NCBI GenBank assembly: GCA_965645245.1
Contig: OZ287068.1
Location: forward strand, 2,232,001 to 2,296,000
Direction: 5' to 3'
From: Massalongia carnosa
Lineage: Eukaryota
Length of the DNA: 64,000 nt
Shown here: positions 1-64,000 of the stretch, one piece after another
Layout: every line of letters begins with the position of its first letter
How positions within the stretch are numbered: position 1 is the stretch's first letter
Translations under genes and position numbers: made by a program
Notes under the pieces: model-generated
Seen by the model: only the letters and a program-made list of their open reading frames with translations
What the model was told of the DNA's origin: nothing
The model's database searches: none

Positions 1-338
1 AGTTATATTCTCGTTGTCAACGAATCGGATAACTAAATCAAGTATTTGATAGTATGTTATATTTTTATAAATAATAAGATCCTATTTTCTAACCTGAAAT
101 ATCTCAAGACTACTTCTACTCAATCTTAATTATTCAACTTTTTAACAAAAAAGCCGTCAGCTTATTTTCCAACGAAAAACCCCGTCCAAAAATAGAGACC
201 AACTCTCGACTTCATCAGTAACGACCGTCAGTCCTTTGCACTCGACATTTCGCATTGTCTCGGCATCTCCCGCACCATGGATTTTAAGAGTATAAGATAA
301 CTTACCTACTAAACGAGCCGGGCTGAGAATATAGACCC

Positions 339-1040
339 TCAGCAACCGGCGGGACATTGGCAACAGGACTGAGCGACGATGGTATCGGTGTCCAAAGTGA
401 CGGCACCATTTTGCGCGCACAGCAAACCGGCCACGTTGACGCTATTGCCGACGGTGATGGAACTTAGGGCCAAGACGTTGCCTTTGATGACCGAGCTGGC
501 GGAAAGGGTCGCGGAGGAGCCGACCAGAAAGTACACGTTGCACGCCTGCACGCCGGCACCCAGGACCACTTTAGCGCCAATTCCGGTGACGAAGGTCGTT
601 CCGATGCGGAAGATGAATTGGTCCGAGGTGCTGGTCGCCGTTGCGAGATTGAGGGTAAGAACCGTACCCGCGGCAATAGTGGCGCTCGTGGCGATATCAT
701 ACACCCCCGGAGTTTTCACCGTGCCTCCAAGTGTTCCCGCGGTGGACATCCCGGCCGGCAGCCCAATCCCGCTATTGTACGTCGCGATGCAATCAGTCCG
801 ACACTTGGCCGATTTCACCGTGTTGGTCTCGATTCCTCCGGAACACGTTGGGCCGCCGGTGATGGCCCCTGCAGGCGAGACTCCGCACACACCCGTGATG
901 GACGTGGCTCCGGAGTTGGTAATGCCGGAATTTCCAATCACTCCGAAATTTGCACAGGTACCCAGACATAAGGCGGTCGACTGCTTGGTGTAAAGGGCGA
1001 GCAGCGCAAGGCCGTGGGCGCTGATTGTTGAGAATCTCAT
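339..1040 (-). CDS. Secreted ice-binding protein (DUF3494/IBP-1 beta-solenoid), intronless, Cys-rich
   Basis: Signal-like N-terminus MRFSTISAHGLALLAL (ATG at 1040). DUF3494 hallmarks: LGTCANFGVIGNSGITNSG, GVSPAGAITG, TPGVY, QFIFRIG, ACNVYFLVGSSATL, GNVLALSSIT, AQNGAVTLDTDTI. Confidence 0.88.
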   Translation of the reverse strand: MRFSTISAHGLALLALYTKQSTALCLGTCANFGVIGNSGITNSGATSITGVCGVSPAGAITGGPTCSGGIETNTVKSAKCRTDCIATYNSGIGLPAGMSTAGTLGGTVKTPGVYDIATSATIAAGTVLTLNLATATSTSDQFIFRIGTTFVTGIGAKVVLGAGVQACNVYFLVGSSATLSASSVIKGNVLALSSITVGNSVNVAGLLCAQNGAVTLDTDTIVAQSCCQCPAGC

Positions 1041-3141
1041 GATGATTTCGACAAAGTGATTCAACTAGTCAGGAAAAGATAACGATGATGGAGTAGGGTT
1101 ATTTGACGAAGATTGAGATGATGGTGAAGGAAAGCTGGATGTGATTCTTGGCAAGCCTAGGACGAGGATGGTGATGGTTTCGATTAACCAGAAAAAGTTA
1201 TGCGGATGGATGCTTCTTATATAGTGAACTTGCCAACTTACTCGTCCGCCTTTACGGAACAGGTGCGATGACTGTTGAGAGCTAATTCCCGGTGGATATC
1301 CATTTGACCCTGATATCCAGAGAGGTTGGCCTCTTCGCCTATCCTCACGAATTTTCTGTCACAATTCCCGGCACCCCTCCCTGTCTCTCCACCGTGGAGG
1401 ATTCTATCCTAGGACATCTTCGGAGGAATGGGTTCTCCACGTCACGTTCCTGCAAGCCTTCACGAACTGATCACAGCTGACACTTGTGTGAAGACGGGTA
1501 GTTACGATCATCGAGGGAACAGCAATGAACAATTTCATTGCACGATCGCCTGTTTAATCATTCCAGATGTCCATCTACTGCTCCAACACTAAATCCATGA
1601 TTTGAGACGGCTTAGAGTGGTTATTTTTTCCAATTATTGCGCCGCCGATATCATTGTTTTTCAACATTTCTCGCATATCTTGAAGGAGATTGTGAAAAGT
1701 AGTTAAGAACTTGAATTGAAGTCTTCAGGTTTAGATCTACTTCTTGAGTAAACGACATCGGCCTAGTTACGAAATCCTACAGAGTATACTATACTCTGTA
1801 CATACCTCGTACATATCCAGCAGGCTCGCATCGGTTCGATCATCGCATGCAAGGTTCTATCTCCAATGATCTTGCGCATAGTTTAAACCTTGAGGATCTA
1901 ATGATTGATGATTTGCCACTTTCTGTTTCTTGGTGAGTTCGGAGTACGGACCGCACTCTGGAATAGGCCTGGGTGTTTCTCAAAAGCCTCCACCAACTAT
2001 ATTGTATGATAGCATGGTATGTGCTAGCTTAATGGTTCATCATTACTAGTGGATATTAACACTATCAATAGGTGAATCGGTTATGTCAAATGATGGGAAT
2101 GAATACTCTTGCAGGAATCATTCAGCCCATTTCCTGCAGATAAATAGCAACTATCTCGGATCATTCCGCAGAATCTGCATCTTTGCAGATCCCGAGCTGA
2201 GCATAGGTTCACCAAACGCGACCTAGCCCTTACGGTGCCTAGATTGCTCTATTCTAGCGTGAGTCATGTTTCTGACGCCTGTCGCATTCCTTTCTCCGTT
2301 CTCGGTGCTTGGCGGCAATAAGTTCCCCTATTTTTGCCTCTTTAGCGGATAGATCCATCAAAGTTCCGGGACACTGTACTTCATCGGCAGACATATTCGT
2401 TAGACGTTATGGCGATGTGACGTTGATATCGCCTCGAACTGTACCGATCGATCTGTCAATAGATCTTTGCTGGAATGAGCGCACGGCCACATTCGCCACT
2501 AATGCCACTTTTAATTTTGCAGGAGGATGTCCGCTGGATCAAGCCTCTGGTTAATGTCATTAGTCCTGTCTAAGCTAAAGCTTCTAGCACATCAAGGTCC
2601 ATCGCCTAGTTAGTCTTTGGATTGGATTCAAAGCGTGCAAGCTAATGTGGTTTTTTGCAGCGTTCAAAAACCTCTCGTTTATGTCGGTAAATAAGTTCTG
2701 ACTAAAGCTTTGACAATGGGGATAGAGAGCGAGTGGGTTCGCTTCTACAACATGTGGATATTAGACCACGAGACCGTGCCATCTCAGAACTGAGATTTTG
2801 GAACCGATTTCAAGTTTTTACGAATACAATTCGTAAAAGGTTGTAAATTTAAAACCACGTATGCAATACAATATTATCTATTTAGTTTAATATTCGCAGC
2901 ATTGAAATCGAAAATTGAAAACTTTTCTTAAATTTCATAAAACTTACGATACTTGCGAAATTAGCGGAAAATGTCACACTTGATTACCCGGACGATAAAT
3001 TTTTGATAGCACAATAAATAAACTTGCTGTCTATTTTGCAATTGAATACAATTTCTAAGTGACATGATACCGTATATCATCATAAACTTACAGCAGGATT
3101 CGGAGGAACATGAGTTATCATGTCATGTTGCGATCGCAGAA

Positions 3142-6100
3142 TTACTTCCGGATATACAATGTTATCCGTTTTCCCGTCATTTCGTTCCGGAAACAACACA
3201 CACAATCGAGACACATCCGTAACTTGAGATAATGCCACATAACTGACCATGAGTAAAAGGAGGAGCTCGCAAATCGACTCCTACCGTGTCCAATGATTGA
3301 CCTTGCGACTTGTTGACAGTCATAGCAAAGCACAATCGTATCGGAAATTGTTTGCGACTTATGATCCAGGGCAAATCGCCTTCCGTGGTATTAAGAAGAA
3401 TCCGGGGAATTAATCGCGTTTCACCGTTGAATTCTCCTCCCAAAATCTTTCCCTCTAGACAGGTCCGCGAAATGTGAGTAAGACGTAATCGGGTGCCGTT
3501 ACAGAGACCAAGTTTGGGATACAAATTCCGCAACAAAATGATTGGAGCTCCAAGTTTCAGTTGCAATTGTGAAGGTGGTAAAGACTATGTTTGCAAGGGT
3601 TGTAAAAACTCGGGAGGAAGAAAGTCTCCTCGTTCCTGCGCCGTATCGTTCTCTATCTGATCAACGGAGTTCAAGGTGTGCGAATCGCCCTGCAATTTAT
3701 TCAGTACTGCACCGTTTAACTCCGCGACGATATCGTTTCGCAAAGTCAAAATTGCTCGACTTGCGAAAGGATCCGCATCCAGATGAGCTTGCCGCATGCG
3801 ATCCGAAGGAAAACCGGTGTCCACGAAACTGTCTAAGTTGTTCAATTGATTGACTTGTTCCGGTAGCTGAACACGACCGTAAAAAGCAGGATCATAAGAC
3901 ATTTTCCCGATCCAGTCCGCAAACGCCTCATTGGCGACTTCGTTACGAATTCGCATGTTTTGACGCAAAAACAGTTTTTGAAATCGCGGCCACAGAAAGG
4001 TGTTTTGTTCCCGCAACGATGGCTTCCCGAATTTCCACGGGGAACAACGGGCAATATTTGAGCGAAATCTCCGCCTAACACCATCGGAATACCTCCGAAA
4101 AGATCGTCATTGCCTAAACGGTCCGTAAAAGTGCGATGTACGGCCATGAAGCATTGTTTGTGTTGCATTGGCACCTCATCCCAAATGATTAATGCTGTGC
4201 ATTGCAAAAGACCGTGTAAATGCGTGTTGCGGGTGATATTACAGCTGTCCTCATTTAAAATCAAAGGACTTTTAAAACGGGATATGAAGTCTGTCCGCCA
4301 GGAAGAAGTAAAGCCGCAATGCCGGAAGACGTAATCGTCGGCCTCGCTTAGCTGCCTCCATACGAGGTGTACAAGGTACCACCTCTAGTCGGGGAAAGCG
4401 GTCTGCGTAGGCAAGCGATCTGCGTAGTTTCAATTTCAGGATTCACCCATTTTACCACCTATTTTGCAGCTTTTTGCAACACTTCACGACCGCAACCTAC
4501 GACCGTTAGCTGTTATTATTCATACCATAGATAGATATCAACTGCACATCCTAACTGCTCATTTATCAACCGGGAATGCATTATATTTTTTCCAATTTCA
4601 CCAGTTTTATCACCTATTTACAACTCATTTGCGACGCCGTCTCATCATGTTTTGCTACCTCCATTTACTTTATTTTCAACCTCATTTGCAAATATTATTA
4701 ATAAGTAGATATACATCAATTGTGCGTTCTAATAGTGACTCCTAGTCTGACGATAGCCCCTTGATAAAAGTTAAACTGCTCATCCTCATCACCCTCATCA
4801 CCCTCACCACCCTCATCATTCTCATTTTTCTCAGTGTTGATCTCTGCAAGGACATCTTGGATAGCCTTATCATGCCAATGCTTATAGGGTTGAAATACGC
4901 CCACATCAAGGTGTTGCATACAATGAGTCAGTTGTGGTATCAGGGGGAGAGGGCGAATGTGATTTTCATTGGCAAGCTTTATAAACTCAGGGGTGCAATG
5001 AGTCCCATGATTATCCATGAGCATCAATTTCCACTGCTTTGTAGGCCCCGAGTTTGTATTCGCAATGAAATGCTTCAAAAATTCAATGGCTATTTCATCG
5101 GTGATGAACCCACTTTCTGATACTTCAATCAGAATCCCCGTAGGCAGCCCCTCTTGGAACCAGTTCTGCATTATTCTACGACCTTGCATGATTAAAACGG
5201 GAGAAGGTGGTTGATGACCGGCGGCGTTGATGCTTTCGATTATGATGAGAGATTTGCGATTTTCTTGACTGATTGAATAGAACTCCTTAATATCTGATGG
5301 AACTAGAATTTCATGACCCTTCTTCATACACTCAACTCGAAATCCTGCTTCATCAAAGTTCCAGATATCTTGTGAATGGAGTTATCCCCAACTCTGCAAG
5401 AACCCGCTGATATCGATCAAACCATAATCTTACATCTGACTCCTGAGCCGCAGTATATCGAACAACTGCCAGCGGCTTAGTCTTTATCTTGTGCAGGCCA
5501 TTGTCTTTCCACCATTGCCTAAACCACCGCGGACTTGGATCATTGAATTCGGCATCTTGAGCACGTTTTAGAGTCTTAATGGCAGCAAAAACCACTTTAT
5601 GAGTAGGTTCAATGCCATACGCAATCAGAGATCGAATGAATTCGTGAATGGCTCTGACCTGATGCTCCTCCAGTATTTTGTTCTACCCTTCAATTTTCTT
5701 CGGCGGCGTCTTTTCACGTTCAATTGAACTGTATAGAGTGATGTCGACGAGGTTGAAGATTTGAGCAGCGCAAACGATGCTCTCCTTGGGGTTTTCTAAT
5801 AAAACTGCTTAGCATTTTGCACGCGCGTTGCAATAGAATCACTGGTTTTAATAAGGTTCTTATTCATGATGCTGCTGCTATTCATGATTGAGGTGGGGAG
5901 CGGTTGATGAAACAGGGAGAGAGGGATTGACGAAATAGGAGGCATGCAACTGATGCGGTCGCGATTGAATAAAGGTGAATATCCCGGTTAAACAATGAGT
6001 AGTTAGGATGTGTAGTTGATATCTATGGTATGATTAATAACAGCTAACGGTCGTAGGTTGCGGTCGAGAAGTGTTGCAAAAAGCTGCAAAATAGGTGGTA

Positions 6101-7245
6101 AAATGGGTGAATTTTGACAAATCCTGAAATTGAAACTACGCAGTTTACCGCTTGCCTACGCAGACCGCTTTCCCCGACTAGAGGTGGTACACCTCGTATG
6201 GAGGCAGCTAAGCGAGGCCGACGATTAACGCAAAGAACGATTTTATTATCCGCCCGAAAATGATTGCAAAGAGTCTTATATAAAAAAGTCTTACCTGTTC
6301 CTGCAGGTCCGTGAACAAAAAAATGCGCCGTTCTAGGATGATCTCTAACTCCTGCAACAATGGTATCAAAACAGTATTTCTGATCCGCATTCAATTGAGT
6401 ATATCGTTCATTTCGTAACGTCGTTTCTTCGTTAAAATCATAAGTCATTTATTTGCGATCAACGGATTTGCACTCCGACCCCAATCGTATGTAAACAGCG
6501 GCATATTATAATCCTCTAATCGTTTTCCTAAATCCGAAAGAACTCCGTTTAACAAACAAAGGCCTTAATCTAAATGCGGACTCATTAAATCGTCAGGAAC
6601 ATCAGTCATTGATCGTAATTGATGCGGTTAATAGTCACATATATCATTTGCGTATCGATTCCATAAGGCCGTAGGATCCGTAACAAGACGATCATCGGTT
6701 GTGGCCGCATTCTCCCGCAAAGCCTCGCTGGCGGTTTTGTAAAGCCTGATAAAGGGATTCATATTGTGCAACATTTCTGTTAAACTTCGTACAATGTCGG
6801 GATCCAATTCTGTATATTGTCGAGTACGAATCGCGGTTGCTTCGTCGGGATCGTAAAAAAACAGTTGAGCAAAGCGAGGAGAATCGTCGACAGGATCCAA
6901 AGGACCTTGCAGGTGATACAGTTCTCCGTGAATTTGAAAACACATTGGTCCACGACCGTTGCGAGGAAGTCGGCGGTCGGGTGTGTAGTTTACGGAGGTG
7001 AACGTCAACGCGGAATTATATTTTCGGAGGTTTTTGCGAAATACGCGGGATCTAACACTGTCATCAACTAATAGTTGCCGTAAAAAATCAGGAGGAGACT
7101 GAAACGGTGGAAACACGACATCACCTCGCTTGCAACAGGACTCGTATTCTCGATCGCGTCTTCTATAATCATGCGGAGCTTCCTCTTTCCAATGCCAGGC
7201 ACCACAATTTCTACAATGATTATTCATGTGTTGAATCTGTCGCAT
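3142..7245 (-). mobile_element. Degenerate Helitron Rep-helicase (PIF1) coding region, frameshifted, internally deleted and split by a pogo insertion; termini not identified
   Basis: N-terminal CxxCGAWHW..CCKRG and FQIHGELYH (6628-7245). Walker A GPAGTGKT (~6290). IIWDEVPM, GGDFAQILPVV, LRNL..GLCNGTRL and RKQFPIRLCFAMTVNKSQGQSL (3177-4264). Confidence 0.88.
4334..6225 (-). mobile_element. pogo/Fot1-like DNA transposon with long (~240 bp) imperfect TIRs and TA target duplication; transposase disrupted
   Basis: Ends ATCGTCGGCCTCGCTTAGC... and ...GCTAAGCGAGGCCGACGAT, flanked by TA (4332-33, 6226-27). DDE_1 motifs WNFDEAGF, LMLMDNHGTH and QHLDVGVFQPYKH. Removing it restores the Helitron frame VLCV-TSSGIAALLLPGG. 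Confidence 0.9.
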
Positions 7246-7263
7246 AGCGGACCTTAAAGTATA

Positions 7264-9889
7264 CAGTCAAACCTTCCTATAACGATAGGGTTTGTCCACG
7301 CCGGCCAATCGTTATAGCCAGATTATCGTTATAGCTAGAATATATTATTTATAAGTTAAACATAACGGTTATGTGTGATGATGAGATTCATAGACCTAAG
7401 AATCTATATAGCAATGAAAATAAGTCTGAATAGACTGTTGCTGCAACTCCTGTGTGCCTCTGCCTCTGATATCCCGTCGATAACGTGTCAAACATCGCAA
7501 AACCTCGCTGTTACCGTTGTCTTGTTGCTCCTCGTAGAGACAGAGTCTATTCAAAGCAGTAATAGCTTCTGCACTGCTCACTTTTGCCATCATCTCTTGC
7601 TCCTCATCTGTCTCATGGTCTCGTTCAATCAAAGGGTGACTATAACTGTCCAGAATCTGTTCAAATATCTCCTCCTCGTTGTCTTCCACCACCTCATCCA
7701 CGAGATCCAAGAAATGATCTATCTTCATCGCCTCTGTGATGTGATTTTTGTCTTGTAGAGTCCGTATTGTAGCGTCCATCTGCTTGATCATCTCTCGCTG
7801 CTTGACATCATCTGCATCAGACTGCTCCTTCCACCCCAATTGTATAGCCACACTTTCCGAAACAGGTCCGTACTTTGGACCCAAAACTTTGGATTTCAAC
7901 CAGCAATTGGCAATTGTAGTAGAAGAAACGTCTTCTTGCCAAGCAGCTACACTCCATCGAAGAGCTTGTAGAATATGAATTGACTTTAACGGATCGCGAT
8001 CCAAATCATATTCCGAACAGATGTAATTCAACCAATGCCGATGATAATGAGCTTTAAAGGCCTTGATGATGCCTTGATCAAGAGGTTGACAGACGCTTGT
8101 GGCGTTGGCAGGTAAGAAAAGTACCTAAAAAGTTGATTAATCGACGCTCTTGAAAATACACATCAGTCTAACGTACCTTGACGTTGTTCAGAGCAGTTTC
8201 ATCTGCTTCTAAAAGCTTCAATCCGGCGTGATGGGATGAAAACCCATCTACTAGAAGCACTACATTGCGATCTGCGGTCAAAGCGTTGAACCATAGAAGA
8301 TACTCTTTGAATATCTTGCCTGTCATCCATGCTTTTTTGTTATGACGCCAAGTCATCGGTAGGTTTTCTATCTTGACGCCAGATCGAGCAAAACAGCGAG
8401 GCTTTGCTGCCGTTCCAATAAACCAGGGATCCATCTTGTGACCCACGACATTACAACAAAGATTGATGGTGATTCTAGACTTATTCAACTTAACACCAGC
8501 TGAATCAGACACTGCGAAGGTACGATCCGGCGTCATTTTCCAGTATAGAGCTGATTCGTCCATGTTATAGATGTCTTCATTAGGATACGACTTTAGTTCT
8601 TCCCTGAGATTCACGAGTTCAAGCTCCACTGTTGCTTGATCTACCGTATTGTAGTTGAAGCTCTGCTGGCATAGTAAAAAGCTCACTTTTGAAACGATTG
8701 ATTTTTCTATCTACCTATCTAAGGACCGTGTTTATATAGATAGAAAAACATGCCGAAAACCGTTCTCCCTATGACTCACCTTCCTGCTTCCTAGAAATCT
8801 AAGATTGGTGATTGACTCATATCCAATTTATGACTCGATGGGAATGTTCATAGAAGTTTGGCGGTGCTTCTCGAGGTCGTTATGTGTTGCCTAATGTTCT
8901 TACCAACGCACTAATCCCAATGCGGTACCATGTGACTCTGAACACTTTACTAGGCATCAGCCGGGTGACTTTGCACATTACAACATACCGCAGCAGCTTC
9001 GCCATGACGAACTACTCTATGAATCTTATACCGCTTCTTGAAGCCGTCCAACCAGCCTGTTGAGAATTTGGGCTCCTCAACGCCTTGATATTGCGGCATT
9101 CGAGCCCAGAATCTTTTGGCCATGGCCTTCAATATATCACCTGTTATGGTGGCATGCTTGAGCTCCTGTTTCTGCTGCCATTCGTACAACGCCATCTCCA
9201 GATCTTCCCAATTTGCTGGCTGTCTCTTCTTTGATTGCGGATGAATGAGTCTTGAATCATCCAGATGATCATACTGATGAGACAAACAGACAGAAACCGT
9301 GGATTGAGACAGCTTACGACCAAACTGATTTAGAAACCAGGCTATTAAGGAGTTAGAATTGGGCTTGGGATGATCCGCCTGATTATAGTGAGCTCGCAAG
9401 GCCTTTCTCTCAGCGTCAGTAATAGCTCGTCGTCGCTTGACGCCGGCGGAGGAGCTAATAGGTCTATTCAAGATGGACGACATGATGTTGTGAATACTCG
9501 GCGAATATCTTGGAAGTAGGAGGCTAGGTTATCAAATGGTAATACAACAAACGGGAACGACTTGGCTAATCAGCTTAACCAGAGCTTGATTTGTGACTGC
9601 TTCTATTACTACCTCTAGTAAAGAGTGATTCTATGAAAATATAGCAGAATAGGCTCCCTATATATATACCTATCAAAAAACTACACTGCATTATTTAAGC
9701 AGGAAGTTCGGTCGAGGTGCAACCTGGCTTCTATGTATAACGATACCCTACAAAATTTTTGAGATTTACTAACGATATCGTAATAGGGAGATTATCGTTA
9801 TTTTGCACCTAAAATTGCCGGATTTCTCCAACCAATCGTTGTGGAGCGATTATCGTTATAACCAAAATCGTTGTAGGAAGGTTTGACTG
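7264..9889 (-). mobile_element. Tigger/CENP-B-like pogo transposon (HTH_CENP-B + DDE_1), TA TSD, interrupted by a solo LTR
   Basis: TIR CAGTCAAACCTTCCTATAACGAT / ATCGTTGTAGGAAGGTTTGACTG flanked by TA. Motifs KFSTGWLDGFKKRY, HGEAAAV, IYNMDESALYW, LLVDGFSSH and QPLDQGII. Probable intron at ~8125-8175. Confidence 0.9.
8647..8985. mobile_element. Solo LTR (339 bp) with 5-bp TSD TACCG
   Basis: TACCG at 8642-8646 and 8986-8990. Ends TATTGTA...TACAACA (TG..CA type with one substitution). Its removal rejoins the transposase sequence HGEAAAV-DQATVELEL. Confidence 0.8.
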
Positions 9890-9926
9890 TATATAGAGAA
9901 GTATGTAAGAAGCTATAGTGCTCCTA

Positions 9927-11809
9927 TCCGTGCCGCGTAGCTGGCACTCAGTCCTGCGGACTGAGTGCCGAATACTCATATAACCGTTTCACCCATCTAA
10001 CCGAAAATTTCACTATTTCACCTACAGGCCCAAAAACATCAGGTTATCAACGTTTTGATAAACCATATGAGCCATTCACAATATAATATGGTATCTTACG
10101 TTTCAACTCCCTAAATATCGGCCCCCATCGCTTTCGTTGTTGACGATCAGCCTTATTCTGACGATCCGACTCCAGTTGCTCCTCTTCTTCCTTTCGCTCG
10201 AAAATCATTCTTCTGCATTGATCCACCCGAATAACTCCTCCTTTTTGAATGTAATGCTTGCTCTGATTGGCCCTCACCTTTCGAGCGTTTTCGGCTGCTT
10301 TAGTCAGTGCTAATTGATCCGATAACAGCTCGCTTTCTCGAGCACATGCCAAAGCGCCTTTGACGAATTTCGGATATTGAGCCTCAATTTCATACGAAGC
10401 TTGAAGCAAAGCACTCAAATACTTCGGAGTTTGCGGGTCCGAAAGATCATTATCCGAATGATCAGGTGTTTGATCATAAATATCAGCCAAAGGATCGGCC
10501 TCAATGTACGAGGCCCCTGATCCCAATTTATCGAAGACAACTGACGGATCGAAAGGAATGATGCCCACGGCCTTCCATGCTGATTTTATAGTCGAAATTT
10601 TGAATGCTTTATTTCGAAACGAGTTGAAAGCATTCAAAAATTCCACCTTATTAAACGTCTCGTCCCCATGGGCCATTGCATCCTTAACCGCCTCAGCATG
10701 CCAATGTTTCAGGGGCTGAAAAACTACGACGTCCAATGGTTGCAATAGATGAGTCGTATGAGGTGGCAGGCCGAAGGGGATAATTTTGGCCTCATTGCAG
10801 TACTCAATAAATTCAATAGTATGATGCGACCCATAACCATCCATCATTAATAGTCGATACGCCCCTTTTTGACTCTTTGAGGAGTGCTTATCGAAATGCT
10901 TCAGCCATTCTATAGATAACCAGTCATTTGAATAACCAGTCTCGGCTGTCGAAAGCATGACTCCATCATTCAAATCCTTTTCGGCCCATGAACCTTGAAT
11001 CATCAATCCACTGATTTTGAGAAATGAAGGAATGCTGCCCCCAGCGCCATTTATACATTCGATGGCTGTCAAACTTTCACGATTTTGGATCTTTAGAAAA
11101 CACATTTTTCTGCTTGTCATCTGCTAAAGTAATGACCCAATCTGATCGTGCGATGCCCAATCGAAAGCCCGTCTCATTAAAATTCCATTTGTCCTCATCA
11201 CATATGCCATACTCATGCACTATCTGACTGTACTGATTAAAATCAGCTCGTAAAACGACCGGGTCCTCCGCATTCTTTCGTACGGCTGCAATAGGCTTGC
11301 GTTTAATCTTCTGAAATTCAGAATGACGACTCATCCATCGCGTGGCCCATGCATGACTCAATGGTTGTGGTGGGGTCGAATCAGTCCAGCCCTGCATTAG
11401 CAACTTATTGGCAGCTGCTTCTATCATTCGAAGACGAGGATGAAGGCCTAATGCGATCATTCGTTGAATATATAAGACTAAGGCCAAGTCTTGATCAGAT
11501 GATAATCGACGTCCATGCAGTCCTCGTGCGTCAGATGCGGGGGGATGACCTTGAAGTCGAAAACGAAGTCGCTGCGAAGGCACGTCGAATTGACGCGCAA
11601 TTTTAGCTCTTTTAGCTGTAGGATTTTTTCGTAGACGATCAATAGCTAGTTGAATTCGAGCCTCAATTTCCTGATAAGTGGAAGACATGATGATATTGAT
11701 GATAATTTATCAAGGTGGTTGGTCAAAATATTTAAATTTTCGGTTATATGGGTGAAACGGTTATAGTTATGGGTGTTCGGCACTCAGAGTGCCAGCTACG
11801 CGGCACGGA
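9927..11809 (-). mobile_element. Fot1/pogo DNA transposon, TA TSD; transposase 10047-11688 with one frameshift near 11080-11120
   Basis: TIR TCCGTGCCGCGTAGCTGGCACTC at both ends, with TA at 9925-26 and 11810-11. Motifs WNFNETGF, LLMMDGYGSH and PPHTTHLLQPLDVVVFQPLK. Confidence 0.92.
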
Positions 11810-14559
11810 TAATGGACCTGCGCAGCTTTTTAATCGCCACAGTAGAAAGACCCCCCGTCCATGCCTTACAGTGGCTTTCCCAACATTTCGACTGACATCA
11901 AGGACTGGAACAAATCTAGCAGCTTGGTAGATTCTCTTCTTTAGAGCCAGAGCCAAAGACTTAAATCTAGTAACGAACCCAGACAGTAAAAGTCTATCAA
12001 TTCGGACTGACAACGGCAGATCCTCGGTATCACAACTTCGACAAGCCTCGAGTATAACTGGCAAGTTGAAATAATCAACATCGTGAGAGAAAAACCTTTC
12101 AAGGGATCTCCAAGACCGCCCATATGTACTTTGTATATGAAGTGGAAATACATCGAGTACAGCGCTCCAATATCAATCAGTGTGTTACACACCGAACGTC
12201 TTGCTTGTCTCCGTAATTCTCAGAAGCGTTAGCTGTTCACTTCTTCTTAAAGCATCGAATATTAGTGACTGGCTGGAATGCGTTTGTTCGCATTATGCAG
12301 GCTCGGTGTCGATTTTTTTTATTCGATACGTATCCATTTAGAAAAAAATTGGCGCTCTATATGCCAAAGGATGCATTTGAGCTGCGAAGGCAATACGTAC
12401 ACATGTATGACCACGATGAATCCTGCTCTTGTTCATACTACCGACAGTTATTGGGTCTGAGACATTCAAGAGTATTTCTTTCGCTTTTCTCGTATCACCT
12501 GGGCATAAACCAGGACCACAACTCCCGATGCGCATTCCTCCTCCTTGGAAGTGGTGTTGTATTGAAGAGAGGAGCTAGATCTCGGATGTGATTGATAGCA
12601 TGCGTCATTGTTTCAGGCATGATACCGATGGAACATAGACTAATTCTTCCACAGGAATCAGGAGGATCATCGTCATAGGTCTCGACGCGTACGTAACATG
12701 TCCAGTCTACTGTTGTGTAGATAAGAAAGATGAAGATGATACACGCTGGTTATAAAAACATCAGTTTTCGATGTATGATGACTATTATACTCTAACCACA
12801 ACTACTCTCAATAATATCATTCATTGTCATCACTATTCATGTTTAACAATCCCTCTCCATTCGATACATCGGCCAAGAAGCATCCGATGATATTTTCTTC
12901 CACGCTTATCTCTTTCGTCACCTCATTTTCAATGATGAGGGGATCGGTAAAATCCGCAATGTCTATGGGATCCTGGTATCTAACAGCCCCAGCTAGAGAG
13001 ATTAGAGCATACTCCCGAATGTATCTGCATAGTGTAGCCCGGTTCTGGTGATTCACTTGAACCTTAAGATGAATGTACAATATTAGCAAGTGAAAATCCC
13101 TGGCCTGGTTTAGTACACGCATGTGGGTTCTTTCCAACGTTGGAGCTGCAAACATAACATAAATTGCGTTAAGAACAGACCTTTTCATTGTAGATTAATC
13201 TAGTGGACTTTGAATAACGCACCTTCTACTCCAACCGCTGGTGCCAATATCGCTATTTAGGGTTATGGCCTTAGTTGATGCGGATAGATGATAAGCATAA
13301 TCTCAACCATCAGCCTCTTTCATGTATTATATAGGCTTCCTTATCATTCCTCCCACATCACAGCTATAGGAACAACCCAATCCCTAAATACTCCATCAAG
13401 CCAAAACACGCCTCCCCCCCCCCCCAAAAATACATATCCTAACAACAATAACAACCAAATTATCTCGCCACAGGAAACCTTCTACCTCACTGAATGAACT
13501 CTGTCCAACCAAAAAAACTCCAAAAATAATAATAATAAAACCTCCCCGCGCCAAAGTTTATTCGCCCCAAACACCCCAGCTTCACTCCACTGCAGCGCGA
13601 GTGCGCCACCAGGAAAACCCGTTCGTGGAGCGCACAAACTCAACGCCCCGTTCCGCCCGCAAGTCATCTGCCTGCCTAGGTGCGGCTGGGCGGTTATTGA
13701 TCATGGCTCGTGGAAAGAGCAGGTAAGGGGGTTGGTTAGATTGATATACGAGGACGGAAGGAAGGACAAGGAGGCGGAGGGGGCGCCGGGGAAGAATGTG
13801 ACGTGAAACGAAAAGGCCCAATAAACGAGAAACAAGTAGTATATATACATACAAGACTAACTGCCAGATCCTATGTACCTTCTCGCAACAACTAGGTAGA
13901 TAGATAGAGAGGTAAACAAGCTGACAACACCTAAACACCTAAATATCTAAATAAATAGGGGGCGAAATCCTCCCCCCCCCTTCTGCCCCAAAATCCGACT
14001 ATACGTCTACCGCAGCCAATCGCCCGCATTCTCAGTCTTTCCTTAGTCTTAGAGAAGGGGAGGAGAGGGGGAAATTTTGTTGAGTGCTCGCTCACGTCTT
14101 CTGGAACACGCAAGATAAGTATGTTAAAGAGTAAAAAAATGGTATAGATGAACATGAGTAGACAATTATGTAATAAAAATCAATGCACCGCTCCCGACCC
14201 GCTCCAGATTCAAATTGTAAATCACCACGTTGCACTGTCCAGAGTTGAGCTCTCCTAACGTAAGAAAACCCCCCATAAACCGCCGTGGCCGCCAAGGCCA
14301 TACATGCTGGCTTTCAGCGCCTTTTGAGGAAATGAAAACTCCACGTGCGAGAAATTGGGTCGCGAGCCGGCTCGCAAACCGCAATGGGGAGGGGGGGGGG
14401 TCAACGGCAGGGAACGTAGTTAGTGAGCGCGTTGTGGAAAATCATAAACAAAGGCGAATTTTGAATGTTGTAGGGCACCTCGCACCCAGCATGGTGAGAA
14501 GCTGATGAGGGCATGAACTCGTTACGGGCTCATGGTTCCGGTCCCGAATGTGATACCCG

Positions 14560-15975
14560 CTAAACCACATGCTGCGTCACCTTCTCAGCCAGAGGCGTCA
14601 AGTCGTTTGCTCCGTTCAAGGTATTCGACTTGGTGCTCAGCGTGGTCCGGATTTCCTCGACGCTCCTCCCCTTCCACGCGCCGTAGCCCAGCGAGTACAA
14701 GACGCGGTTCTGCTCCGACACGATGAAATCCTCGGGCTTCGGCGGGGCTTTGGAGGCGATCTCGCTGATCTCGGTGGTGAGCTGCTTGCAGAAAATGTCC
14801 AGCGGGAGATCGTTGACGTCGTGGCCGAAGGGGTTCTCGATCTCGCGGCCGATGGCGGCGATGCCGAGGATGATATAGGCGCCCACCACGGTGCCGGGGA
14901 TGGTGATCCAGCCGAGCGAGGCCCAGAGCTGGAACGGCAGCGCGACCACGTACACCCAGGTGATTTGGCTGATGGCGATGGAATAGGCGACGGGGAGGGG
15001 GGTGTTGAGCACGCGCTCCGTCCCAGCGAGGACGTCGTTGAGCGAGGCGAGGTTAGTCATGATCATCCCATGATACGTGCCGTTGCTCAAAGTGCCGTTC
15101 GCCACGATCGATCCCACGTACGCGGAGAGGTAGGTGATGATTTCGAGCGGAAGGTTGCCCAGGTTTTTCTTGGATCGTTTGATCAGCTTGCGCGGGTTGG
15201 ATTCCGCGACCGTTAGCCCTAGGTATTCGCCGGCCACTTTCCAGACCGACCTTTTCCGCGGCTGAGGGGCCGCGGGGTCGTACGCGGCGCCCGCGAAAGT
15301 GGAAAGGTGGGACACCAACGGTTCCAGGTCGGGGTAGTAGGTGTAGGGCTCGAAGCGGAGTCTGTGCTTCAAGGCGACGGCGAAGGCGACGATGAGGTTG
15401 AGTGCCGTGAGCTTGGCGAGGAGGTCGGCTTTGCCGGTCTGGGCGTCCTGGTCGTGTCGCTCTTCGGCGTGGATCCAGATATGGCGGGCCAGGTCACGGG
15501 ACGTCTGGCTCAGCTGAGCCCAATACTTGCGCCCCTCGACATACCGCTCGTAGGCGCTGGAGGTGCGGAACGAAATTCCCAGACCCACCACGAAACCCAG
15601 CACGGTGAGCAGGAGACTCGAGACCACGAGGGGTTGCACGAACTTGGAGATGCAGGTGATCAGGGTGGCCCAGCAACCAATGAAGACTAATGGAACTATC
15701 ATTCGAGGCGTGATGCTGCCATTGAGGCGCAGGAAGTAGGGAAGCTTGGAGTGTTTTTCGATATCGCGCGGGCGGATGAAGTAGTCGTCCACATTGATGC
15801 TGGTTTTGGTGTCTTGGGTGTGCATCCTGGGACGTGTGTTCTGGCTCGGGCTCGGTGAGGATCGACGGAGCGAGGTGGATTGCGGACTGAGGTTGAGATA
15901 GGGTGACTTTGCTGGGCCAACATTGTCGAATGTAGTCTCGGAAGTTTTCGTGCTGGCAGTATGTGAGGTCGACAT
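14560..15975 (-). CDS. Bestrophin-like/UPF0187 (YneE-type) membrane anion-channel family protein
   Basis: 471 aa open frame with hydrophobic segments. Motifs SFRTSSAYERYVEGRKYW, ERVLNTPLPVAY and IGREIENPFGHDVNDLPLD. Confidence 0.9.
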   Translation of the reverse strand: MSTSHTASTKTSETTFDNVGPAKSPYLNLSPQSTSLRRSSPSPSQNTRPRMHTQDTKTSINVDDYFIRPRDIEKHSKLPYFLRLNGSITPRMIVPLVFIGCWATLITCISKFVQPLVVSSLLLTVLGFVVGLGISFRTSSAYERYVEGRKYWAQLSQTSRDLARHIWIHAEERHDQDAQTGKADLLAKLTALNLIVAFAVALKHRLRFEPYTYYPDLEPLVSHLSTFAGAAYDPAAPQPRKRSVWKVAGEYLGLTVAESNPRKLIKRSKKNLGNLPLEIITYLSAYVGSIVANGTLSNGTYHGMIMTNLASLNDVLAGTERVLNTPLPVAYSIAISQITWVYVVALPFQLWASLGWITIPGTVVGAYIILGIAAIGREIENPFGHDVNDLPLDIFCKQLTTEISEIASKAPPKPEDFIVSEQNRVLYSLGYGAWKGRSVEEIRTTLSTKSNTLNGANDLTPLAEKVTQHVV

Positions 15976-18625
15976 TACGAACGAGAGTTACACGAAAAAT
16001 CCGTTGGAAAAAAGTCGTCGTGATGATGTGATTCTGCTGATCAAAACCACCAGATGTCCCAGATGATACTTGTTATATCTTCACCAAACCAACAACGCTC
16101 TCAATTCAGTGCTGAAACAGAAAGAGTGAAAAGTCAATGGATGAGCACAGAACATCACATATAAACTCCCTCTGAACAAACTAATATACTCAAGCTGCTC
16201 GTCCGTGCTCCCTAGTTATAGGATCAGCTCAACGCCGCAGAACCTCAAAATCTTCAGCCCCACTTCAGGCGTCCCATGGCCGAAACACGCTTGCGGGGAT
16301 TCCGACGTTGGAGCATGTTGGGAACTCTCATAGCAGTGGTGGTTATTTCCATCCGGAGCATACGGCAGAGCTGCAGTGGAAGTTTCGACAGCGTATGAGC
16401 GATCTGCATGAGAACAGATCAGCTCTGAGGGAGGCTTCGAAGGTAAATAGACGTTACGACTGAAAAAGAACGGATAGGAGAAAAGGGGAAGGTGGAAAGG
16501 ACCCTTGACTTCAGCCCTCGAGTATGCGCCAATTATTTAACTAGTTACGCCGCTGCTGGCAGCCTAATTTTCCGCCTCCCGCTGTAAGGAACCGACTCTG
16601 CATCATCTCTCCATTGGACCAGCGCCAATTGAAACCGAGCTTCATGAACGGAAACTGCAACTGTGCAGAGATCTGCACTGGTTATATCCGATGTGGCTAA
16701 GAGGCTTCGAGAATAAAATGGAGTGATTAGTGGTTTCCAACTAAATCGCTGCATAGTAACTATTCGGACATGGTCTTGAGATGGTCTCGAGATATTATCC
16801 ACTAGAACGTTCTTGTCATAGTCTATCTACTAAGTGATTACGTCAGTCAATGTTCAGATATTCTGTTTTAAAGACAATCTCATAACTTTATCATAAGTAA
16901 AATATCTTATACGGCAAATTACTGAGATGAACCCCAAATAACCCTCCCATCTTGCCTGGGGGTTATTTGGGGGTCAATTACCGTAATATACACGCAATTT
17001 TGCTTCTTGCGCTGTCACGATGACCCCCAAGAACTATAATTAATTGAAGGGGATCATTTGGGGGTCATTGCGATCGCACGATTAAATGACAAGCACGAGG
17101 AAAAGCGACTAGATACCTATACAAAAATATACGAAAACCATCACAATACAATATCATGATCTAATTTTCCATCCTCAGACTGTCATGTTTCGATATGTCA
17201 TTCCTTCAGCAAAAAAATCGCCTCCGAAGAAGTGGCACATGAAACATAGCTAGCCGGCAGATGCTCTGTCACTTCATGAAAGAAAACACGATTGCTTATC
17301 CTTTCTTTCTGTAAGGATAATCTCTAGACCCATCTATTGACTCGGCTTTGTCCCTCGCCTTTGTAGTTTTCGAGGAGGTGACTTGTTTATTAAGTCAGTC
17401 AATGACACTTCTCTAGTGCTTTCTAAAGCTGCCTTCGCTAAGTTGGCATGCTTTGTGTGTAAAGCTTCTTGCGCTCTCACAGTAGGTTTCAATATCCGTC
17501 CAGATCTAGATTTACGAGGTGAGATCAGTGCCCGGTCACGTTCTTTACCTTTCTCTAGCATGCTCCAAATTTGCTCCTCCGCTAGTATATTATCAGCTTC
17601 CTGTCGCTCATCCGCTGATGTATTCTCGACTTCTTGTCGCTCTTCCGCTAATGTATTCTCGGCTTCCTCTCTCTCTTCCGATAATGCATCGTCTTTTTCG
17701 TACGGAAAGTCATCAGAATCATAGCCCACTGGTGTTCTCTCCCCTTCCGAAAGTGGTGTTGGCTCTCCTAATGGAATGCGTAGAGGAAGAGGACATCGTC
17801 TTTGAGGATACGTCCATAATGGGCGGGTGAACAACTTTCTAAGAACTGAAATATGTGACGATGGAGCTGGAGCTATATGCTCGAAATGAGGAACGATAAT
17901 TTGATACTGTCGCTCTGTCAGATATCTTCGACCTTGCTCTCAATGATTAGCCATGAATTAATCTTAAGGTGAGTACGTACCTGTTTAGCATAAAGTATTC
18001 GTTTTTTGCGAGCATCTTCTTCGGCCGCCTATGGAAAGCGACGTTTGTAATTTCTATGTCCCTGTAGTGTTCCAGCAAACGTCTGATTCATATCAAAGCT
18101 TTGAAATTGTTATAACTGTGCCTCGTCCATGTCTAACCATCAAATAGCCCAGCGAGCATAGTTCTTCTGCTCTTCCTTAGTCTCTTCCGATGAGTCTGTT
18201 ACAATTGACGACGATTGAGATCGAGATGAGGAATTCATTTCACTCTCGAGGGTAATATTTTTGTCGCGATGAGATGTAAAACTCTTGTCACTCGGTCGCA
18301 ATATCTTCATCGGTTTGAGCCGAGAATCTGCGAGACCTAAAAACAAAAGAACGATCACTGAATCCATTCCAGTCACTTATGTCAGTATGAACACTCATAT
18401 TGTCGCTCTCGCCGTCATGATTGCTGTCGCTATTATTGTCATTAGAGTCATTGTCATTCTCTTTATCAACTTCATTTTCGTTGTGACTAGATTGAGAGAC
18501 AGAAGCAGTTTTGGATCTACTACTAGCAGAAACGTCACTCGCGGAAGGTCCCGAGAGATCACATGTATTGTACGCCTGTTATGCTTGAAACTCTTGCAGA
18601 TTGAGCATCTCATCCTCTGCTTTGA

Positions 18626-20301
18626 TTAATCAAATCGTTTTCTTCTCTCACGTCTGATTTTTGGGCGACCAGCCTGGACTACAAATTCTGGTGGTTTCAC
18701 ATCGGCCGCTGCGAGAACATTGAGATCAACAGGTTGTAAAAATGACTGGTATGTTGCCTTGTACTCAGCGATTGTAAAGATGGGACTGATAAAATCCTCT
18801 GATTCTCTTTCTTGCTTCATACATAACGCAACGGCATGAGCACATGGCATCTCATAATCCTGAAAATCATGACAAGTACACGTCTTGGCTTCCGGATCCA
18901 CGATGTGATGACTTCCAGTACCAGTAGTGACGATACAGAAAGGACGAGAATTTTGAACAGTATACTCGGCCGATTGTTTCCGTCCATCTTGAATCCATCT
19001 CCAGGCATAATCAGTGACTCTATCTGTCTTGTGCTCAAGCTTGTGCCGTTCATAAAGTTTGTCCATGCATTGGTTCCAAATCTGATGGAGACAAAGCAAT
19101 GCGGGCATGTGACGTGCCTCCAGCCAAATATTATTTTGCGACTTTTGAGCATTAGAACATAATTGACCATATCGAGGACGAGGAAAAGCATATACAGCCC
19201 ACTGCTCTGGAGGTATGTCTTCAATATAGCCCGCGCAATAAGGTCTCGTCGCTCTAATTCTGTTGAGAATAGTGTTGATTTTTGCCTGTGTTTTAGCTTT
19301 GGCTGCATCCCAGAAAAGATCCCGATATGACTTCTTCCATTTTTTATCGACATTGTCTCCGAGATGTTTGCAACAATGAGCACTTAAAGCAACAGGAAAA
19401 TGATCAGATACTGCATGTTTGATACCTTTGTTGCGATCACTAATAATTACTGCTTGTCGTCCCGAGCGAAATCGAATATATAATGCCATTGCCCGTAAAA
19501 AATAGATCCAGTTATCTTTGTTCTCGATTGAGACCAATGCCCACGCCAGTTCCAATACCTGGTTGTTACCGTCTTGAGTAACAAGAGACAAGATCACAAG
19601 CCCGTCCGATGTCTTGGAAGCGGTACCATCACACTGAAGCACCGAACGACAATGACGAAAAGCACGCTCAGTCGCCTTTGGCAGTACCCAACATCGTTTG
19701 AAACAGCCGTTTTCGTCTAGCTCCAGATTTGTTCATGCTGTTCGTGTATTGTTTTATTCTTCGCATGCTGACAAGAATGCAGGTATATATTGAAAGCTTT
19801 GCTTAATATTGCCAAACCGCTTAATCTTGAGAAACTCTTTTGTGCGCCACATCGCCATATAATTTGTGTTGTTTCATCGACTGGAAGTCTCGACGGTCAT
19901 TAAATGCATCGATTTAACCCGATGATCAGATTGCACAAGTGCTTGATTTGTCTTGTTGGTGGCTAAATACTGAACAGCATTGCTACCTGAATGGCCGGAG
20001 TGGTTCGATATGGCACAGGTATGAGGGATCATTTTAGTGAGTTTCCCTGATCTAATGTCAGTATTTCTTTGTCTTAGCTCTTATACATTTAAGTATTACA
20101 TCTCCCAGTTTTGTTGGACAAGCTGGCTCTGATTCGAAAGTCACAATGATCGCACTTAACTAGATATCTATTCTTCTCGGCCTTCTCAACACGCCATAAC
20201 TCGCTCTTGCTTGCAAGCCAATTAGTGATCGCCTATCTTGTCTCATATTTATCGTCCCACTCTTGACCGACATAAAGCGACATTATTGATGATTCGGCCA
20301 T
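18626..20301 (-). pseudogene. MULE transposase with SWIM zinc finger; 5' part has stops and frameshifts
   Basis: QCDGT...DGNNQVLELAWALV, IISDRNKGI, HCCKHL and SWIM CTCHDFQDYEMPCAHA. Likely ATG at 20301 followed by an in-frame stop. Confidence 0.85.
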
Positions 20302-20413
20302 AGTGAGATTGATGAGATGGTTCTATGTCACGTGAGGCCCCTGAGTCAAAGTAAATTAAGAATCACCCTCTGAAAATTCTTTCCTCATCCACTTCTTCTC
20401 ACTCGGCCTCATC

Positions 20414-20558
20414 CATCTCACTGACTCGTCGTCGACCCCACGTTGTCTCGGTGCCCCTACCTCGCTGTCAGTGCTTGCTGCTTTTCCCATCTCACTGACT
20501 CGTCGTCGACCTCACGTTGTCCTCGGTGCCCCTACCTCGCTGTCGGTGCTTTTTCCCA
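20414..20558 (+). repeat. Tandem duplication of ~73 bp in the 5' leader of the YR element
   Basis: CCATCTCACTGACTCGTCGTCGAC..CTCGGTGCCCCTACCTCGCTGTC.GTGCTT occurs twice (~20414 and ~20487). Confidence 0.85.
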
Positions 20559-21572
20559 ATGACGAACACCCGTTCCCAAAGCACCCCGATGGACGACATA
20601 GTCCCCGACTCCCAGGAGATTGTCGGATTGACGCAGGCCCAGTCCAATCAAATCTTCGCCCTACAAAAGAAGAAAGCCGAGGCAGAAGCGAAGGCGGCCG
20701 AGGCTGAGGCCAGAATTGCCGAGTCCAAGGCATTGGTCGCCGAGAAGGAGGTGGAAAAAATGCAGCTAGAAATCGACTGCATGCGCCGAGAATCTGACGC
20801 CCGAATAGCGGCCGTCATTCCTGCTGGCAAGCCGAGTCGTGTCGTCGGCGATGACGACGAGGACCTAGGTGAGATCCCTCTCGAAGTAAGAAGTATAGCA
20901 CCCCGTTTCGCGGGCCTACCACAGGACGAGATCATCAAGATCTTTTCAAATAAATTCAAAGCCATCAACCTCTCCCGCCTCCGACACATGCACGGCATGC
21001 AATACGAGTCCTACAAGGATCAGGACCGCATCGGCATCGAAGACGGCGCCTTGAGGTTGAGAAAGGCATCCGGGACCTACAAAGATTTCGGAAAGACAGT
21101 TCATGACGTCTGGACCGAGAGCTTCATCAACTACACCTCGATCATGGTCAGTCTTTTCGGGAAATCGAGTCAACAGCTTCACGCCACCATGTCGGCATTC
21201 CACGGAAAAATCCTCACGCTGGCCAAGGTGTACGAGTGGCAGGAAGCAGTCCTCCCCCTCGCCATCGAAACCCACACTCACATCATCGCGTCTCAGCCAT
21301 CCGACGCATCCCAATGGAAAATGCCCGACGAATTCCAAGCTCGATTCTGCACCCCCCTCACAGTCCTACGCCGTCGCCGCTCACGATCCCCGCCGTCCCG
21401 GCGACCGACCCCGAGAGGAGACAGGGCCGATAGGGCCGAGAAGGCAGCGGGGGAAATCTGCGACAAGTACAACAGCGGCACCTGCACCTGGCCGTCGTGC
21501 TACCGACAGCACAAATGTAAATCGTGCGGCGCGGCTGGGCATGGCCAGAAGACATGCCCAACGAAGAAATAG
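20559..21572 (+). CDS. Gag-like ORF1 of the YR retrotransposon (coiled coil, C-terminal CCCH plus CCHC-like zinc fingers)
   Basis: ATG at 20559 (MTNTRSQ). C-terminus ICDKYNSGTCTWPSCYRQHKCKSCGAAGHGQKTC. Confidence 0.75.
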   Translation: MTNTRSQSTPMDDIVPDSQEIVGLTQAQSNQIFALQKKKAEAEAKAAEAEARIAESKALVAEKEVEKMQLEIDCMRRESDARIAAVIPAGKPSRVVGDDDEDLGEIPLEVRSIAPRFAGLPQDEIIKIFSNKFKAINLSRLRHMHGMQYESYKDQDRIGIEDGALRLRKASGTYKDFGKTVHDVWTESFINYTSIMVSLFGKSSQQLHATMSAFHGKILTLAKVYEWQEAVLPLAIETHTHIIASQPSDASQWKMPDEFQARFCTPLTVLRRRRSRSPPSRRPTPRGDRADRAEKAAGEICDKYNSGTCTWPSCYRQHKCKSCGAAGHGQKTCPTKK

Positions 21573-21617
21573 GGGGTTGGTGCAGGAGGCAGTAGAATAG
21601 CTTCAATAGCTGAATTC

Positions 21618-23322
21618 ATGACGTCCCATCCCTGCTTACCTGCACCAATCAGACCAAATACAATCCCTTCGTTTCAACTCGTAGACGCATCTCGTCAGCG
21701 TTTGAAAGACAGCCCATCTCCCCTCGTACCGTCCGCATGGGCAACTCTACTTCAAGAGTATCCGGGCCCCCTCCGAGTCCATCTGCCCATGATCCTTCGT
21801 TTCGGAGTACAAATCGGATACGAAGGCCCCACAGACATCCTTCGGATCGAAAAAAATCTGACATCAGCGAATGAGGACCCGGAAACGATCGAGAATAAGC
21901 TCCAAGAGGACCTCAGGAAGGGCCGAGTCAGACGAATAGCCGCCCCGAGTCAGCCATTTGTGGCCTCCCCCCTCGGCTTGGTCCCGAAACATGACGGAGG
22001 ATGGCGACGCATTCATCATCTGTCTCATCCCAATCAAACATCAGTCAACGACAACATTCCAGAAGAGGCATCCAAATTACAATACGCCAGACTCGACGAC
22101 ATTATTCAATTGATTCTGTCAGCGGGCAAAGGTGCTGTCATAGTGAAAAGAGACGTCAAAGACGCCTTTCGAAACGTTCCCGTCGCACCTCATCATCAAT
22201 GGCTTCTGGGTTTCGGATGGAATGACGAATTCTACACCGAGACATGCCTTTCGTTCGGACTGTCGACGGCCCCGTTCATCTTCAATCTTTTTGCGGAAGG
22301 CTTTCATTGGATTTTGGAATCCTTTCTACAATGGAGATTACATCACTATCTAGACGACTTCGTTGCAATTTTCCCATCCGAGACATCGTCAGAACGATTG
22401 CACCAAGAAACAAAAGCCTACAACATTCTCACCGACATTCTTGGCATCCCGAGAAACGACTCAAAAGACGCCGAGGGAACGACAGCGACAGTCTTCGGAC
22501 TCGAGGTCGACACCATCAACAGTCTTATTCGTCTGCCAGCGGACAAGCTGGAAAAAGCGAGAATCATCACTACAAAGGCACTAAACGAGACGACAATCAG
22601 CCTCGGCGACATGCAGTCAATAGCGGGCTTCCTAAGCTTCTGCGCACAGGCAGTCAAATTGGGCCGAGTCTTCTTACGATTATTCTGGAATTTTATAGCC
22701 TCATTTCCCTCGGGCAGTCATCGTCGGGTCAAAAGAAGAATTCCCACATGGGTCAGACAGGATCTCATCTGGTGGAACAAACTTCTAGTGGACTTCAACG
22801 GTATTGTCTTCTTCGAGACGTCAACACGAGACACGATCAAGGTGCATACGGATGCATGCCTCACGGGTCTCGGAGGCTATTTTCAACAAGACAACGAGCT
22901 CGTGAATCAAAAAAAACGCATGTAGGGCCCGAGTCCTAGTCCTCAATCAGGAAGGATCACCGAGCATAAACGTCCGAGAAGTCGAAGCTATCCTTCTAAT
23001 CCTTCAGAAATGGGCGCCGACATGGCGACATCGACAGATCCTTGTCTTTACCGACAGCAACACAGCATACACAGGATTCACGAATCTAACCCTCAAGGGA
23101 CCGGCCAACGCGCCTCTACGAGAAATACTGTCCATAGCTGCAAAGTGGGACATCGTACTACGTTGTCAATGGATCAGTGGCACTTCCAATGGACTAGCAG
23201 ATGCCCTGTCACGTTTTGATGATGAAAGATTGGCTAACTTTTGCCCTCATTGGCAGAACCCATACAATTCGATGAACCTCCCTCCACCTACCTATCCTCC
23301 ACACCAGGGTCAGCCCTGGTAA
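21618..23322 (+). CDS. Reverse transcriptase/RNase H of the YR retrotransposon; frameshift at an A-run near 22910-22917
   Basis: SPLGLVPK..WRRIHHLS, KRDVKDAFR, LSFGLSTAPFIF, HYLDDF and HTDAC. The shifted frame continues SINVREVEAI..FTDSNTA..NGLADALSR to TAA at 23322. Confidence 0.88.
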
Positions 23323-24404
23323 AACGTCTCGTCTGGCACGGACACTCGGCGGACACGAGAAAAGGGTACGGGACGGCGATCGACTCATACGAGGCATTCT
23401 GCGCGACGACGGGACGCACGTCGTGGCCTGCAACAACCGAGTCCCTCGAGGAATGGCTAGCCGGTCGACTATACGGGGGCGGCACACCCAAGCAGGGAAA
23501 GATAAAACCAGAGACGGCAGCGAGCTACCTCGCCGGCCTCAGATCATACCATGTAGACCGAGGATACGGCCTCACCCCATTCGAGGGGCCGAGACTTCAA
23601 TTGATGCTGAAAGGGGGAAAAAGGATCTTTTCTCAGACAAAAAGAAGACGCCTACCCATTTCAAAAGAATTACTGACAAAAATCACCAGTATTCCCGCTC
23701 ATTCGGCCGAAGACCTCAACATCGACGCGACATTCAAAGTTGCATGGGCAGGGTTCCTCAGACTCGGGGAAATCACCTACACTGTCGCTGATCGTAAGAA
23801 GACATCTTTTCAGAGATTGAAACCTACACGAGGTGACATCTCATTCGCCGAGAACGATCAATACGCGACATTACGTCTCAAAAGAAGCAAAACAGACACA
23901 AATCACTCAGGAGTTCAGATAGTGCTGGCAGCGACCAATGAGAGCACTTGCCCCGTGACAGCACTACGGCGTCTTTTCAGAAATGATCCTCAGCCATCTA
24001 CATCCCCGCTTTTTCGTCTCGGCACCGCATTCACCAGAGCCTCCGTCATAGCATCCCTGAAAAAGAGACTGATAGCCGTCGGCATCAACGACTCGGCATA
24101 CTCGGGACACAGCTTCAGAAAAGGAGCAGCACAACACGCCGCCGACCACGGGATGCTGGATGAGAGTATTCAGAGACTCGGAAGATGGTCATCAAACGCG
24201 TTTCAGCTATACTTTCAGACGTCCCAGGCCTCACTATTCAATTTGAACCTCAGTTTTCAAAAAGGCATCCCTCTAGCAGTCCCACGTGCTGTCGTCGCCG
24301 AGACGAATCCTACAAACTCCTACCCCTACTCAATTGGGCATTCCATTGGGCGTACAGGTCAACCAGGGCATCGATCCGGAGCGCCGCCGGGCACCTCCAT
24401 CTAG
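23241..24404 (+). CDS. Tyrosine recombinase (phage-integrase family) of the YR retrotransposon; start uncertain, overlaps RNase H
   Basis: Catalytic residues: FLRLGE (R), RSKTD (K), HSFRKG (H-x-x-R), GRWSS and QLY (Y). Confidence 0.9.
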   Translation: MPSLAEPIQFDEPPSTYLSSTPGSALVKRLVWHGHSADTRKGYGTAIDSYEAFCATTGRTSWPATTESLEEWLAGRLYGGGTPKQGKIKPETAASYLAGLRSYHVDRGYGLTPFEGPRLQLMLKGGKRIFSQTKRRRLPISKELLTKITSIPAHSAEDLNIDATFKVAWAGFLRLGEITYTVADRKKTSFQRLKPTRGDISFAENDQYATLRLKRSKTDTNHSGVQIVLAATNESTCPVTALRRLFRNDPQPSTSPLFRLGTAFTRASVIASLKKRLIAVGINDSAYSGHSFRKGAAQHAADHGMLDESIQRLGRWSSNAFQLYFQTSQASLFNLNLSFQKGIPLAVPRAVVAETNPTNSYPYSIGHSIGRTGQPGHRSGAPPGTSI

Positions 24405-26597
24405 ATCATCGCCGTCGGGCACTGCCGTCGGGCATCATCTATCGGATCGTTGAGCGTCAGCAGACGCCTCGGGCCTAGAAGATGAGGTTCTCACCTCAGC
24501 ACCGACCCCGAGTCACGTGCCTAGGCCTGCCCGGGCTGACCTGTGTCGTTCCCATGCCCAATCAAATTCAAGCATTCAAATCAATTCATCCAATTAAAAG
24601 CCCCCCCAGCGCAAGCGAAGGTAACGGCACCGATAAGGGTCATAGAACGAGACATAAGTATGCAGAAATGATGGACGAAGATATGCACAAATAAGTCCCG
24701 AGTTCATGCTAGATAGCCCGAGTGCCACGTAGTCCAAATGCCTTGTTTAAGCATTCTATGGAGCTTCATTGGCCTATAGCACTTAAAGCAGAAAGTTATA
24801 GAGCTGTAATTGGTTGGTTCAGTCACTTCACCTATGATTGACCCCCCGATATCGCACGATCATCGGGCTACAGATATCTAGTCGCTCGTTTTTATCGCCG
24901 TAATCATGTCTTCTTTCTTGGATTAGCAAGGCTTTTATCGGGTAGCCGATGCTCAATGGACTTTTCCTCGTGCGTGCCATTTAACTGTGCGGTCGCAATA
25001 TTCCAAATGACCCCCAAATGACCCCCTTCAATTAATTACAGTTCTTGGGGGTCATCGTGACAGCGCCAGAAGCAAAATTACGTGTATATTACTGTAATTG
25101 ACCCCCAAATAACCAGGGTCATCTCAGTAATTTGCCGTATCTTATAACGTGGAATGCATGTTTTTAACAGCAGAATCTCAAGACGATCATGATTTGAAGA
25201 TTTTCATTGAATTAGCTCAAAGATTCTTCTGAATCAGGAGTGCTTTAAACAGTGTAATATTTGGTCGACGTGATCTCAAGTTTTTATTTATGTTAGAGTC
25301 GAGTGCAAATAAAACATTTTCTTCGGTCAAGCTATCAGCTATCTAGAACAAACCTGAGGCTAAATGTGGCTGCATCAACAACTCTAAGCAAAACATCTTT
25401 TCTTCATACCAGTACAAAAAAGCAAACATTCACGAACTAAGCCCGTCCTTATCTTCGTCCTCGGCCTCGGTGACCTCCATTTCATCCATGATAGCGCCAA
25501 ATTCCTCCATCTCTAGATTATTCGCTGATCCCTTTCTCAGGCATTTTACCCGAGCTAGTTTCAATTTTAAATGATATGGCTTAATGTTTTGATATTTTGC
25601 CATTTGAGGAAATGTATTGTTAAAACTCTAGAAGAGAGGTTCTGCCTTCGGCTCTAGGTGCGTCTAAGTACAATTTCGTCTTGAACAGCTAAATTTTAAA
25701 AAATATACTTTTTTCATATCAATATGTAAATTCCATCAAGTTCTCGTATTCCTTGTCACTTAGCTTTAATCCAATAGGGCCCTCGAGGCATTGCACCCTT
25801 CTTTGAAGACTCGTGGAACATCAAAGTTTTGGCTGCCCATGGAAAGACTGTCTCAGCATCATGATGATCATATTGCTGTGCAAAGGCTTTGAATAGCCTG
25901 CTCGAGTCATGCTCGGATTCCAGCAGCCTTAGGTTGTCTCTCATGATAGCAGACTGTATGTAGTCCTAAAAACAATCAGAAGTCGAGTATAAACGCTAAT
26001 AGCAAACTACATACTTTCATACACGCTAGAGAGCGATGTTTCCACGTTGAAACGTTGGATTGCACCTTGGTGACCCCTTCCTGAAATAAATATCTTCCTC
26101 ATCCACATCTTCTCTTATTGCATTTCGAACGATATGCGCTATTTGATCTGCGTTCAACTTTTCATAACGAAGCGCAAATGGCCGCAAAGAAGCCTTCATT
26201 CGCATGACTATTAGTTTCCATTCGGAGGTAATGGCCTGTCTTCTCCGCGTCTTTTTGATAGATATTTCTGCCGTTGTTGATCCTGATTGTGTTTCGGCTC
26301 GCGTAAAAGGTTTAAGGACCTCTTCATTTGACGATGATTCGTTCATGATTGTATTTGTGATATCAGCATTAATGATAGTGCAATTCGAAAGAAAGCGCAA
26401 AGCAGTAAAAGACGAATGCTAATGTTCTGAAATAGTGTGCTAAAGCCCTAAGAACTAAAATATCAACGCACAAGTGATTCTTCATGAGAATACCTCACCT
26501 GCGCACAGAATTAAACTCAGTTATGAGACACAATGCCTCGTCGCGAATATCAGGATGATGCGACGGAGACTATGATGCTCGACGAAGGTCATGTTTT

Positions 26598-29500
26598 GTG
26601 AAAGAGAAGAAAGCATTAATCGTCGACACTGCTTCAACCGTTCCAGCAGTAAGCCTTCTTCATATCAGTCTGAATAAACCCGACCTTGATAATTTCAGTT
26701 TTCAGGATCCTCCTCTTGTGGAAAAGACATTGATTGTTTCAGCATCCACTGTTCAGAGCAGTGTCCCACGGGTCAACTCACTGCCTTTCATAAGTCAACC
26801 GATAGACTTCCCTGGCCACGGGTCTACGCAAGCCGGTTCTTCATACCAACACAATTCTGTACATATTCATGAGAAGCAAAAGCAGATCCAGAGTTCAGAA
26901 CGAATGACAATGGCGCATAAGAAGCGAACCATAGAGAGTCTCAATAAAATCCAACCATCGTCTAACCAAGTTCCTGAACAACACGTTCAAGACAATATGC
27001 CAGCCGATATAGAGACGGCATTCGATCAAAATAGTAATTATGAGCGGGAAACTGATGAAGAGTTTCAAAACGTTCATACTCGGCCTGCTTCAATCGCTGA
27101 TACATCGGCCTTTGCTGTCAGCTTAATTTCTTCAAATGCTATCATGACATTGCCATCCAATCAACTCACGGAATTTGATATAGAAAGCACAGACACCGGT
27201 GAGTCTTTCAACGAGTTTGCCCCTTCTGCTCCTGAAAGCACGATTGATGATGAGATCCGGGTGCCCTCCCGCCCAGTACGAGGAGAAATATCGGATTTCT
27301 GCCTGGCTCTCGGTCTCTGGTGTGATAAAGAAGGCATCAAGCGACGCACCTATGATGGCCTACTCGAAGTTTTGCAATTGCTAGACACTCATGAAGTGCG
27401 AAATTTGCCAAAGCGACTATCAACTCTGCACTCCTGGTGCCGTAAGCGCCTTCCCCTTCCATCCATTCAGAAGGCAGCGGTATCAGTACGACGAGAAAAC
27501 AACCCACCGGAACACCAAGATCGGCTCAAACCAACGTCTATTACTTTGATGCTCGAATTATTATCAGTATCTTACTTTCAGCCACAACTCAACGAAACAT
27601 TCATATCGGTATGACAGAGATCGTTGATAGTCCTTCGGAATACTGGCATTCAAACAGTTGGGGTTCTTCTATTCGTACACGTTCCACTGATTTTGCGAGA
27701 TTTCCCGATTCATCCCCTATTTTCCCCTCTGACATTGTGCAGTATCGCTGTGGCAATGCTAAATGTGGGATTATTCATGACAGTAACTGCGGACAGGTCA
27801 TATTTTTTGGACGTGATCAAAGATCGCGATCTTTGACCCTAGGTCAAACTCTTGTCAGGATTCGTCCTTTGATAAGTAGAAAGAACGTCAACGAATATTC
27901 AGTTCCGGTCACGTTTGACAGGCCCGAAGATCAGTTGCTTTTGATAGAAGACGCGGATCAAGATGTCTTATCCGAGCATGTTCTAGCTCGCCGTTTCGAT
28001 GTTGCAATTTTTAGGAATGATCAGGTACGGTCTACAACGCCTGTCTTAATTCGTCAGATATTCAACGTCACGCGAGGAGATCTTAGATCAATCAATCTTT
28101 CATCATCCATTCGAGCGGAATTCGAATTAGAAGTCTTTGGTCGAGAGTACCTAATCTCACAGCTAATTAAAGGAGTTCAGTCATATCCCTTTGTCATTTT
28201 TATCGACGATTTCGGGTTATATCGAAACATGAATCGTTCCATCACTGGTGTCTATGCCATGCCAGCAGGCTTTCCCGCTTCGGAACGTCAAAAGAGTTTT
28301 AATGCTTACACCATTGCTCTTGACCCGCACCGATCCGAGTTTAACGATGTGATGAACTGTCTTCATACCAGTTTGGGAAACATGGATCGTGATTTCATTC
28401 TTGAATCAATGGACAGAAATAAGCGGCTTGGGCCCCGATTCTAGCATATCTTGGTGATATGAAGCAGCAGCAAGCCTCCGGAGGGTTTCTTGGGCCACGT
28501 GCCAACTATTGTTGTCGCTTTTGTGATGCGGGCCTCCATAATCGAGGAGATTTGCAGCGGGATATTCTACTTCATGGTCGTTATCATCATGAGGTGTTGG
28601 CTATACGAAAAAAAAGCCTAGTAATAAAAGGAAAGACAAAGAGACTGGCATATCTTACACGAAATGGGCTCAAACCCGAATCTTCTGCGCTTCAGACATT
28701 AACCCCGGCGCTTGATTTTATCATGAGTTGTCCACCGGATCCGGCTCATAGCGAGTATTACGGACTAGTACGAAGATTATACCCTTTTCTTTACACGAAA
28801 ATACTCACGAAACGAACTGCTGAAGAGTTTACAGCTGCCTTGCACTGTTTTCCGTTTCCACCTGGCTGGGGCCGAATACAGTCTCCGGCTATTCATATGG
28901 CCTCATGGAGTATGAGCGAATGCGCTCGTGCCTCAGTCGTAATACCTCTACTTCTTCGCTGTTGGTTAAGAAATCGTCATGTACGACAGCCTTTTCGAAA
29001 TAGATTGAAAGTTCAGTTTACTCAAGAACGTCGCCATTGCGCTTCAGATGAAGATTTGATAGTGTTTTGCTTTGGGGAACTCGCATGGAGTAACACGTTA
29101 ATCTCGTCTTTCGAATTATCCCTCAAAGATCGTCAAGAATTTCACAGTCAAATCGTCAATGCTCGACAATGTTTTCTAGGTCTGGTGAATGCAGCACAAA
29201 ATCCAAACCGACAAGAAAAGAAGAAAGACAACGAGAAAAGTGAGTCTGTCATTGAGGAGTTATCTTTCAGTTCTAGACGAGCATCGATTTCTGAAACATC
29301 CATAAAGTCCCTTATTGGTGATACAGACACTCCATTTGAAGAGGCGTCCGTTGGTAATCTTGTGTCAGATCCCGACACGAGACTTTCTGCATCAGTGACT
29401 ACTCGGAATGGCGAGGCCGATAAGCTGCCAAACTTTCATATCGGTATGCATTTCGAAAGATTCATGCAGGAGTATGGTGTTCTGTGGAACGTTAATGTTC

Positions 29501-30180
29501 TCTTTGGAGAAGACAAACATCGCTTTTTTAAGCAAGCCGTATTGTCAACAAATCATCGAAAGCCAGAGCGACAGCTTTTAGTGAAAGCCGCTATCATCTT
29601 CACTGTCGTCGCTCTTTTGAATGGCTCATTTCGTCTACCGATCCGGAGATCACTCTGCAAATGATTCGTTTGAAGCGGAACTGCCCGGCTCTCCTAAAAA
29701 GTCTATTATTTCACGGGGATCGCCCACAAACAGACGATCAGGAGTCGACAATTGACTGTCTATTAGAATCTCCCTCACATTTAAAACCTGCAGTGTGGGG
29801 AAAGTTCAAACTTTCCTATGCACAAAATCAAGGTCTTCCTATCAGAATAATCAACTCCACAGAGCTCCGATTTAGGCAACTGATGCAGACTGCTATGATC
29901 GGGTATGGCCCTAATGGCGTTCAATGGGGAAACAAGCATTTGTACTGGTATGAAAAATGCTCCTTTACTGTCAGGTCAACCGGCAAACGTTTCTCATTGC
30001 ATATTGGCGACTTTCTTCGACTCCGCTCTGGCACATATGCTCAGCTTCGACAAATTTATACTCACTGTCTATCATTTGAGAATATTCAGTGAGTGTTCCT
30101 TTGGATTCGACTGCTAAAGACCGCTTCCTATAAAGACGAGGTCCTAAATTTGAGCATCTTTCAACTGACAGACACGGATA
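26598..30180 (+). pseudogene. Frameshifted CMC/CACTA-like DDE transposase; 3' end resumes at ~33460-33630 after nested insertions
   Basis: Consecutive ORFs with IFIDDFGLYRN, YLGDMKQQ..ANYCCRFC, PPDPAHSEYYG and LPNFHIGMHF...YG....NVLFGEDKHRFFK. This D..D-CxxC..DxxH..H..E layout resembles CMC-type transposases. Superfamily assignment is by pattern only. Confidence 0.6.
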
Positions 30181-30191
30181 TTGAATGTTCA

Positions 30192-31521
30192 AGGTTGGGT
30201 GACATTGGTCCGTGCCCCCCCCCTAAATTTCGAAAAACAGTCACAAAACAACAACAAAACATCTTCATTTCTACCATTTTTTTGCGTTACCTTCTCTATC
30301 TTTACATTGCTTTATACGAGAAGGCATTGTAGCTACCAAACTGTCAATTTCCTCTTGTTTTACCTCGTTCCATTCGTGCTGAACGGCCTTCTTCATGTCA
30401 TCCAGAGTAGTGATAACCATGTCATAACTTCCGATTCGTTGCTTGATTATCCTCCAAACATTCTCGATTATGTTGAGATCTGGTGAGCATGGAGGCCATG
30501 CTCCATCATTAAACAAAGGAATTTTGAATGAGTCTTTCAGTTGTGAAAGATTTCGCTTTCCAAACCCCAAACCATGGGCTCGATTTCCATCCTCCTGAAA
30601 GAGAATTTCACCGAACTCTCGGGCATGAAGGGAATGCTCCGTACGTTCATAAGGAGAAATATAATTGCTCTCCTGAAAGTACGGAGAAACGACAGGTAGT
30701 AGCACCTGTTTTATATAGTCTTCTTTGGTCATTCCCCCCCTGGCCCCGGAGAGATTCTGCAAAAACACCAGTTTTGATTTATACCCCCACCCCACCATTC
30801 CCCATACTGAAAACGACGTTCTACCACTCCGAAAACGAGTCTGAATGCAATCAAGACAGTATCGTTCATCCGCCTTGCGAAGAATCTGATCCTTTTTATG
30901 TTTGCCCGTGTAAAACGTGCTCTCATCACTGAATCGAAGTCGTTTCCAGGCATGCGTCCAGTTCTCGAACTTAACAGAGAAAGCGAGTCGAATTTTTCGA
31001 TTCTTTTCATTGATGAAAGGTTTCGGGCATGCAGTGCATTTGCGATAGCCCAATTGAGCTAAACGTCGTGCGAGAGTTCGAGGATGAATTGGTAAATTGT
31101 GATGTTTGCATAACTGAGCAAATGACATACGTCTTCCAGAGTATTTCTCCTTTAGCACCCAATTGAGCACCTTTTTGATTTCCCAATCGGAGACTTTTCG
31201 TGCTTTTCCAGCCCGTTCAGCACCTTTTCTTCTGACTGTGTTTCCAATATCGCGCTGTTTTCGCCATTTACGAAGAGTGTCCCGATGCACCCCTGTGACG
31301 GCATGAATTCTATGTAGTGATTGCCCTGCGTCCATGCGACCGTAGCATTGATTTTTAATGGGCGTACCCAATTCTAAACCATGATAGCCACCTCGTTTAC
31401 GGGGACTTCGAAAACTGCGTGTAATAGCCATGTGATTGACGAATGATCAATGTAAAATGGTGGTAGAAGGGGCAGTTTTTCGAAATTTAGGGGGGGGGCA
31501 CGGACCAATGTCACCCAACCT
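30192..31521 (-). mobile_element. Tc1/IS630-like transposon with an intact 386-aa transposase (30271-31431)
   Basis: ~45-bp TIR AGGTTGGGTGACATTGGTCCGTGCCCCCCCCTAAATTTCGAAAA at both ends. Motifs FSDES, QEDGN and WPPCSPDLNIIENVW. Confidence 0.92.
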
Positions 31522-31716
31522 GGTTCCTGCATTGCCTAGCCGATAGATTAGATAAGATCAGATCTAATCTAATCGCATAGAGGCTCGGATAAACTATTAT
31601 CATCTCGCTTAGCAGAGGTGACCAAGCAAAAAAAAATGGCAACGTGTAAGCGAGCTTACCCCACTAAATTTTACCCCTTTTTATCAACATTTCACCTTTA
31701 CATTGCGATAACCAGT

Positions 31717-31868
31717 CAATTGAAAGCTATTTACTCAATTGAAAAGCTATTTACTCAATTGAAAGCTATTTACTCAATTGAAAGCTATTTACTCAATTGA
31801 AAGCTATTTACTCAATTGAAAGCTATTACTCAATTGAAAGCTATTTACACAATTGAAAGCTATTTACA
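31717..31868 (+). repeat. Minisatellite: 8 copies of ~19-bp CAATTGAAAGCTATTTACT
   Basis: Directly visible head-to-tail units with single-base indels, immediately 3' of the Tc1 ORF stop codon. Confidence 0.95.
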
Positions 31869-31873
31869 TCAAA

Positions 31874-32980
31874 TTAATGACCAGTCATGGCCCCCTCAGC
31901 TGAGATGACGTCCTTTAGCCGTTGAGGCATTGATCGTACTCTCTCATTAATAAACTCCTGACTGACTGTCGCCCAGCCCTCACAAATCAATGCTTTTAAG
32001 CTCGCTTCGTCCCAATGAGGATACTTTTTAATATGCTGCTTTGTGGGCTGCCAGCAGTTTTCAATAGGAGCCAAATCAGGTGAAGAAGAGCAGTTGAAAT
32101 AATGCTCTAAACGATGATCCTCCTTCCATTTCTTGACTGCGTTTCTCGTCCTGCCTGTGCCATGCCCGGAATCACCATCTTCTTCGAGCTCAAAATCATC
32201 CCCTCGCTCTAGCCACGGCTTGACAACGGGCTCAAGTATTGAGTTAATGTATACTTGATGCGTCATCTTGCCATTGCTGTTGCCCGGCACTTCGTAGAAT
32301 ATAATATCCGACTTGAAGTTGTAGCCTACAGCCGCCCAACAATGCAGTCTCTTTCGATCTTTCTCCGCTGGCGCATCACGATGTTGTATACAATCCCATC
32401 TATAGCGTGTGCCTGGCTGACGTATGATGCGTAATTTGCCCTCGGGCCCGTAGGAGAAATGAACTTCGTCACTAAATCGTACTCGATACCAATCTTCTGG
32501 TTTAGGATATTTGGCCAGCATTATATGAGCGTATTCCACCCGTTTTTGCATAGGAGGGTCGGCCAGCCATCCTTTGACGCAGGCTAGACATTTCTCGTAA
32601 CTCAATGCAGCACGTAGCACGTAATGCATTGTACGACCCACAACATCTGCTCCAACTTCCATCGCAACTTGTTCCCATGTCAAGCGTTTTCCTTCGAGTT
32701 GTAGCTCATCTTCCTGAAGCAGCCGATCAGCCTCTCGTACTTGCTCGCCTGTGATTTTTGATCGTCTTCCTCGCGTTTCTATAAGCTCTGTATGATGACG
32801 AGTACGTGTCGAAGCTCCTTTGCGAATAATTCTGTAGCCAGCTCGTTCCGAAACGCCATACTTCTTGAAAAGATTTCGTGGATCATGTACGATGCCTTCA
32901 TCAAGAAGATATTCATGAATTCCTTGAAGTTTAGCTCGAATGGGAGTATCGTAGTGAGTTGCACGTTGCTTACGAGGCAT
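31874..32980 (-). mobile_element. Tc1/IS630-like transposase, intact 368-aa ORF; matching TIR pair not found
   Basis: Motifs RFSDEVHF, HCWAAVG, EEDGDSGH and SPDLAPIENCW. Confidence 0.85.
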
Positions 32981-34364
32981 GTTGGTGTGGATGGTTGATG
33001 AAAAGGGGGGGATGTAAGACCCTCTCGCAGGCCTTGGGCTGTGAACAGACTCCCTCTATCTAAGCGACAGAAGAACTGGAGTGGGTGGGTGGGAAAGAAA
33101 ACGTTGCAAACAGTGCTATCAAAATGCTATGCTTTTTGATTGTCTTGAGATGTGAGATGATGAGGGATACCGTCTGGGACCTCCTCTTTATATATCTTCT
33201 TCCTATTCTCCTTGTCCTACTCTACCATCCCAGTATGCCCCATCAACGCGGCCCATAGCAAGGCATACACAAATCCGAAACCTAACTGTCGTCCGAAGGA
33301 TCGATGCGGTGCTAAGATCTCTATGCCGTGCTGAGACATCCTTATGGTGCTGAGACATCTATGCCGTCCGAGAGATCCATGCGGTGCCGAAATCAAAGCG
33401 GGAGCTGTCTCGATTAACGACGCACTAGCTCTCAGCATAGCCGAACTAGATAGAGTGATCCCGTTATTCTTTGTTGATCCAGATAAGATCTACATTGTTC
33501 CTGTTAATCGTACGCTCAATGAGCCAGTATCCTCACATTTCGTCGTGTCGACAATAAGTTCAAACAGTAACAAAGAATCAGATATGGATTTGTTAACTTT
33601 TTGTAAAAAAAATAGTTATGACGACTGAACTGATGTTGTGTGAATTTAGGACAACACTTTCGCTAGCCCCAAAGATCAACGTTGATCTTCATTTCACTTA
33701 ATCTATCCTCTTTCATCTTTACCTTTCTTCTCATCCGTCATTGAATTATTCTTTCAATCCTGTTGCTCATTCCTTCTTCATCTGAGTACTACTATCGATC
33801 TCTTCTCGATCATCAATTCTTAAACTGGTATGATCGCCTGACTTGATTTTGAGATACAACCTCATCACACATTACACTATCACAGGTTTCAGCCTCTACT
33901 TATCCACATCATGAAAGAAAATGTTTATTCCTATGATATCTTCATCTAAAGCTTTTAATTTACCTTTTTTCAGGCGATCTCGATCACGCCTAGAAAAACG
34001 AGGAGAGCAGTAAAGAAGGATATAGATAAGAAGATGACGAATGAGAACTTGAAATCTCATGCCAAGTTTTTCAAGAATGAGCCATATCGAGAAGAAGAAG
34101 CAGCGAAGTCCCAATGAGTACATAAAGCTCACGCCCGATGGGCTTATCCTTCATATCGATATGAATCTGAGGAGCAAATAAAAGCTAATGTATGAATGCA
34201 GGAAATTTGTTCAAGCCATAAAAGATTGAAAGGGCAAGAAGACGGAGAAACCACAAATCACAGCTATTCAGAAAGCTGGAGCCGATAATTTCTCACACAT
34301 CATAGCACCATTATGACATTTAACTCTCGCGAGTGCCTTCCTTCTTCTCAGTAGACTCGACCGC

Positions 34365-35610
34365 ATGCTTCGAAAAATAGGTCATAACACCTTGGTCAAC
34401 GATATCAACCGATTTCAAGCAAAAGGCGTGACTGCTCATCATATCATTAATCTTGTGAAACGAGAAGGAGACTCTGATGTTACTACTGGTTCGGAAAAAC
34501 TCAAATTTCTGACCTACGGTGCTCCCACCATGAGATACATACTATATCAAATTCATACTTATGTGTACCTCATACCATTACGGATAAGCCACGAAAGCTG
34601 TTTATTACAGGAGATGTATCACTCAACGCATTTTTCTGGGATAGTGTGTGTAATTTTGCATACGTGGAGACCGAAGTGTTAAACGCTGGATTGACGGATT
34701 TAGAGCGCGTAAATCTTGTCAAAAGATTCAACGATCCTAAAGATTCCTTGCTAATTTTGATAATAATGTATCAGGTGTCGGCACAAGGAGTAAATCTGGA
34801 TCGATGTTGTTGTCGGGTTTTAGTGGCAACGCCAGTCATCAATGCACCTTCAGAAATTCAGGCTTGGTCTCGAGTAATTCGGGTATGTTATCTGAAAAGA
34901 GCGTGAAATTCCTTCGTATCGATACGAAAGACTAATCGTTGCATTTTCTTGCAGGTTTCTCAAACCGAACCGGTGTTGGTTGTTCGAGTTGTGACAAAGA
35001 ACTCACATGATCAATACCGAGACTCTAAGCAAACAGACAAGGCCGTGGTGGACTTAGCCACTCGATCCTTTTCGTCAGAGGTGCAGAACCTGCTTGTCGA
35101 CTTATTGAATGAGTCGAATAAATACGTCAAAGAGGCACACGAGAGTCAGAGAGGACACGAGATTCTGAAGGAAATGAATTTTCTTCCCACAGAGGATTCA
35201 AATAATCCGATGAATGTTGAGTTTGACGAGAGACCGGCGGTAGATTAGCTATCACGGTGCAAGATTCAATGGACATTGATCTCGAAAGTACAGTCACGAA
35301 TCCTGCATCCCGAAAATGTCAGAGACCTGACAGATTCGCGGATACAATGCTGCAAGATGACGAAGAATTCGAGGTGACATCGGATGATAGTGATGCTTTT
35401 CAAAGTGATGAAGACGGAGATGAGATAACTGCCTTGAAAGATATTGTTTTGGAGACGACAATGATCAAGAAGTTGAGACAAAATTACAGCAAACTAACTT
35501 CAATCGAGCAGGAGCAATACAATCAAGATGAAATGAACTTGCGACACTTGTTGAGCTTGTCACCGACAAGAATCTACACTGTCGAGGACTTAAGAGGTTG
35601 AAATACTTGA
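34365..35610 (+). pseudogene. Fragmented SNF2-like helicase C-terminal domain with an acidic tail
   Basis: ERVNLVKRFNDP..ILIIMYQVSAQGVNL...SEIQAWSRVIR|VSQTEPVLVVR resembles helicase motifs V/VI (GxNL, QAxxRxxRxGQ). GT-AG intron at ~34883-34954. Confidence 0.6.
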
Positions 35611-36939
35611 TCGAGCGTTGAGGCTACTCTTTCATGCTCGGTTTGATCAAGATCAGCAATATATGAGGTTAGTCCTCACGTCACTTACGATAAATTATCA
35701 AGCAAAGTGTCGAATGCCATCAAAGCTAAATTGCGGGTGGAAGAACAACATGTCAAGCAATGTTTCAGCATATTCAATGCTGCTGAAGTTTTGTGAGAGT
35801 TCTTCCCATTCTGCTGAAAATGATGATGCAACTACAGCTAGTAGACGATAGAGAACATAGAGTCATGCCAAAGCAGACTCTCTTGGAGAAGGTTGTTTCC
35901 GAGAAAGCTATTTCCGAGATGGACGTCTCCAAGAAGGACGTCTCTGAGAAGGACGTTTCCGAGGAGGCCGTTTTAGAGATCTTCTCTGGAATCTCCTCAG
36001 GCGAGAAGGGTTTGTCAGGTCAGAACAGCTGAGTTTTGCCGACACTCTCCATCATAAATTCGGTGATTGATCTATCGCATTCAAACTTGTATGAAAGAAC
36101 TGAGACTAATTTATTTACTGCGTCAGGCTGCCCTTTCTTCTACATGGTCGCTTGATACGTTGTGTTCTCTGCGCATATTGCAATTCAAGCTAACAGTCTT
36201 ATTTTTCAGGTCTTCCAAGGCACGTCTCTTATCTGCCTTGTTTCATCGGTTTCATACATGTTGTGAGAGGAGGTAAGGGAATGACTCGATGAAGCCATTG
36301 AAGACTAGATCGTGCGAGACAGCAACGAGAACGGGAAACATGGCATGAGGATGATAGCATTCATAGAGCTGTAAATTAGAAGCTGTCACTAAATCAATAA
36401 CTTGTTTCCCTAATCATCATTTGGGCGAATACAGCATGTGAACTCGAATTTAACTCAGCTGTAACGAGGTTGCATGGACATGATATCTCTTTTATAGGAT
36501 TGTTTTCTGATCGTTTTATCCGGAATACGATCTTGAAGGTCTTAAGATCTTGTCAAAACTGAGACGATCTTTAAATCATTTTCAGATGCTCTTTAATGGA
36601 AAGCACTGGCTCAAACATCAATTTTCACCCATGGCAATGTCGGTCTGAGGGCAGATGGTGGAATTGATATGAAAACATAAGTGGATCAGCTAGCTGAATC
36701 TCAATAATGAGATATCGAGTACAACGATTCCATTCCATTATCATAAGTCCAGCAAAAGCAACAAGTAGGCAAAGCTTTGAATAGACGCCTACTCCACCAC
36801 ATTTTTTTTAAAAAATATCGTCGTCTTTCTATCACGTAATTACTCTAGAGGAATAGATTCCGTTGGCTCTAAGAAAGGAATAACATTACGCGTCCGAAGT
36901 CTTTGCTCGGTTGTTTCCCGACGCTGGTGATTCTAAAGA

Positions 36940-38550
36940 ATGATCACGAACGAATACGCCTTGACGCGTGAAATGAGTGAAGCCTACCACTTAACATGTA
37001 AAGCGAGGGAGGTACTAAAAGGTATGGGGGAGACCGTACCAGGCGCAGTAGTGAGTCGCTGGATACTCGCATTGGTGGAGTTCATAGAACAAAACGAGGC
37101 AAAACGCGACGCGCCTGACGCGTCGAATCAAGAAAGTCTTCAAAGCACACTGCACGACATACAACAAAGATTACAGAAGATTGAGAAGCAGGGAGAAAAC
37201 AATGGAAAAGCGCTCAGCTACGCCGCCGTCGCGTCTGGGGGCCGTAGGGGAACGACTGGGGATATCGGAAAGACGCAGACCCAAATCGATGAAAACATGC
37301 TTAGAGAAAAGAGAAAGATGAAAGAACTCATAGTCAGAATAGAAGATCCCAAAGAGCAAGAGGCCTTGGGAAGAAAGACGACAAAAGAAATCATAGAAGC
37401 TATAAAAATCCCCAACAGCGAGATAGCGGGTATCAGGAAGCTCCCCAGCGGGGATTTGAAAATCCACACCAAAACAGCGCAGGCTAAGCAGAGCCTCCAA
37501 TCACAACCAGCATGGATAAAGAATGTGGCGGCATCGGCGACGATTCGTAAAGAGGGATACGCGGTAATAGCACACGGCATGCGGATGAACGATGTACGAG
37601 GACCAAAACAAATGAAGGCCATAGAATATCTGATAAGAGAAAACAAGGATCTGCACGAAGACCTAAAAATTAATAGAGTGGCATGGAGCACTAGAGCCAT
37701 TAAGCAGAACAAGAGATACGCGTCTATGCACATCGAGGTAGAAACTGCGGAGATGGCCAATCGGCTCATCCTCGTAGGTCTAGCAGACAGAGGAGAAATC
37801 AAGACGTGCGAGCTATTCGAAGCCGGATGCAAGCTCACACAATGCTTCAATTGTCAACAATACGGCCATATAGCAAAGTTCTGCAGAAATCCCACCACAT
37901 GTGGATACTGCGCGGGGAGACACGAAAGCCGATCGTGCCCCGGCAACAAGGCGCCGAGGTTCCTACGATGCGGAGCGTGTGGAGAAAAAGGCCACCCAGC
38001 ATGGGCGGCAGAATGCAGAACAAGAAAGGAGAGAAAGCATCGAACGGAAATCGCAAGGGACTCCGCTAGAAGACTTTACGCAACACCTCCGAGCGGGAGA
38101 GAAGAGGAAAAGAGAAAGGAAAGAGGATTAGGATCGAAAAGCACACCATCTCCCAACGCACCGCTGCAGAACGTCGAAGTGATCATCACAACCGACAACA
38201 ACAAAGACACCCAACGAAGCCAGACCGACGGGACAGGGAGCACCATAGTAGAGGAGGAAGAGGTACAGGAGACAAACGATGAAGAAATGACAGAGGCTAT
38301 GGAAACAATAAGAAAAAGAAAGCCAAGCACGAACCTCGCAGGAAGACCGCTGGTGGCACGATCGCGATCATTATCGCCCAGGAGAGAGGATAGAGAGAAG
38401 CCCCTACGAGGAAGAGAAGAATGGAGAACGACAAGAATGATGAATCCGGAGATTCGAGAAATGGCCTTCGCCAAGCCGGTGAGAGGTCGTCCACGCATCA
38501 GGACGCCAAGCACTAACGAAGAACTTCTCAACAATGACGATCAATTATGA
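36940..38550 (+). CDS. LINE ORF1 (gag-like, CCHC zinc knuckles)
   Basis: QCFNCQQYGHIAKFC, CGYCAGRH..C and CGACGEKGH..C. Confidence 0.92.
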   Translation: MITNEYALTREMSEAYHLTCKAREVLKGMGETVPGAVVSRWILALVEFIEQNEAKRDAPDASNQESLQSTLHDIQQRLQKIEKQGENNGKALSYAAVASGGRRGTTGDIGKTQTQIDENMLREKRKMKELIVRIEDPKEQEALGRKTTKEIIEAIKIPNSEIAGIRKLPSGDLKIHTKTAQAKQSLQSQPAWIKNVAASATIRKEGYAVIAHGMRMNDVRGPKQMKAIEYLIRENKDLHEDLKINRVAWSTRAIKQNKRYASMHIEVETAEMANRLILVGLADRGEIKTCELFEAGCKLTQCFNCQQYGHIAKFCRNPTTCGYCAGRHESRSCPGNKAPRFLRCGACGEKGHPAWAAECRTRKERKHRTEIARDSARRLYATPPSGREEEKRKERGLGSKSTPSPNAPLQNVEVIITTDNNKDTQRSQTDGTGSTIVEEEEVQETNDEEMTEAMETIRKRKPSTNLAGRPLVARSRSLSPRREDREKPLRGREEWRTTRMMNPEIREMAFAKPVRGRPRIRTPSTNEELLNNDDQL

Positions 38551-41500
38551 GAGACACGAACACTCTCACAATTCTGCAGTACAACGTCAGGAAAAGTGCG
38601 AAAGGCACACTGATACCATTGCTTGCAGACGAGAAAACAAAGAATTTCGATATCATTGCTATTCAAGAACCATGGAAAAACCCTACAACGGCCCTACTAC
38701 TCAACCCCTATCAGAGCGGGTTTCACTTACTTTACAAATCCGGAGGAGACACACGCGTCTGCTTCTATATCAACGAGAAGATAGATCCAGAAAGTTGGGA
38801 CGTGGAATATCCAACAGAAGATCTATGCACATTGAATATAGAAATCAGAATAGGAAGCGTGTTAAGAAAAATTCATATACACAACATCTACAATCCATCC
38901 CCGTTATCTATCTCAGCGACGGATAGTCCGTCTACCCTACCGGCCGCCCTGCGTCAACTGAACGGGCCAGGAGAACACATCTTGCTAGGGGATTTCAACC
39001 TTCATCATCCACATTGGGGAGGTGCGAGAGTGCGAGGTCAACACGAGGCGTCCGAACAGCTACTAGACATCATTGAAAGTAAAAATCTTTCGCTCACCCT
39101 GCCAAGAGGAACAGTGACATGGGAGGCAAGAAACTCATTCAGCACCATCGATCTGGTGTTCATGACGGAAGATCTCGTAGAAAGATTGGAACACTGTATC
39201 ACAGTCCCGGAGCTGAATCAAGACTCAGATCACGTACCAATATCGACGAGGCTCCGCCTCACCTGTGAACCCCTTACGCCTCCCCGCCGAAGAGCCTGGA
39301 AACTCCTGGACATGAATAAACTGAGAGAAGTTGAGAGAAATGCCCCCACACCACGCGTCGTACGAGGCGCCAACGAAATTGATGCATACACTGCAGATAT
39401 TCAAGACTACCTCAAAAGAATCGTTCAGGAGGCGGTACCATGGGCTAAACCTAGTCCCCAGGCGAAGTCCTTCTGGAATAGAGAGTGCGAGGAGGCAACG
39501 AAGGAGACCCGCAGGCTTCGTAGGATCTGGACGGCGGAAAGAAATCTGTCAGACTGGAAAAACTACATCAGAATGAACGACAAAAAACAGAAAATCATCG
39601 GTAAGGCAAGAAATCTTCATTTCAGAGAACAAATGGCCGAAGTTGCAGCATCAAGAACAGGACTCTTCCGACTCGCAAAATGGGGCAAAGACAGAAGCGA
39701 CGCACCAAGAGAAATTCCAAAAATGCCCCCGTTAGCAACAGCACAAAATCCCAATACGATAGCAGACACGTTCGAGAAGAGAGTAAATATGCTGAAGAAG
39801 TCCTTCTTTCCCCCTCCTCCTAACGCGGATCTCGGGGATCTCGTAGGATATTCGTACCCTCCAACACCAGAATGTCCAGCACTGATAACGGAAGAAGAAG
39901 TGGCGGCGGCGCTGCGAAAGCCAAAGCCAGACAAAGCCCCAGGACCGGATGGAATCACAAATAGAATTCTCAAAGCCTGTTCAGAAAACCTAATCAAATT
40001 GCTGACACCACTTTTTCAAGCATGTGTGAATGAAGGATATCATCCGAAAGTCTTTAAAATCGCCAACACTATCACGCTAAAGAAGCCAGGAAAAGGAAAC
40101 TATACGGATCCCAAGGCATGGAGACCCATAGCGTTGTTGAACACGTTGGGCAAAGCATTGGAATCCATTATAGCAAGGAAAATTAGCCATCTGACGGAAG
40201 AATTTAAACTGATCCCGGATACTCAAATGGGTGCAAGGCCGGGCCGCGGAACGGAAACAGCACTGGAGCTGCTCACTGAACAAGTGCACACCGTATGGAA
40301 TCAGGGTAACGATAAAGTGGCATCTCTATTGAGCATAGACGTATCGGGAGCCTTTGACACCGTCTCTCATCGTAGGCTCATTCACAACATGAGAAAACGA
40401 AAGATCCCAGAGTGGATAGCCAAATGGACGGATAGTTTCTTGAAAGAAAGAGAAACCACGCTCACGATTAATCAACGCACCACTAACGCATTTCCGCTGA
40501 GCATAGGAATCCCTCAGGGATCTCCTCTATCTCCCATTCTATATCTCTTTTACAATGCGGACCTCTTAGACATTTGCAATAGACCCAGCACAAACGCGGC
40601 AGGCATAGGATTCGTAGACGACGTGAACATCCTGACATATGGCAAATCCACGGAAGAAAATTGCAAAACATTGAAAGAAATACACGAGAATTGCGAACGA
40701 TGGGCGAAACGCCACGGCTCCGTGTTCGCGCCGCATAAATACGAGCTCATACATCTAGCAAAAAATCCCAAGAAATTCAATCTCGAAGCTTCCTTCACAG
40801 TAAACGGCAAACTACTCAACGTCACGAAATCTGTACGAGTGCTGGGGGTGTACATAGACACGAGGCTCAATTGGTCGGCGCACTACAAAGAGATACAGAA
40901 GAAAATGACGAGACAAACGAGAGCGCTGACTAGAATCGCCGCAGCCACTTGGGGTGCGACCCTCCTACAAGCCCGTCACGTGTACACGGCGGTGGTACGC
41001 CCGGCAATGACCCATGGTTCTCTGGTATGGCACACGCCGGAGGAAACACAAAAGCACGTCAAAGTCACGAGGAAAAGCAAACTCGAGATCGTACAAAACA
41101 AATGTTTACGAGTAGTAGCCGGAGCGTACAGGGCCACACCCATCGAGGTGTTACAGGCGGAAACATTCATCTGTCCATTGACGCAACATTTGGATCATCT
41201 GCAGGCCAAAGGTAGATCGAGGCTACAACACAACGGTCAGGCAAAAGTCATAGAACAGGCATGCGAGAAAATCAGAACGAGATTGAAAGGGAAAAGAGGG
41301 CGACAACGGATTATTGGAGAAACACCGGGAGCTCGTAGACAGAGATGGGTGGCCAAGCTGACAGCTGAAGTATCAACAAAGAGAAAGCCCAAACGCACAC
41401 CACCATGGGAAAAAGCGGAGAATGCACAAGAGGAAAAACGAGCAGAATATGCCGCACTTCAAAGAGAAAGAGACGGAATCATAGCGAAACGATTTAAAGA

Positions 41501-41921
41501 AAAATGGAAGGACAAATGGATAGCGTATCAATCAATACATACGCTTGATCCAACAATAGCACAGTCGGGTCCATTGCACAAAAACAGGTTGAACACGCAC
41601 AAGCTGCTGAATAAGGCGCAAAGCTCCCTCGCAATTCAAATTAGAACAGAGAAAATCGGGTTAGCGAGTTTTCTATTCAAACGCAAGGTGCCAGACATTG
41701 AGTCCGCGGCCTGCCTGTGCGGAAGCCGCTTTCAAACGGCGAAACATGTGATAATGTTCTGCGGATTGCATAATAGAATCGATATGTTGCGTGCAGCTGG
41801 CTCGCTGGATTATCAAAAACTGATAACAGACCCCAAAGCGATCAAAATAATCACTGCATGGCTTATGCGTACGGGCATACTAACACAGTACACCATTGCC
41901 GCGCAAATGACGGAGCAATAA
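38547..41921 (+). CDS. LINE ORF2 (APE endonuclease + reverse transcriptase + C-terminal Cys/His)
   Basis: LQYNV, IQEP, GDFNLHH, SDH, KAPGPDGI, WRPIALL, GIPQGSPLSP, FVDD and CLCG..TAKHVIMFC. The ATGA overlaps the ORF1 stop. Confidence 0.95.
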   Translation: MRDTNTLTILQYNVRKSAKGTLIPLLADEKTKNFDIIAIQEPWKNPTTALLLNPYQSGFHLLYKSGGDTRVCFYINEKIDPESWDVEYPTEDLCTLNIEIRIGSVLRKIHIHNIYNPSPLSISATDSPSTLPAALRQLNGPGEHILLGDFNLHHPHWGGARVRGQHEASEQLLDIIESKNLSLTLPRGTVTWEARNSFSTIDLVFMTEDLVERLEHCITVPELNQDSDHVPISTRLRLTCEPLTPPRRRAWKLLDMNKLREVERNAPTPRVVRGANEIDAYTADIQDYLKRIVQEAVPWAKPSPQAKSFWNRECEEATKETRRLRRIWTAERNLSDWKNYIRMNDKKQKIIGKARNLHFREQMAEVAASRTGLFRLAKWGKDRSDAPREIPKMPPLATAQNPNTIADTFEKRVNMLKKSFFPPPPNADLGDLVGYSYPPTPECPALITEEEVAAALRKPKPDKAPGPDGITNRILKACSENLIKLLTPLFQACVNEGYHPKVFKIANTITLKKPGKGNYTDPKAWRPIALLNTLGKALESIIARKISHLTEEFKLIPDTQMGARPGRGTETALELLTEQVHTVWNQGNDKVASLLSIDVSGAFDTVSHRRLIHNMRKRKIPEWIAKWTDSFLKERETTLTINQRTTNAFPLSIGIPQGSPLSPILYLFYNADLLDICNRPSTNAAGIGFVDDVNILTYGKSTEENCKTLKEIHENCERWAKRHGSVFAPHKYELIHLAKNPKKFNLEASFTVNGKLLNVTKSVRVLGVYIDTRLNWSAHYKEIQKKMTRQTRALTRIAAATWGATLLQARHVYTAVVRPAMTHGSLVWHTPEETQKHVKVTRKSKLEIVQNKCLRVVAGAYRATPIEVLQAETFICPLTQHLDHLQAKGRSRLQHNGQAKVIEQACEKIRTRLKGKRGRQRIIGETPGARRQRWVAKLTAEVSTKRKPKRTPPWEKAENAQEEKRAEYAALQRERDGIIAKRFKEKWKDKWIAYQSIHTLDPTIAQSGPLHKNRLNTHKLLNKAQSSLAIQIRTEKIGLASFLFKRKVPDIESAACLCGSRFQTAKHVIMFCGLHNRIDMLRAAGSLDYQKLITDPKAIKIITAWLMRTGILTQYTIAAQMTEQ

Positions 41922-44900
41922 TGAGAGGAGAATTGGTTTTTTCTTCTACTTATTTTCTTTTCTTCTCTTTTATTCTTGCACTTACTCAGGCGCATAACGG
42001 GTATAGCGGGTTTCCCAAACCGTAGAGATCAACCCGGGGAAAGAGCGAGTCCTCTACAAACCTGGTACGCAGGAGCAGTTTTTTACCCGTTCGGGTTTTC
42101 TGCCTTTATATAGCCTATGTAGTATCTCCCGCATGGGCCAGCTTCAGCTGGTGTCATATCGGCGTAAGAAAAATCAATCAATCAATCAATCAATGGAAAG
42201 CACTATTCACATCAAGATGAATGTGCACTGAGATATATTCTTTTCAAGACTATCGTATTTCTCAAATGATATCAGACTTTATATGATCTGCGGATATTTC
42301 TCATCAAACACAAGTTGAATTTTAAGCTATCTTACACGTGCAGGACAATGTTGAATCATCTCAATCAGGAAAGCGCTCAAAAAAACATACAAACCGGGAA
42401 CCTTCCGGTGTACCTAGTTTAGCGAAGACATGTCCGGGATCTTGAGACCATCTCAAGACCATGTCCGAATACCCCCAACCGCCCTTAAGGTAGGTATCAT
42501 AGTAAATGCTCACGGCTGTGTCACGATTTGTAGTCAGCGGTTACCTGCATTCTTTATCTTATTTCAGCCTCAACAGTCCTGATTGCTCCTCTATTAACTA
42601 TCCTCATTCGCTTCGCTGCACAACTCCATCACGACTATGGCCTTTTGTCTACCGAGCTACCTGCCTACCTTGCCTACCTGCTTACCTCTTCGCATTGGAC
42701 GATTGCCATATTCCGTTCATGGCTGCGATATGTAGTATAGGAGTGGGAGATGAACATGTTTTCGACCAAAATGAAGAGATTAAAGTCACCAGACTTGTCC
42801 AGATAGTTGAAGAACCGATGGCATTCAATGAAAGGAGGCTAGGTGGGGAAGGTTTTCATTTCTTCGATACTCTGTATACCGTTGGAATATTCTCTGCGAC
42901 AACATCTCTATACTTGCTCAACAATCATTGGAACATTACACCTCGATCGGAAGTGCGGAAGACATGCTATTTTTCATGTACGCTTCTTGATCATTTAGGC
43001 ACGCATGAACACAATTTTCATCAAAGCCAATCAAGATTCTTAATATATCCAAAAATCAATCTTTCATAACTAGCCTATGGCAGTCTAAGCGCCACCTCCA
43101 AAGACTTCCTGAGATATCTGAACAGATCCTCAAAAGGAGTAACGAGCCTCCAATGTTCGCTTGTTGACTTCATCTTCATGATTGTTAAAATGCCAGTAAG
43201 CTTACCACTAACCGCCGATCCCAAGTCTCCTGGCTCTAAACCTAGATGTCCCCCCCAATTACATCAATTTCGCTCGATGTCATGCCATACTCAGGCCATG
43301 ATACAGCTTGTTCCACACCGTTGACGAAACCAGCGATGATCCAGACGTACGCCTATTACCTCTCGAGTAATTCCCGTTCGAGGGGTTGACTACCATAACT
43401 TGAAATAGCCATGGGACCCTAAAACGTTCCGGAATTCCAAAGTTTGCAGCTTTTCAAAGTGACACGGCTTCATCTTGGGTGCCAATGCGCAAAATATCCA
43501 TCTGGATTTGATCCCTGCTGGGGATTCTGATCTGGCAATAGAGACAGCAAGAGATTCGTGAGATCCCATGTTTTCCCAAAATATTCGGCACTTATGTTCT
43601 CAAACCCATTGGTTGATATAATCCTGAGCTTCAAAGCAATCGGCTGCTCTAACGTGCTCAAATGGTGGCACAGACGCAAAGGTACTCGAGGAGACTCGAA
43701 AGTGGTCTTTATGGCTAATGCTATATTCTTCGATTGACTCTTCAAGGCCATGATGACGGTTAGCCGAGAACAGAGGCAAATATGGAGTTATTCTCACCTT
43801 GAGTTGCGGATTGGTACCCTAGGTCTACATTCTCACAGGAGGGGTCCTGCTTCCTGTTGTGCCCGGATGAAATTTCTCTAGTACACGGGCGGGAAAACAC
43901 GAAATCGAAATTATTACGAGAGAGATAGGCACGCTTAGAAAGGAAGCTTCAGAGGAAATTGTAATGAAATATATATATAAGAAAAGGCAGGCCAGTCTTT
44001 TAAAAAATCAAATCAGTTTGACTGTTCCAGAGATAGCAGTGGTTCCAAGTAGTTTTGATGGAAAGAGTGAGGTAGCTCATAAGCTAAGAGAATTCGAAGA
44101 TAACCGGTTGAAATTGTTATAAAAATAAGAAGACCTTACAGGAAAATTGTTTAGTAGAGTATACGGGATTGCGAACGGTCAGGGAATAGCCAGTCAGCTA
44201 GATTAAGGAGTTTGATGAGTACGTATGGAGCCATAAGAGGATCAGGATATGAAGCAGCGGGAAAGGAGAAAGAGAGATGGATGGGAGGTGAGAGAAGAGA
44301 GATGAATTAATCTACGGAGGAGTCTAGTAGAAGATGGGTTAGCAAGAAAAGTAAACGAACCGAGAAATGAACCAAAGCTCACTACAAGACGAACCCTCTC
44401 CAAAAAAAATCGTGAATCACAAACGTCAATATCCAAGCAAAAGAGATACCTTCGCGCATAGAGTGGTAATGGTTACAAACCTCGCATGATCGACAATATT
44501 GGAATTTAAGGATAGTATTGTAGAAATAGAATAGTGCGAACTGTTTTGGATAGTGGGGAACGTGGGACAAGGCAGAAGTGGAGGGGATGAAGAAGGTGAG
44601 TTGGTGGGTAAGAAGGTGTGTAGAGAAGTGGGTATGTAGGTAGGTAGAGAGATAGGGAGGGACGGACGGAGTGCGTTTCGTTGTTGAGTTGACTATCTGA
44701 GCATTAGTATAGTAGATGACTCACGAGTAGGTGATATTTTACGATTGATTGAGTGGATGGTTGAATAAAATCTTTTTTTATGCTGATGCAGCTATTCGCT
44801 GAAGGTTTGTTGACTTTAACAATTTTTTTTGCTTTGATGGACGGTTTATTTTCTTGAGAGCAGTAAGGGGGTAGGGGGAGGGGACTTAACTTATGCGGTT

Positions 44901-47039
44901 GATTGTGAAAAATGATGAATGGATGGATAAATAGAAGATCATTACGACATAAGGAATCACTATAAGAAAAAACGGGGGTTTTATTTTGGACTCGATAAAT
45001 AGGGTTTCCCATCTTTTTAGCTCAAAGCCCACTTGCTTACCTTTTGATTCCCTTTCCTCCCCCTCTCTTTTCCCCTTCCTTCTTCTTCTCTCTCACCATT
45101 TCCCCTCACCAAACCCATTCCTTCCTTCCATCCCATCCACCCCAATCTCACCGTCCAGACACGAAGCAGCGGCACTTGGTGATCAGATACCCGCATTCAC
45201 AATCCGGCTCCTGGTGCTGCGGGATCTGGACCTGGACCTGGATCAGGGGTTGATAGGATGACGAAATGGAATTGGAGAACGGGAATGGGGATGGGAAAGA
45301 GAATGAAGAAGAGGAGAAGCGGGGGGGTGTGGGGGGTGGGGTGGGGGGGAAATCGCCGTAGGGGGAGGGTGTGGGGTAGGAGTAGGCCATTGTCTTTCTT
45401 TTTTTGAGGGAGGTTTGAATGAAAAAATAGGGGTTTTTCTTGGATGGGGTGTGAGAGTGCGAGGTATATTTGAGAGGTGTGGTTTGGGCGTGGTGGTAGA
45501 TAACGTGTAATCTCTGACGATTAGTTAAGTGCTTGATCGATTGATCGATTGCTCCGACTAATATGGTTGTTTAAGAGCTTTTCCAACAAATATCGAGATG
45601 TGGGAAGTGTTCCGGAAATGCTGCTGAACGTGATGATGATGGTGATGATAGTAGTTGATGATAAGTAGTTGTTAAGAAATTGGGTTTGGAATGACTCTGG
45701 AGCGAGTTTTTGTAGGGGGTGCTGGATATGAGGAGAGGGGAAGGATAAAGAAAGGGGGGGTTTTTTTTCTTGGGAGACAATCAAGTTGCTTTAACCGTTT
45801 AGTTGGTTTCTTTACTTTCTTTCTTTCGTTTCGTTTGTTCTTTCTGGGCGATTTTTGAACAAATGATTGCTATGAATAAACGAGATTTGCGCCTCTGAAA
45901 GGTGATTGGTATCCTGGAGTATTCGCAGGGATGGGAGGAGGCTTTTTTTGCGAAAAGGAAGAAGAACCAAGAAAGCGAATTGCTGAAAGACAATGAATGT
46001 CATTATTTCCCATTCTTCCCTTGTCCCCTCTATCCTCTCAAAATCTACTTCTCTACTCTCTTCTCCCTATCTCTCCCTCCCTTGAAAAAATTTAAAATAA
46101 AGAACTGAAAGTAGAATACCTCGTAACTCGTAACTCGTTTGCAGAATTATGAATGAGAGATGAGACGAACAGAAACGAAACGTCACAAAGAAAGAAAAAA
46201 AGGGAAGAGAGCATACATCTGCCAAAAATCTAGAGGCACTTTAAAGATTTTCGAAAGAAAGAAATAAACGAAAAAAAAAACGTCGACTTAATACAGTTTC
46301 CAAGGCAATATCTATTCATCCCTCGCAACGAAAACACGCGGCCAAGCTCCGAAAAGCCGTTCTGTTCTGTCCGTCTATACAAACATAGCCAGAATCTAGA
46401 TATAACGAAACGAAAGAGCTGATGATGATGATGATGATGATTAGCAAATCATGAGAAGTCCGAAGGGATAGGTAGGTAGGTAGGTAGATAGTCGTTGCCT
46501 GCCGGCCATGAAACCTAGCATTTCTCGTCCCTAAGAGGGTAACCTATCCAGATCCAGTAACAAGGGCGAGATGCACCGTTCATGACTCAATGTGCCAGGA
46601 TATACCGGAGCTCTCATGTAATAGTGCGTTAATCGCGAAGTCTAGGGCGGTTGTAACATTCGGGGCCTTCCTTTGGAGTAGCAAGGGGGAAGGGAGTGCG
46701 ATGGACGAGTACATACATAGGAGTTAAACAAGGGTTCTTGCTAGGAGATGAAACCATCTGTTTGGTTAAATTATTCATGACCGTACCTGATAAAATAACA
46801 CGAGTTGGAGTGATAGTATAACACGACGGCAGGTAGGAAAAGTACGACAGCATTGACACTCTCACATTATAGCGTTATATCGGGGGAAAATAATCTTTGC
46901 AAAGTAGTCGCGAGAAGCCAAATCGCATCAATATAAAGGCCAGAACCGAAGGCTCTGCCCCATGCACAGTCCCGAACCCTTCCCCCGCGCTTACGATACC
47001 AAACCGAAAGTGTACGAGGATAAGTAGAAAAGCCAGCAC

Positions 47040-48809
47040 CTACAAGCCCGAATCGATTTCCTCCACTACGGTGTGGCCGCTGTACGTGGCCCAGTCGCGG
47101 CATGTCTGCCGGATGGTCTCCGGGATGATACGTTTCGTGATAAGATCGGTCTGTTCCATCATGTTGACGTACAGCCCAGCGGACACGTGCCAGGCGATAT
47201 GACAATGTAACGGCCAAACACCCGGGTTGTCCGTGTTGTACTGGATGACGATAAAGCCAGAAGGTTGAACTAGTTGCACGTCACGCCGTTGGGTGTTTTC
47301 GATATGTGCGATTTCTCCATTCCAGTCGCCAACGCCTTCAGCCAGAACATTGAAATTGTGTCCATGTAAGTGCATCGGATGGGCTGCGAGACTTTTATTA
47401 TTGATGATAACGCGCACGCTGTTGTTGTTGCCAGTATTGTGCACGTTCCATTGAGGGTCAAACGGATAAGAAGTGTTGCCGTCATTAGCAAGGAGTAGGA
47501 TGGGATGATCGTAGTTAGCGCGGAAAGACTCGTTGTTCATGGCCCATAGTCCATGACCGGTCTGGTTTTGGAATCGGGTGATGGTGATGATTTCTGTTGT
47601 CTCTGGGGTTGAAGTGGAGGGAAACGGGAAGAATGGAACGGTTTTTTCTAGATCGTCATTGCCGCAATGAGTGTCATTGAAGGGAGTTGGGTTCGAGGGT
47701 GGCGTGGCCGTGATATTGGCGTTCTCATAATATATGGCTCCCAAAGCGAGTCTCTGATCACCGTCAGAGCAGGCACTGATTGTGGAGCGCATGAACACCG
47801 AAGAGTTTGCTGGTAGATCCGCCTTGACAAGGACATCTGTGCGCTGGCCAACGCCTAGCGTGACCACATTCGTGGTATACGGCTGTATAGGTACAAAATC
47901 ATTGGCTATGACGGTCATGATGTGGTTGTCGATGGAAAAGCGCATGATGGCCTCTGCAGCGCCGTTGATAAGCCGGAGGCGATGAGTCTTTCCCGATGTG
48001 AATTTGAATTTTGAAATGCCAGCGTTGGCTGTACAATCAATGTCAGGTTTTCTTTTGCAGTCGTAATCCATCTTGCCGTTGATCAGGTTGTTGTCAGAAA
48101 CAGGTTTGAAACTCGCTACTCCAGGGGCGGTTGGCGTCATAAGCTTTTCTATAATGCTGAAATACTCATCGTGATACCAATCAGTGAGAAAAACCGGGCC
48201 GATATCTAAATCATAGTCTACGTTCTTGGGTCCGTGGATAATTAGAGGTCCGAGTAGCCCTGCAGCATATTGGGCGGAATAATGCGAGTGATACCAAGTT
48301 GTTCCGTAGAGATCTGCTTTGAATTGATAGGTAAGCGATTTACCTGGGGCGATAGGACACTGTTGAACAGCAGGAACCCCATCAAACCACGGAGTGGCAC
48401 GTTGAAGAATGCCATGCCAATGCAAAGCAGTGCCTTCTTCTGGACCCGTGATCTGGTTATGAACTTGGACTTGAATGGTATCTCCCCAGTTGGCTTCAAT
48501 AGTTGGCCCTGGAAATTGACTGTTGACCAAGATGACGCTTTTGTTAACGCCATCAGGAGCTATGAGGCCTCGCGTGATCGTAAAGTCATATGATCGGATA
48601 ACCCCTGTAGTTGGTGACTGTTCGTACGGATTTGTCGTAGCAGCAGTTCGAGTTCCCCATGGGTAGCCGTTAGGCAAAGGATTGTTGGTCAAAAAGTCGG
48701 CAACCAATGGCGCTTTCAGGGTCCCTAATAGCGATAGGCCATTAGTTGCTATCTGGGAAAGCGCTGCCAATAACGAAACGCTGTTGATGATTGTTTCGGC
48801 AACGCCCAT
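47040..48809 (-). CDS. Laccase / multicopper oxidase (AA1), intronless, likely secreted
   Basis: Four Cu-binding motifs: HWHG, WYHSH, HPMHLHGH and HCHIAWHVSAGL. Ascomycete-type C-terminus DSGL. Confidence 0.96.
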   Translation of the reverse strand: MGVAETIINSVSLLAALSQIATNGLSLLGTLKAPLVADFLTNNPLPNGYPWGTRTAATTNPYEQSPTTGVIRSYDFTITRGLIAPDGVNKSVILVNSQFPGPTIEANWGDTIQVQVHNQITGPEEGTALHWHGILQRATPWFDGVPAVQQCPIAPGKSLTYQFKADLYGTTWYHSHYSAQYAAGLLGPLIIHGPKNVDYDLDIGPVFLTDWYHDEYFSIIEKLMTPTAPGVASFKPVSDNNLINGKMDYDCKRKPDIDCTANAGISKFKFTSGKTHRLRLINGAAEAIMRFSIDNHIMTVIANDFVPIQPYTTNVVTLGVGQRTDVLVKADLPANSSVFMRSTISACSDGDQRLALGAIYYENANITATPPSNPTPFNDTHCGNDDLEKTVPFFPFPSTSTPETTEIITITRFQNQTGHGLWAMNNESFRANYDHPILLLANDGNTSYPFDPQWNVHNTGNNNSVRVIINNKSLAAHPMHLHGHNFNVLAEGVGDWNGEIAHIENTQRRDVQLVQPSGFIVIQYNTDNPGVWPLHCHIAWHVSAGLYVNMMEQTDLITKRIIPETIRQTCRDWATYSGHTVVEEIDSGL

Positions 48810-50754
48810 GATGCTGGTGACCGGGTGAGGAATTTCAAGGAGGCGTAGCCTTGATGTGAGAAGCGCTTGAGTAGCGTAATATCCTCAGCGAGTAAAACGA
48901 GTGGAGAAAACGAATGCTAGTGATGTAGTTGAATAAGGGGGATGAGTAGTATTGAGGGAGTGGATAGAAATATATATACGGAATCCCCTTTATGGATAAC
49001 TTAGATCTTCGGAACTTGACAAACGAGCAAGACAATCCGAGGAACCAGCCCGGTTACATTAATTGAAGGCAACCAAGCGATATTTTTTCACTGGCTGTTA
49101 AACTAAGAAAAATTTTACGGTATGAATATTGATATTATCCAGTAAGTCGGTTGGGGGCATCTGCTCCACTCAAGGTTAGAGTAAGTCGCAGAAAGGGGTA
49201 ATCACCACGATTCACAGCCACGATATTAGTTGCTATTTTTAAAAATTTCATGGACACTCCAAGATCCTCGTCCAATGCATGAATTTCATTTGATACTTCC
49301 CCATTGAATAGGTTACGCATGCCTTGACGTATGGGATTTCATGAGTAAATTTCTCCAACTCTTCTTGTGACTCATGTAAGTTCCCTTTTGCTGATGATTT
49401 TCATCAGTTACCGACATGCTTGTTGGGTGATTCCCAGTCTTTCAACATCCGGTCAGAGTAGGAAGGGGCGAAGTGGGAGAAAACACCCCTAGCACCCACA
49501 AGAACACGAGGATCAGCAGACGGCATTGATACCATAGACGGCTATCAAGCGTAACAAGCAGGATCAGATTAAACGGAGTTCCACAAATGCTACGTAGTCT
49601 ATCAGTTATCGTCACTAGCTGTTCTTTGCATATAAAATCCAGTTCATAAAGGGGCTGGAACCAGGAAGTAATTGATGTTGATCATATAGGGCTGTTGGAT
49701 ATCTATTTACCCGTCTTGGAGGACAGATGGAGCGTATCTTGCAGAAACATGCAGGAACGGCAAGCGCTTGTTATTGAAAGTTCCGCATTTACCCCATAGG
49801 TTGTCTGAATGATCTGGTTGGAAGTAGTAATCGCGAAGTACTTGGCATTTTGAAGGAATGATTTAGAAAAAAAAACGGCAATACTGCAGACGCTCTTCCC
49901 CAGGCCCAGTTGATGGGCAGAGTATAGAGTATGCAGCAATGGGTTCTACCCATATCCTCGGGTCTCGGCTTCTGGCTTTTCGCCTGCAAGACATATCATG
50001 TAGTTTTCACGTACTCTGTACAGAGTAATACTAGAGAGATGCACGAAGAAACCCCTCCAAAGATCACATAGTCTCGATGAATATCAACCAAGAAGATGAG
50101 CAAGATCATGGGGTTGCATTTCTCCTATGTCCGGTTTGTGCCAATGCTCACGTCAGATTGCAACGCCAGCAACACGGACGCTAAGGTATGATGGATGACC
50201 CGTTGACCAAGGAAGCGACCAAAAATCAGCGCATAGGACTAGTTAGAGATGATAATAATAGTAGTATACCAAACTGAATCGCAACCCAAAACCGAAGCTG
50301 AAACCAAGCATATGCCCGGACGGTCAGGGGCTGGAAGCTGTGGATTTGGATCAGCTTGTATCGTAAGAATGATAACTTACCGAGGCATCGGAATTCCGAT
50401 GGACATAACAGCTAGACCATAAGGGCAAGTGTGATGGAGAGGATAGGAATCCTTCGTCCTGCTGTCTTCGTGTCATGGAGGTGTACTACGCTTGCGCCGC
50501 GAAACATAACAGAACGAAGTGAGCCATTAGTCCATACTTACCTAAGCAGACCATCGAGCCACGTGATCTCCTGGCCCCCTATGATGGAGGTAGAAAACTG
50601 TTTCCATCTTTAACCCCACGGGCCCTTTAGATTCTCCCCCTTCATGAAGTTCTCAACTCTTAAATGCACCGTCTCTGATGCAGTCTACTCTAACTAAAGC
50701 AAGTGCCTTGGCAGGATTCGCGTTCTCTTCCCCCCACCTCATCCTACCCTTTTT

Positions 50755-51839
50755 TCACCCCGAATATCCGTCACTTCCCCTAATCTCACATCTTTCCATC
50801 CAGCCCACTATTCTATCCCACTTCCGGCACCGATGCGTTGTCGAGAACTCTGCGCGTGCACCCCCTGGCGCTTCCGAGTCGGCGCGGATGGGCATGGGCG
50901 TTATGTCGCCAGCACACATGAGGGCGAGCCGCAACGTTTCGATACAGTGATCGATGTGTGTGCGGAGTTTCATCTTGGGGACGGAGAAGCCAGGGGGTGG
51001 GGAGGAGTATTCGTCGAGGTAAATGTATTGGCGGATCATGTTCTAGGGAAGTTCGAGTTAGCTTTGAGGGTGTACGGTGGGGGGATGATGCCTGGCAGTA
51101 CGATGGTGCGGTCTTCAGAAAAGTTGTCAAGGAGATTATTACTTACCAAACAGTGAAGTTGATGAAATATCTCTACCGTTGCTTCGATTCCGCCTCCCTC
51201 TTCGGCCGGTGTTCGCATGTAATCAACGGATGTCGAGTAGTTCAATGCGCTCAATTTGTCTTCCGGGACGTCGATTGTTCCGTCTAAAATCCATGAGGTT
51301 AGCAAGGAACGGAACATTCGAGTTCAACAAACCCAACGCAAAAGGGTTGCCTCACGTTTCCATAAACCTTCCCATGCCTTCTCTCGCTCCGGAGTGGGGT
51401 ATCCGCGATAGATGGATGGCTGATTGAAGTCATTCGCAAAGGTTACGTCTTCATACTCTACTGCTTCCATCATGGGTGCTAGGATTCTGTTAGCCATCTT
51501 AACGATAAGGGTGTGATTTCCTAAGAAAACTTAAGAGGCGCTAATACAGTATGAAGAAAGCTTGTTAGCGCACTCCCTATCACTCGGTTTCTTTAATGTT
51601 GCCGCCACCAATATTCCAAGCGAGACGACGAAGAGTACAGAGCCTACAAAAATAGGCCATAACGACACGATGTTGAAGCGAGACCTTCTAGGCTGGTCAT
51701 CATTTTCTGACTTGCAAGTGATATCCGGGAATGGAAAGCTGGACGCATGCTCATAGCGGTCGAAGGAAGAGGGTCGGGGGGGGATTAGAAGGTAGTGAAA
51801 AAGTCTTCGCTGTGCCATTGGTAAGACCGATTGTAGCAT
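50755..51839 (-). CDS. UstYa-family (DUF3328) oxidase, 4 exons: 51839-51548, 51478-51356, 51283-51147, 51042-50755 (start could be 51818)
   Basis: N-terminal TM helix, YRGYPTPEREKAW, two HxxHC motifs (FHQLHCL, HIDHCIETLRLALMCAGD) and HRCRKWDRI. Three GT-AG introns with CTAAC branch sites splice in frame. Confidence 0.93.
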
Positions 51840-52603
51840 ACAGGATAGCTGAGTTGCGGACGTGTTCGCTGGGATACTTCCGTTCCTGGACTGAGATGAG
51901 CGAGAGAGAAAGAGAAAAGTAAATGCAGTGAAGGTTCACAGCTGGGAGAGGGGATGTTGTAAATGGAAGGAATGGCTAAGAGGAATGTGGAGGAGACATG
52001 AGACGAGGGTTCGCAGTCTCAGGCCCAAACGGGTGGATGTCACTTCGGTGGCATCCATTTCGGCCAGTCACCCAACACTTGCAAGGCCTAACTAGTGAGT
52101 TGTGCGTATGGGGGACTCGCTTGTTGCTACCTTGATGATTTGTTCTTTGTTTATGTTCGCTTGGAGCTCAACAAGCTACCGCTATAATGGTGATAGCCCT
52201 ATGCAACTACCAAACCGAGTCACTCAACAGCGATGGCGAACTTTCCGCTTCGTTGACAATAAAGAGTTGATGACCAGTTGCAGATCAGTTTTGAAGCGAG
52301 TCGTCGGGCGTGCCTTGTGAGGTGGTGAGTGAGCTTGCTTAAGGCTTACCGAGGGCCTCGCGGTAGAAGAGGTTATTTTTGTTATTTTTTCTTTTCATTC
52401 ACGCATCTCGCTACACACTGTCTTCGATGTAATTCCCATTTCGGTCGTAAGTCGGGTTTCCACCAATGGGAGTAATCTCCGGTATGGTGTTGCCCTACGA
52501 AAGCTGCAAAGTATTTGTGATGTAAGCTTGTTGGCATTAGGCGGCATCGCGATGAACATGAACATTTCCAGTAGCCCTAATTACTTAGCGAAGTTCCCCC
52601 CAC

Positions 52604-52697
52604 TTGTGGGTCTGGTAGGTCGGGTAGGTCTTGCAGCCCTTGTAGCGCTTGTAGCGCTTGTAGCCCTTGTGGACCTTGTGGATCTTGTGCACCCTTG
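52604..52697. repeat. Degenerate 9-bp tandem repeat (CTTGTAGCG/CTTGTGGAC-like)
   Basis: About 10 units visible in the intergenic region between the DUF3328 gene and the precursor gene. Confidence 0.7.
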
Positions 52698-53079
52698 CCA
52701 GATACACTTTTCCTTTGTCCAGAAAAAACCTTCTTTGTCTGGACTTGTCTAGGCCTGTTCCACTCGGTTCAGAGCCCAACGTTAGAGTCAACATTAGGTA
52801 CAGTAGTATCACATTCTTCCCTTTAGATCGTAAATGTCCATCACAATTCGTCATCACAGGGGTGATTATGCAATTTGTCTAGCCTATCACATAGTCAGTC
52901 AGGATGGTATATAACACCCTCATCCCCCCATCCTTTTTCTCTCGTCAGTTTCATTCACATCAAACAGAAAATCATCTCCATTATCAAAGTTCCTGTATCA
53001 AAACCAATCCTACCTTTGCATCTCCGTTTCGATCAACCTCAAGTTAAGCTTGTCTCAATATCGAACCACACCATCCACG

Positions 53080-53700
53080 ATGCAGATCATAGCCTTTGCT
53101 GCCGTGGCTCTTGCAGCCTTACACTTTGCCTTGGCTGCCCCAGCAGCTCAACCTAACATCACCCAGCGCGACCCAATAGAAAATAAAGGGGAGATCCAGC
53201 CATGGTTCGTCGACGTCTATGATGAAGCCACTGGAACTACCGAGCATGTGTACGTCAATCCATCCACGGTGAAGCGTTCTCCAATGCAACATAAAGGAGA
53301 GATTCAACAATGGTTTGTGGACGTGTACGACGAGGAAACGGGGACCACCAAGCACGTTTATGTCGATCATTCCAAGGTCAAGCGCTCTCCAATGCAGCAT
53401 AAAGGAGAGATTCAACAATGGTTTGTAGACGTGTATGACAAGGCCACCGGAGAGACGAAGCACGTTTATGTCGATCCATCCATAGTAAAGCGTTCTCCAA
53501 TACAGCATAAAGGACAGATTCAACAATGGTTCGTGGACGTATACGACGAGGAGACCGGGATCACTAAGCATGTTTATGTCGATCCGTCCATGGTGAAGCG
53601 TTCTCCAATGCAGCATAGAGGAGAGATCCAACAATGGTTCGTGGACGTGTATGACGAGAAGACCGGAGAGACCAAGCATGTCTATGTCAATCCGGAGTAA
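53080..53700 (+). CDS. Secreted Kex2-processed repeat protein (KEP); putative RiPP (dikaritin-type) precursor with five 36-aa repeats
   Basis: Signal peptide MQIIAFAAVALAALHFALA. 108-bp repeats encoding SPMQHKGEIQQWFVDVYDxxTGxTKHVYVDPSxVKR separated by KR. Adjacent to the DUF3328 gene. Confidence 0.88.
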   Translation: MQIIAFAAVALAALHFALAAPAAQPNITQRDPIENKGEIQPWFVDVYDEATGTTEHVYVNPSTVKRSPMQHKGEIQQWFVDVYDEETGTTKHVYVDHSKVKRSPMQHKGEIQQWFVDVYDKATGETKHVYVDPSIVKRSPIQHKGQIQQWFVDVYDEETGITKHVYVDPSMVKRSPMQHRGEIQQWFVDVYDEKTGETKHVYVNPE

Positions 53701-54645
53701 ACTTGCTGCAAGTATTCTTCCGCCTCCCAGCCTTTCGCAAATTCACCGCGCTAACCAGAGTCTAGCCAAAAAAAAAGGTCATCCCCTCGCCTTGCAAGAG
53801 TTCTCGCAGAAAGGAAAATGGGTTGGGGCATAGATTCAGTGCATAAATTTTCTTTCTTTTTGTGGATGCATAGAGGGTTTGAGAAGATATTCGGGGGGGG
53901 GGGTTGGTAGGTTGGATGTTGGATGTGGATAATAGAAGGTTAAAGGAACATAAGATGCGATGCTAGCTTGCCTCCTCATTTTTGTTCTTCCTCTTCATTT
54001 CTTATGCGGTGATGGTTCACCTAATTCCCGCCTTAACCTATCTAGACAAAAAGTTGACTTGAATTTCAGTACCACGTCATCATGCGCTTTCTCCAGTCCT
54101 CGATGTTCCAACGCATCGCCACGCCGGAACGGAGTCCTCTTTCACGCTACAGCAGCCCAGCCTTGCGAAGGAGAATCGAGGAATAGATGAAGGTCGATGA
54201 TTGAGCTTGAGGAAGGAGTTAACGCAGTTTCAACCGTTCGGAAAAATCACCCAGCCACATCTTCCATCCTAAACCCCCCCAAGTCCCCTGCGTTAGCCAG
54301 CTGCTTACCCGCCCGTGCCCGCCGATTATAGAGGCTTTCTCTAAACCATTTTCGGATTAGCCTTGTTTTGCAAGAGTAAAGCCGTCGTTTTGCCGTAGTA
54401 AACTTCGGCGAGTTAGTCAGCGTACTCCGTACCACATCTCCTGACCTGCCATAATACCCTACATAGATTGTAGCCTACATACTACGTACACCTACACATA
54501 GACATATACCTACCTACCTAATAACTATCACAAAAGAAGACCAAGTGACGATCGACCGGCGGCCTTTTCGAGGGATTGGTGGCCTGTTTGGTTTTAATGG
54601 GCGCTAGACTGGTGAGGATGGTAGGGGAAGGAGGGAGGTAAGGTA

Positions 54646-55983
54646 CAGTACTAGGTCAAAAGTTTCCGACAGCTCCCCATCAACTTTTTACCCCCCCCAC
54701 TGCTTTGAATTATCAACCACCAAGTTTTTATTTTATGCCTTGAAACTTGGTACGATGATTACATACATTCTAGCAAGGAATTTGGGATGAGAAATATATT
54801 TTTAATATTTCGTATACCATCCTTTCGATTGGATGCAAGCTTCAATCCTCCTTTCCATGCTCTCTATTAAACTTCTCAACATTTCCTCATCTATCAAGGC
54901 CTATGCTTCTTCCAACGCTTTCCAAAGTACCTCGCGGACCTTATCATCACTACCAGTCACCGAATCGATGTCCGGATTGACTTGATAAAAGAGCTGTTTG
55001 AGCACATACCAAACGTGCTCGATGGGGTTCAAATCAGGAGAATAAGGAGGCCAATCGATGATTGTTATACCGTTTTCATCGAACCATTTCTTCACCTTTT
55101 TGGCAGTATGAATCGGTGCATTATCCTGTATGAAAATGAAGCCCGGTTCCCAAATTTCAAGCAGATTATCGTTCAATAATTCCAAATATGAATTCGCGGA
55201 GTACCCCATCTTCTTTGCTTCGAAATCGCGGGCCAATTTGTAAAGATCTGACCTTCCTCTCATACAAAAAGCCCCCCATACCATAACCTTGACCTCCTTG
55301 CCTTTGGCGTACGGTTGTATCATAGGTTTTTTCCATTTTTCCTCTGGAAATCTGAACATCCATTGACGCTATTTTCCTGACCCCTTTTCCACCGAACACT
55401 CGTCTGACCATATAATTTTTGACCATTGCTCAGAAGTCCACTCACGCCGAAGCAAGCACCATTCTAATCTCTTCTTTGCCACCTCGGGCGTCAATAAAGG
55501 CCGCTTTTTAGCCAGCCAGTTTGTTATACCGTAGTCTTTGAGCGTCCGATAGAGAGTGGATCGACTGCATTGCAACCCGGCCTCCGTACGCAGCTGCGCA
55601 TAGGTGATGCGTGGATTGATTCGTGCAAATTTGATGATACGTCTTCTATCGCGATCCGAAAATATTCCAGGCCGACCTGCTCGCGATTTGGACTTTTCGT
55701 TGTTGCGTTCTGAGTGCTTTTGAAGAGTGTAAATGACGGTGGTTCGAGGCACATTTAATGTCTTTGCAATTTCGGCCGGTGCATGCACCAACGCCTGGGC
55801 TCCAATAATCATACCTCTTTGACATTGATTCAATTTGGTATTACGAGGCTTATTACCAGAAATTGAAGCCAACGGAGTGCGTGGCATGGTGAAATGATGA
55901 GGTCAAAGTTGATGGGTTGGAGGGGTTGAAACGCGAAATCACGAAAATCGCGGGTAGAGTCGGAAACTTTTGACACGGGACTG
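54646..55983 (-). mobile_element. Tc1-like (DD34E) transposon with TA TSD; transposase disrupted
   Basis: TIR CAGT..GTCAAAAGTTTCCGAC / GTCGGAAACTTTTTGACACGGGACTG flanked by TA. Motifs IWSDEC, QDNAPIH and WPPYSPDLNPIE, with in-frame TAG stops (~55369, ~54901). Confidence 0.9.
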
Positions 55984-56574
55984 TAGGATGTATGTAAGAT
56001 GACGGGGGGGAAGGGTAGAGCTCGCTGGGCTACATAGGTATAACTAAACTACGGAGACTTTCGAAAGAAGGAAACAGCACGGTGGGGGTTTGCAACTAGA
56101 ATCTAGACCTAGTAGCGTATATCGAGCTTGACGTATGGGAGGAATAGGGTTGAGTTAGTTACGTTGGAGGGGGAATGGGCTATAGGGTGGGATTTCGTTG
56201 TAGGGAAGGTTGATATCTGAAAATGGGGTTGTGATCGGAAATTGTCGTCGTATGAGGCTTTCACCGTGCTTTGGGCTGGAGAAAGTGGAGAGGGTGAAAA
56301 GATGAGGTTGGATGGGGCGACTAAGAAACCAAGTAGATTTTTTGGGGGGGGGGACGGTATTTAATTAGCTGTAGCTGCGGTACAGAGAAAGTAATTGATG
56401 AAAACTTATAGGCTCGCGCTGACAAAGTATCGCCATCCCGACGCGTAATTTCTGTTCAGGGTCAGATCGATGTAGACCCATAACCGTGGTAGAAGAAACA
56501 GGGGGGAAACGGAAGTATATACACCAGATGCTGGAGGAACATACTAGTAAAAAGAGAAGGGAAGAGTGAGAAAG

Positions 56575-57832
56575 CTATTTCTTGGGGTCCTTTGCTTTGG
56601 GTTTGTGCTCAGGTTGCTCCTCCACCTCCTCCGCCACATCGGCCGGTTTGTCCTTCTTCGAATCGTCGTTGGCCGGTGTGGCGTTGTGGTGGGTATGATC
56701 GTGCCGTTTGTGCTTTGGCTTCCCGGCTCGAGCGTCGCGCTCCTCTTGCTCGTGCGTAGCTTCCTCCCGCTCCTTGATTTTGCGCTCCTCAGTCTCGACC
56801 ATATCTAATGATTAGTCTATCAGCCTCAACTGCCCCCTCCAGAGCTAAGAAAGAAATAGAACAAGAACTAAAACTAGAGAGACAAACCTCGCCACATGTC
56901 CTCCCCTGCATATCTTTCATGATGCACCTTCTTCTCCACCATCTTTTTATGCTCCGGATCGTCGGGATCAATCACCTTAACCGTCTCCCACCTCCCTTCC
57001 CCATCTTTTCGGTCCCCAATCTCAAACGCTGCCGTCGCGATCAACACCGCTAGCGTGAGGCCCTGCGCATACACACGCGCCTGTACAATCTTCTGCGCCG
57101 TGCTCAGGTACGGGCTGCGCCCCACGAGCCCCAGCGCCGTCGCCATGCTCGCCACCCATGAGACCCCTACGATCGGGTAGCGGTTCTCGCGGCCCCAGCT
57201 CATGAATTTCTCGTAAGGTGTTTTGTGGGCGTCCAGCTCGGCGAGTTGGCGCGAGGCGGCATCTTTATATTCTTGATCTGGGTGGCGGCTAGCTTCGAAG
57301 GCGCGGGAGTATTTGTCGGCGGAGATTATAGCTGGTTGGTTGGGGAGCATTGGTGTTAGCTGTGGCTCTGGTTTTGGTGCAGGGAATCTTTCCATCATCA
57401 TGAAAATGCTTTCCGCAATCGAGCCTTCGCAGTGAGACAGCTCTCATGAGCACACCATAATCACCTTAAAGTAGATTTTGTAGCGCCCTATATTCCACCT
57501 CAACCAACTCCTTATATCCCCCCGTGGATCACCTTCTAAAGTAAGAGAGACAGATTCCTTCTTACCAGCAAACGTTCCCGCAGACGTGACCAGAAATGCC
57601 TTGAGCGGCAGGGTCAAATGCCGAAACGCCGGAAATCTTGCAGTGGCAGCGTACACGCCCACGAAACCAACGGCGAGGCCCGCCAGTCCGCCACCGATCC
57701 CGCCTTTAAGGGTGGCACTGCGTGCGGAGTCATTGTCAGTTGTTTTGGTGGCCGAGGAGTAAGGGTTAAATGAGGGAGGGGGTAGAGAGACTTGTAGTGA
57801 GCGTCTTCTTCTTCTTTGGAGAGAAGCTTCAT
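56575..57832 (-). CDS. RCF2: Respiratory supercomplex factor 2 (HIG1-domain mitochondrial protein), 4 exons: 57832-57792, 57717-57566, 57331-56888, 56804-56575
   Basis: MKLLSKEEEDAHY, RHLTLPLKAFLVTS, ENRYPIV and AQKIVQARVYAQGLTL. GT-AG introns. Confidence 0.88.
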
Positions 57833-58273
57833 GGTCTATTAGTTGGAAAGAGGTTTTAGGGGGGAGGTTCGGGCTGTTGACGGGGCGCGGGGGAGCGTTG
57901 GAGAGGATATAGTCTAAAGGGCGACTTTTGGGGAGCGGCGCATTGCCTACTGTGGCGGGTTGGAGAGATTATTTATCTGGGAGCATTGGACATCTTAGAT
58001 GTGTCATCAGTTAAGACCAGGAGTAGAACGTCGAGGGTGAAAGTCTTTTCCCCGGAAACGCAGGGAAGCAGTTCGTAAAGGTTACTAACGGTTTATGATG
58101 TAATTCTCTGTTGGCAGATAAATGGATAAATTTAAACAACGGGTTTTAGGCACGGATTATACGGACTCGACTTTAGACTACAGAGCATCAAGATTGTACT
58201 CGCATGGAGGTCTCTTTGTTCAAAAAGACCTATGCTGGGTCATCACATTGCTCCTTGAATCCCCATGCTATTC

Positions 58274-60416
58274 TTATCCACCTTCGCCCTTGCCCAACTG
58301 ATGCTTATTCTTCCCCTTGGTTTTGTTTACAACTTCAATCCATTGCTTATTAATCCCTCTCTTCTCCAGCGCCTTAAAAACCGCATCCTTCTGCGGCCCC
58401 TGAACTAAGATCTCCTGTACGGGATTTTTGGGACTACTCCCCATAAGCTGATTGACACTCGTTGAGCTGGCGCACGCTTTCTGCAGCTCGTCCGCTAACA
58501 GCTGTGGGTTAATGTGAAAGACCTCGACACCGGAGATCTTGGTCACGGTTTTGTTCCCTGACCGTGTCTCGTAAGTGAGCTGGATCTTGGGCCTATGGCC
58601 TGCTTTCGCCTTGATGCTTTCCCGGGTCTCTTCGTTGCGCAGAATGGCCCAGAAGGGAGAGCAGCTTTCAAGTATTCGTTGGATCAGGGCCTCTCGTGGG
58701 ACACTCCCTTTGGCGAGCACCTCGCCGTCAATGGATGACTGGCCATTGAAAACTGCATTCGCGAGAATCGGATTAAGGTTCACGAGGCGGTTGTTTGTGG
58801 CCGACACCAAGTTCTCGGAATTGATGTAAGATAAGATGATGGACCGTAGCTCAGTGGCGAGATACAACTGTTTAACGCTAGAATTTGATGCTTCGAAGAT
58901 CTCAGATAGCTGCTCCTTTGCTCGAAATAAATTGAGTTTAGTAAGCTGCTGCCCAACTGATTCATCGCCATATGAATTTCCCGTCACACTGGCGTTTCCG
59001 CCACTTCCACCTCCAGAACCAACCGTATCCGCTCCTACGATATCCTTTTGAGGAAGCTTGTAAGGTACAAAATTGATGATGGCTAACGACTTAAATTCGA
59101 TATCCACAACAACCGTTTCGCCCCCATCCCGATCTTTTGACTTGATAAGCTTCTGCTTGACCAAGGCTTTGATGAATCTCTTGGCATTCTTCCAGCTCGT
59201 TTTCTTGATTTGTAAAGCACTGGAGTCTGTCGGTGTCCAAATCGGAAGGTAAGGAAGAACAAAATTTGAGATGAGCAAAGATTGAGGTATGGGAAAATTG
59301 AGAGTACGATGTGGATCTCCTTTATTCTTGTAAACGTGAGTGTGGACCCCATACAGAAAAGCATTCAAAAAGGCGTCATCGATTTCTGCTTGCGAATTCA
59401 TGAATAGGACTCCTTGGATTTGACATAGGTTCGACTCACCTTGAGATGTCATTTCGCTTTTTCCAGCCCCTTCTCCCTCATAGGGTGGAGCACTCTCACC
59501 ATCCAAGTATGTATATGGGGAATGGTTACTTGGCTGATTAACCTCAGTGTCAAGTGACACTCCTCCATCTTGCTCCTGTTCATCCATAGATAAGTCTCCT
59601 AACCTTTTGCCCAAAACCGTAGTCTCGCTATCCAAATCCCATCCCTCTATTTCATCAGGGGGAAGTATACCGGGCTTCCCGCTCTGACTCCAAGTCCAAA
59701 TCTCATCGCCATCCCAATGGTGGCCTCTTACAGCGTGGCCCTTTGTCCCTTGAACTTTTCCTAGCGAAGCTACATTAATATCACATTCACCAACAACCCT
59801 AGGGACGCTTGGCTTCTCAATGCTTGCTACAGCCACGATAGCATTTTTGGTAGCCTTTGATGGGAAGGGAGGCCCCCGTGCAAGGCCAGGAGTCATAAGA
59901 TCCGCGCCAGTCCGCAGCTTCTGAAGCACAAAATCTGTCGTGTGCAACAATGGGACTAGCTTCGGGTTTCTCCATAGGGTGTATACTGATAGGAAAACTG
60001 TAAACAAATATTTTCCGCGACTCCCCCCGTCTTACCAGTACCAACCTGTAGGGATAATTTTCTCCTCGATTTTGATCCATAAGACGCGCGAATCTTCCCC
60101 GATATGGGCTCCAACATAAACTGTTCCCGAGACTTGACTTAAATTTGGACCTGCTGTCGTCGTGAACCTTGCCGATAGAGAGCCTTCGGGCAAGAGTGAG
60201 TTTCGAAGCCCTCCCAAGGATAGTGATGAGTCATTTTCCTCGGCTTCAGTATGCTCAGCTGACGGTTTTTCGATGTCGAAACTTGCAATGATTTGATCTG
60301 CTATTTTACGTCTGTCCGAGGAGCGGATGGGCGACAACGGCTTGATCTGTGAAAGATTAGCTCTTCCAATCCAAGAGACAGGCTAAAATGCGTACAATGG
60401 GCTTTTTCTTAAACAT
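58274..60416 (-). CDS. TMA64: Translation initiation factor eIF2D / Tma64 (PUA, SWIB, SUI1 domains), intron-containing
   Basis: MFKKKP start at 60416, PIRSSDRRK, GADLMTPGL, IKKTSWK, and a SUI1-like C-terminus RSGNKTVTKISG..ASSTSV..VQGPQ. Confidence 0.88.
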
Positions 60417-60778
60417 AATGAGAATTGTTTAACAACATATGACAATCTGTACTACAATCGTCGCTTTCATGATACTTCAGGTGTCATGATTTTGGAAAGG
60501 CGTTCATAGGCAAGACTCTGCAAGCCAAAAGAGAAGCTAACTTACTTGGGTTAAACTTAAGGTCACTTTAAGCTTTTGCACATGTCTGATTACGTAATAG
60601 ACCGAATTGTTGATAGGAAACCCGTGATCATTTCCGAGGTGCCATCGTTCGAGAATCGTCCTTCGCTTTTTATACAATACATTAATATAACTCCGTCATG
60701 ACGGCTCTACTCTCCCCACAACATGGAAGGGAGAATCGACCAACAAACAGCAACAGACACCCGACTGCTCCATCCGTC

Positions 60779-63509
60779 ATGACCGTCAACGGCCATTTCG
60801 CGAATGTTGGAGAGAAGCCTACCAAAGAGCAATATGACCACGGAATCCAGGTCATCAACGAGGATCAGGAGTTCAAGTACTAGTACTTGCCTCCCCCGGC
60901 ATGGAGAAGCTGACTTGTCTTCTCTCTAGCCACAATCTTCCCAATTACCTTACTTTCGAAATGGTTGCTCCTGTGGGTTTTAATTACCACCTAATATCCG
61001 TTTTTGGATCCCAATCTACGGGTAAATCCACGCTTTTGAACCATCTTTTCGGGACTGAGTTCGGGGTCATGTCGGAGTCTGATCGAAGACAGACGACAAA
61101 AGGGATATGGATGTCAAAGAATAAACGAGATCACGTTGACGGGGATTCCAAGAAAATGGCAGACAATATCCTAGTGATGGATGTGGAGGGGACCGATGGC
61201 CGGGAAAGAGGCGAGGATCAGGATTTTGAAAGGAAGAGTGCACTCTTCGCGCTGGCTACAAGCGAGGTCTTAATAGTCAATATTTGGGAGCATCAAGTAG
61301 GACTATATCAAGGTGCAAATATGGGCTTGCTCAAAGTGGTGTTTGAGGTCAACCTGGAGCTTTTCTTGAAAAATACAAAGTATTCTCCCAAGAAGAGAAC
61401 TATTGCGCTTGTCTTCTAACATTTCCAGATTAAACCCTCGGTCACTCCTCTTCTTCGTCATCCGTGACCATTTAGGCACCACACCGCTCGCAAACCTTCG
61501 TAATACGCTTGTTCAAGATCTCACGCGAATATGGTCTGGGCTGTCAAAACCTGTTGGCATGGAGAAATCAAAAATCGAGGATTACTTTGATTTTGCGTTT
61601 GCTGCGTTACCACACAAGATACTTCAGCCTGAGCGATTCGTTTCAGAAGTCGCTAAACTGGGTACAAGATTTAGGGAAGGGCATAGGGATCCGAGACGAG
61701 ACCCATTGAAGGGTGACCAGGAGCTGGAAGGAGGCATCTTCTACCCAGAGTACCATAGAAGAATACCTGCAGATGGATTATCTATTTACGCTGAAGGGGT
61801 ATGGGATCAGATTGTTAATAACAAAGACCTTGATTTACCTACTCAACAAGAGCTGATGGCTCAGTTCCGTTGTGATGAGATTTCCCGTGAGGTCCTTGTT
61901 GGATTCGACGAGTTAGTTATTCCGTTTGAAAACAAGCAGGCCGAAGGAATTAGAGTGGGTGACCCAGAAGTTTTAGGCGGGCTAGGGGCTGCCATGCGCA
62001 CGGCGAGGATGAAAACGGTCAAGAATTTTGAAACCGAGGCAAGCAGATACCACAAGGGGGTTTATGGGCGAAAACGAGCGGAGCTTGAAAGCAAAATTGA
62101 TGGTCGCCTGAAAGTCCTATTCCAAGGGCAATTATCTGCAGCTCACAAGTCTGGCGTTCATGCCTTCAGCGAAGCAGTCAGCGCCGCTGTGAAAGCTGGG
62201 CAGAAGAAAGGTGCGAGCTATGATTTTGCCGAGATTGTCGATCGGGAAAAGAAGGCCGCTCTTTCGCGGTATGATAGAGAGGCGAAGGGGGTTCTTGTGG
62301 AGGGGGCACCGTGGAGTATCTACAAGCAAGAGTTCTCACTTTACCAAAAGGATCTCAACGAGGTCAGTGGAAGGCTGCGGCGGGAAGAAATGCGACGGCT
62401 GGCGACGCGCGTGGAGCGATGGGTGCGATCGCGGCTCGGTGAATCGGTAGGTTTGGAGTTTAACGCACTTGGTTCTGGTCGAGGGGGCTCGGGAGCACCC
62501 GAAACAGGTGAAAGGCCAAACACAGAGAGCGAAATTTGGGATCGAATATGGGTCGTCTTCACCAAGACGGTGCAGGAAGCTGAACGGCGCTTCACCGATC
62601 GCGCCAGGAGTTTCGACGCAAGTTCCGCCGAGGTAGACGTCGGACTGTGGAGGCTTCGACGAAAGTCTTGGGGTGTTCTCCGGGCCAAGATCGAGGAGGA
62701 GATGATGGAAGGCAATTTGTTATTGAAACTTCGAGAGAATTTTGAGGACAAGTTTCGGTACGATGAAGGTGGTGTTCCACGGATCTGGCGGCCCACGGAT
62801 GATATCGAAGGCATCTACACCAAAGCGCGCGAATCCACTCTAACGTTGATACCCTTACTATCTCGATTTCAATCATCACACACTTCATCTCCTCCGCCCC
62901 TAGATGATTGGGTTGGCAACGCGCCACCATCGGTGACGCCTGCCGACGAAGAAGACCTTACGCCCATTGGCGGCGTCGATGAAGAGGAAGGCAAGAGTTT
63001 GGAAGAAGAAATGACACTTCTCAGCGAAGCCAAGAAGCAGGACATTACGGTACGGTTTAAGAAAACGGCCGATGGCGTCTATGTAGAAGCAAAGCGGAGC
63101 GCCATTGGCGGCATGACTCAAGTACCGTTGTATTTCTACGGTCTTCTTTTGGTGCTAGGATGGAATGAGATCGTCGCAGGTAAACGCTCCTCGCCTCCGT
63201 TCAGCTATCGCACATTACTAATGCAACCCAGTCCTTCGCAACCCTGTGTACTTTATCTTTCTCATCTTGCTCGGTGCCGGCGCCTACGTTACATACACGC
63301 TCAATCTTTGGGGACCGATGCTGCAAATGACCAACGCAGCCACGCAGCAAGCGGTGGAGGAGGGCAAGAAGCGACTTCGTGAGTTTCTGGAGGCGTCCGA
63401 TACGGGACGGCAGGCGATTGCGATGTCCGGGCAGGACGAGATTCGCATGCAGAAGCTCAACGGGTATGGGAAGGCGGAGCGAAGGGAGGACGACGACGAC
63501 GATATATGA
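60779..63509 (+). CDS. SEY1: Sey1/RHD3 ER-fusion dynamin-like GTPase, 3 introns (alternative start 60698)
   Basis: [46 protein letters not shown] and C-terminal TM hairpin [13 protein letters not shown]. Confidence 0.96.
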
Positions 63510-64000
63510 GATCTGGGGGGTTGTATGTAGAGGGGCTGTAGGGAGGTTGGTTGGATAGTTTGGGAAATCAGCACGAGCGAGTTCTATAAGCCTGGAGTTG
63601 GGGCGATTGGAAGGTACCTACTCTGTATACGCATTAAGAAGAATGATTTCCGGAGTCTTGTGGCTTCGGGTATGTAAGTATTTAGTTTCACCAATCAAAA
63701 ATAGTCACATCGCAGCGCCCAACGAGGACGGGGCCGACATACCTCGGCACATTGCAAAGAAACCAATGTAAAGATCATGCATTTGATCATGCGTTCCATC
63801 CATTCTCAAGGTACGCATCAGAATATGTTCACTCGCAGTGTGGTAGGAGCAAGGGTTTCATTAGCTTCAGCAATTTCCCCGTCTCCGACATCATGACACA
63901 GCCTTTCCTTAACATCTCTTCCCGCCTCAGAGCATCCCAAGCATATAAGGTAGTCAGCATACGGCTTCATGATGCCCTCTCATCAGATCAGACTTTCAAG

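What the first reader, a model, noticed from the sequence alone, without database searches (positions are those of the whole stretch)
16761..42471. Hidden ~25.7 kb TIR element carrying a CMC-like transposase and an SNF2-like helicase
Seen: a 33-bp inverted repeat (1 mismatch) brackets 25.7 kb and is not explained by any nested element. Subtracting the MULE/YR, Tc1 and LINE insertions leaves roughly 8-9 kb. That remainder has a divergent unknown ORF set (25.5-26.4 kb, minus strand), a long frameshifted transposase-like gene and a helicase-C relic. The ends are not CACTA: they read TA-TTCGG...CCGAA-TA, so the TA may be a TSD. Inference: a poorly described family of large multi-gene fungal DNA transposons.
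Basis: partly seen in the sequence, partly recalled or inferred. Interest (0 to 1): 0.75.

Follow-up and report, generated by a model that had tools for sequence, protein, structure and literature searches.

The report
Decayed CMC-type fungal DNA transposon copy
The 25.7-kb stretch is a real but dead copy of an 8.6-kb cut-and-paste DNA transposon of a lichen-type ascomycete, swollen by four later insertions; its transposase belongs to a widespread, unnamed RAG1/EnSpm/Plavaka-like family, so it is poorly catalogued mobile DNA and not a new kind of system.

Summary
A 33-nt inverted repeat with 1 mismatch sits at 16761-16793 and 42439-42471, and it is the only such pair in the window. Four nested insertions lie inside it, each with its own target duplication or with an 'empty' form in other copies. 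Removing them leaves an 8.6-kb unit. It reads: TIR, a short unknown gene (-), a divergently transcribed ~1,270-aa transposase pseudogene (+), the C-terminal half of an SNF2-family ATPase (+), TIR.

The transposase has D-D-E with an invariant C(2)C. It matches no Pfam model and gives only sub-threshold Plavaka hits. Its relatives number 787 clusters, and all 28 sampled names are 'hypothetical' proteins of Pezizomycotina.

Public-run contigs show the unit at about 14-29 times flank depth in three runs. The repeat boundary falls exactly at 16761. Other copies lack the nested insertions and two of the frameshifts.

Not shown: a target-site duplication (TA is possible, no empty site was seen), the right end in other copies, or any helicase-transposase linkage in other fungi. 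The helicase is only a 5'-truncated relic.

The closest described element is Sly1-1 of Neurospora (CMC type, two divergent genes). Verdict: a new member of a known kind, of modest interest.

The parts
16761..16793 (+). Left terminal inverted repeat (33 nt). Contains two tandem 11-mers, GGTCTTGAGAT and GGTCTCGAGAT. The first two bases, TA, may be a target duplication.
   Evidence: The deep run X4's single-copy flank contig ends at 16790, which is 16760+30. That is expected for 31-mer graphs if the repeated sequence starts at 16761 (table 8).
16794..16911 (+). Left subterminal region of the host element, up to the MULE insertion site.
   Evidence: A contig of run X1 joins 16882 to 25138, so the MULE is absent in that copy. 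Contigs of X2 and X4 carry a 41-nt deletion at 16848-16890 (tables 5 and 5c). Other copies of this arm therefore exist.
16912..25137 (-). Nested MULE transposon. It has long inverted ends and a MULE/SWIM transposase ORF at 18629-19732 (-). It carries a 4,334-bp DIRS-like retroelement at 20311-24644 (RT 21573-22922, tyrosine recombinase 23238-24401, + strand).
   Evidence: 9-bp target duplication TATCTTATA at 16903-16911 and 25138-25146. Inverted arms I1, I8 and I15. Pfam. Joint 20310->24645 in X2, X4 and X5.
25433..26346 (-). Unknown accessory gene, transcribed divergently from the transposase, with 188 bp between the two ATGs. GT-AG-compatible 3-exon models give about 215-224 aa with an acidic tail.
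   Evidence: ORFs. Splice-model enumeration (a model only). No Pfam hit. Atlas search uninformative. Depth is like that of the transposase.
26534..30176 (+). Transposase pseudogene, main part. Frames change near 27497-27506, 28405 and 29634-29637. There are in-frame stops just before 28423 and at 30090. Catalytic motifs are FIDDFG (D1), LGDMKQQ...CRFC (D2 and C(2)C), HGRYH, and DPAHSEY (E).
   Evidence: Other copies have an extra A after 27495 and after 29635 (table 4), so those two frameshifts are private to this copy.
30177..33448 (-). Nested 3,272-bp insertion that splits the 3' end of the transposase gene. It holds a Tc1-like element at 30192-31521 (perfect 47-nt inverted ends, 391-aa ORF), a 19-bp tandem array at 31716-31872, and a second DDE_3 ORF at 31877-33055 (26% identical to the first).
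   Evidence: Joint 30176->33449 in all 4 of 4 runs laid. Paralogues P0007 and P0176 run from 30179 straight to 33416..
33416..33595 (+). Last ~60 codons of the transposase gene.
   Evidence: tblastn of P0007 (84% identity) and P0176 (75%).
34146..35800 (+). SNF2-family ATPase relic. It holds only the C-terminal half (the inter-lobe linker, Helicase_C and an acidic/conserved tail), with frameshifts near 34565, 35200 and 35600.
   Evidence: Pfam Helicase_C, E 1.3e-3. 9 relatives at 54-68% identity. Full-length relatives have SNF2-rel_dom plus Helicase_C; the relic aligns to residues ~685-950 of the 1,224-aa P0168. One X1 contig diverges after 34084 (table 7).
36608..42192 (+). Nested LINE. ORF1 is 36937-38547 (zinc knuckle). 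ORF2 is 38538-41918 (endonuclease plus reverse transcriptase). It has a (TCAA)n tail.
   Evidence: 12-13-bp target duplication (A)ATGGAAAGCACT at 36596-36607 and 42193-42204. Pfam.
42205..42438 (+). Right subterminal region of the host element.
   Evidence: The LINE target duplication shows it was contiguous with 36607 before the LINE inserted. Not examined in other copies.
42439..42471 (-). Right terminal inverted repeat (33 nt, 1 mismatch to the left arm).

Best explanation
The segment 16761-42471 is one dead copy of a multi-copy, roughly 8.6-kb class II (cut-and-paste, DDE) transposon. Four later insertions expanded it to 25.7 kb: a MULE carrying a DIRS-like element, a 3.3-kb Tc1-like block, and a LINE.

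The ancestral unit was: 33-bp TIR; ~0.4 kb; a small unknown gene (-); a divergent ~1,270-aa transposase (+); an SNF2-family gene or gene piece (+); ~1.1 kb; 33-bp TIR.

The transposase belongs to a Pezizomycotina-wide lineage of the CMC/'CMCT' group (EnSpm/CACTA, Mirage, Chapaev, Transib/RAG1, Plavaka, ESTA, Lanisha). [quoted passage not shown] No Pfam model covers the lineage. It is most likely the kind described once as 'Sly' in Neurospora.

Inferred mechanism (not shown): transposase from an intact copy binds the paired 11-mers in the TIRs, excises the element, and reinserts it with a short duplication, probably 2 bp (TA).

This copy cannot move by itself. Its transposase gene has three frameshifts, at least two stop codons and a 3.3-kb insertion.

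The SNF2 piece travels with the family in this genome. I read it as a passenger, truncated in this copy. My odds: about 55% a decayed element gene, about 30% a captured host-gene fragment, about 15% unrelated debris.
For: Ends:
- The 33-nt IR is unique in the window and far beyond chance.
- It is the only significant inverted similarity between the two ends of the 8.6-kb core.

Nesting:
- MULE 9-bp TSD.
- LINE 12-13-bp TSD.
- Contigs that skip 30177-33448 in 4 of 4 runs laid. An X1 contig skips the MULE.

Repetition:
- Summed contig depth over 25.5-30.2 kb is 14-23x (X1), 14-24x (X2) and 15-29x (X5) that of the flank bin 15501-16167.
- The helicase bins at 34.2-35.5 kb lie at 17-19x, 17-18x and 16-22x, the same level (table 2).
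- Flank contigs of X1, X2 and X4 cross 16760/16761 and stop 30-59 nt inside. X4 stops exactly at 16790 (table 8).
- Close paralogues at 88-97% identity sit on other megabase contigs, in 90% clusters of 27, 8, 5, 4 and 1 members.

Family:
- 787 HMMER relatives, 175 below 1e-30. Full-length ones are 1,000-1,360 aa.
- In a 40-sequence alignment: D 39/40, D 40/40, C(2)C 40/40, H 36/40, E 37/40.
- Weak Plavaka PF18759 hits over the D2-to-E stretch in 3 of 31 sequences scanned.
- Atlas nearest clusters are Plavaka or Transposase_21, score 0.94, with 176 and 174 shared features.
- 18 named relatives, all 'hypothetical/uncharacterized' except one labelled 'Glutathione reductase'. They come from Lecanoro-, Coniocybo-, Dothideo-, Eurotio-, Sordario- and Pezizomycetes.

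Layout: it matches Sly1-1, an 11.5-kb CMC transposase element with an adjacent, divergently transcribed unknown gene, TIRs and TSDs (PMC4592977, passages read).
Against: - No empty site and no second complete copy were seen, so the TSD and the right end are unverified in other copies. Reads were laid only on 15501-35500.
- The termini (TATTCGG, or TTCGG after TA) are unlike the 5'-CA..TG-3' ends that most CMCT lineages share. They also differ from PlavakaA (TGT..ACA), PlavakaB (CATCA..TGATG) and ESTA (CAC...).
- No window ORF and none of the relatives scanned reaches a Pfam threshold. The best is 24.5 bits against a cutoff of 26.3.
- A family profile found nothing among PDB sequences.
- No fold could be computed.
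- The first H of H(3)H is present in only 11 of 40 relatives.
- Depth from contigs is explicitly not a copy number.
- Homology to the Sly proteins could not be tested.
- Helicase and transposase were never found together outside this window.
Confidence: 0.72

Rival explanations
1. The two 33-bp arms are not the ends of the transposase-bearing unit. They belong to another TA-flanked element, for example a short non-autonomous Tc1/pogo- or Harbinger-like element. The Plavaka-like unit either inserted into it, or is a composite that was then amplified. The real termini of the transposase unit would lie further in.
For: - TA flanks with non-CA termini are typical of Tc1/mariner/pogo and of TA-type Harbinger relatives. 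They are unusual for CMCT lineages (PMC12730594 passages).
- The bin that holds the first 74 nt of the element implies a higher depth for that piece than for the interior. This is a rough back-calculation, table 2.
- The right end was not examined in other copies.
Against: - BLAST with word size 7 finds no second inverted repeat between the left 2 kb and the right 2.5 kb of the core.
- The left arm is contiguous with 25138 onward in another copy (table 5c).
- No bin from 16835 to 35500 drops to single-copy depth.
- The nested Tc1, pogo and MULE elements in the window have quite different ends.
Confidence: 0.13
2. The element is a true three-gene transposon. An intact SNF2-type ATPase is a standard, functional component, for example helping access to chromatin or evading silencing. 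The window copy has merely lost the gene's 5' half.
For: - The helicase relic lies inside the TIRs, on the transposase strand, at the same summed depth as the transposase in X1, X2 and X5.
- One X1 contig diverges after 34084, close to where the relic's similarity starts at 34146. This fits a deletion in this copy (table 7).
- The 9 closest relatives (54-68% identity) are all fragments on 1.3-11.9-kb contigs, and two have degenerate AT-rich sequence. That is typical of repeats.
- Helicase domains are known accessory genes of DNA transposons (PMC5751038 and PMC10799480, passages read).
Against: - No copy with an N-lobe was seen.
- There is no fusion protein, and no shared contig length between 28 transposase relatives looked up and 16 helicase relatives.
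- Full-length relatives at 26-43% identity sit on large contigs as ordinary-looking SNF2 genes. In Annulohypoxylon truncatum, the helicase homologue and the transposase homologue lie on different contigs.
Confidence: 0.3
3. The inverted repeat is a chance match or an assembly artefact, and the interval is just a pile of unrelated repeats.
For: The region is very rich in transposons.
Against: - 0 of 100 shuffles gave even one match to the 26-nt core with up to 3 mismatches.
- The junction of flank and left arm is present in contigs of 3 runs from 2 studies.
- The interior resolves into one coherent gene order once the four insertions are removed. Each insertion has its own TSD or an empty form in another copy.
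Confidence: 0.01

Closest known systems
Sly1-1 / 'Sly' family of Neurospora crassa, with homologues in Chaetomium globosum and Coccidioides immitis (PMC4592977; passages read)
   Same: It is a Pezizomycotina DNA transposon of about 10 kb (11.5 kb against an 8.6-kb core here). Its CMC-type transposase has C(2)C and H(3)H between D2 and E. An adjacent, divergently transcribed gene of unknown function accompanies it. It has TIRs and decayed paralogous copies.
   Different: Sequence homology to NCU09969 and NCU09968 could not be tested here. The Sly TIR and TSD sequences appear only in a figure and in supplements that I could not read. Its TSD has at least 3 bases according to the text, whereas at most TA is duplicated here. 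No helicase is reported in Sly. The copies here show no RIP signature, unlike Sly1-3 and Sly1-4.
Plavaka (Pfam PF18759; PlavakaA and PlavakaB, PMC12730594)
   Same: It is the nearest named family by sequence. There are weak PF18759 hits over the D2-C(2)C-E stretch, and the nearest Atlas clusters are Plavaka. PlavakaA makes 2-bp TSDs, which is compatible with TA here.
   Different: The hits are below the Pfam gathering score, in only 3 of 31 sequences, and in none of the window's own ORFs. The termini are neither TGT..ACA nor CATCA..TGATG. Plavaka is described from Basidiomycota, while this lineage is Pezizomycotina.
ESTA (EnSpm-like transposons with TA TSDs, rust fungi; PMC12730594)
   Same: It is a CMCT-type transposase with TA duplications, 7-14 kb long, with extra genes.
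   Different: All ESTA sequences shown in the supplement look-up (the first 20 places of 88) begin with CAC. This element begins with TATTCGG, or TTCGG after TA. Protein similarity was not tested.
EnSpm/CACTA (CMC superfamily)
   Same: It has a DDE transposase with C(2)C, a second gene beside the transposase, and multi-kb size with repeated subterminal motifs.
   Different: There are no CACTA ends, no 3-bp TSD, and no Transposase_21/23/24 Pfam hit.
AcademH / KolobokH (helicase-carrying DNA transposons; named in PMC10799480 passages; details recalled, since the AcademH paper was not held)
   Same: These are fungal DNA transposons that carry a helicase gene beside the transposase.
   Different: Their helicase is of the DEAD/Helicase_C kind, not an SNF2 ATPase. 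The transposase here carries the CMCT C(2)C signature. The 10 nt on either side of the element do not match, so there is no long TSD. The long TSD of AcademH is my recollection.

Membership tests
CMC / CMCT clade of DDE transposons | [quoted passage not shown] | tested here: met
   In the 40-sequence alignment A3: D 39/40, D 40/40, both C 40/40, second H 36/40, E 37/40. The first H of H(3)H appears in only 11/40. The window copy has CRFC and HGRYH.
CMC / CMCT clade of DDE transposons | Termini 5'-CA..TG-3' ('in most cases'). | tested here: not met
   The ends read TATTCGG...CCGAATA.
CMC / CMCT clade of DDE transposons | Target-site duplication of 2-5 bp. | tested here: inconclusive
   TA stands at both outer ends and could be a 2-bp TSD or part of the TIR. 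No empty site was seen.
CMC / CMCT clade of DDE transposons | RAG1/Transib-like fold of the catalytic core. | not tested
   Structure prediction accepted no jobs. The sequence profile against PDB chains found nothing relevant.
Plavaka (PF18759) | Match to PF18759 at or above the gathering score. | tested here: not met
   The best hit is 24.5 bits against a cutoff of 26.3. Hits occur in 3 of 31 sequences scanned. None of the window's ORFs hits.
Plavaka (PF18759) | Termini TGT..ACA (A) or CATCA..TGATG (B). | tested here: not met
   Searches compared.
ESTA | TA duplication together with CAC... termini. | tested here: not met
   The TA flanks are compatible. The terminus is not CAC (all ESTA sequences shown start with CAC).
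EnSpm/CACTA | CACTA termini, 3-bp TSD, Transposase_21-type domain. | tested here: not met
Sly (Neurospora Sly1-1) | CMC-type transposase with an adjacent, divergently transcribed second gene inside TIRs. | tested here: met
   The accessory gene ATG is at 26346 (-) and the transposase ATG is at 26534 (+). Both lie inside the TIR pair. This shows architecture only.
Sly (Neurospora Sly1-1) | Sequence homology to NCU09969 (transposase) and NCU09968. | not testable with these tools
   Neither protein could be fetched. None of the 28 relatives whose names were looked up is from Neurospora, Chaetomium or Coccidioides.
SNF2-family ATPase (for the helicase relic) | SNF2-related N-lobe plus Helicase_C C-lobe. 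| tested here: not met
   Only the C-lobe and tail are present, at 34146-35800. Full-length relatives have both lobes.
AcademH | Long TSD (9-10 bp, recalled) and an Academ-type transposase with a DEAD/Helicase_C helicase. | tested here: not met
   The flanking 10-mers differ. The transposase carries the CMCT signature. No Academ profile was available for a direct test.

The most novel reading that the evidence does not exclude
This is the first delimited member of a separate, Pezizomycotina-wide CMCT lineage, on a par with Plavaka, ESTA and Lanisha and not identical with Sly. It would be defined by non-CA termini (TTCGG...), TA target duplications and a three-gene layout. The layout would comprise a small divergent gene, the transposase and an SNF2-type chromatin ATPase, with the element using the ATPase to gain access to, or escape from, silenced chromatin.
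Probability: 0.2. Interest if true: 0.55.

Novelty: new member of a known kind. Interest (0 to 1): 0.3.

Why it matters
Practical value. The transposase family is large: 787 clusters at 50% identity, 175 of them below 1e-30. It is spread over at least six classes of Pezizomycotina, yet it has no Pfam model and carries only 'hypothetical' labels. Repeat annotation of ascomycete genomes, lichen fungi included, therefore probably misses it or calls its fragments genes. A delimited copy with ends gives a seed for a family model.

Biological value is modest. It extends the RAG1-related CMC/CMCT group in Ascomycota. It also shows termini that depart from the usual CA..TG.

The only potentially surprising point is a transposon-borne SNF2 remodeller, and that is not established.

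Tried and rejected
1. Whole genome. None is held, so there was no genome-wide census of the TIR.

2. Public DNA collections. All of these scans found nothing:
- the TIR 22-mer in metagenome, viral and prokaryote-genome contigs;
- the helicase alignment in metagenome contigs;
No related locus with flanks could therefore be read.

3. Co-occurrence by proxy. There is no helicase/transposase fusion among 153 transposase-family proteins or 7 full-length SNF2 relatives. No contig length is shared between the helicase hits and the transposase hits looked up. This is weak either way.

No loose end at 16760 was among the rows shown, and 779 rows were not shown. Run X5 (organism B) covered the flank only to 16275 in the piece listed. 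This says nothing on absence.

6. The profile against PDB sequences returned only a chance GTPase hit, E 0.4.

7. Accessory gene. It has no Pfam hit. The Atlas hits share only 128-132 features, which is chance level.

8. Inner TIRs and subterminal repeats. None were found beyond the 11-mer motif. The 11-mer enrichment (9 against 2.7 expected) rests mainly on the 4 copies inside the TIRs.

9. RIP. The indices do not indicate it: TpA/ApT is 0.61 and (CpA+TpG)/(ApC+GpT) is 1.33 for the core.

10. Ends of the second Tc1-like element were not found.

11. Earlier scan notes. There are none for this genome. The 'Plavaka' notes concern Naegleria and did not bear on this case.

12. Papers. The AcademH paper is not held. 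The Sly supplements are not readable. They may hold the TIR and TSD sequences needed for a direct comparison.

13. Repbase and Dfam were not available.

Full report
OBSERVATION

The inverted repeat is real. Its arms lie at 16761-16793 and 42439-42471. They are 33 nt long with one mismatch and lie 25,645 nt apart. A 26-nt core searched with up to three mismatches occurs only at these two places in the window, and none was expected in 100 shuffles. Window self-BLAST shows no other similarity between the two ends. Each arm consists of TATTCGGACAT followed by two tandem 11-mers, GGTCTYGAGAT. Outside the arms the sequence reads GTAAC| on the left and |CCCCC on the right. Nothing longer than the terminal TA is duplicated.

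WHAT LIES INSIDE

Pfam scans of the ORFs, end sequences and contigs of public runs resolve four later insertions.

(i) A MULE at 16912-25137. It has a 9-bp target duplication, TATCTTATA, and long inverted ends. It carries a 4,334-bp DIRS-like element at 20311-24644. Contigs of X2, X4 and X5 join 20310 to 24645.

(ii) A 3,272-bp block at 30177-33448. It contains a Tc1-like element with perfect 47-nt ends (30192-31521), a 19-bp tandem array, and a second DDE_3 ORF that is 26% identical to the first. Contigs of all four runs laid join 30176 to 33449.

(iii) A LINE at 36608-42192. It has a (TCAA)n tail and a 12-13-bp duplication, (A)ATGGAAAGCACT.

Removing these leaves 8,606 bp. Within that core, the 33-nt repeat is the only significant inverted similarity between the left 2 kb and the right 2.5 kb.

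THE CORE'S GENES

The transposase. On the + strand, from an ATG at 26534, runs a gene that relatives show to be about 1,270 codons long. tblastn of relatives maps it to 27150-27506, 27497-28405, 28405-29631 and 29637-30179. Beyond the nested block it continues at 33416-33595. This copy has:
- three frame changes;
- in-frame stops before 28423 and at 30090;
- the 3.3-kb insertion.
Contigs from other copies carry an extra A after 27495 and after 29635 (table 4). Those two frameshifts are therefore private to this copy.

The accessory gene. It lies upstream on the - strand, with its ATG at 26346, 188 bp from the transposase ATG. It is a small gene of unknown function. GT-AG-compatible three-exon models give 215-224 aa with an acidic tail (models only). 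It has no Pfam hit, and the Atlas result was uninformative.

The helicase relic. It lies downstream on the + strand at 34146-35800.

WHAT THE TRANSPOSASE IS

None of its ORFs hits Pfam, even at E 5. An exhaustive HMMER search with the 413-aa ORF found 787 relatives, of which 456 were below 1e-10 and 175 below 1e-30. Full-length forms are 1,000-1,360 aa.

Of 16 relatives scanned, none passes a Pfam threshold and two give weak Plavaka (PF18759) hits. Of 31 sequences scanned (28 relatives plus three window ORFs), three give such hits. The best is 24.5 bits against a cutoff of 26.3, over the stretch from the second D to the E. The language-model Atlas puts Plavaka and Transposase_21 clusters nearest, at 0.94 with 176 and 174 shared features.

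In a 40-sequence alignment the residue counts are:
- first D: 39/40;
- second D: 40/40;
- both cysteines of C(2)C: 40/40;
- a following H: 36/40;
- the H four residues before it: 11/40 (present in the window copy);
- the E of DPAHSE: 37/40.

This is the signature that PMC12730594 and PMC4592977 give for the CMC/'CMCT' group of EnSpm, Mirage, Chapaev, Transib/RAG1, Plavaka, ESTA and Lanisha (passages read). A profile search of PDB sequences found nothing. The fold could not be predicted.

Of the 28 relatives whose records I looked up, 18 carry names. All are 'hypothetical/uncharacterized' apart from one labelled 'Glutathione reductase'. They come from Chaenotheca, Sclerophora, Bogoriella, Alternaria, Flavoplaca, Geopyxis, Xylaria, Biscogniauxia, Jackrogersella, Aspergillus, Annulohypoxylon and a Xylariales species. 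A further hit is from Pseudocyphellaria.

IS IT A MOBILE, MULTI-COPY UNIT WITH THESE ENDS?

No genome is held, so I used public runs. Five runs hold the left flank: one lichen metagenome, three of 'organism A' and one of 'organism B'. I laid the contigs of four of them on 15501-35500.

Depth. The flank bin 15501-16167 has depth 26.6 (X1), 168 (X2), 802 (X4) and 4.0 (X5).
- The bins over the accessory gene and transposase lie at 14-23x, 14-24x, 50-106x and 15-29x those values.
- The helicase bins lie at 17-19x, 17-18x, 57-61x and 16-22x.
- No bin between 16835 and 35500 falls to flank level.
The tool warns that summed contig depth is not a copy number. I use it only to say the unit is repeated and that the helicase relic is repeated to the same degree.

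The left boundary. Flank contigs of X1, X2 and X4 run across 16760/16761 and stop at 16819, 16819 and 16790. The X4 stop is what a 31-mer graph gives if the 30-mer starting at 16761 is shared by copies with different left neighbours. That k = 31 applies is my reading of the tool text and of Logan. This places the repeat boundary at the outer base of the TIR.

Other copies of the left arm. They exist. One X1 contig joins 16882 to 25138, so it lacks the MULE. X2 and X4 contigs carry a 41-nt deletion at 16848-16890.

Paralogues. Protein searches independently show paralogues at 88-97% identity on other megabase contigs, in 90% clusters of 27, 8, 5, 4 and 1 members. One protein (P0155) is 100% identical to the window.

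Still missing. The right end in other copies, any empty site, and therefore the TSD. TA at both ends fits a 2-bp duplication, as in PlavakaA and ESTA, but it could equally be part of the TIR.

THE HELICASE

The relic gives Helicase_C at E 1.3e-3. It has nine relatives at 54-68% identity. All are 250-522-aa fragments on 1.3-11.9-kb contigs.

Full-length relatives at 26-43% identity are SNF2-family proteins of 1,098-2,330 aa, with SNF2-rel_dom plus Helicase_C. They come from Blastenia, Geoglossum, Pseudogymnoascus, Aureobasidium and Annulohypoxylon. Solved remodellers such as Snf2, ISWI, Rad54, Rad5, CHD1 and DDM1 match only the core motifs. The window piece aligns to about residues 685-950 of the 1,224-aa P0168, plus a family-specific tail. 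The N-lobe is nowhere in the window. One X1 contig diverges after 34084, near where similarity begins (table 7). This hints that this copy lost the 5' part.

I found no fusion protein and no shared contig between helicase and transposase relatives elsewhere. Scans of public contig collections returned nothing. In this genome the relic travels with the element. Whether an intact SNF2 gene is a regular component is open.

COMPARISON WITH WHAT IS KNOWN

The closest described element is Sly1-1 of Neurospora crassa. It is 11.5 kb, with a CMC transposase, an adjacent and divergently transcribed unknown gene, TIRs, TSDs and decayed copies. The gene pair is conserved in Chaetomium, and the transposase is also present in Coccidioides (PMC4592977, passages). 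The layout is the same, but homology could not be tested.

Against the lineages summarised in PMC12730594:
- The ends are unlike EnSpm (CAC/CACTA, 3-bp TSD).
- They are unlike PlavakaA (TGT..ACA) and PlavakaB (CATCA..TGATG).
- They are unlike ESTA (CAC... with TA TSDs; all ESTA entries shown in the supplement look-up start with CAC).

That paper does not mention Sly or any Pezizomycotina CMCT family other than TET-carrying ones.

AcademH and KolobokH are helicase-carrying transposons, but with DEAD-type helicases (PMC10799480 passages). The AcademH paper itself was not held.

My searches for an SNF2-carrying CACTA/CMC element in fungi listed none. This shows only that none surfaced in those three searches.

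VERDICT

The element is best filed as a new member of a known kind: CMC/CMCT cut-and-paste transposons, probably the Sly type. It has two unresolved oddities, the non-CA termini with possible TA duplication and a co-amplified SNF2 fragment. I rate interest at 0.3. It is useful for annotating ascomycete repeats and is not surprising to a transposon specialist unless the helicase proves to be a working element gene.

Noticed in passing
window 20311-24644 (inside the MULE at 16912-25137): A DIRS-like retroelement with reverse transcriptase, an RNase H-like part and a tyrosine recombinase. It is by far the most repeated thing in the interval. Summed contig depth is about 60-130x flank level in X2. 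MULE copies without it exist (joint 20310->24645).
   Followed up: partly
window 36608-42192: A LINE with uninterrupted ORF1 (537 aa, zinc knuckle) and ORF2 (1,127 aa, endonuclease plus RT), an unusual (TCAA)n tail and a 12-13-bp target duplication. It looks young and possibly active.
   Followed up: partly
window 30192-31521: A Tc1-like element with perfect 47-nt inverted ends and an open 391-aa transposase ORF, which suggests a recent insertion. Its immediate flanks (TTCA|...|GGTT) show no obvious TA duplication.
   Followed up: no
protein P0167 (2,330 aa, named by its source as a Blastenia crenularia MAG protein): The closest full-length relative of the helicase relic fuses an OTT_1508-like deaminase domain (residues 321-391) to the SNF2 ATPase. 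A deaminase-remodeller fusion in a lichen fungus could relate to repeat mutagenesis or genome defence.
   Followed up: no
window 16761-42471 core and its nested elements: None of the repeats shows a RIP-type dinucleotide signature (TpA/ApT 0.46-0.66; (CpA+TpG)/(ApC+GpT) 1.19-1.37), although the host is a Pezizomycotina fungus. Differences between copies are mostly transitions in both directions (table 1).
   Followed up: partly
window 4332-6227, 7260-9893, 9925-11811, 54644-55985: Four more inverted-repeat-bounded elements. Three have pogo/Tc5-type DDE_1 ORFs and one has a Tc1-type HTH. The 64-kb window is a transposon nest between ordinary genes: ice-binding-like (342-1064), bestrophin (14563-15987), multicopper oxidase (47043-48884), eIF2D (58277-60031) and Sey1 (61370-63379).
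   Followed up: partly
window 53173-53694: A tandem array with a ~108-bp period (self-BLAST offsets 108, 216 and 324), inside an ORF that gives many weak, scattered Pfam hits. It is probably a low-complexity repeat protein or a satellite.
   Followed up: no
window 34084 (run X1, table 7): One contig of the lichen metagenome follows the element up to 34084 and then continues for 255 nt with unlike sequence. Another copy may keep sequence that is deleted here, possibly the 5' half of the SNF2 gene.
   Followed up: no

What the first reader, a model, noticed from the sequence alone, without database searches (positions are those of the whole stretch)
50755..53700. Candidate new fungal RiPP locus: DUF3328 oxidase divergently paired with a five-repeat Kex2 precursor of unfamiliar core sequence
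Seen: a signal peptide plus five near-identical 36-aa units split by KR, head-to-head (~1.25 kb apart) with an intact two-HxxHC DUF3328 gene. Established: ustiloxin, phomopsin and asperipin-2a (dikaritin) clusters use this precursor + UstYa pairing for oxidative crosslinking of aromatic residues. Inference: the unit (..GEIQQWFVDVYDEETGTTKHVYVD..) matches none of the cores I recall. It is long and has invariant Trp, Phe, two Tyr and His, so it may yield a new (poly)macrocyclic peptide.
Basis: partly seen in the sequence, partly recalled or inferred. Interest (0 to 1): 0.9.

Follow-up and report, generated by a model that had tools for sequence, protein, structure and literature searches.

The report
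Lichen-fungus repeat peptide precursor with UstYa oxidase
A fungus found in lichen samples carries a secreted protein made of five copies of a 36-residue peptide right next to an oxidase of the type that cyclises fungal peptide toxins, a well-known kind of gene pair whose peptide here is new and whose product is unknown.

Summary
ORF 53080-53700 (+) encodes a signal peptide followed by five KR-delimited units (units 2-4 are 36 aa). It lies 1,240 bp head-to-head from an intact four-exon UstYa/DUF3328 gene (50755-51839, -) that has both HxxHC motifs and an N-terminal membrane helix. The units are old and under purifying selection (pS 0.36-0.85, dN/dS 0.21).

This is a Kex2-processed repeat protein (KEP) paired with UstYa, the published genome-mining signature of dikaritin-type fungal RiPPs. 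Umemura 2020 counted 1,758 such pairs, so the kind is known.

What is new is the peptide. Only two fragmentary homologues turned up among about 15 billion predicted proteins, and no searched paper holds the motif. The closest UstYa relative with genomic context (metagenome locus L001, same clade, support 96/89) has the same head-to-head layout. Its KEP core EWFDDAY shares W-F-x-D-x-Y with the window's QWFVDVY, so the pairing looks inherited and that heptad is the likely core.

Not shown here: expression (no RNA run was listed), cleavage, any modification, or the product. The adjacent laccase is probably unrelated. The host is a fungus present in lichen samples, a group with no characterised RiPP.

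Verdict: a real new member of a known kind, of moderate interest.

The parts
53080..53700 (+). Precursor gene (KEP), single exon, 206 aa plus stop: signal peptide, short pro-region and five repeat units
   Evidence: ORF. Tandem repeat of period 108. Units and KR sites. dN/dS between units 0.21.
53080..53136 (+). Predicted signal peptide (aa 1-19, cleavage after ALA)
   Evidence: Read from the translation by the -3/-1 rule. No predictor was run.
53137..53277 (+). Pro-region plus unit 1 (aa 20-66), ends in KR; no KR precedes its core
53278..53385 (+). Unit 2, 36 aa: SP..QWFVDVY..TG.T.HVYVD....KR
53386..53493 (+). Unit 3, 36 aa
53494..53601 (+). Unit 4, 36 aa
53602..53697 (+). Unit 5, 32 aa, C-terminal, no KR
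51840..53079 (.). Shared 1,240-bp divergent intergenic (promoter) region; contains a 9-bp microsatellite at 52630-52679
   Evidence: ORFs in it have no Pfam hit.
50755..51839 (-). UstYa/DUF3328 gene. Four exons: 51839-51548, 51478-51356, 51283-51147, 51042-50755 (the last includes the stop). 279 aa.
   Evidence: Pfam PF11807 on three exon pieces. Splice model. Alignment across the junctions with P0006-P0008.
51150..51164 (-). First HxxHC motif (HQLHC), at the end of exon 3
   Evidence: Sequence; translation.
50944..50958 (-). Second HxxHC motif (HIDHC), in exon 4
   Evidence: Sequence; translation.
47043..48884 (-). Neighbouring laccase-type multicopper oxidase (stop-to-stop frame; first Met near 48809). 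Probably not part of the locus.
   Evidence: Three Cu-oxidase Pfam domains. Best solved relative is laccase 3sqr, E 2.1e-107. No multicopper oxidase in the 8 related loci scanned.
54904..55902 (-). Tc1/mariner-type transposase remnant bounding the locus on the right
   Evidence: DDE_3 and HTH_Tnp_Tc3_2 in two adjacent frames.

Best explanation
This is a two-gene biosynthetic unit of the ustiloxin/dikaritin type (KEP plus UstYa) for a ribosomal peptide, in a fungus present in lichen samples.

Inferred course of events:
1. The 206-aa precursor enters the ER through its signal peptide.
2. The membrane-anchored UstYa protein faces the same lumen and oxidatively modifies each repeat at the invariant aromatic core QWFVDVY. 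The most likely reaction is a Tyr-centred crosslink (macrocycle) within W-F-x-D-x-Y.
3. Golgi Kex2 cuts after each KR, releasing five copies.
4. Exopeptidases trim the flanks to a short mature peptide.

Shown here: the anatomy of both genes, purifying selection on the units, and recurrence of the head-to-head pairing with a related core next to the closest UstYa relative.

Inferred only: cleavage, the modification and its position, the trimming, and any activity.
For: (1) Anatomy. The signal peptide plus five KR-delimited units meet both published KEP definitions (definition passages). The UstYa gene is intact with two HxxHC motifs and an N-terminal hydrophobic helix.

(2) Adjacency is the known signature. 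In Umemura 2020 (section 7 read):
- DUF3328 gene counts peak at the position next to KEP genes.
- 31.8% of 9,399 DUF3328 genes lie within 15 genes of a KEP.
- 30.1% of Ascomycota KEPs have one nearby.
- Repeats with DUF3328 neighbours contain Tyr in 65.6% against 38.2% without.
- The abstract adds that pheromone-type KEPs almost never have DUF3328 neighbours.

(3) Conserved pairing. In a tree of 23 C-terminal-exon rows, the window's UstYa forms a clade with L001 and L002/L003 (support 96/89). L001 carries an intact UstYa (both HxxHC) head-to-head with a KEP holding five EWFDDAY repeats and one variant.
- W[FY].D.Y occurs in 940,030 six-frame residues only in these two precursors and once elsewhere.
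- Each precursor is the other's top tblastn hit (E 0.028; E 0.022).
- Of the 7 judgeable UstYa genes of the subclade, 4 have a head-to-head KEP: the window, L001, L007/8 and L010.

(4) Selection. dN/dS between units is 0.21. Across 8 units from three sources, WFVDVY and VYV are invariant, while the leader is poorly conserved.

(5) Population variation. In a lichen-metagenome contig about 1.4% diverged (93 differences over 6,571 bases), no indel is listed in the UstYa exons. None is listed in the part of the precursor CDS that the contigs cover, although the repeat is assembled there in small pieces.
Against: - No expression data: no RNA run holds the locus.
- No tyrosinase, methyltransferase, transporter or peptidase lies in the window, so the cluster is minimal.
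- Every KR is followed by Ser-Pro, a STE13-type X-Pro signature. Le Marquer 2019 reports this signature as absent from the known cyclic-peptide precursors and typical of unmodified hormone-like KEPs (passage).
- The 36-aa unit is conserved along its whole length in the two close homologues, not just in a short core.
- Sequence homology to the L001 precursor is not statistically established: hhalign probability 18.9% over 9 columns.
- Three relatives in the same UstYa subclade show no KEP in the flank held: L003 (6.2 kb), L004/5 and L006.
- UstYa proteins also act in non-RiPP pathways (passage).
Confidence: 0.65

Rival explanations
1. The precursor is an ordinary KEP that releases five unmodified linear peptides of about 32 aa after Kex2, Kex1 and Ste13 trimming. 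These would act as secreted signals, or as surface-active peptides like the Ustilago Rep1 repellents. The UstYa gene is then a chance neighbour or serves another substrate.
For: - The Ser-Pro after every KR is a STE13-type signature that Le Marquer 2019 links to unmodified hormone-like KEPs and reports as absent from the known cyclic-peptide precursors.
- KEP peptides of 25-50 aa are a recognised size class, and Rep1 of U. maydis is a Kex2-processed precursor of hypha-attached peptides.
- The whole unit is conserved, not only a short core.
- 78% of KEPs have no DUF3328 neighbour.
- The ESM-feature neighbours include an alpha-factor precursor cluster at 0.83. That is under the 0.9 level, so it is a lead only.
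Against: - Chance adjacency is unlikely. Umemura's count gives about 6 DUF3328 genes per genome on average (9,399 in 1,461 strains), yet here one is the immediate head-to-head neighbour.
- The same layout with a related core recurs beside the closest UstYa relative.
- Pheromone-type KEPs almost never have DUF3328 neighbours (abstract).
- The relatives' units carry Pro at other offsets (KR-A-T-P, K-A-D-P), so the Ser-Pro need not be a Ste13 site.
Confidence: 0.22
2. The protein is not cleaved. It is a secreted or cell-wall repeat protein built of tandem beta-hairpins, and the KR dipeptides are just linker residues.
For: The AlphaFold2 model predicts a strand-turn-strand for every unit (WFVDVYD / KHVYVD). 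The strands are invariant and the turn positions vary.
Against: - The model is unreliable (mean pLDDT 34.7, none of the 206 residues above 50) and shows no packed domain.
- KR is strictly kept at every unit boundary in the window and in both homologues.
- There is no Pfam or PDB relative.
- Relatives next to related UstYa genes have much shorter units (18-24 aa) that could not form domains.
Confidence: 0.06
3. The locus is a decaying remnant in a transposon-rich region and makes nothing.
For: The window is crowded with transposon remnants (Tc5/pogo, PIF1-helicase pieces, MULE, LINE, three Tc1/mariner copies). A Tc1/mariner remnant lies 1.2 kb from the precursor's stop. No RNA holder was listed.
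Against: Both reading frames are intact. dN/dS between units is 0.21. All splice sites and catalytic motifs are present. The locus is held in runs of three studies, and the diverged contig shows no listed indel in the coding parts it covers.
Confidence: 0.04

Closest known systems
Asperipin-2a locus (aprA precursor plus a single DUF3328 gene aprY) of Aspergillus flavus
   Same: A KEP precursor with a Tyr-rich repeated core and only one UstYa-family gene, with no tyrosinase. That asperipin-2a has just one DUF3328 protein is stated in Umemura 2020 and in Pasinato & Singh 2025.
   Different: The asperipin cluster also has a reductase and a transporter; neither is in this window. Its hexapeptide core sequence, which I recall rather than took from a call, is unrelated, and its units are short. 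Here the unit is 36 aa with two conserved aromatic blocks.
Ustiloxin and phomopsin clusters (UstA/PhomA plus UstYa/UstYb or PhomY, tyrosinase, methyltransferase)
   Same: A signal peptide, KR-delimited repeats, UstYa with two HxxHC motifs, and a Tyr in the core.
   Different: - Those cores share EDYxI; this core does not.
- UstA units are 13-14 aa.
- Those clusters have several DUF3328 genes, a tyrosinase, a methyltransferase and more. This window has one UstYa and none of the others.
Epichloecyclin locus (gigA, gigB = DUF3328, gigC, kexB)
   Same: Long imperfect repeats (27 aa) that yield short (8-9-mer) Tyr-containing cyclic peptides, with a DUF3328 protein needed for cyclisation. This is the best precedent for a long unit that harbours a short core.
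   Different: No methyltransferase or dedicated kexin lies nearby here. The core is unrelated (INFKIPYT against QWFVDVY).
Uncharacterised KEPs next to related UstYa genes in metagenome loci and GenBank (L001 EWFDDAY; L024/L018 and P0010-P0015, including a Kalmusia sp. hypothetical protein, PQ[WF]YD[ILV][ST]Y[IV]DKR)
   Same: - Secreted KR-delimited repeats.
- A W/aromatic ... Tyr core with the same W-to-Y spacing (L001, L024).
- A Pro upstream of the core.
- UstYa as the immediate neighbour, head-to-head in L001.
   Different: - Their units are 18-24 aa. The window's unit has 8 extra residues before the core and about 13 after it (DEETGTTKHVYVD).
- L018 and L024 have two UstYa genes flanking the precursor.
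- Homology rests on a 9-column match plus synteny, not on significant alignment.
Yeast and filamentous-ascomycete alpha-factor pheromone precursors
   Same: A signal peptide, KR sites, and an X-Pro dipeptide after KR (a STE13-type signature).
   Different: - The released peptide would be about 32 aa. The typical alpha-pheromone length of roughly 9-13 aa is recalled, not taken from a call.
- Pheromone KEPs almost never have DUF3328 neighbours.

Membership tests
Kex2-processed repeat proteins (KEPs; Le Marquer 2019, Umemura 2020) | N-terminal signal peptide for the secretory pathway | tested here: met
   Hydrophobic N-terminus with an ALA|A site, read. No signal-peptide program was available, so this rests on inspection.
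Kex2-processed repeat proteins (KEPs; Le Marquer 2019, Umemura 2020) | At least 3 tandem repeats of at least 8 aa between dibasic Kex2 sites, none longer than 100 aa (definition passage) | tested here: met
   Four KR sites. Five units of 32-36 aa, the first preceded by a pro-region.
Kex2-processed repeat proteins (KEPs; Le Marquer 2019, Umemura 2020) | Actual cleavage by Kex2 in the Golgi | not testable with these tools
   Needs peptide detection or a kex2 mutant.
UstYa / DUF3328 (Pfam PF11807) | Match to the family profile above its gathering score | tested here: met
   Exon pieces score 67.2, 28.2 and 30.4 bits against a cut-off of 25.
UstYa / DUF3328 (Pfam PF11807) | Two conserved HxxHC motifs, the suspected active site (passage) | tested here: met
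   HQLHC and HIDHC, aligned with the motifs of homologues.
Dikaritins, strict definition (Ding et al., as quoted in Pasinato & Singh 2025) | Precursor with an N-terminal leader and repeated core/recognition motifs | tested here: met
Dikaritins, strict definition (Ding et al., as quoted in Pasinato & Singh 2025) | Tyrosinase in the cluster | tested here: not met
   No Tyrosinase hit among 157 stop-to-stop frames of at least 85 aa scanned from the 161 in the window. A laccase-type multicopper oxidase is present instead.
Dikaritins, strict definition (Ding et al., as quoted in Pasinato & Singh 2025) | Methyltransferase in the cluster | tested here: not met
   None.
Dikaritins, strict definition (Ding et al., as quoted in Pasinato & Singh 2025) | Multiple DUF3328 proteins | tested here: not met
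   Only one UstYa gene in the 64-kb window.
Dikaritins, strict definition (Ding et al., as quoted in Pasinato & Singh 2025) | Transporter or peptidase in the cluster | tested here: not met
   None in the window. Related loci L001 and L007 do have an ABC transporter, and L007 has an S10 carboxypeptidase.
Dikaritins, relaxed definition (DUF3328 gene as the class-defining enzyme) | DUF3328 gene beside a repeated-core precursor | tested here: met
   Head-to-head, 1,240 bp apart.
Dikaritins, relaxed definition (DUF3328 gene as the class-defining enzyme) | Product with a Tyr-derived ether crosslink forming a macrocycle | not testable with these tools
   Needs mass spectrometry or NMR of the product.
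Ascomycete alpha-type pheromone precursors | Short repeated mature peptide released by Kex2/Ste13, with no DUF3328 neighbour | tested here: not met
   The STE13-type Ser-Pro is present, but the unit is 36 aa and a UstYa gene is adjacent.

The most novel reading that the evidence does not exclude
The whole ~32-residue peptide, not a short core, is the mature product. It would be a beta-hairpin whose two invariant aromatic strands (QWFVDVY and HVYV) are stapled by one or more crosslinks installed by UstYa, possibly helped by the laccase. That would be by far the largest dikaritin-type RiPP and the first RiPP from a lichen-forming fungus.
Probability: 0.1. Interest if true: 0.8.

Novelty: new member of a known kind. 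Interest (0 to 1): 0.45.

Why it matters
The only survey of lichen-fungus RiPP clusters that I found (Pasinato & Singh 2025; abstract and passages read) reports three things:
- UstY homologues are widespread in Lecanoromycetes.
- No repeated-core precursor could be identified in its two conserved clans.
- No RiPP has been characterised from Lecanoromycetes.

This locus offers a textbook repeated-core precursor next to a UstYa gene, in a fungus that occurs in lichen samples. It is a concrete two-gene target for heterologous expression.

It also points to an uncharacterised precursor family that travels with one UstYa subclade. Its core is W-[FY]-x-x-x-Y, seen as WFVDVY, WFDDAY and WYDITY. That family could be used to learn what this branch of the enzyme family does.

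Beyond that, it is one more of thousands of predicted KEP/DUF3328 pairs.

Tried and rejected
- **No whole genome held:** one search was an error because no genome is held for this window. Copy number of UstYa genes, and the presence of Kex2/Ste13, could not be checked.
- **No RNA holder listed:** one search listed none. All four runs laid are contigs, so nothing can be said about expression or splicing.
- **Precursor scan of JGI metagenome contigs:** 67 pattern matches, 0 relatives.
- **Word-index search with the precursor:** 1 homologue.
- **Full HMMER search of 1.84 billion representatives:** 3 hits. One is a true homologue (P0002). The other two are repeat noise, one an ankyrin-like repeat protein and one another repeat protein.
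- **Pfam on the precursor:** 15 families at E up to 0.1, but every one has 0 qualifying stretches. I rejected them as summed weak matches to a repeat.
- **AlphaFold2 on the 3-sequence alignment:** mean pLDDT 34.7, too low to use, so no fold search was run.
- **ESM Atlas:** best score 0.88, under the 0.9 level, so leads only.
- **PDB sequence searches:** nothing for the precursor. Only chance-level hits (E about 0.5) for the UstYa exon.
- **hhalign of the window family against the L001/DITY family:** probability 18.9%.
- **Cluster look-up of P0001, P0002 and P0005:** no accessions or names. Whether the homologous precursor and the 65%-identical UstYa fragment P0005 share a contig could not be learned. 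The tool that fetches such contigs is closed.
- **Supplement searches for the motifs:** no occurrence in Umemura 2020. Its big table lists accessions, not sequences, so this blank means little. Also none in the four Le Marquer 2019 supplement files held.
- **Laccase as a cluster member:** considered and set aside, because none of the 8 related loci scanned holds a multicopper oxidase.
- **Earlier findings of this scan:** nothing relevant.
- **No complex prediction was sent:** an enzyme with its substrate is a poor case for that test.
Full report
**1. The observation**

The plus-strand ORF 53080..53700 encodes 206 aa. It begins with a hydrophobic signal-like N-terminus. I placed its cleavage after Ala19 by the -3/-1 rule; no predictor was run.

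It contains four KR dipeptides that divide it into five units:
- aa 20-66: a short pro-region plus unit 1
- aa 67-102, 103-138 and 139-174: three 36-aa units
- aa 175-206: a last unit of 32 aa without KR

Tandem Repeats Finder reports period 108 nt, 4.7 copies, 81% matches. Units are 69-86% identical as protein.

At the DNA level, synonymous sites between units are close to saturation (pS 0.36-0.85) while pN is 0.06-0.20, a pooled ratio of 0.21. The repeat is therefore old, and its peptide sequence is kept by selection. The long ORF on the opposite strand is a shadow of the repeat.

On the minus strand, three ORF pieces match Pfam UstYa (PF11807; E 2.6e-18, 2.1e-06, 4.6e-07). Reading the sequence, I built a four-exon model: 51839-51548, 51478-51356, 51283-51147 and 51042-50755. 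Its properties:
- GT..AG introns with CTAAC-like branch points
- 279 aa
- an N-terminal hydrophobic helix
- HQLHC at the end of exon 3 and HIDHC in exon 4

The model aligns without gaps at all three junctions to full-length DUF3328 proteins P0006 (Penicillium), P0007 and P0008. The two start codons are divergent with 1,240 bp between them.

**2. The surroundings**

I scanned 157 of the window's 161 stop-to-stop frames of at least 85 aa against Pfam. The four left out are the precursor and three UstYa pieces, already scanned.

The window is rich in transposon remnants: Tc5/pogo DDE_1, PIF1-helicase pieces, MULE, two reverse-transcriptase elements and three Tc1/mariner copies.

Near the pair lie:
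- a laccase-type multicopper oxidase (47043-48884, -), with three Cu-oxidase domains; the best solved relative is laccase 3sqr, E 2.1e-107
- a Tc1/mariner remnant (54904-55902, -)
- housekeeping genes beyond that (HIG1-domain protein, eIF2D, Sey1)

There is no tyrosinase, methyltransferase, transporter, peptidase or second UstYa gene in the window.

No whole genome is held. The stretch 46800-54500 is held by five runs from three studies. One of them is labelled lichen metagenome, and its contig differs at 93 of 6,571 bases. That contig shows no listed indel in the UstYa exons or in the covered part of the precursor. The host is therefore a fungus that occurs in lichen samples. No RNA run was listed.

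**3. Relatives of the precursor**

The family is very small in public protein sets:
- The word-index search of 5.8 billion clusters found one fragment, P0001 (126 aa, cut at a contig end).
- The exhaustive HMMER search of 1.84 billion representatives found three hits. One is a true homologue, P0002 (78 aa). The other two are unrelated repeat proteins.

Both fragments keep KR-SP-x-QH-x-G-...-QWFVDVY-.E.TG.T..VYVD. Across the 8 units of at least 32 aa from the three sources, the invariant residues are Pro2, WFVDVY, two Thr and VYV. The leader is poorly conserved.

The motif occurs in no paper of the library searched. A scan of JGI metagenome contigs with the precursor found no relative.

**4. 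Relatives of the UstYa gene and their neighbours**

This is the most informative result. A scan of the same collection with the C-terminal UstYa exon returned 47 loci, many of them short or duplicates.

I searched their six-frame ORFs for repeated words with dibasic sites, and their DNA for tandem repeats. Twelve loci carry a KEP-like gene in the flank held. These collapse to at least seven distinct genes:

| Locus | Identity to the window's exon | Repeated core |
|---|---|---|
| L001 | 55% | EWFDDAY, five copies plus one variant, 18-aa units |
| L007/L008 | 48% | VEWTEKY, six copies |
| L010 | 49% | PVIAIV-type, five copies, no aromatic residue |
| L018/L020 | 43% | PQ[FY]DITY[IV]DKKR |
| L024 | 41% | PQWYDITYVDKR |
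| L025, L027, L031/L032, L038 | 37-45% | di-His type; L031/L032 are identical, L025, L027 and L038 are variants of the same type |

In a maximum-likelihood tree of 23 C-terminal-exon rows, the window groups with L001 and L002/L003 (support 96/89). L001's UstYa has both HxxHC motifs. It lies head-to-head with its KEP, as in the window. L007/8 and L010 are also head-to-head.

I could judge 7 UstYa genes in the 13-row subclade: the window, L001, L007/8, L010 first copy, L010 second copy, L003, L004/5 and L006, counting each identical pair once. Four have a head-to-head KEP. L003 (6.2 kb held, two UstYa genes), L004/5 and L006 show none. The remaining rows are on loci too short to judge.

**5. Is the window's precursor related to these?**

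The window's QWFVDVY and L001's EWFDDAY share W-F-x-D-x-Y. L024's QWYDITY has the same W-to-Y spacing.

For a relationship:
- In 940,030 six-frame residues of the window plus all 47 loci, W[FY].D.Y occurs only in the window's precursor (5 times), L001's KEP (5 times) and once in the laccase.
- The two precursors are each other's best tblastn hit, but weakly (E 0.028 in 406 kb; E 0.022 in the window).

Limits:
- Profile-profile comparison gives only 18.9% probability over nine columns.
- The motif was chosen after seeing it, so the count is an indication, not a test.

My reading is that these precursors probably share descent, or at least share a recognition core. The window's unit would then be an expanded form, with 8 extra residues between the Pro and the core and about 13 after it (DEETGTTKHVYVD).

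A profile search with the combined alignment found six more small proteins of the PQ[WF]YD[ILV][ST]Y[IV]DKR type. One is a hypothetical protein of Kalmusia sp.. None of these motifs occurs in a relevant paper: 0 papers, and 11 unrelated chance strings.

**6. What the related clusters contain**

I scanned 148 frames from eight loci against Pfam:
- ABC transporter downstream of UstYa in L001 and L007
- S10 carboxypeptidase in L007
- Zn2Cys6 regulator in L010
- a second UstYa and an RTA1-like protein in L018 and L024
- no multicopper oxidase in any of them

I therefore treat the window's laccase as a probable bystander.

**7. Mechanism**

Established knowledge, from passages read:
- KEP precursors enter the secretory pathway.
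- UstYa-family proteins are required for oxidative cyclisation of Tyr-containing cores (ustiloxin, phomopsin, asperipin-2a, epichloecyclin).
- Kex2 cuts at KR.
- Further peptidases trim the products.

Unit length is no bar to a short product. UstA is cut into 13/14-mers that yield the ustiloxin macrocycle, and 27-aa GigA repeats yield 8-9-mers.

The literature statistics make chance adjacency improbable. DUF3328 genes peak at the position next to KEP genes, and about a third of all DUF3328 genes lie near a KEP.

I therefore take as most likely (0.65) that UstYa modifies the invariant W-F-x-D-x-Y core of each unit and that a trimmed cyclic peptide is secreted. The crosslink, its position, the trimming and any activity are inference.

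**8. Evidence against, and rivals**

Points against the main reading:
- Every KR is followed by Ser-Pro, a STE13-type signature. Le Marquer 2019 found it absent from the known cyclic-peptide precursors and proposed it as a mark of unmodified hormone-like peptides.
- The unit is conserved over its whole length.
- The released peptide would fall in the 25-50-aa class, like the Ustilago repellents.

The rivals:
- **Linear peptides (0.22).** These points keep this reading alive.
- **Uncleaved beta-hairpin repeat protein (0.06).** It has only a low-confidence model behind it (pLDDT 34.7).
- **Decay (0.04).** It is contradicted by intact frames and purifying selection.

**9. Comparison and novelty**

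The pair meets the KEP definition and the relaxed dikaritin criterion of a DUF3328 gene beside a repeated-core precursor. It fails four of the five features of the strict dikaritin cluster definition: tyrosinase, methyltransferase, multiple DUF3328 genes, and transporter or peptidase. The architecture is closest to the single-UstYa asperipin-2a locus.

The kind is known and numerous: 1,758 KEPs with DUF3328 neighbours and 2,560 stand-alone KEP types in Umemura 2020. This is a new member of it.

What raises it above routine:
- **The host.** A 2025 survey of 111 lichen-fungus genomes found UstY homologues but no repeated-core precursor in its two clans, and notes that no RiPP has been characterised from Lecanoromycetes.
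- **The unit.** It is unusually long, with two conserved aromatic blocks.
- **The family.** There is a hint of an uncharacterised W-[FY]-x-x-x-Y precursor family tied to one UstYa subclade.

Caveats on supplements: I could not see sequences in Umemura's supplementary table, which lists accessions only. That catalogue may already list relatives. The supplements of the lichen survey were not examined.

Noticed in passing
window 47043-48884 (-): An intact laccase-type multicopper oxidase lies 1.9 kb beyond the 3' end of the UstYa gene. Contigs of runs X1 and X3 also show a diverged second copy elsewhere in the same organism (partial matches with 5-11 differences per 40-70 bases).
   Followed up: partly
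window 342-1064 (-): A frame with a full-length Ice_binding (PF11999) domain, E 1.3e-33. This fits a cold- or desiccation-exposed fungus.
   Followed up: no
window 3180-12200, 18629-24400, 30274-33055, 36937-41918, 54904-55902: A dense field of transposon remnants: Tc5/pogo DDE_1 with HTH_Tnp_Tc5, PIF1-helicase pieces, MULE, two reverse-transcriptase elements (one with an endonuclease domain and a 1,127-aa open frame) and three Tc1/mariner copies. The RiPP-like pair sits between such elements and housekeeping genes.
   Followed up: no
window 52624-52688: A 9-bp microsatellite (5.6 copies) in the shared promoter region. The lichen-metagenome contig lacks one 9-bp copy at 52630.
   Followed up: no
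L018 2800-3081 and L024 8138-8629 (both -): Precursors of the PQ[WFY]YDITY[IV]DK(K)R type sit between two UstYa genes, with an RTA1-like gene next door. The same peptide type occurs in a GenBank hypothetical protein of Kalmusia sp. (P0012). This looks like a conserved, uncharacterised dikaritin-like cluster type.
   Followed up: partly
L010 3355-3804 (-): A KEP next to a UstYa relative (49% identity) has a repeated unit (SSLAEDPVIAIVKPDNVGKR, five copies) with no aromatic residue at all. This is unusual for a supposed substrate of a Tyr-crosslinking enzyme family.
   Followed up: no
L007 6618-7100 (-): A repeat precursor (VEWTEKYVKPE, six copies) beside a UstYa relative is delimited by single Arg (A-R-D) rather than KR. 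An S10 carboxypeptidase and an ABC transporter lie downstream.
   Followed up: no
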